The notes beneath the pieces are model-generated. The model made no database searches, had not been told where the DNA came from, and saw only the letters and a program-made list of their open reading frames with translations. Shown piece by piece: positions 1 through 64,000 of a stretch of 64,000 bases of DNA. The stretch is taken from contig OX597818.1 of assembly GCA_951406725.2 (NCBI GenBank), positions 77,252,001-77,316,000 of the forward strand, in the 5' to 3' direction. A program made the position numbers and the translations under genes. Position 1 is the first letter of the stretch. The number at the start of each line of letters is the position of its first letter. The DNA is from Octopus vulgaris (Eukaryota).

Positions 1-1445
1 TCATTTATTTCTTTAACATTCTAGCATTTAAACCAGACATGTGTAGTCAAAATATTCTGCCTGTTATTATAAAGTACTTTTAAGAATAGCAACTAGACAT
101 TTACTGATAGTAGAGTAAAATTTTATTGTGAAGATGGAATTAACTGGGGCTTCAAGTTGTACATGCTGATAAGCAAGTCCTAATAAATTTGATCTTTACT
201 TATATGCCTGTATATGTGTGTGCGTGTGTCTATCTATTTGTCCTCAACTGATATGAAGAAAGGATCTAAAAATCAACAACAAAAATAAAATTATAAATTC
301 ATTATATAAGCAAATTTTGCAGACTTTGCCTCAAAACTGGAGAGCAAATCTATAGGGGGAGGGTGAGAGAGAGAGAATCAAAGTGATGAGGCACAGAGCC
401 TTTAATATGTTCAATGCTATGGGTATTACAAATGAACTGTAAAGGGATCTTGTCAGAATTTACAAATTACATAAAGTGTAATAGATGTGACCAAATGAAA
501 TTGGTTCAAAAAGTGTGACTTATTCTGAGAGGGACTCACAAGGAATGAATATGAAAAAAATCCTGTTTGAGTAGCAGTAGGTTTTACTGATTGAAATTAC
601 TATAGTTGGGTATAGCAACAGAAGCTATTGAGACACCTGAATTTAGTATATTCTTAAAAGGATTAGTGTGGGTAATGAGAGGATTATATGTAAGTTACAA
701 GAAAAGATCTTGAACTCAAGTCAGACAAAATCAGCCAATGAAGCAAATAATATACTAAGCAATAAGTACAGGATAAAAGAATCAAATGTCTTGATAAATA
801 TTACAGTATGCCTGACAATAAACATTCTTTTGTTCACTTGAGATATCAAAATTTCTTTTGAGGAATTAAAAATATAGCAATAAAACCTGCACATGCTGCA
901 CAATGAAACAAGCTAAAAAAAAAAAAAAAAGGCAGAAAATAAAGTTCTTAAATATAAGTTTGATAATTCTAAAATTAATGACTTTTTAAGAAATTAAAAT
1001 TAGATTTTAAGAAATTACAATTGCGCTTTAAAGGAATTTGAATATATAGAATCTTGTAAAGGGAAAAAGTGAAACAAAATAGTTTTTACACAGCCAAATA
1101 GCATTACACATCAAAACATGACAAATGTTCCAACTTGAATTACACAAAAACTAATCACAGAGAGATTAGGTTCTGTGATTAGATTTTCTTATTAAAGGTC
1201 AATTTCTCATTTAAAAAGGCTAAATATTCTATGTAAAGAAAATAGATCATGTTAGATATAAACCTTGATGTATGGTTTACGGAATAATCAAAGAGCATAT
1301 GCTTCCTAACCAATCTATCATATGTCTAAAGAACCATTATTTACATACAATAGAGTTTCTTAATAAGTAGGTGGCTAAAAGAAGAAAAAAAAAAGGAAAG
1401 GTTAAAAAAAAAAGAAGAAGCAATGGTCCATTCTGAAGGATGTAT

Positions 1446-1508
1446 TTATCTTTGTGTCCACTTTCTCTTCGCAACTATTATCTCCTTGAGTGAGACACGT
1501 ATTAGTAA
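1446..1508 (-). CDS. SLC37A2: SLC37 last coding exon (LLIRVSLKEIIVAKRKWTQR*)
   Basis: Long polypyrimidine tract plus cttcAG acceptor, phase 0. Matches SLC37A2 LLCRLVYKEI; TAA stop at 1448-1446. Confidence 0.9.
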   Translation of the reverse strand, partial: LLIRVSLKEIIVAKRKWTQR

Positions 1509-2189
1509 CTGAAGCAAACAGAAGAAAAAGAAAAGAAAAGAATATATATGTGTAACTTTAGTTATTAATTTTATTAAACTCTCAACATTTTTAAATACAG
1601 CCGAACCAAAACACATAGAAATGAAACAATACAAAAAAAAAAAAGAAATAAAACAATGCTTGAATGGAATTATTCCTGTAGAGAGGGAAAAATACTCAAA
1701 GAAAAACATTAGTCTTTCAACAATTTAATTTTTTTTTTTTTTTTTACAATACCTTGATATCCAAAAAGCAATTTTGTCACACATATTCTATGCATCATAG
1801 AAAATTCCACACATATTCTATGCATATCGTATATTATAAATTTAGATATAAAATAGAATTTTGATTTTGATAATTTCCAACTTTATAAAAAAAAAATTTT
1901 TTTTCCCCTAAAATACAATGATAACAATGAAAAATAAGAAAAATATAATTATCAAATTAGAATGTTATTTCCCTGTTATGAAATACAAACAAACCCCATA
2001 ACTGTATTAACTGACAAACAGCTGTGCAGTTCTGTAACTAAAAGCTTATTGCATAAAGTAGACCAAGAAAGAAAGGTTTTCATAGTAGTTAAAATTCAAT
2101 GAACCCATAATAAGTAAATAAAATGGATGACTTGAAGAAATAAGTGTGTAACTGGGTAAATAAACTTGAGGACTCTGATACTAAATTAA

Positions 2190-2402
2190 CCCTTTGCTTG
2201 TCCTTTGTATAACATGGGATACACAGGATTTATTTCTCTGGTGTCCATGTGTCATATATGGTACACATTCTCAATGTTTAGACTTATGAAAGGAAAGCTT
2301 TATACTACCCAGAACGTATGAGACATAGAATAATTGAAAGTTTAAAAACAATCATGGACGTTTAGAATAACCATATGAAAATGCTTAGGAACAGGCAAAG
2401 GG
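2190..2402. mobile_element. TTAA-flanked MITE (piggyBac-like ends)
   Basis: ttaa-CCCTTTGCTTGT ... ACAGGCAAAGGG-ttaa terminal inverted repeats with a TTAA duplication. Confidence 0.7.
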
Positions 2403-2839
2403 TTAATAGAAAATAAGAGCGAGCATGTATGTGTGTGTGAGATCAACATCTATGAAGAATTAAGTGCATATGTGTGTTTGTAGATAATTATAATACTTTA
2501 TATAGGTATAGAAAAATCTGTAAGCAAGGGTCTTTCTTTGTGAATAGGCACTGGTTTTAAATGGTACATTGTGAAAGACTGATTCATGAAGGATTCAGTT
2601 GAGTAAAGAAAGACAGAAAAACAAACAGAAGCAAATTAAGATTTTAAGTAAGAAGGGGGATAACTCCGCGTATTTCATGGCAAAAATAACTTTATTCAGC
2701 CTTTGGAAACTACATCCAATATGTGGAGATTTTAACTTTCTCAATGAAGCTTGTGGATGTATTTCAATGACATAACAGAACTATTTCTGCTAAGGTATTT
2801 ACAATGCCATGTAGAATCCAGATAAAAATATCGATAATA

Positions 2840-3230
2840 TCTTTGTCATTCACTTGTTTCAGTCAACTGGACTGCAACCATGCTGGGGTACCACCTTGAA
2901 GAGTTTAATCAAACAAAATGACCCCAGTATTTTTCTTAAAGTCTAATAGTTATCCTATCAGTCTCTTTTGCTGAACCAATAAGCTACATGGACGTAAACA
3001 AACCAACGCTGGTTGTCAAGTGGAGAAGGGGACAGACACATACATACATATTATATATATATATATATATATATATAAATATATATGATATATATATATG
3101 ATGGGCTTCCACACAGTTTCCTTCTATTAAATTCAGTCACATTGTATTGGTCGGTCCAGGATAATAACAGAAGACACTTGGCTGATGATCTATATTGTGG
3201 GACTGAACCTGAAACCATGGAGTTGCAAAA
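2840..3230 (-). mobile_element. Abundant SINE-like repeat (related copies near 30410-30630, 44885-45270, 47875-48270, 54075-54240, 57240-57625, 58350-58695, 60300-60670, 62255-62670)
   Basis: Shared blocks ttgtttcagtca...ccatgctggg, gacgtaaacacacc and gggactgaacctgaaaccatg (tRNA B-box-like GGTTCAGTCCC on the minus strand) recur through the window. Confidence 0.7.
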
Positions 3231-3736
3231 ACAAGGTACTTGCATTTTGGGAATTAACAACATCCACTCGAACAGTTAATGACATAATTTTTGTCACATG
3301 TTTACAACGTTGGTTAAATGTTTAGATCAAATTAAAACTTTCTTTTGAACATTTAAAATATCTATAGCCAAGACTTCTTTTAAACCCCATCCTCCAATTA
3401 GAAAAAATTGAATAGGCATAAGAAAAAATAATGTTTCTTTCCTTTTAATAAATAATATTGCTTGATGACTTTTTACATTTTTCCATGAATACATATCACT
3501 GAAGCATTGTTTTGTTTTACAGCTGGATACTCGCCCTGTTGCTCACCCTTGTTTCTGAAAAAAGGGAGATCTCATTCTAATTGTCTTTGAAAGCACAGAG
3601 CTACTGAATGATTTGTTAATAAGGATATGTCAATAAATGTTGTCCATGGCTCAGTGAGTTTTTTTGTGGTGTTGTGTGTGTGTGTGCGTGTGCGCGCACA
3701 CACACAAATGCTTTTTTAGTTATTTTATATAAAACC

Positions 3737-4092
3737 AAAACAAAGCAAGTTATTAAAAATTAATAGTATGGCTCAAAGGTTTGTACTTTTAACTAGTATT
3801 TCAATATTTTGGGGACAGGACTGCTTCTTCAGAGAAAAACTTTTATTAACTAACTTCTCTGTTCCGCTGTATATATGTATGAAGGGTTGTTTTGAGTTGC
3901 TATATTTGCTACTGTTGCAACACAAAACAACTTTTCACAGATACACACTACAGAACAGAGAAGTCAACTAACAAAACGTTTCTTCTGTAAATTTCCTGAA
4001 GAAGGGCTCCTATTCTCAAAATATTGAAATACCAAGTAAAAGTGCAAACCATTGACTTGTATTATTAATTTTTAATAACATGCAATGTTTTT
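3737..4092. repeat. Degenerate inverted-repeat pair (3737-3835 / 3991-4092) with decayed hammerhead cores, probable PLE terminal-repeat relic
   Basis: The arms are reverse complements. Each reads CTGAAGA...AAAA-TAT-T closed by stem I atttc/gaaat. Confidence 0.55.
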
Positions 4093-4610
4093 AGCTTTGA
4101 AAAAAGTAATTAAAAACATTTATATGACAATGCTTCAGAAAATTATATATATATATAATTATATATGCATGTTCATGTGTTTTATACAGATTCCATGAAT
4201 CAAACTTTCTCACAAGCCATTGGTCAGTCCAGGGTTATAGTATTTAATACTTTGCCAAAAGGACCATGTAGAGGGGCTGCATGTTATGATCATAGGTAGT
4301 GTAAAGATGAAGATAGTATCTAAGACTCAAGTTTTCCACATACAATACAATACAGCAAAAAAAGAAAAAAAAAGTTATAAATGCAATATAACATTTTCCC
4401 CATGTTGTCATGGATGGATTGTCTATGTTTTGGGGTTGCTGTTACAAATACAGACATGTGAATATTGTAGCAAGAATCTACCAGCACCAGCAAGATTATC
4501 TTCCCATTGCTAAAAGTTCAATTTATGATGGAGTGAAGCCTGTGACACCTAGAGTTGCACCTTGCCAAGGCTTGAACCAATAAGGATACTGTCAGTAGTC
4601 AGGTTTACAC

Positions 4611-4646
<36 letters not shown>

Positions 4647-4829
4647 TACATTCGCCATGATAGATCGCTAGCCACTACACATTCTTTATTTTCACTCCCT
4701 GTTTCTTTCTGTGGAAGAGCGTAGGCTCAAAATATTAAAGACTTTTTCACTTCCTGAACGTTAAACTAATACATCTGCTTGTTGTCTACATCACCCATCT
4801 TCATCTTTTGTTTTTTGTGAATTCTCCCT

Positions 4830-5068
4830 ATCATCATCATCATCATCGTTTAACGTCCGTTTTCCGCGCTAGCACGGGTTGGACGGTTTCGACCGGGGTC
4901 TGGGGAGCTAGGGACTGCCCCAGGCTCCAGTCTAGTCTGGCAGTGTTTCTACAGCTGGATGCCCTTCCTAACGCCAACCACTCCGCGAGTGTAGTGGGTG
5001 TTTTTTACGTGCCACCTGCACAGGTGCCAGAGGGGTCTGGCATCGGTCACGTTCGGATGGTGCTTTTT
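4830..5068 (-). mobile_element. 3' tail of RTE-clade LINE (other tail copies ~6355-6640, 41275-41700, 46965-47200)
   Basis: Reverse complement of 18230-18460 including the (GAT)n tail. Confidence 0.8.
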
Positions 5069-5331
5069 CTATGTGGAGGGGGGGCAGAAATATAGGGGAG
5101 CACCAGTGGGGAGGGGTGGTTCAGAGAATGATGACAGGTTCTTAGGCAAGTAGAACGTAGGATATCAAGAGGGTAATGCATGCTGAAATAGCTTATTGAG
5201 GAGGGGGTTCGAAGAGTAGACACCTATAATGGTGGTGGGAGAAACAACATCCGGTATAGATGGAGCAAAAATATAGAGATATCCGGTATTGGTGGTGGGG
5301 GTGGGCAGGGTGGGGGCACCGCGTATACGCG

Positions 5332-6277
5332 GAGGTTGAAAAAGATGATAGAGCGAGACTTGGTCGGGCAGAGTTAATAGAGGAGAAATTAGATACAATA
5401 GTTAGATAGATAAATAACAACAGATAGGAAAACATGTATGATTGGTCGAGAAGTGAAGTGAAGTGAAAATAAATAAATAAAAATAAAATAATATAAGCAT
5501 TCAAACTTAGCTGTGCTCGAGATTATTAGCTGCTAGGTGAATGAAAGAGAGAGCACATGTTGTTGCCTTAAGTAAAGAAATTGACCGGAAAGGAATTTTT
5601 GGACAAGGCGGAAGTGTATTAAAGGAACAGGCTTCAAAGATGGCGGAGATCGATAGACAGATACGCGAGGGTTGAAAAAAGATGATAGAGCGAGACTTGG
5701 TCGGGCAGAGTTAATAGAGGAGAAATTAGATACAATAGTTAGATAGATAAATAACAACAGATAGGAAAACATGTATGATTGGTCGAGAAGTGAAGTGAAA
5801 ATAAATAAATAAAAATAAAATAATATAAGCATTCAAACTTAGCTGTGCTCGAGATTATTAGCTGCTAGGTGAATGAAAGAGAGAGCACATGTTGTTGCCT
5901 TAAGTAAAGAAATTGACCGGAAAGGAATTTTTGGACAAGGCGGAAGTGTATTAAAGGAACAGGCTTCAAAGATGGTGGAGATCGATAGACAGATACGCGA
6001 GGGTTGAAAAAAGATGATAGAGCGAGACTTGGTCGGGCAGAGTTAATAGAGGAGAAATTAGATACAATAGTTAGATAGATAAATAACAACAGATAGGAAA
6101 ACATGTATGATTGGTCGAGAAGTGAAGTGAAAATAAATAAATAAAAATAAAATAATATAAGCATTCAAACTTAGCTGTGCTCGAGATTATTAGCTGCTAG
6201 GTGAATGAAAGAGAGAGCACATGTTGTTGCCTTAAGTAAAGAAATTGACCGGAAAGGAATTTTTGGACAAGGCGGAA
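5332..6277. repeat. Tandem array, 332-bp period, ~2.85 near-identical copies
   Basis: ORFs 5533..5832 and 5865..6164 translate identically. Copies differ by few substitutions and a gaagt indel. Confidence 0.95.
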
Positions 6278-6338
<61 letters not shown>

Positions 6339-6739
6339 TGTGTGCATACATATATCATCATCATCATCATTATTTAATGTCTGTTTTCCATACTGGCCTA
6401 GGCTGGACAATTTGACAGGAGCAGGTAAGCCAAAGGACTGCACCAAGCTCCACTGTCTATTTTGGTTTTACAGTTGGATGCCCTTCCTAATGCCAACCTC
6501 TTTACAGAGTGAACTGGGTGCTTTTGGCATGACACCAGTACTGGTGAGATCTGTTTTGGCATGGTTTTTATGGCAGGATGCCCTTCCTAATGCCAACCAT
6601 ATTACAGAGTGGGCTGGGTGCTTTTTACGTGGCACCAGTATACAACTATATATATATATATATAATTCTATACCTACATAAATCAATCAATCTATCTATC
6701 TATATATATATATAATTCTATACCCACATAGTTTGTCAT

Positions 6740-9365
6740 AGTTATGGGGTTTGCATATCCCAGGGACCCTGAGAGTTATGCTGGTAAGAGTTTTAAGTCC
6801 CAGATAGATTAAAGTGCAGAGGTTTGATAAAGAGCAATCTCCTGATTACACTAAGTAGGGATTGGTCACATGACTAATTTTCAAGTCTGGTCAAAATACC
6901 TTTGTTGAAGGAACAGCAACAAAGGGAAATAACACAACTATATGTGATGTACTTTCAGAGTCACTGGAAGATACATGTATGAATGAAAGAAGGGAAAGCT
7001 GCAAGAAAGCTATTGACAGGAAGAGAAAAAAAAGTCCTCAGTGTAAACTGCAAGACAAGAACAGGATTCTGGAATGTGTGAATTATATCTTGAAACAAGA
7101 AAACTGGCTCAAGTTTTATCAGAGATGAGATGTCAATGGAGTAAGTGAGATATAATCAATGCAAGAAAAATAGTGATGTACTCAGGAATAAACTCCGCAA
7201 CCAACTACAAATAGGTTGACAGGATTTTCTTCCTGTTGATAACTCCCTTTCGGTTTTGTCTCCTACTATTCATACATGAAGTGGAGGCACATGGCTTAGT
7301 GGTTAGGACATTGGACTCATGATTATAAGACTGTGGTTTCGATTCCTGGATTGGACGACGTGTTGTGTACTTGAGCAAAACACTTTATTTCCAGTCCACT
7401 CAGCAGTAGAAAATGAGTTTAGCCTGGAGAGGGATGGGCTCTGCCAGGTTTTCTCTGCCAAGCTGCAGTGCCCCAACAACCCCCAAGAGGTTAAGGAACA
7501 TATCAACTGTCAATTCATACATGTGTCTTACAGTGACTCTCAAAGCCTTTGTCCTTAAAAGGGGGACAAAAAAGTGCTTGATGGAATGTAAATCTATCAA
7601 CAGTAGATTCCTGAAAATCAGAATCCGAGGCAAAGAGATCAATATTGCTATCATCTGATGCTATGTTTCAACAAACAACAGTGGTAAAGAAACTGAGACT
7701 AGCTACAAGCAGAATTGTAACTCACTTTGTGACACAATCTGAAGCTTGTAATGGGCAACTTAAATGCAAAGGTAGGCAACGGCAATACACATAATGAAAG
7801 CGCTATAGGAAGAAACAGTTGTAGCACTATAAATAATGATGGAGAGAGGCTACTGGAACTTGATATTACTGGATGGAATGCCAGTCTGTTGTAGGCTTAA
7901 CTCTTTACCACATCATCATATTTACAAGGTGAACTCGTGTTCCTCTAACAGAAGAAACAAAAATCAGATTGATCCTCTAATGATCAACAGCCCCTAAAAT
8001 TGGTCATATATTGGTCATGCACTGGTACTGTTAGAGTGAACAAGAGAAGTTCACAGCAACAACCACTTGGTTACAATAGCTGACACTGAACTAGAAACTA
8101 AGGAGATCATGGTGAAATAACTTTAATAAGAAGTATACTTTTGCCCTCCTATTGTACAGCAGATTGTGGGCTCTGGCTGATATGGAAAGTCAGATGCAGT
8201 CAGACCCAGAAGAAGTCAACACTAAATAGAAACAAAACAGAATGACATGGTTCTGAACCCAACGCAGCTTGTTGGAGTACAAACAGAAAAGGAGAAAGTG
8301 GAAGATGAGAGCAGACACAGGGTATCTCACAGGCATGAAGAAGTTCTTAGAGATCAAGTCAAAGAGTGTTTGAGAGAAATGCAAACTGCTGTACAAGGAG
8401 GTTGAGGAACAAGGGAAGATGATGGTAATAGTGGACAAATGAATTTCTGCAGACAGATCTGCTAGCTGAGCAGAAAATGCAACCAGGATGAGATGCAAGG
8501 GGAGATATATAAGATCATCAGACCTGTCCTTCACATTAAAAGGTTATAATAACTTTATGCATAAAGTGGGTAATAGTTACTGGAGTAAAGCAGAGTTTCG
8601 TGATGTTATAGCTGCTGCTTAATATATTCAGACTGGGTGATGGAGCAAACAACTGATAACCAACCAAGAGGCATCTCATGAACCCACTTTAAAACACTGG
8701 CAGGTTTTGACCTCACGGATGACCTTGTACTTATGCCCCCCCCCCCGTACCTATGGGAAAAAAAAAATCGACAGGTTTAGAAACTTTGAATAGTAAATTA
8801 GGAATGAAAAATCACCCAGAAGAAGACAGTGGTAGTAACAATAAACACCTCAAATCCCTCATCAATCACAGTAGGTTTACCCACAAGAAGGGTTCACTTA
8901 TTTCAACAGTGTTCTCAGATATGATGGAAGACATCAAAAAATGTCTCAGCAAGGTAAAAAACACCTTCAAAAGATTGAATAATATATGGCAGTCCATTTC
9001 ATCAACACCAAGCTGAGATTATATCAGAGTGGAGTTGGAGTATGAAAGTGACTTCATCAAGCTCTCTACCTTCCACACTGAGAAGATTAGAATATTGAGA
9101 GTCTTCAGGCTTAACACTATCTCCAATCAATTATTCATCCAAAATAGACAAGGAAACAGGAAAACCATTATCATAAGTGGACAACATCATGAGTGGACTA
9201 CTGTTTACTGGATGACAGAAGGGAGAGAGGAAGGTCCCAGAATATCTGATACCTAAAAGTAGAGAGTTGAAGACTATGAACCACACATAGGAAACTATTT
9301 TGAAGTTTGTCTAGAATGAGCACTTGTGGTGAACCTTTATTGCTGCTAGTAGAACAAGAATGAGT
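6740..9365 (+). mobile_element. Decayed RTE-clade LINE (APE endonuclease plus RT remnants), interrupted by a SINE
   Basis: KTRTGFWNV..KLAQV (~7050-7130), KKCLMECKSINSRFLKIRIRGK..IAII (APE), DDLVL-like RT motif (~8715) and DIKKCLSKVKNTFKRLNNIW. Many stops. Confidence 0.75.
7283..7412 (+). mobile_element. tRNA-derived SINE head
   Basis: A box tggcttagtggttagg and B box gtttcgattcc. Same family as 10890-11145 and 18688-19020. Confidence 0.8.
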
Positions 9366-9884
9366 GAGAGATTAATTATACCTAAAGGTTTGTTGTGGTT
9401 GATATTAGTGAACCACACTCAACAGTGTTTGAAATAAATTTATTGAGAAAAGTATTTGAGCTTCATGTATGAAATCAGCGGACTAACTGCAGAAATTTTT
9501 TAGGTGTAAGGAAATAATTCAGTTTGCCTACACACAAGTACAGCAGACTATATTTGGGTTATATATATTGTTTATTAGTAAAGGTTTGTTAGATATTATA
9601 ATTGTTTGTGTAAATATGTTGTTTTATAACACAGGTGTGTAATGAGAATTTTGTGTTTGTGCATGGAAAACACAAACAAATAACATAATATATATATATA
9701 CATTTAATTATATGTGTGTGCATATATATATATATATGTATGTATATATACATACACACACACACATACACAATTATATATATATATATATACAAGATAT
9801 GGAGGGTTGCATTTACAACCCCTATCTCAATTTGGCCACAGCTCGTGAGCTGAAACTAGAATCAATCAATCAATCAATCAATCA

Positions 9885-9915
<31 letters not shown>

Positions 9916-10062
9916 GATGAGTGCTCAGCATTTTAAATCTGTTGTAATACTTACAACATTTAATAAAATGTTGTAGTATACGAAACGATCGCACCAAATT
10001 ACCGGAGTCATTCTTGTTGCTTATTTTGAGTATATATATATATACATACATATATATGTATG

Positions 10063-10100
<38 letters not shown>

Positions 10101-10889
10101 TGTGTATATAGTAAATCCCAAAAAGAACAAACACAAAAAAACAACGCGAAGATGTGGTACATGTAATGTATTAGCAGACGCTCAGGAAAGGAAAGAAATG
10201 CATGTATGTGTGTGTGTATGTGTCTGCGTGTGTGTCTGTGCATATGTAATACACACACACACATTTTATTGTATATATGTCATGAAATGTAACAATACAA
10301 AATACAAAAATATAATTTTTACTGCTAACATGATTTGAATTAGGCACATAACATTGACTTTCTTGAATATTTAAAATAAAATCTATATAACAACTAAATA
10401 TATCAAAACCAAATATGCCTCCCAAATTAAATACTTGATTAAATAATTGTAAAGCAAACACTTCAATTAATGAAATGTAATTGTCAACAGGTTGATAAAG
10501 GTAAATAAAATAAAATTTTTAAAAATTGAAAAACAAGCAATAAGAAACAGTAATTTCACTGTCTTGACAAACTTATTTATCACACAACCATAAATGTAAA
10601 TACACACACATTGTTATTTTATAAGAATTCTGAGAGAGTGAGAAATAATTCTTTTCTGGAATATCTTGAAGTGTTTACATAAAGATATAAATAACATACA
10701 TAAAGTCGAAGGAAGCATTCAACTTTTTCTATCCAGAAGGATTTTCCAACCCAATATTTTCATGATTCATGTGTGCTTCATGAGATTCCCCAAAAGAATA
10801 TACATATATAGATATACACACACACACACACACACACAAGCATGAACTTTTTTTCCTTGTAAGTTTGGATTTTATTCCCTCAAATAATA

Positions 10890-11145
10890 ATAAGGGCCGG
10901 TTTCCCGGTTTCCTTGGCGTATAGGTTCCCTACTTGGATGGGATGCTGGTCCGTTGCAGATGAGCGGCAAGATGCAGGAAGAAAGAGTGAGAGAAAGTTG
11001 TGGCAAAAGAGTCAGCAGGAGTTCGCCATTACCTTCTGCTGGAGCTACATGGAGCTTAGGTATTTTGCTCATAAACATCTGAGATTTGAACCTGTGATCC
11101 CTCAACCGCGAGTCCGCTGCTCTAACCACTAGGCCATGTGCCTCC
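10890..11145 (-). mobile_element. tRNA-derived SINE
   Basis: Minus strand reads ggaggcacatggcctagtggttagagcagcggactcg...ggttcaaatc, followed by a non-tRNA body. Confidence 0.8.
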
Positions 11146-11447
11146 ACTATATATATATATATATATATAAAAATGTCTGTATGTATAATAGATGTGTGTG
11201 TGTGTGTGTATGTAAATATATATGTATATGTGTGTGAGTATTTGTGTGTGTAGAACACAACAAAACCTCAATTAGAAATGAAGAAATCACTGGATAATGA
11301 TGAATATGATAAATATATAGCAGCAAGTGTGATTAAAACGAAGGCAATGTAGATGACGCGTCCAGCGGCATTAAAGGGCATATGCTGACGGATATACTTT
11401 AAAGCCAGTTTGTTTTCATTAATGCGGAACGTGATGACAATACTCAC

Positions 11448-11545
11448 CAGGAATGCGAAAGCATCCGCAGCAATGAGCATATAGAAGACATAATTCCAGT
11501 TCCGTTGTGACAAGATCCCTGTTAATAATGGACCCAGAGCAGCAC
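11448..11545 (-). CDS. SLC37A2: SLC37 exon (GAALGPLLTGILSQRNWNYVFYMLIAADAFAFL)
   Basis: cctAG / GTgagt, 98 nt, phase 1 to 0. Lies within ORF 11268..11594. Confidence 0.95.
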
Positions 11546-11645
11546 CTAGGTAATAGATGAAATACAGTACAGTGTAATGAACATACATGTGCATGTATGT
11601 ATGTGTATATATATATGTGTATATATATATATATATATATTTATA

Positions 11646-12900
11646 CAGGGGTTGGACAAAATAATGGAAACACCTACCATCATAGCATCATAATTTTGAA
11701 ATATCTATAAAACCGTCAAAAGCTTGTTTATTTTTGCTTTTTGATTTATTATTAGTGTTGCTTAATATGTTTTGCTAAAATTGCTGTTTCTTTTGAGATA
11801 TCATCAGTAAAAAGGAAATTAAAATTCATTAAAATGACAGATCTATTAGACTTTCAAAGAGGTGCTCGCATGGCAGGCGCTAGCGTAATGAAAACAGCCA
11901 AAATGTTAGGTGTATCAAGAAGTACTGTCTTGAAAGTAATGACAGCCTTTGAGAAAGAGGAAAAAACCTCCTCGTCAAAACAAAACTCCGGAAGAAAACC
12001 AAAACTTTCAGATAGGGACTGTTGGACTCATGTGAATTGTTAGAAAGGATCACAACAGTACAGCTCCCAAAATTACTTGAGAATCCGGTTTCCACAAAAA
12101 CTGTTCACTGGGAGCTGCTCAAAGCTGGATTTCATGGGAGGGCTGCAAACAGAAAACCACTACTTTCAAAAACAAATGTTGTAAAGCGTTTAGAGTGGAA
12201 TAAAAACCTACAGAATTAGTCCCTATAGTAGTGGAAGAATGTTATTTTCTCAGACAAGTCATCCTTTACCCTATTTCCAACCACTGGCCAAGTATATGTG
12301 TGGAGACAGCTAAAAGAAGCATTTGACCCAGAGTTCCTTCTTCCACCCGTTAAACATGGAGGAGGATCTGTGATGATCGGGGTGGGGGGTGGGGGGAGGG
12401 TGTCATATCTTGGAAATCTGCTGACCCAATGGTTTCCCTTCAGGGAAGAATTAATAGTCAAGACTATTTAAGCATTTTATCTGATCAAATTCATCCTATG
12501 GTTGCAGAACTCTTTCCGGAGGGAAACGCAGTCTTTCAGGATGATAATGCACCAATTCACAGAGCTAAAGTTGTTACGGAATGGCATGAGGAACATTCTA
12601 GTGAAGTTGAACATCTTATTTGGCCACCACAGTCCCCAGATCTCAATATTATTGAACATTTATGGTGCATTTTAGGAAAACAAGTAAGGAGTTGATATCC
12701 TCCACCATCATCACTACAACAACTGGAAACTGTTTCAGCTGAAGAATGAAAAAAAATTCTTTTTGAAACAATTCAAACTTTGTATGAGTCCATATCACAT
12801 AGAATTCAAGCTGTGATTACTGCCAAAGGTGGTCTTACTCCATATTAAAATTAATTTGTTTGAAATTTTAAGGTGTTTCCATTATTTTGTACAACCCCTG
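11646..12900 (+). mobile_element. Full-length Tc1-superfamily transposon, DD36E (Incomer-like), transposase disabled
   Basis: ~30-bp TIRs caggggttggacaaaataatggaaacacct / aggtgtttccattattttgtacaacccctg, TA duplications, 1255 bp. Fragments include HTH and GRKPKLS, VIFSD, FQDDNAPIH...SPDLNIIE with 36 residues between D and E. Frameshifts and stops present. Confidence 0.93.
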
Positions 12901-13750
12901 TATATATGTATGGCAATGAGTCAAAAAAGAAGACAATCCAAGAAGGGCCAGTTTTAACAAATGTTTTAGTTTAATGCTTGAAAAGAAGGGAGTGAGTCTT
13001 GATATTTTGGATGCTAGCCCTTCATCAAAAGAAATAAAAGAAAAGGAAAATATAAAGGAGAAAAGGTGGTGGGAGAGAAAAAAAATTGTTTACAGCCAGG
13101 TGGAAATGTCGTTCTATGGGGTGAATTAGGAAGGGAGGAGGTGGTGTGGGGTGTGCATGTATAGGAGGATATCCATGAATAGAAATGAGCATGGGGGAGT
13201 TGTGTGTGTGTGTGTATGTATAGTAGTACAGGGTACTTGTGGTTTCTTGGGATGTGTGTAGGCATGCACATGTGGGAGTGTAGTGGCATGGAATAATGGA
13301 GGTGTGGGGGGGATAGTGTGTAGGCATAATTATGTCGGATGATTAAAATGTGTACTTCATTGAATGCATGAATATGATTTGGTGACTGACTCACCTTTGA
13401 CAGGAATTGAACTCAAAGGTGAAGGGATGTGACTAAATACCACAAGGTATATTTTGGTTGCTACTCAACTAATTCTAATAGTCCACAAAGAACAGCAAAA
13501 ATTCAAAGCAATGAGGTACGTATTCATTCTTAATATATTCAAGCAGATTCAAATGAGAATAGAATATGCTAAATACTGGTGCATTTTGTCTATGGGGAAC
13601 AATTTCTTTCAGACTATGTGTGTTTATGATACACTTGATTCATTGAGATAATGGAATTTTGAGATATTGTAGTGTTTCAAGCTGGTTGTTTCTTCAGTCA
13701 AAGATACCCTGGACCAGTGAATCTAAACAAAAACTGAGACTCTTGTTTAA

Positions 13751-14620
13751 CCTTTTGATACTAACCTGCCTGAAACTGCCTCTGGCTCAGTAATACAAAT
13801 GTCTTGTTTTCAAAAGTTCTGAATTAAAATCTTCCACCCAACCTTAGTCACAATTTATGTTCCTAACACTAGCTTAATGATAACTAAGTTATTTTACTAA
13901 ATACTTTGTTATATTTAAAAGTAGCAGCTAGGCCTGGTTTCACCCAGTCAGTTTGGATGGTGTGGCTGTAAAACCTGCTATGTGTAAGCATTTGACTTGT
14001 TTCTGTCAAAATGCTAAAAATAACTGATCAACAAAAAATCAAAAAAAAACCAACCAAGATTCAACCAAATCAAAAAATAAACCCAAATACTAAGTGAACA
14101 AACATGAACCATCCCACTTCCATTGCGTGCGCACACGCACCCCCCCCTTTTACATACACTCATATATTCACACAGTTGAAACACTGTTTGATTTATTTTT
14201 TCAGCATACAGTTTTCATCATCCCACTACCAAGTATGACATCACTCCTTCCTTTCTCATTCATAAACACAAGAGTATTATTATAGTAGATTATCGCGGTA
14301 ACCATAGGAGCTATGAAAAAAATATGACATCACTCCTTCCTTCCTTATTCATCTATTACCCCTTCCTTTCTCATTCATAAACACAAGAGTATTATTATAG
14401 TAGATTATCTTGGTAACCATGGGAGCTATGAAAAATACAAAGCCCAGCAACACCACCGGATCATGCTTCACATCTGTGTAATTTTTCGCGCAGTAATTCC
14501 ACCCAGCCGTTTGATCATGAATACTAAGACAAGAAAGAATTGCCCATGTCAAATTTATATGTATAGATTAATTGAAAGAAACACAAGAGCATCTCAACAG
14601 AAATATGGTGACAAAAGGGT
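13751..14620. mobile_element. TTAA-flanked MITE split by a Helitron insertion (related copies ~20830-21077, ~62945-63152)
   Basis: ttaa-CCTTTTG ... CAAAAGG-gttaa ends. The internal sequence matches the uninterrupted copies. Confidence 0.65.
13921..14567 (-). mobile_element. Non-autonomous Helitron-like element
   Basis: Minus strand begins a|TCTATACATATAAA and ends in hairpin ctgggtgaaaccagg plus a CTAG-like end (CTAC). Internal ~85-bp duplication at 14236-14435. Confidence 0.6.
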
Positions 14621-14984
14621 TAAAGAAATCTGCAAACAAATTACTTATTGATGTCTGCCAAAGTGATAATAAATTGTTATGTACGTGGAGAACAATGAAA
14701 CTCAAAACAATGACAAATATATTCATTTTTAATACTTTCCATCAGATCTGAATGTGTGCATAGTAATTGCTGTTGTATTTTGCCAACAGACAATTTCTTT
14801 CTGACAATGTGTGTTTACAACACACTTGATTCACTGAGGTGATGGCACTTTGATATGACATAGTTATTGTTGGCTGAAAATATGTTTTTAGGAGTTGGAT
14901 TTTGACTGAGATGTTTTTATTTCTATAATTTTTTGTCTTTCAACCAATTTGTTTTTGCAGAAATTTCACTAATTATTAATTCAA

Positions 14985-15201
14985 CGAGGAAATGCTGAAA
15001 AGTTCCTGGCTTTAAGAGTATTGTGAAAAACCTGGTTGGAGGCCCAACCTTTTGAGTTCTTTTACAGAGCTTAGAAAAACTGAAGGAGTGTTGCAATAAA
15101 TGCGTGAATCTGAGAGGGGAATAAGTTGAATAAAATCATAATTAACTGATACTCTTGAATTTTCTTTTACCAAAAGCCAGGAACTTTCTAGCACACCCTT
15201 G
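14985..15201 (+). mobile_element. Mariner-derived MITE
   Basis: TIRs cgaggaaatgctgaaaagttcctggctt / aagccaggaactttctagcacacccttg. Retains a mariner C-terminal remnant (KECCNKCVNLRGE-like). Confidence 0.75.
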
Positions 15202-15314
15202 TGCTAATTGGACAGTCTGCTAAAATGCTTCCTGCCCACCTTCTGTTACATGTTTTTACATATCTAATTTTATTTGTTTATCAGAATTCTGCAACAGATG
15301 TTAATAGTGCTTAC

Positions 15315-15467
15315 CCATGCTGCCGGTACCATCAATAATTGATGTAACTGTAGCTATTGCCTGAGTGTTCCCTTCTAAACACTGGTGTGTACCTAAATCT
15401 GCACTTACAGCTGTTGTGATCAAAGCATATGGTCCATTCACAAACACTCCACAGATTATCAGCAAAA
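15315..15467 (-). CDS. SLC37A2: SLC37 exon (VLLIICGVFVNGPYALITTAVSADLGTHQCLEGNTQAIATVTSIIDGTGSM)
   Basis: tttcAG / GTaagc, 153 nt, phase 1 to 1. NGPYALITTAVSADLGTH and IIDGTGS are diagnostic. Confidence 0.97.
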
Positions 15468-16586
15468 CTGAAAATTAAACAGAACACATTTGTAGTTATA
15501 ATTTTTCCTTTCTTTAAATTTAACGGGAATCTTAGTATGGCAGGTTAGTTACATGGTAACCTCACTGGTGCTAGTGCTACATAAAAACGTACTCAGTACA
15601 CAATGTAAAGTGAACAATACTAGGAAAGGCATAAAGCTGTAGAATCCATGCCAGACACTGGAATATAACATGGTCTTTTAACTTGTTGGATTCTGTTGAA
15701 CTGTCCAACCCATATGAACATAGAAAACAAGACATTAAATGGTTATGATGATGATGAAATTTAAAGAGAAAATTTATTAACTTCCTTAATAATTCAATTT
15801 TGTGGTTCTGAGAGGTATTAATTATAATCAACATTATCTGGAGTTGCCATACTATTATAAAGATATACACTAGATGTCAGCTAGATCAGTACTTGGGTTC
15901 AAATATATTGATTACTACAAAGGGGTCAATTTTGTCTTTCATTCTTTTGAGGCTGATAAAAAAATAGTAGACAGGTGGAACTTTAGGAACATTGGATCAA
16001 GTACCTTGTGATATTTGTTTTGGCCCTTTGCATTCTGAGTTCAAATCCCACTGTAGCCTACTTAGGTAGTAGACTTAGTAACACATCTAGGAATATATTA
16101 TCTATTGTTATTTAGCCCTAGGTCAGCCCTAATTCAAAAGACCTGTGATAAACTTATTCAAGATACAGCATTTCTGTTATTCAGACATAGTATATCTAGG
16201 ACTACAACATTTAATATGTCCTTCTTTGTTGCTACTTAGCTTCAGGTTACCTCTGATCCAGTAGACTGATAGTGAAAATTATTTCAGCTAGACCCATTTC
16301 ATCTTTTTTCAGACATAGTGTATCTAAGACTACATTATCTAAGGTGACTTTCTGGTTATTTTGCTGTAAGTCAGCTCTAAAACAGCAGATCTATAGTCAA
16401 AAATATTTCAGCTAGGGCTATACTGTCTACTGTTCAAAACCAGTGTATCTACAACTACATTAACTAAGGTATGATTTGAAGGGAATTTTGGTTGCTGTTT
16501 CTTAGTAGTTAAGACACTACATAGAAGCTACTCCTTCCTCACCACATGAATAAAGTAAAATCTTAAAATGTAGAAGAATTACATAC

Positions 16587-16635
16587 CAATATTCCAAGTG
16601 TAATTCACTGCACCATATGCATTGTAAATATAGAG
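16587..16635 (-). CDS. SLC37A2: SLC37 exon (LYIYNAYGAVNYTWNI)
   Basis: ttgcAG / GTatgt, 49 nt, phase 0 to 1. Matches SLC37A2 FLYNYIG in position and keeps the frame. Confidence 0.88.
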
Positions 16636-16867
16636 CTGCAAATAAAGATATAAATGCACTTTACATCATAAGTTGCTTGTTTTCTCATTTAAATTCAAAA
16701 TATTTTTCAGAATAATCTAAAAACATTATATAAATACTATCATATCTGGATTAAAAGATGCAAAGGCATATTAAATGCACACAGTTTTAGCTGCAGATAT
16801 TAGGAAAATGCTTTTAGTGCATTAAAGCATGTAATATAAGCCCAATTTCACACATGGGACTTAAAAT

Positions 16868-17320
16868 ATGATATAATAATAACAGACTTGTTGTATTTAG
16901 TGCTCTACAACTCATCAGAAAAAGTAATCAAAAACTGCATGAAGAGTACATAGAATATGCACAAGAAGTGAACAGTGAATAAGTTGTAAAAATAAAACAG
17001 GTGTGAGGAGCATCAGGTGTACTGTTGGTGAATTTCAGGAAGCAAGGAAGTTTTGAAGGATGTAGTGTTCCTACAGCTGATGTGGGTAGTTTATTCCATG
17101 CATCAGCAATTCTGAACATGAAAAAAAAATGTTTCCGAAAGTCATGGGTGCTGAGTTGGTTTCTTTAATTTTGTAAGCATGTCCATGAGTGTTAGATAAA
17201 CAGAATTCAAAAAGGTACCCAAGGTTGTTGGAAGGATGGTGGATAATCTTGTGGGTGTCTACCAAATCAGTTACCAGATGCAAGAGCTTTACTGTGTCCA
17301 TGCCCAGGAAAGCATGACTT
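16868..17320 (-). mobile_element. CR1-clade LINE 3' fragment (second fragment ~55165-55445, +)
   Basis: SNTHGHAYKI and FRIADAWNKLP match the CR1 ORF2 C-terminal TRGH...FFSxRVVxxWNxLP motif. Confidence 0.75.
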
Positions 17321-17519
17321 GGGGTAATAATTTAAAAGATTTTTTGAGAAAAAGTATTTGAAATCATCAAATATGGAAATTTGTGTGCATATGTAGTGTG
17401 TACGTGTATGTCTGCATATGTAAACATACACACACACACACATATATATATATGTGTGTGTGTGTTTGTGTACATCTATGTGTGGATGTGTATGCATCTC
17501 TGTGCTGTGTACATGGCTG

Positions 17520-18462
17520 TGTACATGTGTACGAACAGCCATGCTACATGGCAGTGAAACATGGGCCGTGACTGCTGAGGACATGCGTAAGCTCGCGAGG
17601 AATGAAGCCAGTATGCTCCGATGGATGTGTAATGTCAGTGTACATACTCGACAGAGCGTTAGTACCTTGAGAGAAATGTTGTACCTAAGAAGCATCAGTT
17701 GTGGTGTGCAAGAAAGACGATTGCGCTGGTATGATCATGTGGCGAGAATGGATGAAGATAGGTGTGTGAGAAAGTGCCAATCCCTAGCAGTTGAGGGAAC
17801 CTGTGGAAGAGGTAGACCCAGGAAAACCTGGGACGAGGTGGTGAAGCACGACCTTCGAACTTTAGGCCTCACTGAGGAAATGACCAGTGACCGAGACCTT
17901 TGGAAATATGCTGTACGTGAGAAGACCAGGCAGGACAAGTGAGCCCAGCCCACTTATGCATGCCTTTCCTCCCTTGGACAAAGACCTGTTGAGGCAAGCG
18001 AAGTCGATATAGAACCTCATCCGACGACAGGCACCCATGCCAACCCCCTTTGCTTGCGAAGACATGTTGGGGCAAGTGAAATCGAAATCGAATTGAACCA
18101 ATCCTATGACTGGCACCCGGCAGATGCCAGGACCCCTGGATTGGTGGTACGTAAAAAGCACTATCCGACTTGTGGCCGATGCCAGCGCCGCCTTGACTGG
18201 CTTCCATGCCAGTGGCATGTAAAATGCACCAATCCGACCGTGGCCGTTGCCAGCCTCGCCTGGCACCTGTGCAGGTGGCACGTAAAAAGCACCCACTACA
18301 CTCACGGAGTGGTTGGCATTAGGAAGGGCATCCAGCTGTAGAAACATTGCCAGATAAGACTGGAGCCTGGTGCAGCCTTCTGGCTTCCCAGATCCCCGGT
18401 CGAACCGTCCAACCCATGCTAGCATGGAGAACGGACGTTAAACGATGATGATGATGATGATG
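17520..18462 (+). mobile_element. 5'-truncated RTE-clade LINE (RT C-terminus, 3' UTR, (GAT)n tail)
   Basis: ORF 17454..17942 reads MLHGSETW...MLRWMC...RRLRWYDHVARM...RGRPRKTW, followed by a microsatellite tail. Confidence 0.9.
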
Positions 18463-18597
18463 AAACTGTATGTCATATTTGAGGTTCCGATTGTGAGACT
18501 CAATTATGAGTCCACTGCATCTTATAGCAGAAACAGCTGCAAGCAAATGAGGCTCATAACATAACCATTGTTTTTCTTTTGTCATTTCTTTTTCTTA

Positions 18598-18683
<86 letters not shown>

Positions 18684-18687
18684 TATG

Positions 18688-19020
18688 TGAAGCGCATGGC
18701 TCAGTGGTTAGAGCATCGAGCTTACAATTGTGAGGTTGTGAGTTTGAATCCCGGACTGGGATGTGTGTTGTGTTCTTGAACAAGACACTTCATTTCACAT
18801 TGCTCCAGTTCCCTCAGCTGTAGAAATGAGTTACGACGTCACAGGTGCCAAGCTGTATCGGCCGTTGCCTTTCCCTTGGATAACACTGGTGGCATGGAGA
18901 GGAGAGGCTGGTATGCATGGGCGACTGCTGGTCTTCCATAAACAACATTGCCCAGACTTGTGCTTGATAGGTTAACTTCCTAGGTGCAATCCTATGGTCA
19001 GTCATGACCAAAGGGGGTCT
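18688..19020 (+). mobile_element. tRNA-derived SINE
   Basis: A box tggctcagtggttagagc and B box gagtttgaatcc, followed by a SINE body. Confidence 0.8.
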
Positions 19021-19122
19021 CCACAATCTATATACGTTATGTTATGTTATGTATGCATGCATGTAGATAATCAAGCTCCTGTAAATATATATATATGTAA
19101 GTGAGTGTGTATATATATAGCA

Positions 19123-19971
19123 CAGGTGGAAAGTAAGTAGGCATTAAAAATTACTTATAGGATTTTTAGTATCACTAAAGACATGACAAAAACATTTGTT
19201 AAACAGACAACACTAATGGGGATTTCTTATTGCTTATTTTTCCAAAGGCTTGTCACTTGACTGTTCAGTAGTGAGCTACAATAATAGCATGCTACGAAGT
19301 GTGGAATTCCATTGTTTTTGTTTCAAAAATGGTGGCATGCATGGAAAGGTAAGCATGCAACACTACGTTTGGCGACAATAAAAAGTTGTCATGCAAAGCT
19401 GATGACCACGGTTTCTGTGAATGATGCAAGAAGTGACCATCCAAACACATCCTGATCAGCAGAGAATGTGGCAACAGTGCAGGAAATGTTTAATTGCAGC
19501 CTGCAAAAATCAATATGTCAAGCAGCTCATGAAAGTGGATTTACAAGACACACAATACGTACGTTGTTGCATAAAGAATTAAATTTTCATCCATGGAAAA
19601 CCCATTATGTGTAGGGGCTAAAACCTGAAGACTGACTGCAGAAGTCCAGATCTCACTCCATTTGACTTTTACCTGTGGGGTTACACAAAAGGGGAGGTGT
19701 ACAAGACAAAACCTTGCACACTGGAGGACTTGGAGATATGGATTCAAGAGGTTCTCAATGTTATCCTAGATTACATCCTTCAGAAGGTTGTACATCCCAT
19801 CCCTGGCCATTTGAGGAGAGAGGTTGACACCACAGGTGCTTACGTTGAAATATGAAGATTTACTTTCATTTTCCCATGTAATAAAGAACATGTATCATTT
19901 ACTTCAATAAATTTGTAAAAGGAATATGGATTTTATTACCAATTTTTAATGCTTACTTTTCACCCACCCTG
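19123..19971 (+). mobile_element. Internally deleted Tc1/mariner element (DDxD, rosa/maT-like)
   Basis: Imperfect TIRs (...aagtaag..gcattaaaaatt / aatttttaatgcttacttttcacccaccctg). Remnant RSPDLTPFDFYLWGYTKGEVYKTKP at ~19640-19720. Confidence 0.8.
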
Positions 19972-20338
19972 TGTGTATGTGTATATATATATATACACAC
20001 ACGCACACACACACATATGTATATGTATGTATTGTGTATATGTACTTGATCCCCTAGGAAATATTCAAATGTACTTTGATTTGGTGGGAAGATATTCAAA
20101 TTACTTTGATCCATTACTGAAGTGGTGATACTCAGAAATGTATAGAGTGTTGTATTATTGTTTCTAACAGTGCAATATATTGTCCATGACAATAACATAC
20201 TTTAGAGTAATTTTCAAAAAATAATTACGCTTTTCTCTCTCTCACTTTCCATATATATACTGTGATATATTTGTATCCTCAAGGTAATGTATCCAGGAAG
20301 GTGAATAGAAGAGAGAGAGGGGGAGGAAGGGAGGGAGG

Positions 20339-20382
<44 letters not shown>

Positions 20383-21103
20383 GAGAGAGAGAGAGAGAGG
20401 TAGAGAGAGAGAGAGGTAACAAAAGAATCAGGAAAGGTGGTTGGTTGCATGGTTGCAAGAGTGTGTGTATATAAAGGAAGAGACTAATGGATCATGGAAG
20501 GAGTGGATGAGGTTAGCGGTAGGCAGAGGCAGAGACAGCTGATGGTAAATAAGAATGAAGGTGATTGATGGTAAATAGGAATGAAGGTGATTGATGGTAA
20601 ATAAGAGTGAAGAATGACTGATGGCAATGACAGTACAGAAAGGCCACTGGTATACAGTAACAGTATTAATTACATTCATTACACTGGCAGAATAATATAG
20701 CAATGAAATTTATGTAAATAAAGGATCAAGTTTGTGGAAGCTGCTGAGCGGCAAACATGTCTAATCCCTGCTAGCGTGGAAAAACAGACATAAAAGTAAT
20801 TATGATAAGAGTAACAGTGATGAACCTTTTTTTCTTTATGAATTACTGGTGACAACACTTTTATTAACATATTCCTGTGGAAATAAACTTCTTTTGTTAC
20901 AATTAATCTCGAGAATAATAAAGAATTTATTAAAATGACTTGGTCATTATTAAACTGGTGTGTAGAATATGCAATAACAAGAAATTTTGATGGAAGGTTT
21001 TAATTTAGATCCCTTTAAAACGGAATTTGCTTCATAAAACTAAGGACAGTCTCAGGCGGGTTGATATCAAAAGAGTAAAGCAAATAGAAGTATTGTTACT
21101 TAC

Positions 21104-21189
21104 TAGTGGAGCTGCAAATGCTGACATAATCATACATATAATTCCACTGGATTTAGTTTTGTCTGAGAGAAATCCAGCACATATACCAC
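21104..21189 (-). CDS. SLC37A2: SLC37 exon (GGICAGFLSDKTKSSGIICMIMSAFAAPL)
   Basis: tttcAG / GTaagt, 86 nt, phase 1 to 0. AGxxSD is an MFS motif. Confidence 0.93.
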
Positions 21190-21249
21190 CTGAAAGGAAA
21201 TAAAATTCTTAGTTGAAAATTAGTTTTACAAAACAGTGTTCAAAGAACT

Positions 21250-21782
21250 AAATAGTAATCTGTTGTGAATCTGAGGAGGGAACCTGTGGAAGGAGTAGAC
21301 CAAGGAAGACATGAGACGAGGTGGTAAAGCATGAACATTGGGCCTCATGGAAGCAATGACACATGACCAAAAAAGTTGGCAATATGCTGTGCTTGGGAAG
21401 AACTGTGAAGCCAAGTGGTATCGTAGTTGTGGTTGATGCTACTGTCAGGTAACTGGCAATCATACTGATGACACATAAAATGTGCTCTTTCAACATTGGG
21501 CCTCATGGTGGCAATGATAAGTGACTGAGACCTTTGACGATATGCCATGCTTGAGAAGACCCGTCAAGCCAAGTGAAATCATAGTTGTGGCCAATGCCGG
21601 TGTCATATATCTGGCACACAAGCCTGTGGCACACAAAAAGCACCTATTACACTCTTAGGGTGGTTAATGTTAGGAACGACATACAGCCATAGAAACCATG
21701 CCAAATCAGATTGGAACCTGGTGTAACCCTACAGCTTACCAGTTTCAGTGAAACCATCTAACCTTTGCCACCATGGAAAACG

Positions 21783-21787
<5 letters not shown>
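21250..21787 (+). mobile_element. Older RTE LINE 3' fragment with internal duplication
   Basis: Homologous to 17780-18430. The segment aacattgggcctcatgg occurs twice. Confidence 0.75.
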
Positions 21788-21857
<70 letters not shown>

Positions 21858-21907
21858 AGGGAGAGAGAGAGAGAGAGGGAGGGAGGGAGGGAGGGAGGGA
21901 GAGAGAA

Positions 21908-21957
<50 letters not shown>
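21788..21957. repeat. (AG)n/(AGGG)n microsatellite (others at ~20340-20413, 31095-31148)
   Basis: Direct reading. Confidence 0.95.
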
Positions 21958-21960
<3 letters not shown>

Positions 21961-22847
21961 CTGGTCACATTTTCTTTTACTCAGAGACAATTTGAAAGTG
22001 TGGGCTCCCATGTTTCTTCTAGAAAGTTAACTTATGTAGCAGTTCTGCATCTATAGATTTAGTACTGGACCAAATATCTAGCAAGCTTCTTCTACTCTAG
22101 TACCATTCAGTTTTATGGTTGTTACCATATGAGTGAAACAACGTTAGGTTGCTTACATTTCACACTGACATTTCAACTGGTATTTTACACTTTGAAAGAC
22201 CAGTGAAATATACAATCCTTTGTGTGAAACACAAATAAAGAATGACAACAAGAAAATCACCACCGCTATCATCAGCTTTTAACTCCCATCATTCATGCTG
22301 GCATGTGTTAGTTTGACAAGATATGATGAGTATGAAGACTGTACAACACTCCAGTATCTCCCTTGGCATGGATATCTACAGTTGGATGTGCTTCCTAACA
22401 CCAATGACTTTAATGAGCATTCTGGATGATTTTTTTCATGACACCAACACTAGTGAGGTTGCCATACAGCTTGCAAAACTGAGTAGGGCCACAATAGAAG
22501 GTGGCTTTATACTGGGAGAGGAAGGAGGTTAAACTATGAAAGAAAAAACAAAAACAGAGCAGGTTTCTTGCTGTAGAGGTGTTAACCTGGCAGTAAAATG
22601 CTACCTAAGCCAAGTCCGTATCCAACCGTGCTAGTATAAAAAATATGTCCATAAAGTAAATGCACAAATTAATATATAACCTCTTCGAAATGTCAAAGGA
22701 GTTTGTCTGAAGCATTTCATTATAGTTTGTATATAACTAACTCAAGTTGTCCCCCTCCACACACACATACATAAATAGAGTTCTACTAATGTTGGTTTGG
22801 TGACTACTGGCATCTACAAAGAAAAAAAGAAAAGAAATGTTACTTAC

Positions 22848-22910
22848 CAATAATACCTCCTGTGTCAAAAAAGGTTGATAAATTTGCAGCACGCTGAGCA
22901 TTTAAATGAG
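22848..22910 (-). CDS. SLC37A2: SLC37 exon (THLNAQRAANLSTFFDTGGII)
   Basis: attcAG / GTaagt, 63 nt, phase 1 to 1. LSTxFDxGGIIG motif. Confidence 0.94.
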
Positions 22911-23334
22911 CTGAATGTACAAAGGCAACAAACAGAAATGAATATTTACGTTTTGAATATAAATATAAAAATTAAAGACTTGTAGGTACGTGGTACTTCA
23001 TTATGCAAACCCAATATACTATAAGGTATTCTAAATGTTTTCATAAGTTAGTACAACGTTCTATAAATGTAAAAGTATTGTTAAACATGTAAATAGGTCA
23101 TTTGATGGCATATCTTAAACCAAATACCATCAGCTGCATCATCATTTAAGGCAATTTTCCAGGGTAGCATAGGATCTGAAGAACCAGAGGATGCATCAGT
23201 TCCAGTTTCTGTTTTGACATGAATTCAACCACTTACAGAGCATACTTGGTGCTTTTTTGTGACACAAGCATTAGTGAGGTCAATGAGTAACTTCTAAAAC
23301 AAAACTCTTTGATTAAGTTGGGAGGTGGCTTTAA

Positions 23335-23554
23335 CCCTTCATCATTCAGATAACTTTGTCACATGTAATGCTTATTTATACACATTGATTTGAATTAACC
23401 ATGCATCATCCCATAGATTCAAAACCTCAAAGATGTGATTTTTCATTGTTAGAATGACATTGTAGGGTAGGTTGGAAAGGCTGCATCTGGCTGGTTTGAA
23501 CATAACATAGGTAGAATATTTGGGCTGGATATGGCTGGTTTAAATGCTAAAGGG
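23335..23554. mobile_element. TTAA-type MITE family (copies ~49230-49433, 50668-50885, 52661-52880, partial 61624-61760 and 14-65)
   Basis: ttaa-ccctt..cattcaga ... taaatgctaaaggg-t(c/t)aa ends. The ~220-bp body is shared among copies in both orientations. Confidence 0.75.
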
Positions 23555-24128
23555 TCAAGCCAAGTGTTGAGAGACTAAAGTATGATAGAGGAACATAACT
23601 AGGTGTCTTGCAACAGAGAACATAGCAACATAACTACCCCAGATGGAATGGGAGAAAGGATAGTGGTAATGAAATAGTAGGGCATACTCTCAAGGCACAA
23701 GAAGGTAGCTGATAATATATTGGATTAAAAACCTCTTGAATGGAAAAAAGTAGCTTTCTGCCTGCTTTGTATCTGAGGGGTTTTTAATGTAATATATTAT
23801 CAGTTATTATTTACAAATAAGTTCACTTAGAGATACATAATTAAATGACTTATTTAGAACTTATTATTTTGGAAAAAGTTCAGAAAATATAGTTGACTGA
23901 GCTGCCCCTAGTATATAACTGGTACTCAGAGACAATCTTATTAAAATATTAAACTGGTAGGAATGGTTGAAAGTTGTAGTCCAGCAGCTTGGAAAATAGA
24001 TGTAAATGATGATGGTAATTAAGGTTTTTTTTAATGCTTTATGTATCAAAAATGTCAGCACAAACTTAACTATTGCTATTTAGATGCATAGGGCATCTCA
24101 GAGAATAAAAAAAAAAAACATCGCTTAC

Positions 24129-24219
24129 TTTTATTCTTGATGAAGTTAGGTAGCCAGTAGAGGAATGTATAACTGATTAATTTGGCAAAGAATAGACAAA
24201 GTGAAAATTCCACAACACC
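24129..24219 (-). CDS. SLC37A2: SLC37 exon (GVVEFSLCLFFAKLISYTFLYWLPNFIKNK)
   Basis: ttccAG / GTaagc, 91 nt, phase 0 to 1. Near-identical to SLC37A2 GVVEFSLCLLFAKLVSYTFLYWLP. Confidence 0.96.
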
Positions 24220-24349
24220 CTGGAATACAATAAGAATAAAAAATATTAGAAAATAAGTTATGAAGACAATTGTAAAAGGTAGGGTTTGTTTATGATAAGG
24301 AAGATAATGAATTCAATAACATTGTTATATTATATGTATGTGTGTGTAT

Positions 24350-24548
24350 TGGTTTCAAATTTTGGCACAAGGCCAGCAATTTCGGGGAAGCAGGCACATC
24401 TATTACATCCATTTCAATGTTCAATTGGCACTGAAAGGATGAAAGGCAAAGTCGATTCCAGCGGCAATTGAACTCAGAATGTAAAGTTGGAAGAAATATC
24501 ACTAAGCATTTTCCTTGGCACAGTAACAATTCTGTTAGTTTGCTGCCC

Positions 24549-24550
<2 letters not shown>
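24350..24550 (-). mobile_element. Second SINE family (copies ~31930-32080, 32275-32460, 33640-33870, 36445-36650, 44050-44250)
   Basis: Shared core aaaggatgaaaggcaaagtcgac...gaatttgaactcag and a tRNA-like head gctggcagaa..gttagcac. Confidence 0.7.
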
Positions 24551-24593
<43 letters not shown>

Positions 24594-24763
24594 CATACAT
24601 ACACGTGTGTGTGTGTATATATATATACATACATACATATATAATTAAGATTCAGTTGAATTAGGTATTTAAATTGAGACACCAAGCCAGTTCGGTATAG
24701 TCCATGCAGCTCAAAGTTAGGTGAACAAAATGAAAATGAGTAACAAGTTTGTCCAGGTATCAA

Positions 24764-24850
24764 TGCATCACGGCCGTTTCAAGTGGCTCCATTTAATCGA
24801 TCAATGAAAACATTATATCAGTTTGAAAGAAACCACTCTCCTCAGATGCA
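24764..24850 (-). ncRNA. Type I hammerhead ribozyme motif, cleavage triplet mutated (GUG)
   Basis: tgcat-CTGAGGA-gagtggtttc...ggagccactt-GAAA-cggccg-TG-atgca. Confidence 0.7.
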
Positions 24851-25028
24851 GATGACCATATAGATTTCCAACATAAAGGATATCTATATTGGGTAAACTT
24901 TTATAAAAGAACTTGTAAAAAGTTTATTTATAAATTACAAGCACTATGAAAAAATTATGGATATAAGGAAGTATAAAAATATCATATATATATATATATA
25001 CTTTATTTAAAGCACCAGAAAATTCAAC

Positions 25029-25075
25029 AAAACCTGTTACTCTGAGTTTCCCGTTGCCGTTCATCGGACAGTTTT
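25029..25075 (-). ncRNA. Minimal type I hammerhead motif in 3' pLTR (CCGAUGA core variant)
   Basis: aaaactgt-CCGATGA-acggcaacgg-GAAA-ctcagag-TA-acaggtttt. Confidence 0.7.
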
Positions 25076-25205
25076 TGCTAGAATGGAACCAATATGTCAA
25101 TTCTATCCAGACTATTACAAACGCTACACCTTTAAAAAATGGACTTGTTTGATTGGCCCTTTAGAAATAACGGTCAATTTTCGAACGATAAACAAAGATG
25201 AGCTC

Positions 25206-25261
<56 letters not shown>

Positions 25262-26188
25262 TATAAAATTCGAGGAAAAACCTTACATTGAATAAAATAC
25301 ATATTGACCTTAATGAAGGAAATATAATTAATACATGGAACTTGAAATGCATTAAAAATATAACACAGTAATACATATTCATATTAAAGTATACATATAT
25401 ATCAACATACACAGAATAGATGCGTGCGAACCCCATACATATACAGACGTATAAATATAAAGCTAAAATATACACACAAATGCATGTATACATATGTATA
25501 CTCAATCTAGTTCGCACGCAAGCTAAAATCATGGATGGTTAAGTATCGTTCGTATTTATGAAGCAAAGCTTAAGACATGAGTAAGTGAGGGGTGGTGGTG
25601 TAAAGTTGCATGACTCTATACCTGTATCGTATAGTTAGAGAAAAAAACGAAAGAAAGGAAGAGAGAGAAAAAAGAAAAAGGAGGAAGGAAAAAGAAAAAA
25701 GGAGCGGTGGGGAAAAAAACGAAATAAGAAAAATTATGTATACAAGCTGTGTAACCTCGTATATTGACACAATATATATATAGAGATACAAGTACACAAA
25801 CACACAAGTTCAAGTGGATACATACACATACAGTCGTGTATGTGTGTGCTTAAGCACAAACATACGTTCACTTACACATACACAGAGACGGATGCTTACA
25901 AATACATATTCATGGCTATACACATATTTACATCAAAATTCTAATTTTTGACAACATTGCTTTTTAAAAAAATGGTGAGTGTAATAATGAAAATTATACG
26001 AAAAACACCCTATTTCGGATCATCTATAAATTAAAAATCAAAGTAAGCCTATACAATATAATAACATGAAATAAACTAAGCCGAAGGTTTTTCCTAAGAA
26101 ATATGTAGAAATATAAACAAAATATATGCATGAGACTTTGCTATACGGAATGGAATCTGCATAGCGCGAAACAAATCCATCGTTGCGT

Positions 26189-28354
26189 TTACATACTAGT
26201 CCAAGAATCAAAATCAAAAATACAAAAAGACAAAATATATAAATATAGTATATTTATGTTTGACATTTTAAATTTGGCTGCATGCCTGCATAAGTTCATC
26301 AGCTCACTTCTTTGATTCAAAGAATTATTGTCTTTGAATAAAATGTAGAGTTTTTCTAACAGACAAAGATTGCATTTGAAATTATTCTTGTGTGATCCAT
26401 GCCTGTATGGTGCCGCTCTGTCCAGAATGCTCCATGTCACATTGAAAGGTGGGGTTTCCTTTCCTTTTAGTTCCCAGACATATTTTGCTAGGCTGGTCCT
26501 CTTCCTATTTTCTGGATATCTAAATGAAGTTTATGCGAATAAAATCGCGTTTTAAACGAGTTTTCTGAAGCCCCTGTATATGTCTTGTATTCCAATGAGC
26601 CTTCTATTTGTACCTTCGCTCTATAAACTACTCCTTTTATTAGACATTTCCTTTCTAACGGACAGGAGGATTCATTTTTGCAATTGCATTTCTTAATGGG
26701 CTTGGCACTATGTTTAATCTCAATCAGATTCCTATTATGCTGGCTAATGTAAGAGGCGAAATTTCTGCAATAAGAATAGTTAACCTTCAGGGTTCTTCTA
26801 TTAAATATCCTATAGAATTTATGGTCCTGCTTAAAATGCCTAGAGACTAATTTCAAAAATTCCTTACTTATATTAGTCTTTACGGCCAAATTGAAAGCCG
26901 GGTTGAACCACAAAACTTTCCTGGTCCTAGTTCTTCGCGCAGCATTATTATCAGCATTAAGCTGGTTGTACTGGATCTTCTCAGAGAATTCCTTAATGCG
27001 CTATCGTAATAAGGTGCAGCATTATGGAATGCTGCCTCGTCCGAAGAAATTGAAGATATTCTTCTACCTACATTGCTGACTAAGTTCCTAAGGATAACTG
27101 GCGGATGGTTTGAATCTTTGCTAATATACGATAGCTTTTCATTGGGCTTATGGAAAGGTTTAAATCTATCCGACCTCACATTAAAATTTACGTCTAAAAA
27201 ATCTACACTATTCAGGTTAGTATCTATTGTAACCCGTAAGCCCATCCTTTGAAAGAAAGCAATAAGGTCCTTCCTAAGTCTATCTGATTCATGGGCGTTT
27301 AAATTATGGGTGGCTATAAGGCCGTCATCCTTATATAAACCTGCATCTATAAATGGGAATTCTATTTTTAGATTATGAAGAATAAAGGCTCCTACGAGCA
27401 TACATAGCTCAGCCCCGTCGTATGCCCCCATCGATACATCGAAAAGAGAATCCTCACTCTTCTTAATCCAAGAGGAATCCTCAAAAAAAAGAAGTGATTT
27501 CCTCGCATGCATAATAATATCAATTTCCGAGCTATCGATGCCAACATACTGCTTGGCGAAGTCTAATGCCCTTAGGAGTAACATCCTAGATGTTGACGGG
27601 TAAAAGTCAATAATATCGAATTGTGTAAAACTGCAATTATTCTTATAGCTAATACCTTTAAACCACTCTATGACTGACTTACTATTCTTCCGAATTCTCA
27701 AGTCTACTTCACGATCTAACTTAGTTAAAATACGGTCCAAAATATTTTTGCTAATAATGCCTATCTCAGTTTTAGCCGGATTTATCAATCTACATTTAGG
27801 GTTTCAATTAAAATTAGCTTTATGGTCTTTTAGTGTAATAAAAGCTGGTCGTGGGGAAAGATATCACTAATCTTAAGATTGTTAGCTATTCCTCTTGCTT
27901 CCAAATTAACCTCTTTGTATATATTTGTGTTATCTTTTTTGTATGTGTCTGTGACACTATTCGAAATCAGGTGCTTATAAACGTCCTTATCAAGTGCATA
28001 TAAGTTCCTTGTCTTATCAGAATTAACGAAGATCTTATTCGAGTTGTTAATCTCCTTAATTTTTTCTTTCATATTTCTTTGTAATTGGTTGCTATATTTG
28101 CGGAATTTAATTTTCCTAATAAGTTCGAAAAGGTCTTACTCGAAGGCTTCTAATTCCGGAATAGGTGGTGGATTTCTGGGAGATTTAAGTCCATATTTGT
28201 TTCCGTCGGTTTTCTGTTCAGTATCAAAGAAGAAGGCTTTCCATCTCAATCTTCGAACAAACTCTTCCGTTTTCTCTATAAGACCTTTGAGATATTGCTT
28301 CCGTGCAGGGATAGGTATATTTTTCTGAGAAAAATCCAGCGGGTAAAGTTCCAT
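26189..28354 (-). pseudogene. Naiad-type PLE polyprotein (N-terminus, RT, Cys linker, GIY-YIG endonuclease), disrupted
   Basis: KNIPIP..RRLRWKAFFF; TLKDHK..CRLINPAK; FDIIDFYPS; MGAYDGAELC; GLYKDDGL; DFLDV; SNHPP; WFNP; CNCx5CPLxxxC; VVYRAKV..YTG..FKTRF; CNLCLLEK..LNQRSE..CRH. Stops at 28136-28138 and 27804-27806; frameshifts near 27860, 26985 and 26530. Confidence 0.92.
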
Positions 28355-28519
28355 CTTTTTCAGCTGTTTGTTCTTCCTACTTGTGCAGAGTCGCTCAAAC
28401 TTTTATAAGGAGCGGGTTACACCGGAGTAAACACATAAATGTGAAACAAGGTGGAAAAAGAGTACTCAAATACCAGTGGTAGAGTAATATGCTTTATTTA
28501 AAGCAGCAGAAAATTCAAC

Positions 28520-28566
28520 AAAACCTGTTACTCTGAGTTTCCCGTTGCCGTTCATTGGACAGTTTT
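28520..28566 (-). ncRNA. Minimal hammerhead motif in 5' pLTR, core mutated (CCAAUGA)
   Basis: Same as 25029-25075 with G5 changed to A. Confidence 0.55.
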
Positions 28567-28606
28567 TGCTAGAATGGAATATATAATTGCTAGAATGGAA
28601 TATATA

Positions 28607-28671
<65 letters not shown>

Positions 28672-28802
28672 TGAGCTCATCTTTGTTTATCGCTCGAAAA
28701 TTGACCATTATTTCTAAAGGGCCAATCAAACAAGTCCATTTTTTAAAGGTGTAGCGTTTGTAATAGTCTGGATAGAATTGACATATCGGTTCCATTCTAG
28801 CA

Positions 28803-28849
28803 AAAACTGTCCGATGAACGGCAACGGGAAACTCAGAGTAACAGGTTTT
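28803..28849 (+). ncRNA. Minimal type I hammerhead motif in inverted pLTR
   Basis: aaaactgt-CCGATGA-acggcaacgg-GAAA-ctcagag-TA-acaggtttt on the plus strand. Confidence 0.7.
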
Positions 28850-29841
28850 GTTGAATTTTCTGCTGCTTTAAATAAAGCATATTACTCTACCACTGGTATT
28901 TGAGTACTCTTTTTTTCACCTTGTTTCACATTTATGTGTTTACTCCGGTATATATATATATATATAAAATTTATGAAACATAAAGTGTAATTATAAATAT
29001 TGTATTATATTATGCAGTGAGTTTTATGAAAAGAAACTATAAACCTCTCTACAATCTATAGAAGCTACACAAGCATATAGGAGGGTATATAGGTATATAA
29101 AAATTTAAGATATAAAAATAAAAATATTAAAAAATTAAATAAAAAAAACAAATAAAAGATAAAATATTTTCCTGTAAAAATTATTTTTTCAAAAGAATTT
29201 TTTTATAAAAGAATTTATAAAACAAAATATTTCATTGTGGATGATATAAAAGGTATAACAGAGATAAAAAATAAGGATAAGTCAAGATATGTATAACAAA
29301 TGCTAATTAAAAAATAAATAAAGATAAAGATACCCTTGGACATGGGTTTATAAAATAATTGTAAACTATACCAGAGACACTGATTTATGTAGAATAATAA
29401 CAGTTCTAAGGGGGTAAACTATATACTTAGGGGAGGTGCAAGATTTAGTAATCCATTGCCAATTTCTATATTATATCTATAAGGGAAGAAAATCCTAGTA
29501 CTGAAGGGGAATATATGTAATATAAATACTGAAGGAATGCAGGTTAAAATGGTTAGGGGTTTTTAGAGAGCAATACTACATATATTTCTAGATAACAGAG
29601 GGCATGTTATGAATAATATGACACCTTGGATAACTCATGTTACCAAATTATAGTATAGTATGCTTATCATTATCTGCTTCTAAAGTATTTAAATTATAGT
29701 AGGCTTAAATAGATATGCATTATTCTCTAAATTCATTCTGCCACAAATATAAAGGAACAATGTAATTATTTTGGCTTCTAGTAATGATACAAATTTATTA
29801 AAAATGGTTTATCCTTTATGTTGGAAATCTATATGGTCATC

Positions 29842-29928
29842 TGGATCTGAGGAGAGTGGTTTCTTTCAAACTGATATAATGTTTTCATTGATTGATTAAA
29901 TGGAGCTGCTTGAAACGGCTGTAATGCA
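29842..29928 (+). ncRNA. Type I hammerhead ribozyme motif, GUA triplet, stems partly decayed
   Basis: tggat-CTGAGGA-gagtggtttc...ggagctgctt-GAAA-cggctg-TA-atgca. Confidence 0.7.
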
Positions 29929-30535
29929 TTGATACCTGGATATACTTGTTACTTATTTGTATATATACATATATATATATATATACACAAACACATATAC
30001 CTGTGTGTGTGTGTGACAAATGGCAACACAATGGTGTGTGCAGTTGTACAATTATATGATATGTACTCTGGGGATCAAGAATATGAAACTCTGAATTAAT
30101 GACACACATACATTCATCCTCATCATCAATTAACATCCATTTTTCCATGCTTGTATGAGCCAGATGGAATTTTATTAAGGCAGATTTTCTTATAACCAAA
30201 TTCTCTTCCTGCTGCCAACTGTCATGTGTTTCGAAGCAGGTCATTAAATCCTAATGACCACACAAGTTTTTCCTAGAAGACTGGAAATTAACGACATCAC
30301 TTGTATGATAACGATACTTATATACAAGCATCACATGGTGTCAAGACAAGGGTAAACACAAACATACACATATATTTATTCATCTATCAATATATATATC
30401 TTTTATCGCTTATCTTTTGCTTGTTTCAGTCATTTGACTGAGGCCATGCTAGGGCGCTGCCTTAGGGAATTTTTGTCGAACAAACCGACCCCAGAACTTA
30501 TTTTTCAGGTTTAGTATTTTTTCTATCAGTTTCTT

Positions 30536-31089
30536 TTCCTGAACCGCTAAGTTACAGGGACGTAAACACACCAACACCTGTTGTCAAGAGATGGTGGAGG
30601 ACAAATACTGACACAAAGACACACACATAGATATACACACATATATCTATGTGTATATATCACATACTTTCAATGAAAATTCAAATTCGACATGATTAGA
30701 GGCTTTGTGGATGACAAAAGCAATAACAAAGAAGAGAGAAAAATTAATATTAGCATACTTATATAGTGAAGACTTTGTCACCATGAGCCAACTAAGATGA
30801 AGTGGTCATGTTGGTGGATGAAAGATGGGTGCTTGCTAAAGTAGATTTTCTCTCAGATTAAAGAAGGCAGACATAATATAGTCGGACAACAGAAGAGATT
30901 TAATGTGATCTTAAAAACCAACATAAAGAAACGTAAACATAACTGGGAAACCAATGCCAAGGACAGATAACTCTGGTGAATCATCATCTGAGAAAATCAG
31001 CAAGTACTGAAGTTAGAGGATGTGTAGAATTGGCTTTAAAAGGTACTTAATTGGCGAAAAACAATAACACACACATATATAGACTGAGT

Positions 31090-31142
<53 letters not shown>

Positions 31143-31362
31143 TGAGAGAGCGCATTAGTATTAAGTGAAAATGGTAGTTAAAATTTGTCATCCACAAAGC
31201 CTCTAATCATGTCAAATTTGAATTTTCATTGAAAGTATGTGATATATACACATAGATATATGTGTGTATATCTGTGTGTCTTTGTGTCAGTATTTGTCCT
31301 CCACCATCTCTTGACAACAGGTGTTGGTGTGTTTACGTCCCCGTAACTTAACGGTCCAGGAA
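30536..31362. repeat. Local inverted duplication, arms 30536-30718 and 31184-31362
   Basis: ~180-bp arms are near-exact reverse complements and include SINE sequence plus its flank. Confidence 0.9.
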
Positions 31363-32817
31363 TATGGAGTTGTCTCCCTTAGCGTGACAACACTATAAAG
31401 AGTGTTGCTAAAATAGATAAATTATCGTACTTTAACGTGTATAAGGAACCCACCTAATTTTGGGGGTTTAAAATTTGGAAAAAGGTTTTGTAAGGGATTA
31501 TTATACAATCCATGTATAAGAAACTCCCATATTTTTTAAAACTAATTTTTGACAAAAAAAATAAACAGTTCCTATTACATGTTAAAACACGGTATATTGT
31601 TAATTCATAGGGAGCAAGCAGAAATAGTGAGATTACAACAACATATCTATTCATTCTCAATACATTCTGGCAGATTCGAACGTGAATATCTGGTTACTCT
31701 TTCAGTTCATAATTGGTGAACATTTCTCTTTAGATAATGTGTGTTCATAACATGCATTTTACTAGTGTATGGGGAACTTTCGACCTCGTTCTGTGAGTGC
31801 CACATGAATTATTATTTGTTTGCTAGACGTCAGCAAGTATCTGTAAATATTTTGTTTGCGGACTTCTATAAACAAGATTTTATAGATTCATTGGCCTGGC
31901 GAGGTAGCTTTGATCATGAGATTACAATACCTATTTCTTTATTACCCACAAGGGGCTAAACATAGAAGGGACAAACAAAGACAGACATAGGTATTAAATC
32001 GATTACATCGACCCCAGTGCGTAACTGGTACTTAATTTATCGACCCTGAAAGGATGAAAGGCAAAGTCGACCTCGGAATGAGATTACAATACCATGGTGT
32101 CTCAAAGTTGCCTTACACCAGTGAATCACATATGCTGTGAACACATCATCTAAAGAGAGGCATTCTCTGATGATGAAAAACAACAGTGATCAAAAATACA
32201 CATTTGAATATGCTAGAACATATTAAGAATGAATAGGTAATGTTATTATTACACTGATATATATAAAGACAATGAGGTGGCAGAATTATTAGCACACCGG
32301 GAAAATTCTTTGCAGCCTTTCATCCATTCAAATTCGGTTGAGGTTGACTTTGCTGTTCATTCTTTTGGGGCCAATAAAATAAGTACTAGTGTAAAACTGG
32401 GGTCAATGTAAGCGATTTACCCCCTCTGTGAAATTGCTCTCCTTGTGTCAAAATTTGAAACAATTATTACGCAGATATTTGAAAAATGTAACTTTTAGTT
32501 CTTTATTTAGAAATTGTGAATGTCATTGATTGGTTGAAATTACCGAAATACGAGAACTTTAACGTGAAATAACTTCGTAAATATAAGTTTTTCTCAAAAA
32601 TGCTAAGAGTAAAAGATGTTTTATATGACACATTATACCAGTGTCCGAAGTTTGAAAGTGTTTAGTTACAAAAATTATTTTTTAAATCTGTAGGTCAAAA
32701 GGTAAAAATCCAGAGAATCATCATCATCATCATTACAACAGTGACATTAAAACATCTTGTTTCTCTTTCTCATACACACACATCAAGAGTTTCAAGTAGA
32801 AAACTAAAATTACTCAC

Positions 32818-32886
32818 AGGAATTTTTAAGGCTTCAAAAAAACTAATGGCCTTGCCACTGGATATCTCTTCTGTTTCCACCAAAGG
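32818..32886 (-). CDS. SLC37A2: SLC37 exon (PLVETEEISSGKAISFFEALKIP)
   Basis: ttgtAG / GTgagt, 69 nt, phase 0 to 0. AISFFxALxIP is a conserved motif. Confidence 0.92.
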
Positions 32887-35015
32887 CTACAACGGAGAAG
32901 AAAAAGAGAAACTTTATTTCATTATATGTAAACAAGATGCTTCTTAAGAATTCATTTCATAAACCACATGGTTTCATGTTTGGTCTCACTGAGTGGCATT
33001 TTGGGCAAGTGTCTTCTGCTACAGTCCCAGGCTGACCAATGCTTTGTAACTGAATTTGACAGATGGAAAATGTGTGGAGGCTCATCATGTCTGTGTGTTT
33101 GTGTTTGTTACCTCATCACTGCTTGTTAAGCAGAACTTGTTTGTTTATGACCCAATAACTCAGTAGCTTGGCAAAAGGGATCCTTGTATTGTTACTAGTG
33201 ATAAGTGATATACTTGATAGTAATTTAAAAAATTTACAGTTTGTTTTAAAAAATGATTTACCAAATATTTCAACATTAATAATTAATTCTAACAATGATT
33301 CATCATCATCATTTTAATGTTCACTTTTCCATGCTTGCATGAACTGGATGGGATTTGTTGAGACAGATTTTTTATGGCTGGGTGCCTTCACCTGTTTCTA
33401 ATTGAGGTAATATTTCTCAATGACCAGTCATGCTTTCATAGAAGATTGGAAATGAAGGACACTGCTAATGTGATAGTGACATCCGCTTACAACTATCATG
33501 CAATGTCGAAACATGGAGATGATAAAACACACACACGCATCAAGCAAATGCACCAGAATTTTGATCAGTCAGAAGCTTGTCCAAGATGCCACACAATGAG
33601 ATTGAACCTGAAACCATGTGGTTGGGAAGTAAACTTCTTATTTCTTTATTGCCCACAAGGGGCTAAACATAGAGGGGACAAACAAGGACAGACAAAGGGA
33701 TTAAGTCAATTACATCGACCCCAGTGTGTAACTGGTACTTAATTTATCAACCCTGAAAGGATGAAAGGCAAAGTCGATCTTGGTGGAATTTGAACTCAGA
33801 ACGTAGCGGCAGACAAAATACCGCTAAGCATTTCGCCCGGTGTGCTAACGTTTCTGCCTGCTTGCTGTCTTATGTGAACTTCTTACCACACAGTCAAGCC
33901 TATGGTTGCAAATTTGGGGAGGAATTAGACAACTAAATCAACACCTGTAGTTGACTGGTACTATGACTTATGCCATTGCTACAACAACAATACTAACACA
34001 AGCAGCAGTAACAACATCAACAACAGTGTCCAACCACTAGAGCTGTGACTGCAACAACAACCACAGATACACATATACCAACACTAGTAATAAAAAACAA
34101 TGGCCACAGACTATAACAACAACGGGAGCAACACTACCATCATCATCAGCAGCCGTTCAAGAATTTGGACCTGGAGATCTCCATTTCCAGCGACTTCAAG
34201 GGCCACCTCCCAGTGGTGTTGGGCATCAACGAAGAGCCCTCAGCTACAACAAGATGACCAAAGCTTTTTTTTCCCTCAAGGTCTGGGGTCTCCCGCCCCT
34301 AAGCCCTAGACCATCACCTAATCATTCTTACCCGTCTTGTTGCTTAACAACAACAACAAGCATCAGCAGCAGAATCTTCCAACCCCACAACACAATACCA
34401 CAAGGTATATCCTTCTCTTCTCCAAATCAGTTAGATATGCTGTACAATGGAGGCAACAAAGAGAAACAATGAAGAATTGTCTTTGGGAAGAAGGAGACAG
34501 AAGAAAAAAAAAAACGAGGAAACAAATCTTCCACAAAAGCTGGAAAATTTGAAGAGATTACCAATACTAACTCCACCAGTACACAAAAAACATCAACACT
34601 GCAAATAACATAACAAATATGAACACCTCATCTACATCTGAAAACAACTGCAATGCCAACAAAAAAGCATCATTAAACTACTTGGCCAGAGACACAAATG
34701 ATAATGAATGACTCATATACATTAACACAAAAATATAACACAAAATGACTACATCACAACCACAAATAAACTCCCAAAACAAAAATTAAAAAAACAAGAA
34801 ACTAAAACTAAATATTCCAACAAAATCGAAGATTTACAAGGATAATTAAAAAAAGGATATGTAAAAATTAATGAGTGGGAACACCCACAATTAACCAAAA
34901 AGATAGATTGTCTGTCTTTCTAGATGTTTAAGGTAAATGGTACTTCTCAGCCTCTTTTATCCAACATGACCTTATTCAAGATAGGGAGTGTGAATGCATG
35001 TAGCTTGGGGTCAGA

Positions 35016-35376
35016 TTGGAACAAGGTCATCAGACATAGATGTGGTGGCCATAAGCAAAACTGAATCTCTGACACATTAGGTTTGGTGTCCATTTTCAGC
35101 AGCAATGAAGTGTACATATCTTCGAGTTGGTTGGGTGAAGTTATACAGTTGTTTTCAAAAACTTCGGATCTAGCGACATGGACTATTTTCCTGGACTCAG
35201 AGAGTAAGTTGGTGGTGCTAGAGTAATTTTCTAGATCCAAAGCTTTTCAAAACAACTCCAATCAACTTGGAGATATGTACACTTTATAACTGCTGAAAAT
35301 GGGCACAAAGGCTCATGCATCAGAAATTCTGGTTTTGCTGACAGGCACCACATTTATGTCTGGTGATCCTGTTTCA
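35016..35376. repeat. Diverged inverted duplication (35016-35173 / 35231-35376) inside a decayed retroelement remnant (~34050-35625)
   Basis: cattttcagcag..aagtgtacatatct is mirrored by agatatgtacactt..ctgctgaaaatg. The remnant ends in aataaa plus (TTA)n. Confidence 0.65.
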
Positions 35377-35775
35377 TACTTTCCACTAATAGCTATTTAT
35401 ACCCTTATAGAGACAGGGTGGCCAGAATGACAGCCGAGACAAGACGCCTGCCTTAATGATCAGGGTGACCCTGGTTTTGTTGGGTTTCCACAAGTAGGTC
35501 TTGGAAGTGTGTTTAGTTTGTTATTTTACTTTTTACACACTACTTTGTTATCTCCCACTACATCATCCTGTACCTTCCCCAGTGTTTTTGTTAATTCTTA
35601 GTGGTTAATAAAGAAATTATTATTAGTAGTAGTAATGGTGGTGGTAGTAGTAGTGGGATTAGTATTATTATTCATTGTATGTTGTTAGTAAGGTAAAAGC
35701 ACAGTAAATAGGCTCATGCTATACAACATAATGGTAGAACTGATTTCAGAATAAAGTAATGGATTATATACATAC

Positions 35776-35814
35776 CTCTGTTTCTGAAGACTGAATATAT
35801 TTGTTTTGGGATTT
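35776..35814 (-). CDS. SLC37A2: Probable SLC37 loop exon (KSQNKYIQSSETE)
   Basis: ttctAG / GTatgt, 39 nt, phase 0 to 0, open frame. Lies in the non-conserved loop, so support is from splice signals only. Confidence 0.6.
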
Positions 35815-35879
35815 CTAGAATAATAATAAGGACAATAATAATAATAATTTCTAATATTTAGATAATGACAATTTCTTTT

Positions 35880-36446
35880 ATGTATGATAATAATTGACAG
35901 AGCCGACCAGTATCTACACTGGTTAATATGTCAGTGTTATAAAATCAAAAGTAGTTATAAGTATCAATCTGAAGCTGTAAATGAGGAAATAAATGTAACA
36001 ATTCTTTGGGACTTTTCTGTACAGAGACAGAACCATCAAAGCTAATAAACCAGATATTGTTATAAAAGACAAAATAATAAAATCTATTTACTTATCAAGA
36101 TGAGTAACCCTTTTGATCATAATATTGCAGCAAAGATTTTGATAAGCTCAGAAATTGAAAAAATGTGGCATCTCAAAGCAGTTACAACACCAGTAATTGT
36201 AGGAGAACTAGGAATTATCAAAAAAGAATGAAAAGTTATTCAAGAATGATCCTTAGAAAAAGTGCAAAAGGCTCTTTTAGCTGGTATGTCACATGAATTG
36301 AAAAGAACATTGTTGCTGTGAGAACGATAACTTTCCATGTAAATCATTTTTATTCTTGCATAACTTTTCCTTTATCCTAGGTGTCTGGAAGACAGTAAAA
36401 AATGAAAACAAAATTGAAGGAAGCAGAAAATAATAATAATAATAAT
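35880..36446 (+). mobile_element. 3' fragment of REL-endonuclease non-LTR retrotransposon (R4/Dong-like)
   Basis: ILWDFSVQ..DRTIKANKPDIVIKD..PFDHNIAAK..EIEKMWHLKAVTTPVIVGELGII is a PD-(D/E)xK REL domain. Flanked by TAA repeats (35819-35847, 36430-36444). Confidence 0.78.
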
Positions 36447-38169
36447 TTTGGCACAAACCCAGCAATTTTGGGAAAAGGGTAAATTGATTGCACTGACCCG
36501 AGTATTCAACTGGTACTTATTTTATCAACCCCAAAAGGATAAAAGGCAAAGTCAACCATGGCAGAATTTGAACTCATGACATGAAGGTGTATGAAATGCC
36601 ATTAAGCATTTTGCCTGGCATACTAATGATTCTGCCAGCTTGCCGCCTTTATAATAATAGCAATAAAAATTTAGAATCTATTTTCCATGCTGGCATGGGT
36701 TGGACAGTTTGACAGGATCTGGTGAGCTACAGGGCTGCATCAAACTCCTATGTCAGCTTTGGCATGGTTTTTATAGCCGGATGTCCTTTCTAATGCCAAA
36801 TAATAATATTTTATTACTAATTCTAACTGGCAGTACCTTTGGAAATTCCACACTTAATTTGAAAACTGTAAGATGGTTGGAAGTTTATAGAGAATCATGA
36901 AATATATAACTCAGTTTGAAATTGTATTTTGTTGAAATATTTGATTCTTCAGATGGTACAAAAGTCCTTATTGGTAGAATTGAATGTGCAGTCTTAGGAA
37001 ATAACATCACTGAAAGCTGTAGTCCTAGATATACACTTGTGACCTCTTCTACTTTGAGAGTTGTTATACAATCTTAACTATGGAACAAAATCTACATATA
37101 ATATTGTTCTGCCTCGGTATGATAATAATGGTAAAGATTCGGCAAATTTTAATACACTGCATTACATTCTTATTTTCATATCATAAATCTTCGTCATACA
37201 TCTCAAACTTTGTCTGTATTGCACTTTCACTTGTGGTTAACGACACACAACCTGTGTCTGATATATTGTGTGTAAGGGAGCAAATCACTCCCTCGTAGCA
37301 TAGGTGTCCAGTAACGATGAAGGGTAAAGACCCAGAAACCATGGTCTACTGGTCTTGCCGAACTGGAAAAGATGTTTTCCTGGTGTTAAAGTGTAGTAAC
37401 ATAGTTCTTTATGGAACAGCCATGTTATAGTGGCAAAAAAAACCTTACCATCTAGAATTGTTACTACTTATCTCGTTTAGAGATTTCAGAAGTAGCTACT
37501 TTGCTCCTAGTATATATATATAAAATAGAAAAATGGGACAAGAACACAAAAAATACATATATACATATATATCACCAAGTGTATAGCTAACAAGAATGAC
37601 TGTAGTCAAGGTTAAGGTAAACCCCCATGTTGGTCTGAAAATCCAAGAAACACAACATTGTTTACGTGTATGTGTTTACATTTGTACTCATTTATACTAG
37701 AGTCACGATATTCATAAGTTGGGCTTGTTGGCATTTCTCCTGCCCATAAATTACCTGCTCACTTTGTATCGTTATAGCTGTGTAGACTAAGAGATCCCCT
37801 GAAAAACAGGTAAGGGTTAACATCAGGAGGGGTATCCTGCTGTAACATATTTGTCTAAACTATGCTAGCATGAAAAAATAAATAGTAAAAATGAATGAAC
37901 TATCCTCACCATATTGTGTACAAGCATCCCTACTGTATTGTGTATGACATCATCTTTTTCAGACATAGCATACATAGGAGTACATTATTGAATGTGCCCT
38001 TTCTTTCTTTAAAACAGTAATGTGATTTGAGTAACCACATAAATGCTTCCCTGTTGGCTGTAAATTGTATATACACACATGCTAAGTAGGGAATGAAGGG
38101 AATATAAAAGATCAATGAAAATAATATCAAAATAATTAAAATGGAAAATTAGTAAAGAAATTGATTTAC

Positions 38170-38210
38170 CTCTGCATGTTCTGGAGGAGTACACTGAACA
38201 AATTCAGGTC
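38170..38210 (-). CDS. SLC37A2: SLC37 exon (RPEFVQCTPPEHAE), start of central cytoplasmic loop
   Basis: ttttAG / GTaaat, 41 nt, phase 1 to 0. Resembles SLC37A2 HPEDVDCAPP. Confidence 0.85.
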
Positions 38211-38602
38211 CTAAAATGATATTTCACAATTAGAAAATATTATCAAATTTCACAAAATGGGAATTGTCTGAAAATAAACTGCATTTTTAAACTCACAAAA
38301 CAAGGATACTTATTTCAAAGTTCTTACTCTGTAATAACTTGATATTCCTCATCATTTAATGTACATTCTTCATGCTGGCATGCTGGTGCTATTTGTCTGT
38401 TCTGATATGGTTTTTACAGCTGGATGCCCTTTGTAACACCAACCACTTTACAGCAGGTACAAGGTGCTTTAAATGTGGCACTGGCATGAGTGCATTTACA
38501 GATTATACCCTAACTCAGTAAGTAGAAACTCAACAAGTAACATTTCAGCAAGTGCCGCAAGTATTAACATAACAAGTATCTAAGTGAGTGTGTATGTGTA
38601 TA

Positions 38603-38815
38603 CAGGGTGGCCCAAAAGTTGGTTTACAGTTATTCAGCTATCTCTTTCGCATTCATATATTAACAGTTTAGATCTTAATTATAAAAAAAATATGAAACTA
38701 TTATTCTATGCTAATTTAGTTAACTGCAAAATAGAAATTTAAACGCAATGAAATTTTTTAAAAGAAATTTAAAGTGCCTATGTGATAACTGTAAACCTAC
38801 TTTTGGGCCACCCAG
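38603..38815. mobile_element. Tc1/mariner MITE
   Basis: ta-cagggtggcccaaaagttggtttacagttat ... ataactgtaaacctacttttgggccacccag-ta. Confidence 0.85.
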
Positions 38816-39603
38816 TATATATGTGTGTGTATATGTATATGTGTGTGTGTGTATATATAGATGTATGTATGTGTGAATGTTAGTGCTTGCTAAGTTGTGG
38901 CTCTTGTTAAAATGTTACTTACTGAGTCGTAGTGCTCCCGTATTTACATAGCGCTGATATGGGTGCTTTTTACATGGCACCGGCATTGGTGCTTTTTTTA
39001 TGTGACACAGGCACGGGCGCTTTAAATAGGACAAGCATGGGTGCTTTTACATGACACCAAGACCCACAAGCCAACAAGGCAAGGGTCTCTTGGCTGAAAG
39101 AGGGATGAAAAGCATATGTCTGTATGCATGAGTAGCCATGATTTTACTTAGCTTGACATGTCTTCTCAAGCACAGCAGACTGCCAGAGGTCTTGGTCACG
39201 TGTCATCTTCTCTGTGAGGATGAATGTCTTGAGATCTTTTTTCACCATTTCGTCTCACATCTTCCTGGGTCTACCCCTCCCACATGCTCACTCCACAATT
39301 AGAAATCAGCACTTTTTGACTTTGCCATGATTGCATGAGTCAGATGAATTCACTGAGGTTGATTTTCTATGACTGGATCCTCTTCCTGTCACTTGTTTCC
39401 AAGTAAGATAATATAAGGTGCCATGCAGTGGAACTGAACCTGAAATCACATGGTTGCAAAGTGATATTCTTAATCACACTGCCCATGCTGGCACTCTAAA
39501 ATTTGAAAATATAATTGATTTAATTATGTGTACCTGTCAAACATATATGATTGTCAAAGTAATAATATTGTTAATTAAGAATGTTTTATCAAACTTTACT
39601 TAC

Positions 39604-39770
39604 TGTGAATCATAAATAGAAAGGCAAAAATACCCATGGCTCCAATAATTATTCCAGGAGCAACGAAAGACCATCCCCAATTTGTTTCAACAAATTCTCC
39701 AGCTATAACAGAACCAAGAATGTTTCCTACTGATGTATGAGAATTCCATATTCCCATTATCAATCCACGG
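39604..39770 (-). CDS. SLC37A2: SLC37 exon (RGLIMGIWNSHTSVGNILGSVIAGEFVETNWGWSFVAPGIIIGAMGIFAFLFMIH)
   Basis: tttcAG / GTaagt, 167 nt, phase 2 to 1. WNSHTSVGNILG is diagnostic of SLC37A1/2. Confidence 0.96.
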
Positions 39771-39869
39771 CTGAAATTAAAAACAAAAACAGAAATTACA
39801 CATTTGATAATAAATTAGTTATGATCTTTATGAATCTCCATTAAAGAAGTACAGTAGTTCTCAACCTTG

Positions 39870-40240
39870 TGTAGTTCAGTAGTTTTTTTACAATCATAAT
39901 GTGAAATGGCAGCAACATATGACAAATGAATGCCTTTACAAAGACCAGTTGAAGGAATCCGAGGTAGATGCAGACCCAGCCAAAAGTTAGTGAGAAAAAT
40001 CAAGCAAAGAGGGCTGCAACTATCTGGTGACTGCATGCACCACTCTAAACTGGAAGTATCCAAATTAGTCTTCTGGAACCCACTTCATGTTGATGTAAGA
40101 AAAGGAAAACATCATCACACTTACATTGACAACCTGACCACAGACATTGGCTTGGGATGTATCCAGGACCATGACGCAGTGATGTTGGACCAAGAGGTGT
40201 GACAGGGAAACTTTGTTGCTGTGGCCCAGGGTGGAACACA
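39870..40240 (+). mobile_element. Decayed LINE ORF2 C-terminal fragment (RTE/RTEX-like)
   Basis: ORF 39930..40202 RGLQLSGDCMHH..SKLVFWNP...RKGK..TYIDNL resembles RRLxLAGHCxRH..LVLWxP..GR..TYID. Confidence 0.6.
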
Positions 40241-40399
40241 GCCATAAAAAAAGGAAAAAATGTACAGAGTGACATTGAGCAAGGCTCTTCATTTCACACT
40301 GCTCCAGTCTATTCAGTTAAAAATTAACACCAGGCTAATGCTGATGTCAAATGTAAGTAAAGCCCTGGTAGGATGATATCTAGCAGGAGATGGACAGCT

Positions 40400-41000
40400 A
40401 TAAGGTAGGAGGCTGTGGTCTGATGTGTGCACACCCACAGTTCTTTGTTGGAAATGAGATGGTACCAACTAATGTCCTTGATAGTTCTCAGGGCTCAGCT
40501 ATTGAAGTTGGCAATCCTTTTTGCCAAGGTCATCGAGAGAGGCCACATATCTGCTCCATAGAGGAGAATGGAGAGTGTCAATGCATTGTAGATGCAGCTG
40601 AACATGACTGGGGAAGATCTCCAGAGGCTTGATGTCATCTTGGAGGATGGAGAGGGTCTAGCATTGGACCACCAGCAACGGAGAGCACTGGTAGACCTGG
40701 TCAGCTCTATGCATGATGATGTCTCTGGGATCACCTCAGCCCCATCAAGCAAGAGCATGAAGCAAACAAAAGCAAAGTAATATTGATGCGCTCCTCTTTC
40801 TCTCCTCCCTCCACCCTGACTGTCATGTCCTAGATGTGCCTGTGGATCAAAGAGTGTGAGAATGAAAAAGTACCTATGACAGCTTGTGATTGTATATGCA
40901 CCTAAAACAAAAGCATGGTATATTTTGTCAAGCCTCATCATTCATTGATGATGGCTGGCTCTTTTACTTGAGGTGAAAAGATGGGTTGGAAATGAATTGT
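40400..41000 (-). mobile_element. Decayed LINE RT fragment
   Basis: IYNALTLSILLYGADMWPLS..KRIANF matches the LLYGxETW motif of RTE-like ORF2. Confidence 0.6.
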
Positions 41001-43064
41001 AAAGTGTCACAGTTCTGGGTGAGAAGAACTGGATGAATGGTTTAGTACAAGATCTAAACTATATGAAGAAAGTGGAAAGAGCACTCAAATTTTCTACTAT
41101 TATTTTTTTTTTTTTTTACTTTTCTGCTTTAACTTGGGTCTGGGGGAAGAAACTGCTCATGGTTTTTTCAGGCCCTCCTAGATTGATGCTATTAATGTTT
41201 AAAGTGTTCTCTGAAAGAGAAAGCAAAAATCAACCAAATGCTCCCAACATCAATGCAAACACTTGAATCATTATCATCATCATTTAGTATCCGTCTTCCA
41301 TGCTAGCATGGGTTGAACGGTTCAACTGGGGTCTGGGAAGCCAGAAGGCTGCACCAGGTCCAGTCTGATCTGGCAATGTTTCTATGGCTGGATGCCCTTC
41401 CTAACGCCAAACACTCCCTGAGTGTAGTGGGTGCTTTTTACGTGCCACCGGCACAGGTGCCAGAGGAGGCTGGCAAACGGCCACGATCAGATGGTGCTTT
41501 TTATGTGCCACCAGCATGGAGGCCAGGCGAGGCTGGCAATGGCCACGATCGGATGGTGCATTTTACGTACCACCGGCACAGAGGCCAGTCAGGGCGGTGC
41601 TGGCAACGGCCATGTTCGGATAGTTCTCTTACGTGCCAACGTAACTAGTATCACAGCTACAATTTTCATTGATGTTGATCGATTTCGATTTTCACTGACA
41701 GTTTAACAGGGACTGATGAGTTGGATGACAGCATTATGCCATTCCTGTTACTAACCACTTTGCAGAGTGTAATGGGTATTTTTTTTTGTGGCATCAGCAC
41801 TAGTGATGACTGCCTTATTATATGTAAGGTTAAGGGCCTAAAGTAGTCCCAAAGCAGAGAGGGAGAATAGAAGAGGGAATGTGCAATGATTCTAGGCAGA
41901 GGAATGAAGGAAAGTAAGAAACAGAAGAGGATGAGGAAAAGAGGGGAGAGGGAAGAAATTAGCAAGTCAGTTGAGAAAAAGGGAGGGATAGACTTGAATA
42001 TCAATAACTATTTAAACCATGGCACATACAAATAATAAGAGACAAATAGATATTGATCCAAACATTTGCCAACATCTAGATTGTCATTGATTAACTCCAG
42101 AGTATCAAAAATAGGGAAATTGTGCATTAAATGATGAGAACACTGCACCAAGTGCATCACCCTAGATATGCAGATATGAGACATCAATTTGGACTGTCTT
42201 TATTATTTAATCATTGTTCTAGCAGTAATCATCATGTCTTTAAGTCAGATTGTCAGACATATTCAAATTATATCATGCAATCTTCATGTTGAAGATGATA
42301 GGGTGTTTTTGAACATTTGGCTGTTACTCTGAGTAAGCTTAGCAATTATATAAAAACTCAAACTCATGGTGAATATCTCATGGTGTCAAAAGCCAATATG
42401 AGAATTTCTCTCATGGTAACTACTGCAGTATATTTGGTTCTAACAGAACATCCACATTTAAGTAGGGATAAATATTACCTCAAACTAAGGGGTTTTGCTC
42501 ATTTTACATTCATTTTTCTATGCTAGCATGGGTTAGACAAATATATAAATAGGCAAAGTTTTATAGCCCTTCTTGTTTTCCAAGTAAGGGATCTTTTATT
42601 CTGCACATCTCTGAAGTGTGTATGATAATTTTTTGACAGCTGAAATGACAACAGTGTCACTGCTTGTAGCTTGTGCATTCAAAGAACATGTAAACATCTC
42701 TCTCTCTCTCTTTCACACACACACATGTATACATATGAACACAAGCTTCTTTCAGTTACTCTCTATCAAATCCATTCTCAAAGTTTTGGGAAGCACAGGG
42801 CTATGGCAGAAGATTCTTGCCTAAAGTGCAGTGTAGTGGGAAGTGAACTTCTTACTTGTATAAGGATACTGTCATGTTTGCTTGACTTAACAGACAACTG
42901 CCAAATCTTCCTGAAATTTACACCTTACTGTGTTAAATACGAGTGTACATTGGACAACGTAGTCTTAGGCGAAAAGACATCTGGCCAGATAATAGGTCAA
43001 CTGGATCAGGGCTGATGTAGGGCTAATCAATAACTTTTTATAATTCTGTTGTCGTCGTCGTCGT

Positions 43065-43765
43065 CATCATCATCGTTTAACGTCCGTTTTCCACGCTAGC
43101 ATGGATTGGATGGTTCAACCGGCATCTAGGAAGCCAGATGCCTTTCCTAATGCCAACCAGTCCATGAGTGTAGTGGCTGCTTTTTTACGTGCCACTGGCA
43201 CAGGGGCCAGAGGAGGCTGGCAATGGCCACGATCGGTTGGTGCTTTTTATGTGTCACCGGCAGTCAGGGTGGCGCTGGCATCGGCCATGTTCAGATGGTG
43301 CTTCTTACATGCCACCGGCACGGGTATCACAACTACAATTTCCATTTGATTTTTATTTTGATGTTGATGTACTTCACTTAATAGGTCTCCTCAAGCACAG
43401 CAGATTGCCCTACAATCCAAGGTATTTTTGAATGGGCTAGGGCTGGTTATGCGAAACTGGTGTAGGATACAGCCAGGAACTCACTTTATTTGTCAGGTCT
43501 TTTCAGTCACAGCATATCTCGAGAAGTCTCGGTCTTTTGTCATTGCCTCTGTGAGGCCCAACATTTGAAGGTCATGCTTGACCAGCTCATCCAATGTCTT
43601 CCTGGGTCTACCTCTACCCCGGATTCCTTCAACTGTTTGGGAGTGGCACTTCTTCACACATCTCTCCTCATCCATCCATAGTACATGACCATACCAGTGC
43701 AAACGTCTCTCTTGCATGCCACATCTGATGCTTCTTATGTCCAACATTTCTCTGCACACTGACAT
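43065..43765 (-). mobile_element. 5'-truncated RTE-clade LINE
   Basis: ORF 43493..43765 (RRLHWYGHV...RGRPRKT) plus 3' UTR and tail, homologous to 17660-18460. Confidence 0.88.
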
Positions 43766-44351
43766 TATTTAAGCATATAAAATACAGGTTTACAAAACAG
43801 GATAAATGTTCACATTTTATACTCAAATGAAGTTACTGGTTATAATGAAATCAATAAAATAATGATTGGGATGCTAAGTATTGATATTAGTGAAGAAGGT
43901 CATATGGTAATCAAGGCAAAAAGCAAGTCTTTATCGGACACTTCTCGTTCAGCAACATTTACATAATAAAATATTGATATTAATACATCAATACATTATT
44001 AATGTTAATAATATCAATTCAGTATTGATATTAGTGATGAAGGTAGGATGGCAAGCAGGTAGAATTGTTAGCACACCAGGCAAAATGCTTAGCGGTATTT
44101 CATCTGTCTTTAACATTCAAATTCTGCTGAGGTTGATTTTGCCATTCATCCTTTTGGGGGTTGATAAAATAAGTACCAGTTGAACACTGAGGTCGATGTA
44201 ATTGACTAACCCCAACCCCTGAAATTGCTGGCGTTGTGTCAAAATCTGAAACTGATGTTAGTAATGAAAGTCTTATGATAGTCAAGGTAGAAACAAGTTG
44301 CTGTTGGGCTCTTATTAACATGATTTATGAAAGATTTTTGATTCTACTTAC

Positions 44352-44428
44352 TTCCCTTTACCAAACCAATTCCCCATGTAAGTCACAACACTGGGCCATC
44401 CTGATGCTTGAAATAAACCACAGAATAT
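44352..44428 (-). CDS. SLC37A2: SLC37 exon (IFCGLFQASGWPSVVTYMGNWFGKG)
   Basis: ttttAG / GTaagt, 77 nt, phase 0 to 2. GWPSVV...GNWFGKG is the GlpT/OPA family signature. Confidence 0.95.
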
Positions 44429-44576
44429 CTAAAAAGTGAGAGAAAAGTTATTAGTAAGAAATTATAATTTTATTATATGAAATGGTACTTAAGTTTTTAA
44501 AATTATTTTGCTACCTATCTTCTAAAACTATATACAGTGTTTGTTGAAATCCACAGATATATACCAAGTACACACA

Positions 44577-44786
44577 CAGAGTAGGCCAAAAGTCATGCAC
44601 CAAGTAAGTTTAATATGCTCTGGAATTGTCAAAGACATGCTTCAATTTTTCTAAAATTGAAGAAAATAAATAAATGAAATAATGATGAATACACATTTAC
44701 TTGCACATGACGAACAAAATGAATGATAATAACATAATATAAATAAAATGCCAAATGTTTTGGTGCATGACTTTTGGCTCACCCTG
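44577..44786. mobile_element. Tc1/mariner MITE
   Basis: TIRs cagagtaggccaaaagtcatgcaccaa / ttggtgcatgacttttggctcaccctg. Confidence 0.8.
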
Positions 44787-45604
44787 TATGTATGTATGTG
44801 TATATATATATAACGATGATGATGATGATATGTGTGTGTGTGTGTGTATGTATATATATATATATATAGTTCTTTTTTTCTTTTTTTTTTACTTGTTTCA
44901 GTCAGACTGCTGCCATGCTGGGGCACTGCCATGAAGAATTTTTAGTTGAATAAATCGACCCCAGTCTTGATTTATTTTTTTTTAAGCCTGGCACTTATTC
45001 AATCACTCTCTTTTGCTGAACTGCTAAGTTATGGGGATGTAAACACATCAGCACTGGTTGTCAAGCGGTGGTGAGGGACAACACAGACACAAAGACACAC
45101 ACATATACGATAGGTTTCTTTCCAGTTTCTATCTACTGAAACCACCCACAAGTATTGGTTGGCTCAAGGCTATAGTAGAAGACACCTGCCCAAGGTGTCA
45201 TGCAGTGGATCTGAACCTGGAACCATGTAGTTGGGAAGCAAGCTTCTTACTAGACAGCAGCCACGCCTGTGCATATATATATATATATATCTATATAGGT
45301 AATGCAATAAAAATGGTAAATAATTTTCCTGTGGTTTTTCATGTAACCAACAATTATTTACCGGTAAATTTCGGTATGTAAATACGACAAATTAATTGTC
45401 AGGACCTTTGTAAGGTTCAGTATATAGTAAAGAAAACAAGTTGGCTAGCAGCAAGCTGTTTCGCCTCATACCGAAGGAATTAGAAATGGCAGTCAAAGAC
45501 CGTTTTTTCCATTTCTATAAGTGGAGATTCCAAAACGAAGGCCCTTGCGGCTCACATACACAAAACCGGAGTGGCAAATATACGAATTCAGTCACTTACC
45601 GTTA

Positions 45605-45674
45605 ATAGCGAACACCGTGTTTCTGGATCACAAACATATAAAAAAGGGAGTTTGAATTCCGTCATCAGCGCTAT
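45605..45674 (-). ncRNA. Type I hammerhead ribozyme, intact core, sense to host pre-mRNA
   Basis: atagcg-CTGATGA-cggaattcaaac...gtttgtgatcca-GAAA-cacggtg-TT-cgctat. Confidence 0.8.
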
Positions 45675-46508
45675 ATTCGATAGCTTTATCAAATGCCACC
45701 AGCCCTCACTTCTGACCCAGCGACATCAGATAGTGGGGGGAAGTGCGCAGATGTTAAAACCAAGTAACGACTGGGAACGTAAATTTTCCCTCCAAAATTC
45801 TGCCATGCGCGCCTTCTGGGTAATCGTAATGGAATGAGGAATCCACATGGTAATGCAATAAAAATGGTAAATAATTTTCCTGTGGTTTTTCATGTAACCA
45901 ACAATTATTTACCGGTAAATTTCGGTATGTAAATACAACAAATTAATTGTCAGGACCTTTGTAAGGTTCAGTATATAGTAAAGAAAACAAGTTGGCTAGC
46001 AGCAAGCTGTTTCACCTCATACCGAAGGAATTAGAAATGGCAGTCAAAGACCGTTTTTTCCATTTCTATAAGTGGAGATTCCAAAAACGAAGGCCCTTGC
46101 GGCTCACATACACAAAACCGGAGTGGCAAATATACGAATTCAGTCACTTCTAATTCCTTCGGTATGAGGCGAAACAGCTTGCTGCTAGCCAACTTGTTTT
46201 CTTTACTATATACTGAACCTTACAAAGGTCCTGACAATTAATTTGTTGTATTTACATACCGAAATTTACCGGTAAATAATTGTTGGTTACATGAAAAACC
46301 ACAGGAAAATTATTTACCATTTTTATTGCATTACCATGTGGATTCCTCATTCCATTACGATTACCCAGAAGGCGCGCATGGCAGAATTTTGGAGGGAAAA
46401 TTTACGTTCCCAGTCGTTACTTGGTTTTAACATCTGCGCACTTCCCCCACTATCTGATGTCGCTGGGTCAGAAGTGAGGGCTGGTGGCATTTGATAAAGC
46501 TATCGAAT

Positions 46509-46579
46509 ATAGCGCTGATGACGGAATTCAAACTCCCTTTTTTTATATGTTTGTGATCCAGAAACACGGTGTTCGCTAT
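46509..46579 (+). ncRNA. Type I hammerhead ribozyme, intact core (inverted copy)
   Basis: Stem I atagcg/cgctat, CTGATGA 46515-46521, GAAA 46561-46564, stem III acac-g-gtgt, GUU triplet. Confidence 0.8.
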
Positions 46580-46766
46580 TAACGGTAAGTGACTGAATTC
46601 GTATATTTGCCACTCCGGTTTTGTGTATGTGAGCCGCAAGGGCCTTCGTTTTTGGAATCTCCACTTATAGAAATGGAAAAAACGGTCTTTGACTGCCATT
46701 TCTAATTCCTTCGGTATGAGGCGAAACAGCTTGCTGCTAGCCAACTTGTTTTCTTTACTATATATC

Positions 46767-46797
<31 letters not shown>

Positions 46798-48624
46798 GTG
46801 TGTGTGTGTGTAAAAAAATACAAACTGGGACAAGAACGCAAAACATTTAGAAGACGATACAAAAAACGGACGGGACATTCAAAGCCTTCAATCTTCAGTC
46901 AAGAACCGGATCATCCTCGCAATTTCAGCTGATTAATCTTGAGATTGCTCCAATCTATATCATCATCATCATTATCGTTTAACATCCGTTTTCCATGCTA
47001 GCATGGGTTGGACAGTTCAACTGGGGTTTGGGAAGCCAGGAGCCTGCGCCAGGCTCCAGTCTGATCTGGCAGTGTTTCTACAGGTGGATGCCCTTCCTAA
47101 CGCCAACCACTTCGTGAGTGTAGTGGGTGCTTTTTACATGCTACCGGCACAAGGGCCAGGGGAGGCTGGCAAACGGCCATGATTGGTTGGTGCTTTACAC
47201 ACACATATATCAAGGGAGAGGAAGAGATGGGATAAGATAGATGTTTGTGGATATATCAACATCATTTAATATCCATGTTGCATGTTGGTGCGGGTTGAAC
47301 AGTTGTATTATGCTCCAGTGACTGTTTAGGCATGGATTCTGTGGCTGGATGCCCTTCCTAACACCAACCGCTTTACAACATGTGTTGGGTGCTTTTTTCG
47401 TGACACCATCACAAGTGAGGCAATCATGCAGTTTGAAAGACTATGAACCCCAAGTGGATATCTTTATGCTAGGAGATGAGGAATGAAAGATGGGTAAAGT
47501 ATGAGAGAAGAAGGCATGGCTATGTAGTTAAAAAGTTTGCTTCACAAGAATATGGTTTCAATATCAATCACATGCTGTGACAATGTCTTGTGTAAGATTC
47601 TTCTACCACAGCCTTGGACTGACCAATATAGATACTGTGGAATGCCACTGGAAGGACTGTTCTTGTTCCTGGGTGGCACCAATAGTCCATCCTCTTAATG
47701 TTACCATTTGGCCCTTGGATACCTTAAGAAGAATCCATTCTGTTGCAAGCATTCAAGCCAGACATCTGATATGAAGTCCCAACAGTATCAGAAGTCCAGT
47801 AAAGTCCTTCCTCTGGGTAAACCAGAAAAAAAAAAGAAAGAAAAAAAGAAAAGAATAATGTTTGTGATAATAGGTACAGGCATGGCTTTGTGATTAAGAA
47901 GCTTGCTTCCCAGTCATGTGGTTTGAGGTTCAGTCCCACTGTGTGACACATTGGGCAAGTGCCTTCTGTTATAGCCCTGGACTAACCAAAGCCTTGTGAG
48001 TGGATTTGGTTGATAGAAACTGAAAGACGTTCATTGTATACACATGTACGTATATGTGTGATGTGTGTGAACATCCAGATGCTTTGTCTTGACACTGCAT
48101 GATGGCTTACATTACATTTACAATTTTTCATGAGAAACATGTCAGGCTATTGGGAAGTGTTAACTAGTTTGGAAACAGGTGAAGTTGGTGAAAGGAAGAG
48201 CATCTGGTTGAATTCTTTATGACTCATGCAAGCATGAAAAAGTGAATGTTAAAACAATGATGATGATGATGAGCAGGAGGAGAATGATATAAGAATGTCT
48301 CTCCTAATATAAACTACCCAAAGTGCATCTAGTTTAAGAGTACAATGGCAAAGTCACTAATGAAAATGAAAACCTTTCAGGTTTTAGTTAATAATACCTT
48401 ATCCATAAAGCTTTAATGTTAACTGTAGAAGAATGAAAAGTAAATTTCACTCAAGCAAGAGATAAATAGAGATCTGTAACAAACTACTAGAATAGTTTTA
48501 TCCACCCACCACCTTACCTATTTCCTGTGCCTTTAATCTTGTGTAATGTTAAGTATATTCCTGAGATATTTACCATGAACTTGGCTCCTGCTCAAAGAAA
48601 GAGGAAACATAACTGAAGACCTAC

Positions 48625-48760
48625 CTGAACAAAAATATAGTAAGTTAAAGAATGGATGTTGAAGAAATAACCAAATCCAAAGGCAGCTGTTAAAATACCA
48701 CTGAGTAGCATACCACAGGATAGAAAGTACCGAAGATTGACACGTTCAGCAACATGACCA
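48625..48760 (-). CDS. SLC37A2: SLC37 exon (GHVAERVNLRYFLSCGMLLSGILTAAFGFGYFFNIHSLTYYIFVQ)
   Basis: ttccAG / GTaggt, 136 nt, phase 2 to 0. Lies within ORF 48592..48789 and carries the MFS motif-A-like GxxxER. Confidence 0.95.
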
Positions 48761-51700
48761 CTGGAAAGAAAGGGAGAGAGAAAAAACAAGACAGAGATAG
48801 AGACAAAGAGAGATCAACAAAGGTTAAATGATTATATCAAAAGTAAGAGACTAATAAAAGGCTCTCTCTGAGTATTATGTATTACAAACAAAATATACAC
48901 TCTGACTATATCTTGATTCATCACATCTCAAAGTCAAGTGGCTGATACTCTTGTCAGCAATATTAGTTTTTTTTTTTTCATTATACATCAAGTTAAATTA
49001 TTTTTGTGGAGATTAATTAATCAACTTATAGACTAAATAGTAAAGTTGATTCCACTAAATTGCACAATGTCCAGGATTGAAATTCTCATGCAATTAACTG
49101 AATTTACATTGCAAGTAGAAATGGAGTATAAAATTTTATGGTTTTGCTACACATAGATGGGTTCTATAATAAAGCACCAAATGTATTTCTTTTTTACTTC
49201 CAGCATGTTTTACATCTTTAAGATTTAACCCTTTAACATTCAAATTATTCTGTCAAATGTAATGCTTATTTATTTACATTGTTTACATTTATTTACATTA
49301 TCTTGTAGCATTAATTGATTGTATATTTTTAGAGTAATATTCTAGGGAGGCATGAGAGCCTGGATCTGATCAGTTTGAATATAAAACTGGTGGAATATTT
49401 GGGCCAGATATGGCTGAATTAAACACTTAAGGGTTAAACATAATTTACTCATGGTACTTGATATTCTTCAATTACCAATTCTAGTCAAATTTATACTAGC
49501 TGACAATAATGATTGCACCTTTTCTATCACCAGTTCAAGCCACATTAGATGGCAATAATGATTACATACTTTTTACATTTTCCACAATGTTAATTGATAT
49601 TCTTCATCAATTATCAATTCTTGCCAGATTTATACTATGACAGTAATGAGATCGCGTAGTTTTTATTACTCCATGTCAACAATTAAGGTGATAAAAATTT
49701 GAAAAAAAATTATTGATTAGGTTTAATCACAAGTTAATATGGTCAGTAGTGTAAACAACAAAACTGTATCCATTCACTGCTTCATTCTAAATTATCTTTC
49801 TGTAAAGCTTATCTAGAAACAAGATTCATCTAGTCAAGGATTTTATTATGCATAACAGCCTCTATCTGCAATCACAGAGATAAAAATTACACTGGAATCT
49901 GAAGTTTGATAGTCTATATTCCATTAAAATGATAAGAATATTTTGAATATTTGTAACACCTTTAACACTGGTTGTTTGTAAGCATGAAGTACTGACTGAC
50001 TGTTATATTAGCTAATTGTGAAAATAGAAGCTTCCAGAATAATTTTATTCACATCAAATCAATGTTTAATTTTATGCTATATTTAACCAACATTCAATTC
50101 ATAATCAGAAATAGAATCGTATGCAATTAACACAAACTAATGTAATTTTTTAATGCAATTAACTGATAAATTCCACATAGATTTGATGGTAAATGGTTCA
50201 GTGGTTTGGAAAGTTATGCAATTAACAGGAGCTGGATTATGCAATTAAGACAAGTCATCTGTAGTTTTCTGTTATGTGTTTTATTGACTCATGTTGTCTC
50301 TTAGATGTATTGGCATCGTCTTTCCTTTGACCCAGGAGACCTAATAAGTGAAGCTCTTCGGTAACTGCAAGGCCTACTCAATGAAGCTTATTATGGCTAA
50401 GGCCATCAGCATCAGCTTAACTACCAATGAATTCCTCTGTAGAGGTAAACTGTAGCTTCAGTTTGAATATTCAGACCAAAGACTAAGGCACATGCCACTC
50501 CTCTTTCCATCAAAAAGTAGCAGGGGACAGCACAAAGGACATTAAGACTTTGAGGAGATGCCATCAAATGAGATAATTATATGTACTAACTGGTGATTAG
50601 TGTTGCTGCCTAAGTTGCATTGCCAAAAACGACAGACATGTGACATTACTGGTTCCAGAGTGATCAACCTTTTAGCATTTAAACAGGCCATATCTGGCCC
50701 AAATATTCTACCTGTTTTAAGTTCAAATCAACCAGATCTGACCTCTCAGACCTACCTACAATGTTGTTTTAAATATAAACAATCATATTATTGAAATCTT
50801 GAAGCTTCAAGATAATGGTATTTATATTTAAAACAATGTTAGTAAATGAGTATCACATTTGACAGAGTAATCTGAATGCTGAAGGGTTAAAGCAAATGAA
50901 TTTTAGTAGCCCTCGCAAATAATATTGACAAGACATAGGAGTCAGTAAGGTAATTACTAAGAAAATAAAAAGTAGGATCTGAAGAAATTAGCAGTGGTCT
51001 GCATTAGGAATTAGGAAATATATACAGCTAAGAAGTGGAATAATTTGATTTAATGTGGGGAAGGAAGACAAATCTAACAGGTAGAGCAATATGTTGGAGA
51101 AATAGGTTATCTGATGATACAGAATGAATAGAATGGGAGTTGTGAGAAATAGAGAGAATAATAAAAAATAGTGAAGAATAAAGGAGTGGGAAGTTTAGGA
51201 GATTAAATGTGTATTGATAGGGGTGATAATCAATAAAACAGCCCACTGCCAGAACAGCTGAGATAATTTCTCTGTTTTGACCAGTCAGAATGGGTTGATA
51301 ATCAACAAGAATATTGGCAAATTTGAAAAGCATGAGGTGAATGGAGGGAAGGGATAAAAATGAATAAAAGGAAATACATCTAGATGATCAACAAGAGTTC
51401 AGGAAAAAGTGTGGGAGAAGAATGAGTTAAGGATGGAAGAAGAGAAAATAATTCAACAAAAGTTGACATGTTAAAGGAAAAGAGGTTGATCAGGAGAACG
51501 AGATGCATTCATTAATGCCTACAAGTAAGGAAGTTTCTGAAGGAGAGATGAAGTAATTTTCTTAGTGATTACAGATATAGGGTGAGCTATATTGAGAGGT
51601 TATTCCACAAGTTGAGAGGTGATCCAAGGAGTAGCATGTTGGATTTAGATGTCTAGCTAAAGTTTTACAGAGTGATTGGATGCTATTGTGAACACTAAAG

Positions 51701-53195
51701 AAGTGCTTGCAGAAGTGATCAGCTAGATGATAGTCAGTTTACAGGTGAAGTAGTAAATAAGGTTGGTAGAGGTATAGTCACTCTGATGATTTGCGATTAA
51801 GTTTAGAGGCCAGTTATGAATGTATTACTGGAGATAAAGGAAAAATTGTAGAATAAAAATCTGAAGCATTGGAAGATGTCAGAATTTTCTGGGGAGGGGA
51901 GGGGGGGTTCTGACCAACAGGTTGCTCTAATTTTAGTCTGTTTTCAAACAAAGAGGACTGAGAAATATAGAAGCAGTTTGAGGATCAGAGAAAAGAAAGT
52001 AAAAGTTCACCAAGCCACTCCTTGGACCAGTGAAACTTTACCAAGCCAGTCCTTAGCTTCTCAGTCTGCAGAGACACTTCATACCTACAAGCATAGAGAA
52101 AATAACCTTGTCTTTATTCTAGGTACTTTCTTACTTGCAGACATTAATAAATACCTATCATTCTTCTAGTTAACCTCCTCCTCTTTGACATATTTGCACT
52201 TTGGCAACTACTAAAATACACTTTATTCTTCCCTTCATCAGACTCTAATTTCCACCATTCAGTATTTTGCAAATTTGCGATGTTCTCTTCTTGGTTTTCA
52301 AATATTTGCAACATTTTTACTGATCATCATCTAGTTTCTAAATGTTATACTTAATCTAATCTAATAACCCCACCTGGTCCCAAGGTGCCTTTAGCAAAGT
52401 CCACACTTTTGCAAGTATTTAGATCATACTTCCTGTCTGAATGAAACTTATTCCTTCCCTGCCATCAGCTTTGACAGCCCTGAAAAAGGTTAATTGGTAT
52501 TTTCCTTCTGCCACTGACTGGCTAAGCCATTAAAAACAGGCGTGTTCTGTTCTCTTGATTTTTACCTCATTCCTTTATTTTTAAATATGCCAGCATTCTT
52601 GTTAATTATCTCCCTTCTCTGACCACTGTCTAACACATTTCTTTACATTTCCCTCCTTAACAGTTAAGCATTTAACCTGGCCACATCTGGCCAAAATATT
52701 CTACGTGTTCTATGTTCAAACTGGCCAGATCCAGCCTCTCACACCTACCCAATAATGTAATTCTAAAAATCAACAATCACATCATTGAAATCTCATAGCT
52801 ATAAGAAAATGCATGATTAATTCAGAACAATGTGAATAAATAAACATTGCATTTGACAGAGTAATCTAAATGCTGAAAGGTTAATTTTCTCTCTTTCAAG
52901 CTTTTCATTCAATACTAACAGATAACAACTCTCTGATGAAGAATTCTACCTGAGATGTTAGTCTCTTCTTTAGTCTCACAACAAACCAGTTTATTTCACT
53001 TCTGAACTGTTTATACATCACTGAGTTATATAGTAAAGAGGGCTACTACGCACTAATAAATGAAAATTCTGTTTCTATTTTCATTGCCCTATTCTCAGCA
53101 AACTTGATTTAAAGTACTTCTCAAATGAACTATCTATCAGAACCTCAGTACTATGATTACATAACCTACTACATAAATTACTCTGTGTAACAAAA

Positions 53196-53198
<3 letters not shown>

Positions 53199-53241
<43 letters not shown>
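53199..53241. repeat. (TTA)n microsatellite
   Basis: Direct reading. Confidence 0.95.
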
Positions 53242-53242
<1 letters not shown>

Positions 53243-53847
53243 TTGTCTTTAGTCAGTAAGTGTTATTTTCTATTTGCTTTTATCTAGAAATCAAAGGAAA
53301 TGACAACTATTCTCTTCAAATTTTGCTTTTGTGACCTGGACATCAATGTTTTGAAACTGACGTATTTTCCATTACATTTCAGACAGATTCAACAAGTATT
53401 CTGCTCAATACCACATATTTGCCTGTTAGTTGCTTGAACTTTTTCTGCATGACCCTTAGTTGCTGACAATATGTGCATCTCTGAACATGAGCAGGAGTAA
53501 TAGGAGAGCATCATAGCCATATGTTGAGAGGGATTTTTTGGAATTTAAATAAATGTAACAAAAGCAAAGTTTGAAGGAAATATTTGCCATTTTTCATACT
53601 TTCTAGGGGTAAGCAAATAGGAAATAACAGTCACTACCCAAGGACAAAAATCATGTTACACAGTGTTATTTGTCAGTACTCCAATATCTTAACTACTATA
53701 CTCCTGCAATACCCCCCTAATTAATGTACTCCTGAACTGACCAACATGTTCTACTACTACTACTACCACCTTAACAATCTGAGTACTTTAATCATTATCA
53801 CAAAACAGAAAAGCCAAAAAGACAAAACAAAAATGTCATTATTATAC

Positions 53848-53926
53848 CTAAGAAACATTCCAACGGCATAAGTGAAGAGAAAAGCATAATCCAAACTTCC
53901 CAGCAGTGTTTTATAATCGGGTTCAT
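53848..53926 (-). CDS. SLC37A2: SLC37 exon (DEPDYKTLLGSLDYAFLFTYAVGMFLS)
   Basis: caacAG / GTataa, 79 nt, phase 1 to 2. Matches SLC37A2 YKELLGGVDNAFLIAYAIGMFIS. Confidence 0.93.
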
Positions 53927-54237
53927 CTGTTGAAAGATCAAAGTATAATTCTTAATAACAAAAGATGAATATTGAGTCAAAGAACTTGACTCCAGAATTA
54001 TTTATATTGTAACATTAACATTTTACTATTGATTACCAACACTCACACAATCCTTTCTCATAGTATTAATATGCATAGGCACAAGCATGGCTGTGTGGTA
54101 AGAAGCTTGTTCCCCAACAACATGCTTCTAAGTTCAGTTCCAATATGTAGCACTTTGGGCAAGCATCTTCTAGTATAATCTTGGGCTGACCAAAGCATTG
54201 AGTGAATTTGGTACACAGAAACTGAAAAAAGCCTATC

Positions 54238-54284
<47 letters not shown>

Positions 54285-54289
54285 TACAT

Positions 54290-54940
54290 ATATGAAGCGG
54301 TTCAATGTTGTCCATCATACAACATTGGATGTGGCGAATATCATGTGCAGTTAAAATAGAACGATGACCAGGACGATGTTTATTGCTTAGTCATCCAGTA
54401 GCTTTGTACTTCTGAATTATTTTGGTAACTGTGTTTATGCTAATATGTATTTGTTAGCTAATTAACTTGTATTCTAAACCATTCTTGTGCAAATTAAAAA
54501 TAAATTTCTTCAAATCTTCAGACAATTCTTTTCCTTTTGATGCCATTTTAATCACAATGAAGAAGATTTTTTTACCATGGTACACAAATCAGAATTCCTG
54601 CAGATGCAATAGCAATGACTAGTGCAAAAATGCCAGGACAGATAATTCCTTAGAATTGAAATTATCAGCAATATCTTAATTTAGTAAAAAAAAAAGGTGG
54701 GTAAAAGATTGACTGTAGCAAATTTCCTTTAGGGTGTACATATTTTTGTATTGTTTGAAAATTAATATTTCAATCTTATCTTTGAAAATGTTTATTGTTT
54801 TGTGTTCCAAATTTGTATAATGTTTGCATGTATAATATATTTTATTCAGTATAAATTTCGTTTGATTTCCTTCGATATTATCAGAGAAATGGTAACTTTA
54901 CTGAAATTTTTTGGGGTGTACATACTTCTATGAGATACTG
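54290..54940 (-). mobile_element. 5' half of a Tc1 transposon with IR/DR-type long TIR
   Basis: End ta-cagtatctcatagaagtatgtacacccc, inner repeat tatgtacaccc at ~54732-54742. From ATG 54546 the frame reads MASKGKELSEDLKKFIFNLHKNG...TVTKIIQKY...HRPG (paired HTH) with stops. Confidence 0.82.
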
Positions 54941-55468
54941 TATATATACATACACAACAGGCTTTTTTCAATTTCTGACTACCAAATCTACTTACAAGGC
55001 TTTGGTCAACCCATGGCTATAATAGATACTTGCCCAAGATGCAGTGCAGTGGGACTGAACCTGGAATCATGTGGTCAGGAAGCAAATTTAGTACACAGCC
55101 ATAGATTTATTATACTGTTACTTTTGAAAAACATTATTTTATACTTGAAATTCTTGAAGCATAGAACAAACTATCCAAGCCAGTTGTTAGCTGTCAGGAC
55201 ACTGCATCCTTCAAAAATTCCATGCTTTCTGAAGTACACCAACACCATTCCTGACATGTCTGTGCAACTCTTTCCTCTTTATGACTCTTTAACTGTTCAC
55301 TTTTCTGTCTTTTTGTTTTATTGTGTACTGCGCATGTAATTTTGGCTTTCATTGCTGTCTTTCTTTACTTATTGCTACTTTCTGTCCTCTCTTTTTACCT
55401 TTTCCAACAAGTTGTAGCATATCTGTGTACTGTATACAATAAGTGCATCATCATCATCATCATTATTA

Positions 55469-55872
55469 TCTCTATATCTATAAACAGCAAAATGTCTGTG
55501 TATCTGTGTGTCCTCTATACAAATCCACAGTTTTTCACGTAAAAGCCTCTCAATTTCTATGGGCTTTCAAAACTGTTGGAGGGTGGTCGTGAAGATTTTT
55601 TCATTTCCCCAGTCACCCCAGAAAGCCATTAAAAAAATCGATAAACTGATCCCTTATGCCCATAAGTTATGGGCATATGGGCACTGCCGAAGTCCAATGA
55701 ATATTAATTACTCTCATAAAAAGGTCCAACTAACTCATAAACAACAAAACTGGCCTGGGCTGAAATGTGATAAGAAACTTAGCTCTTGATTTAGTGAGAA
55801 ATTTTTACAGTGGCCCGGCAATGAACAACAAGCACTAGCATTAGACCTGGCAATACTGGGTCATAGTGCTAG
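55469..55872 (+). mobile_element. Non-autonomous Helitron-like element
   Basis: a|TC(TC)TATATCTATAAA start, 3' hairpin gacctgg-caata-ctgggtc, then CTAG|t; no target duplication. Confidence 0.7.
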
Positions 55873-56710
55873 TTATTACTATTCAAATTCTGCCGATGTC
55901 TACTCTGCTTCTCATTCTTTTGGGGTTGATGAAATAAGTATCAGTTCAGCCCTGGTGTCAATGTAATTGACATTTCTGGTCTTGTGGCTAAATCAGAAGC
56001 TATTATTTATTTATTTATTTTTTAAAATTGTGTAGTTGGATACTTCTGGTGTCATGCAGACCAAATCAAAGTTTTGCCTCACAAAAACAATATTTCAACT
56101 CCTTTCTATGTTGCCAAGGATTCTACATCTTAACCATACACCTATGATGACCCTTAGTCTTTTTTTTTTTAAAGGTGGATCTAATTTTATTACCACAGTT
56201 TATATTCAATTTGATGTCCAACAACATGGTCAGATTCTTTATTGTTGTTATTTAACGTTACATTAGATTTGTGAATGAAGTTGTTTAGGCAATGACCACA
56301 TTGATGCTGTTTAGCTCCAGGGTCCACTCTGATCCAAGAGAACCATGATTAAAGGTGTTCTAGCATGATCATATTATTTAGTCTAAGGTCAGCTCTGGCT
56401 GAACAAATCTATGATCAAACCTGTTCCAGCTATGACCATTCTGTTTAGTCCAAGGTCAGACTTGACTGATCAGATCTATGAATCAAAGCTGTTCCAGCCA
56501 AGAATGTTCTATATGTATTTTTTCCCTTCCAAACGTTATATGTATAGGAATACATTATCCAAGGTGTTCTTCCTTTTCTTAAGATGGCAGATGTAATAAT
56601 AGGAAGATTTGGCTGTTATTTCCTGAAATTCAGGTGGCCCTGTAGAAAGGTTCTGCTAAAAATATGTGAATGTATTTATGTTTGTGTGTATGTACAAACA
56701 CACACAAACA

Positions 56711-56746
<36 letters not shown>

Positions 56747-59079
56747 TATATAAAAAGAAATAACTATTATTCAAAAAGCTGGCAAGTATTAAAAATGAAT
56801 TGCATACATTTTTTCAATAGAAAATTGATTCTTAATAAATACATTTTATTATGCTTAAAACAGGAGCAATTGATTATTTTGATTGTTCAAAAACATATCA
56901 CTAGATATAATTCTGCTCAAAATGTTTGAAGTTTAATTTTAAAACTAACATTACAGATGGCATCATATTAATATTTTTATACCACTACCATTACCATTAC
57001 CACCATTGTCGCCACCCAGAAGACTTTAGTTAGCCCAGGGCTATAGTTGAAGATAAAATACTTGGCCAAGATACCATACAGTGAGATTGAACTTGAACCA
57101 CATTATAGTGAAATGAGCTTCTTAACTGCACAGGTATGCCTTGTCATCTGATCAACAAATTCTTTTACACGTCAGGAAAGGGAAAAACTAAAAGTTTGCT
57201 TAAGTTTATAAATTTTATCAATCTCATATCATATCTTTTATCTTTTATTTGTCTCAGTCATTAGACAGTGGCCATGCTGGGACACCACCTTGAAGAATTA
57301 TTAGTTGAATGAACTGACTGGCAGCACATATTTTTTTAAAGCCTGGTACTTATTCTATCAGTCTCTTTTGATGATCTGCACTAAGTTGCAGGGATGTTGT
57401 CAAATGGTGGTTGGGGACAAACACAGGCACAAAGACACACACACACACACACACACATGCATACAAACACACACGCATACACACACAACAGGCTTCTTCC
57501 AGTTTTTGTCTACTAAATCCACTCTCAAGGCTATAGTAGAAGACACTTGCCCAAGGACTCATTCAGTGGGACTGAACCCAGAACCATGTGGTTAGGAAGC
57601 AAGTTTCTTACCACACAGCCATACCTATTATTTTAATTCTCAGTCTGAAGAATTACTAATAGGAGATGCCCTATAGGTTTTTCAACTTGTATACCTCTGT
57701 AAATCCTGTAAAGTAATGAAACATGTAATGGGGGAATAAAAATTACCAAAATACCAGTCTTCTGTGCGTGTGTGTGTGCATGCACACACACACACATAAA
57801 AACTAGATTCTTCTAGTATAAGATAATATTTCTTGTAATTTATTAAGCTTACTTTTAGGACAAAATTATTTTTAGACTGACGTGTGATTTATTTTTACAT
57901 ACTAATATAGATAAGTTAAATATTGGTATCAGAAAATTTTCGTTGGGAAAAAGTACTCCCTTCTAAGTACAAAGTTGTAGTTTATTATCAAGGAAACTGC
58001 TGAACAGTAACACAAAAAAAATCGATAAACTGAATGGTTCTCTTCTAAGTTAGTCTTCTCAATTCCTTTCATTCTTTCAACAGAGATTTAAAAGATTATA
58101 ACTAAAACTTAACTTACCAGCTGACTGCTTCACATTAGCAACACAAATTTTATAAACACATTTGTATTGATCTGTCTACCATCATAATTCAAGTGACTAT
58201 GTTTTAATTAATCATGTTAATTCACCTTAACTGAACACAAAAAAAGGGCCATGGAAGCGAAGTGAAACAAACTAACAATCACACAAATAGTGATACTCCA
58301 GCATGGCCTCAGTCTCTGGCTGAAACAAGTAAAAGTAAAAATCTGTGTTTAATCTTTTACTACTTGTTTCAGTCATTGGACTTTGGCCATGCTGGATCAA
58401 CTTCAGTACTTGTTTTTAAGTCTGGTACTTATTCTATCAGTCTCTTAGGCTGAATGCTGATCTATGGGGACATAAATAAACCAACACCACTGGTTTTCAA
58501 GCAGTGTGGAGAGAAAACAAACACAGGTGCAGATACACATACACACACTGAATATGCTTTCTACCTATCAAATTCACTCATAAAGTAATGGTTGACTTGG
58601 GGCTGTAATAGAAGATATTTGGTGAAGGTGCCATGAGGCAGGACTGAACCTGAAACCACATAGCTGCAAAGCAGGTTTTTTAACCACACAGTCATGTAAC
58701 AAAGAACCTTTTGTACTAGTGAGAGGAAGGAAGGTAGTTATCCTCAAACCAAAGACCTGAACTGAATGCTTATAGCAAAGAGGGCTCCACAAAAGGTACC
58801 CATGGTGCCAAGTGGTGGTGCTAGACCATGTGATAGGTTAAATCTACCAGCCAAAACTGCTCTCTTAGAAGTTATATAACTCTTCTTAATTAGTTAATGT
58901 TCTCTTTACTTCAAGCCCTACCATCAACAATTCCCTTTTATTTCCATATGAAATATTTTTTGTTCTTGAAGTCAACGATTCAATTAGATTTCATGTGTAG
59001 TCAGTGCATGCATGCCTATACATGCACACAGAGGAAAAAAACACTCTTTCAAGAAGATGGAATAATGCAACAGTGAACT

Positions 59080-59600
59080 TTCTCTAGTCATCACTATCTT
59101 CATTAATCATCGCTATCTTAGTCGATCACTACTACCCTTTGCAACCATCACTATCTTTTTCAGTTATCACAATCTATCCTCAGTCATTAGTACTTTCCTT
59201 AATCTCCACTACTTTCCCCAGTCTCTGCTACCTTCAATAGTCATCAGTTTTAATTATCATCAGCCAACACTAACTTCCTTAGTCATCACTTATTGCTACC
59301 TTCCTGTATTATCAATGTCTTCATAAATCATTAGTCTCCATCAGTCATCATTATCAACCTTTATCATTGCCAACTTCCTCAGTTATCACTACTTTGATCA
59401 ATCAGTACTACCATCATTAGTCATCCTTATATCTTCCTCACTCATCACTGTCTCCATGAGTCATACCTACCATCACCAACTGTTATTACTGTCTTACTTA
59501 GTCATCACTGCCTCCATTAATCATCACTATCATCATCAGTTATCACCACCTTACTTAATTATTACTATCTCCATGAACCATTCCTATCTACATCAATCGT
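59080..59600. repeat. Degenerate low-complexity minisatellite (agtcatcactatc-like, ~20-bp units)
   Basis: tcatcact / ttagtcatc motifs recur. Confidence 0.65.
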
Positions 59601-60864
59601 TGTTATGATCTTCAGTTCTTTTGTTATTAAATCAATTTCTGTTGTAACAAATTGTTCTGTCCAGATTTTAAATGCTGCAGTGATGCCCCATTAATCTCTC
59701 TCTCTCAGAGTTGTTAACCATTAAAACATGCAATCAGCAATTAATTAGCCAGTAATGGCTATCTAACTGATCACTATCTAGTTTTTGTTGTCTCATAAAT
59801 TCCCCATCTCTCTGATGACCTCTAAACTAGGGACCACAGAAATGTAGCCCTTAGGCTGTACATGGCCCATGGAATTAAATGTCACCAGTGACTGCTCAGA
59901 TATAAACCCTTCATTGTTAACATTGTACTGTCACTACCAGTGACTGAGATCAGAATGTGTTTGTTTCACATTTCTCATACATGCATACAGAGCGTACAAG
60001 GCTGTTCTATGAACAGAAAGTTTGACTTTTGTCGATATTACTATAGTCAATATTTTCCTGGGAACATGACAGTACATGCTGCATTCAGTGAGCATCTGTA
60101 GCAGAGGCTACAAAATTTGCATCAGTTTAAGTATTAAAAAAAGATACCATTTTTTCCAATTCTTCATCTTAATAATGATTTCTCTTTTCTTTTCCTTGTT
60201 TGAGTCATCAGACTGCAGCATGCAAATTTTACAAGGTAATAGTATCAGACCCCATGAGTGTCAGTGTAATTTTTTTTTTTCATTTGGATTAAAACAATAT
60301 AAGTGGTACTGGTTAGGTATTATGTCTCAAAAGTGAAAGAATTCTAGTTGAACAAATCAACCCCAGGACTTTTTTTTCTAAGCCTGTTACTTATTCTATT
60401 GGTCTCTTTAGTTGAACCACAAAGTTATGGAGGATGTAAACACACCAACACCAGTTGTCAGGCAGTGGTAGGGATAAACACAGATGCAAAGACACACATA
60501 CATATACACACACAAATTATATGACAGGCTTCAAGTTTTTTACAGTTTCTGTCACTCACAAGGCTTTGGTTGGCCTGAGGTTATAATGGAAGACATTTGC
60601 CCAAGAAGCCACACTGTGAGATTGAACCTGGAGCCATGTGACTAGGAAGCAAACTTCTTACCACACAGCCAGTCTGTGTCTATAATCACTCAAAAAAAAA
60701 AACCTACAGAATTATATATATGTATATGAATATTATGTTATTAATCATCTATCTTTTACCTGTTTCAGTCATTGGACTGTGGTCATGCTGGGGCACTGTC
60801 TTGAAGGGTTTAGTCAATCAAATCAACTCTAGTACTTGTTTTTAAGTCTGTTACTTTATTGGTC

Positions 60865-61256
60865 TCTTGGATCTTTTCGGTTTGAACGGCAGTTTTTAAC
60901 ATAATTTCTAGGTAACTAAAAAAATTTAAACTTCGTATACTGGTAGAATGTGTTTATAAAACATCTTTTTCTCTTGGCTTTATTGAGAAAATTCTATAGT
61001 TTGTAAGATACTTGGTCTTTAATTTCTTGCATTTCGGCAATTTCAACCAATCAATGACCGTCTATTGAGGTGAAAACATTCTGTGCCGTATGAATATGTC
61101 CCTCATTTAAGAAACACATTGGGTTTATTTACATTTGTGAAGAAAAAACGATACCCTTCCCCCACCCCTAACCCTAACTAAATCTAAAATAGATTGAAAT
61201 GCAATAGATCGATACTAGGGTCATAATTATGGGTGACAATTTCATATGACACCGCT
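60865..61256 (+). mobile_element. Interspersed repeat, possibly Helentron/HINE-like (related reversed copy ~32470-32714)
   Basis: Shared gtaactaaa..aaacttcg..actggta..aaaacatctttt.ctctt block, internal ccctaaccctaac, and terminal hairpin gggtgaca..tgacacc. Confidence 0.5.
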
Positions 61257-61989
61257 ATCATTAAGACAGATACACAAGATATGAAAGTCAAACTTCTTAC
61301 TGTTTCGCCAATCCACCATCCAAGGTTGGTACATTTTTAGTCACTCCAAAAGGATGAGAGGCAAAGTTGACCTTGATAAGATTTGAACTCAGAGGAGTTT
61401 TAAATTACTGTGAGGCATTCAATCTGATGCTTTAATGACTTGACCAGTTAACCATCTCAAGCTAGTTTGCTGCCTCGAGCCAGCTTGTTGCCTTAAACCA
61501 ATTCGTTGCCTTAAACCAATTAGCTGATCAGTTGTTTCATACCAACAGACTGCCTTAAGCCAATTAAAGCAATTTGCTGCCTTAAGCAGATTCAGTGCCT
61601 GAAATCAATCAACTAGTGTTAAGTTAACATTTACACTAGCCATGTTTGGCCCAAATATTCTACCTGTTTTATGCTAAACTGGTCAGATATGGCCTATCAC
61701 ACCTACCTTACAATGCCATTCTAGAAATAAATAATGCTATCATTGAAATCTTGAAGAGTTAAGCTGATTCATTGCCTTAAGCCAATCCACTGCCTTAAAC
61801 CAATTTTCTGCCTTAACCCATTTTTACATACAAAAACTGAGATATAAGACAATTTTAGAATCTGTTCAAAGAGAAAAGGACAACCTATAAAACATTTGCA
61901 ATCCATGTAGACTAATGAGGTTGAGGGATTAAAATAAAATTTTCTGATTTTTTTCTTTTGATAACAGTTACATTAATTGAAAAACTTAC

Positions 61990-62038
61990 CAAATGGAGCC
62001 CAGCCTGATGAATTTGATGAATTGTGATGGAGAACGTT
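61990..62038 (-). CDS. SLC37A2: SLC37A1/A2-type sugar-phosphate exchanger, first exon visible in window (NVLHHNSSNSSGWAPF)
   Basis: ttgcAG acceptor, GTaagt donor, 49 nt, phase 0 to 1. WAPF(D) matches the first luminal loop of SLC37A1/2. Upstream exons were not found in the window. Confidence 0.85.
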
Positions 62039-63451
62039 CTGCAAATTAAATTATATATTTTCAGTTGTAATATTTGGATTATAGAATATGAACTAATACA
62101 ATAACTGATAGTGTTTTCTATGTTTTGATTTGTGTTCCTTTGTCAAACATCTTCAATCAGACAGAATAAGAGTTTACCCTTATCCTCCCCAAAAAACTTT
62201 AAATTATCCCAAACAAAAAATAAAGTAAATAAAAGTTATTGCAATCACTACAGGTACAGGTGTGGCTGTGTGGTTGAGGAGTTAGCTTCCCAACCACATG
62301 GTTTTAGGTTCAGTCCCAATGCATGGCACCTTGAACAAGTGTCTTCTACTATACCTCAGACCAACCAGAGCCTTGTGAGTGGATTATGTAGATGGAAACT
62401 GAAAAAAGCCCATCACATGTATGTATGATTGTGTCTTCTCATCTTGACATTGTATAATAGTTGTAAATAAATGCCACTGTCATACAAACTGTGTTAAACA
62501 TTCCCAATATTTTGCAAAATCTTTTCTGTCCATGGAAAAACATTACCTTACTTGGACACTGATGGGGGTTAGTGACAAGAAAGGCATCCCAGTATACAAA
62601 ATGTGCCTCAATAATCTGTCAGGTCCATGCAAGTATGGACAAGTGAACTTTACAACAACATTGATGGTGATGTTAACTCTTAAACACTCAAGGACAGTAA
62701 TTACTTAGCCAGTAGTGGCTACTTAATTGACCAATAACTACATTTATTGGGTTACCATATGGATTTTCTACCAATTCCTTTTCTGCAATGGAACATAGTC
62801 CCTTCCATAATGGCAGTAGAATCTATGCTAGGTTTACTTTGAGGTGATTTTGCTTCCAGGCTTGGCATTTCCTCTCAAATCCTCAATAATTTCAGTTGTG
62901 AGAACTAGGTCATCAACATACAGGAATTCCTAGACCATTGGTCTAAACACTTTTGATACCAACCTGTCCAAGACTGCATCTAGTTCTATGATACACACTT
63001 CGTGTTTTTAAGTGATCTAAGTTAAATTCTTTCATCAAAATTTCATGTTAAGTTCCATAATGGCAAAGTTATTTTGATAAATTTTTCATTATTTTCAAAA
63101 TTAAAGGAAGCTAAGACAGCGTATTTCAAGAGAAATATGGTTACAAAAGGGTGAAAGTCTCATGTTATGGACTGGAAACATAGGGAGTGGGTAAGAACTG
63201 GTAGACAGCAACCTGCAAGCTAGATTTCACACTGATCTTGTTAATTCACACCTGTACATGACTTGCTCGGCTGGAACATGCCATTCAACTAGCCCTGGTT
63301 TCTTTAGCAATCACCCAACTACTGAGTATGGGACTTTGCCAAAAGCCTTTTCTGGACCAACAAATGAAAAGCAAAGCGGCATACTCCTAGGTAAGTTCTT
63401 CTGAAATTATCTGATTAGGTAGGAAGACAGCATTAGTGGTACCTCATCCTT

Positions 63452-63495
<44 letters not shown>

Positions 63496-63699
63496 TACAT
63501 CACATCTCTTTACTTTTTCTGTTACATTCATAATATCGTCTGTCAATTTTTATGCCTCAGTAATTTCCTTTCTAATGCATCTCTTTTGTTCACAGTTCAC
63601 AATCATGCAACTTCATCAGACAGTGTACTATGTGATTTATGTCAATGACTTATGTTACCACCACATAAGTGAGGTATGAATGTATCGGGGAATGTAGGT

Positions 63700-63950
63700 T
63701 ATTGAGCTTGTAAGGATCATAAAACAGTGACATTTGAAATTGTGTATTGTGTATGTAAGGATCATAGAAAAATGACATTTGACTGTGGGGCATGACTTAT
63801 TGGAGAATGTAGTTTATTGAATATGGAAGAAGCATTAAAACAGCAAAATGTGATCCTATTGGATAATGTAGGTTACTGTGTATGGAAGGATCATTAAGAC
63901 AGCAAGGTGTGTATTGGGTATGTAAGAATCATAAAACAGTGACATAAAAT
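63700..63950. repeat. Degenerate minisatellite (gtaaggatcataaaacagtgacattt-like units)
   Basis: The motif recurs about five times with 45-75 bp spacing. Confidence 0.65.
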
Positions 63951-64000
63951 TTTATCATGTAACTTCTCTCATTCCACCACCTGTGTAACAAGGCAGGTAT

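What the first reader, a model, noticed from the sequence alone, without database searches (positions are those of the whole stretch)
3737..46764. Recurrent architecture: four unrelated hammerhead families all sit as divergent inverted pairs in one gene's introns
Seen: pairs at 3737/4092, 24738/29953, 28421/28949 and 45421/46764 share no obvious sequence outside the core. In each, the left copy reads the HHR on the minus strand and the right copy on the plus strand, and the two youngest abut (TA)n. Known: PLE insertions often include an inverted, truncated terminal copy. Inference: a long-lived PLE/ribozyme system of autonomous Naiad-type elements plus non-coding dependants has hit this locus repeatedly by the same mechanism and over a range of ages.
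Basis: partly seen in the sequence, partly recalled or inferred. Interest (0 to 1): 0.75.

Follow-up and report, generated by a model that had tools for sequence, protein, structure and literature searches.

The report
Head-to-head Penelope ribozyme insertions
The four back-to-back pairs of hammerhead-ribozyme motifs in the introns of this octopus sugar-transporter gene are the known footprint of Penelope-type jumping genes, which likely paste two copies at once from two fixed start points, and the gene is not an unusual target.

Summary
Four unrelated families carry type I hammerhead motifs as divergent pairs in introns of an SLC37A2-like gene. Pair 3 is nested in pair 2, so there are three host sites. 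The interpretation needs correcting. The autonomous element is Hydra-clade, not Naiad. Pairs 1 and 2 are truncated 3' ends of older coding PLEs, and only pair 4 is a non-coding retrozyme. The locus is no hotspot: 4 intact motifs in 64 kb against 40 in 800 kb of random genome. Head-to-head pairs with a tail on one arm are published PLE anatomy. What the genome adds is a strict rule. Among 76 consecutive insertions of the young Hydra family, 57 are two-armed and all divergent. In 52, one arm ends at site A and the other at site B; none is A/A or B/B. Arms share subfamily variants, and many are not nested, which favours twin priming from two reverse-transcription start sites over the published fold-back model. 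This scan noted the same twin-priming idea before on other retrozyme families of this genome. Cleavage and mechanism are untested.

The parts
3706..3900 (-). F1 left arm: 3' end of an old C-terminal GIY-YIG (CCHH-type) PLE; decayed minimal hammerhead (core at 3832, G12A); short end, no tail
3905..4142 (+). F1 right arm: decayed minimal hammerhead (core at 3996, G12A); carries the roughly 28-nt tail, then (TA)n
24640..29690 (-). F2 main arm: 5'-truncated older Hydra-clade PLE, from the last codons of the ORF through a long 3' UTR (about 0.9 kb missing here) to the hammerhead (core at 24845, H17=G) and a 94-nt tail (24640-24733); interrupted by F3
29691..29958 (+). F2 inverted arm: type I hammerhead with long stem II (core at 29847, GUA site 29921-29923, one stem I mismatch); short end, then TA-rich repeat
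24996..28600 (-). F3 main arm: full-length young Hydra-clade PLE, 5' pLTR (hammerhead core at 28558, G5A), ORF, 3' UTR, 3' pLTR (intact hammerhead, core at 25067), ending at site A; inserted in a TA run of F2
26240..28354 (-). F3 ORF, RT then GIY-YIG, broken here by a stop and frameshifts; intact 711-aa relatives elsewhere in the genome
28670..28952 (+). F3 inverted arm: pLTR copy with intact hammerhead (core at 28811, predicted cut after 28840), ending at site B (tail of about 70 nt), then (TA)n
45298..46149 (-). F4 left arm: 1.5 units of a 552-555-nt non-coding retrozyme, intact hammerhead (core at 45668), ending at site B (tail of about 120 nt), then (TA)n
46145..46764 (+). F4 right arm: 1.1 units, intact hammerhead (core at 46515, predicted cut after 46573), ending at site A, then (TA)n; 5-nt overlap with the left arm
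1449..62038 (-). Host gene, SLC37A2-like sugar-phosphate exchanger; coding exons found from 62038 to 1449 (last exon 1508-1449 in isoform X3); all four pairs lie in its introns

Best explanation
Each pair is one insertion of a Penelope-like retroelement (three truncated or full coding PLEs and one non-coding retrozyme that likely borrows a PLE enzyme), whose two head-to-head arms likely arise by twin priming. The PLE protein, predicted to be a dimer, would nick both strands of a (TA)n target. It would start one cDNA from each nick at one of two fixed sites just downstream of the hammerhead, and the two cDNAs would be joined at their element-5' ends by short microhomology. This puts both 3' ends outward and the 'tail' on one arm only. 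Shown: orientation, the two fixed ends, the one-A/one-B rule, shared variants between arms, family identities. Inferred: the priming steps, the dimer, the RNA 5' end near q120, ribozyme cleavage, and which PLE moves F4.
For: F3: 5,791 exact hammerhead matches genome-wide, reversed-pattern control 0. The first 100 matches give 76 insertions: 57 two-armed, all divergent; 52 A/B, 5 with one fixed and one other end, 0 A/A, 0 B/B; 19 single-armed, 12 A and 7 B (hand tally). In the 42 short A/B pairs, 18 are not nested by more than 5 nt and 5 are disjoint; B is on the left in 20 of 42; most junctions overlap by 0-7 nt. Arms differ at 4 of 126 diagnostic positions against 0.52 between insertions (37 overlapping pairs). 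F4: 16 divergent, 0 convergent, 18 tandem neighbours in the first 100 of 150 matches; no A/A or B/B among 13 of 26 and 10 of 18 (the two sets overlap) two-armed insertions. F2 9 of 28 and F1 8 of 27 other loci have an opposite-strand partner, all divergent. Random genome: 8 of 31 hammerhead sites have a partner covering the ribozyme, all divergent, in 5 families; SINE control 13 to 13. All four window pairs carry the tail on one arm only. In vitro, a Poseidon PLE nicks and extends both strands, starts RT at two adjacent internal sites that define the tail, and is predicted to dimerise (PMC11167929).
Against: No biochemistry here. Many junctions sit on a natural CTAG palindrome at q126-129, and 24 of 42 short pairs are nested or within 5 nt, which fold-back would also give; trimming of an opened hairpin could create some non-nested pairs. 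19 of 76 F3 insertions show one arm only. In F4, 9 of 13 two-armed insertions have a second arm ending at a variable, often TA-like point rather than a fixed site. Three F3 A/B calls (L278, L301, L307) have unaligned gaps between the arms. Shared variants do not distinguish one RNA molecule from two RNAs of one source copy. The F3 sample is the first 50 Mb of one contig. No PLE partner was found for F4.
Confidence: 0.7

Rival explanations
1. Fold-back self-priming: one cDNA (or an antisense template) folds back at a palindrome and is copied, so the second arm is a copy of the first (hypothesis in PMC3846280).
For: Recurrent 128/128 junctions on the CTAG palindrome; near-identical arms. Palindromes at inverted junctions were the basis of this model.
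Against: 18 of 42 short pairs are non-nested and 5 disjoint; L213 and F4 L017 and L333 are also non-nested. A copy cannot hold sequence its template lacks, and fold-back does not explain why the second arm stops at the other fixed site.
Confidence: 0.2
2. Two independent insertions into the same (TA)n tract, or later recombination, with convergent pairs removed by selection.
For: All families target (TA)n. The 2 convergent neighbours, and 1 of the 25 divergent neighbours (L251), are separate insertions. The window's F3 junction contains a TA run.
Against: Most junctions are flush with no TA between the arms; arms share variants (4 of 126 differ); no A/A or B/B; SINE neighbours show no orientation bias.
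Confidence: 0.05
3. The arms are terminal inverted repeats of DNA transposons (MITEs) that happen to contain hammerhead-like words.
For: Short F3 copies look like roughly 250-bp hairpin elements; Rfam finds no hammerhead.
Against: Arms are unequal, junctions vary, and the same ends lead into RT plus GIY-YIG ORFs; F4 forms partial tandems.
Confidence: 0.02
4. This gene is a hotspot repeatedly targeted by a PLE/ribozyme system.
For: Four families in 64 kb; F4 is rare (150 exact matches genome-wide).
Against: 4 intact motifs in 64 kb against 40 in 800 kb at random; 2 intact-detected pairs against 0.64 expected, P=0.14; one pair is nested in another.
Confidence: 0.08

Closest known systems
Hydra-clade PLEs (Craig et al. 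2021, PMC8557442; read: passages, section 11, supplement parts 1-2 and passages)
   Same: C-terminal GIY-YIG; RWK, DKT, CxCX5C, CxxC and CxH motifs; canonical hammerhead with short stem III and 1-nt loop; (TA)n target. Penelope-13_HM is listed with a sense and an antisense hammerhead from an inverted 5' copy. An octopus member (Hydra-1_Obim) is listed.
   Different: F3 and F2 are other families (different hammerheads from Hydra-1_Obim). Many F3 copies carry a U4C core. The one-A/one-B rule is not quantified in the parts I read.
PLE insertion anatomy and PAc mechanism (Arkhipova et al. 2013, PMC3846280, passages; Frangieh et al. 2024, PMC11167929, parts 1-2 of 4)
   Same: Head-to-head is the usual arrangement; the tail sits on one of the inverted pLTRs; RT starts at two internal sites downstream of the hammerhead; both strands are cut and extended.
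   Different: The 2013 paper proposes self-priming. The 2024 text I read does not tie the two sites to the two arms of inverted insertions. Tails here run from about 28 to 120 nt against 30-40 nt.
Minimal hammerheads of metazoan PLEs (Cervera and de la Pena 2014, PMC4209133, parts 1-2 of 4)
   Same: Extra base before stem II and a palindromic minimal stem III (F1); dual motifs 100-700 bp apart on opposite strands are already reported.
   Different: That text gives no orientation or end statistics.
Animal non-LTR retrozymes (PMC7229834, passages; bioRxiv 10.64898/2026.07.22.740005, parts 1-3 of 5)
   Same: F4 is a non-coding tandem unit with one type I hammerhead per unit, proposed to be moved by PLEs.
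   Different: F4 is dispersed as short PLE-style insertions with fixed ends and inverted arms; no pLTR parent was found.
L1 twin priming (Ostertag and Kazazian 2001; recalled, not read)
   Same: Both target nicks prime cDNA, and the products join by microhomology.
   Different: In L1 the second primer anneals at a variable internal site and nothing is duplicated; here both starts are fixed and the arms overlap.

Membership tests
Hydra-clade PLE (F3) | Single ORF, RT then C-terminal GIY-YIG, short element | tested here: met
   711-aa ORF in L318 and L319; domain order read from motifs, as Pfam has no hit
Hydra-clade PLE (F3) | RWK and DKT motifs, CxCX5C linker, CxxC and CxH around the conserved E and N, no CCHH | tested here: met
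   All present; definition
Hydra-clade PLE (F3) | Canonical hammerhead in the pLTR and (TA)n insertion | tested here: met
Hydra-clade PLE (F3) | Phylogenetic placement of the RT with reference Hydra elements | not tested
   No tree built; only by-eye likeness to Hydra-1_Obim
Hydra-clade PLE (F2) | C-terminal endonuclease with CxCX5C, CxxC, CxH | tested here: met
   Consensus of 7 of 20 loci with long upstream sequence (two of them, L373 and L374, near-identical duplicates)
Hydra-clade PLE (F2) | RT domain with RWK and DKT | not tested
   The loci did not reach far enough upstream
Naiad PLE | N-terminal GIY-YIG, CxC linker, C-terminal RT | tested here: not met
   F1, F2 and F3 all have the endonuclease at the C-terminus
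Naiad PLE | No canonical hammerhead | tested here: not met
   Type I hammerheads in all four families
Canonical C-terminal EN+ PLE (F1; Nematis or Neptune unresolved) | RT thumb, cysteine linker, GIY-YIG with CCHH | tested here: met
   Consensus of 20 loci; weak Pfam GIY-YIG hits, E 0.04 and 0.11, on two remnants
Type I hammerhead ribozyme | CUGANGA and GAAA cores, UH site, stems I-III | tested here: met
   Consensus of each family; core identity 0.91-1.00 against 0.84-0.97 elsewhere; F3 often U4C
Type I hammerhead ribozyme | Self-cleavage, probably as a dimer | not testable with these tools
   Needs in vitro transcription
Non-LTR retrozyme (F4) | Non-coding tandem unit with one type I hammerhead per unit | tested here: met
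   552-555-nt tandems of up to 4 units
Non-LTR retrozyme (F4) | Circular RNA monomer | tested here: inconclusive
   One contig joint goes back 553 nt; tandem DNA gives the same joint, and no run is on record as RNA

The most novel reading that the evidence does not exclude
PLE integration is asymmetric twin priming as a rule. One protomer of a dimer starts at site A and the other at site B of the same uncleaved RNA, so a complete event makes a head-to-head pair with exactly one tail, and single copies are failed or trimmed pairs. The young Hydra family of this octopus, with thousands of copies and many intact ORFs, would then be a ready system to settle how PLE inverted structures form, and a source of thousands of intronic RNA hairpins.
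Probability: 0.55. Interest if true: 0.5.

Novelty: new member of a known kind. Interest (0 to 1): 0.33.

Why it matters
The architecture itself is published, so the finding as stated is ordinary. Its use is in the counts. How PLEs make tandem and inverted structures is named as open in PMC8557442. The 52-to-0 one-A/one-B rule and the non-nested arms link the two RT start sites shown in vitro to the genomic footprint and argue against fold-back. The same footprint in a retrozyme supports PLE mobilisation of retrozymes. A young Hydra family with intact ORFs makes this testable. By inference only: each pair forms a long hairpin in host pre-mRNA, which could pair off its own ribozyme and offer a substrate for RNA editing.

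Tried and rejected
Rfam scan: no hammerhead family at E<=1, only microsatellite-driven miRNA hits. My first loose scan missed F2 (long stem II) and F3 (U4C core). Minimum-free-energy z-scores: 5 of 6 single copies no better than shuffles, as expected for minimal motifs that need dimers, so not used. Pfam gave nothing useful for the Hydra ORF; the protein atlas was unavailable. A short DNA search returned 0 because common words are skipped. Expression: no RNA holder listed; contigs of guessed-RNA runs cover F4 and the F3 pLTR, and depth drops upstream of about 28790 in both guessed-RNA and unlabelled runs, but contigs cannot show starts or levels. F2 first looked non-coding until longer loci showed the ORF end. 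Three 'convergent' and one mixed call lie in flank or TA sequence and do not cover the ribozyme, so they were dropped; L185 (upstream sequence only) was dropped too. L192 is an odd F3 fragment with a possibly convergent layout, unexplained. L030 was left out of the F4 end count because of an N run. Assembly artefact rejected: the arms differ with age, and an outside contig carries the window's F4 end with its flank. No partner PLE found for F4. Searches for prior statements of the rule; none found it, but the library lacks most subscription papers, Fig. S2 of PMC11167929 is a picture I could not see, and bioRxiv supplements were closed.
Full report
Setting. The window lies on contig C5 of a 2.8-Gb genome. 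A minus-strand gene matches Octopus SLC37A2-like proteins at 98-100%. Its coding exons run from 62038 to 1449. All four pairs are intronic, but so is nearly everything in the window.

Observation. The four inverted pairs are real, with arm identities of 74, 94, 97.5-97.7 and 99.2%, and they share no sequence. Consensus sequences from 30 loci per family fold as type I hammerheads. F1 is a minimal motif with an extra base before stem II and a 4-nt palindromic stem III. F2 has a long stem II and a palindromic tetraloop. F3 and F4 have a short stem III with a 1-nt loop, as in published Hydra hammerheads. A descriptor finds 4 intact motifs in the window against 0.09 in shuffles; the other 5 motifs are damaged. 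Rfam sees none, and 5 of 6 single copies fold no better than shuffles.

What the families are (q numbers count along the 283-nt F3 pLTR, window 28670-28952). F3 (24996-28952) is a full-length PLE with a broken ORF. Intact relatives encode 711 aa with RWK, DKT, CxCX5C, a C-terminal GIY-YIG, CxxC and CxH, the Hydra definition in PMC8557442 section 11. Many of the 129 scored RT matches lie in long open frames, so the family is young. It is not a Naiad: Naiads have an N-terminal endonuclease and lack canonical hammerheads. F3 sits in a TA run inside F2, whose two interior pieces are contiguous at another locus. F2 begins at the last codons of an ORF whose upstream consensus carries the Hydra endonuclease motifs (7 of 20 loci). 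F1 traces to an RT thumb, a cysteine linker and a CCHH-type GIY-YIG, an old canonical PLE of unresolved clade. F4 is a 552-555-nt non-coding tandem unit with 150 exact hammerhead matches genome-wide, a retrozyme; its partner was not found.

Orientation. F3 has 5,791 exact matches. In the first 100, neighbours within 5 kb are 25 divergent, 2 convergent and 0 same-strand (p=6e-6). Both convergent cases and one divergent case are separate insertions. F4 gives 16 divergent, 0 convergent and 18 tandem. F2 (9 of 28 loci) and F1 (8 of 27) show only divergent partners. In 80 evenly spaced 10-kb blocks, 8 of 31 hammerhead sites have an opposite-strand partner covering the ribozyme, all divergent, in 5 families; two SINE-like repeats give 13 divergent and 13 convergent.

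Hotspot. The random blocks hold 40 intact motifs in 800 kb (5 shuffles: 0 each), against 4 in 64 kb here. Two intact-detected pairs against 0.64 expected gives P=0.14. Decayed pairs were not counted in the random blocks. There is no evidence that this gene is special.

Ends. F3 arms end at site A (q208-213) or site B (q283), 40 to 110 nt past the predicted cut. My hand tally gives 76 insertions: 57 two-armed, of which 52 A/B, 5 with one other end, none A/A or B/B; and 19 single-armed (12 A, 7 B), some of which may hide a second arm. Three A/B calls have unaligned gaps. Among the 42 short A/B pairs, 18 are non-nested by more than 5 nt, 5 are disjoint, B is on the left in 20, and junctions mostly overlap by a few bases, often on a CTAG palindrome. 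Arms differ at 4 of 126 diagnostic positions against 0.52 between insertions. Short arms mostly start at q120-145, and the window's full-length copy starts at q121, which suggests the RNA 5' end (inference). F4 has two such sites about 120 nt apart: 13 of 26 insertions are two-armed, 4 A/B, 9 with a variable second end, none A/A or B/B; a pattern-picked, partly overlapping set gives 10 of 18, with 4 A/B. All four window pairs have the tail on one arm only.

Mechanism. The simplest reading is twin priming: both target strands are nicked, each primes a cDNA at one of the two sites on uncleaved RNA, and the cDNAs are joined head to head. A Poseidon PLE does cut and extend both strands in vitro, starts at two internal sites that define the tail, uses unprocessed RNA and is predicted to dimerise (PMC11167929). 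The published alternative, self-priming at palindromes (PMC3846280), predicts nested arms and fits about half the pairs, but not the disjoint ones without extra deletions. Neither model was tested here at the bench.

What is known. Inverted 5' copies with a one-sided tail (PMC8557442 Fig. 2 legend; PMC3846280), opposite-strand hammerhead pairs 100-700 bp apart (PMC4209133), a Hydra element with a sense and an antisense hammerhead, and retrozymes as PLE dependants (bioRxiv 10.64898/2026.07.22.740005; PMC7229834) are all in print. I did not find the one-A/one-B rule in searches. Earlier notes of this scan reached the same twin-priming reading on other retrozymes of this genome; these are unchecked and are not counted as support.

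Verdict. The added value is a quantified end rule in an autonomous Hydra element. Novelty: new member of a known kind. Interest 0.33.

Noticed in passing
window 30536-30718 / 31184-31362: Inverted pair, 96% alike, flanking about 470 bp; no hammerhead core found; looks like a TIR element or local inversion that includes a SINE piece.
   Followed up: partly
window 35017-35376; 31637-32247; 53241-53649: Old hairpins or inverted pairs (69-76%) without a convincing hammerhead core.
   Followed up: partly
window 46800-46950 (minus) and 4700-4800 (plus): Further decayed repeats next to (TA)n with hammerhead-like cores; similar sequence flanks several other loci.
   Followed up: no
L169, L191, L202, L214, L217, L218: A very common minimal hammerhead family (palindromic ACGU stem III), 6 hits in 800 kb, followed by (TA)n and seen only as single arms, unlike F3.
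   Followed up: no
L141:2307-4513: Young 359-bp tandem retrozyme as two divergent arrays (2 minus, 5 plus) in a random block.
   Followed up: no
F3 family, L221-L300: Two main pLTR subfamilies, one with a U4C hammerhead core; both spread widely, so either the variant still cuts or cutting is not needed.
   Followed up: partly
L263, L264, L272, L245: Disjoint B arms stop at q223-227, 10-19 nt short of site A, as if one polymerase ran into the other on the same RNA; microhomology could also explain it.
   Followed up: partly
window 11549-11271 and 1508-1449: The host gene has two annotated C-termini: read-through of a splice donor (isoform X1) or a last exon 10 kb downstream (isoform X3).
   Followed up: partly
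window 5325-6277: 332-bp unit repeated 2.9 times at 98% identity; no hammerhead by the descriptor.
   Followed up: no
window 17424-17942 (+): RTE-type LINE 3' remnant (label from recall of the motif, no call).
   Followed up: no
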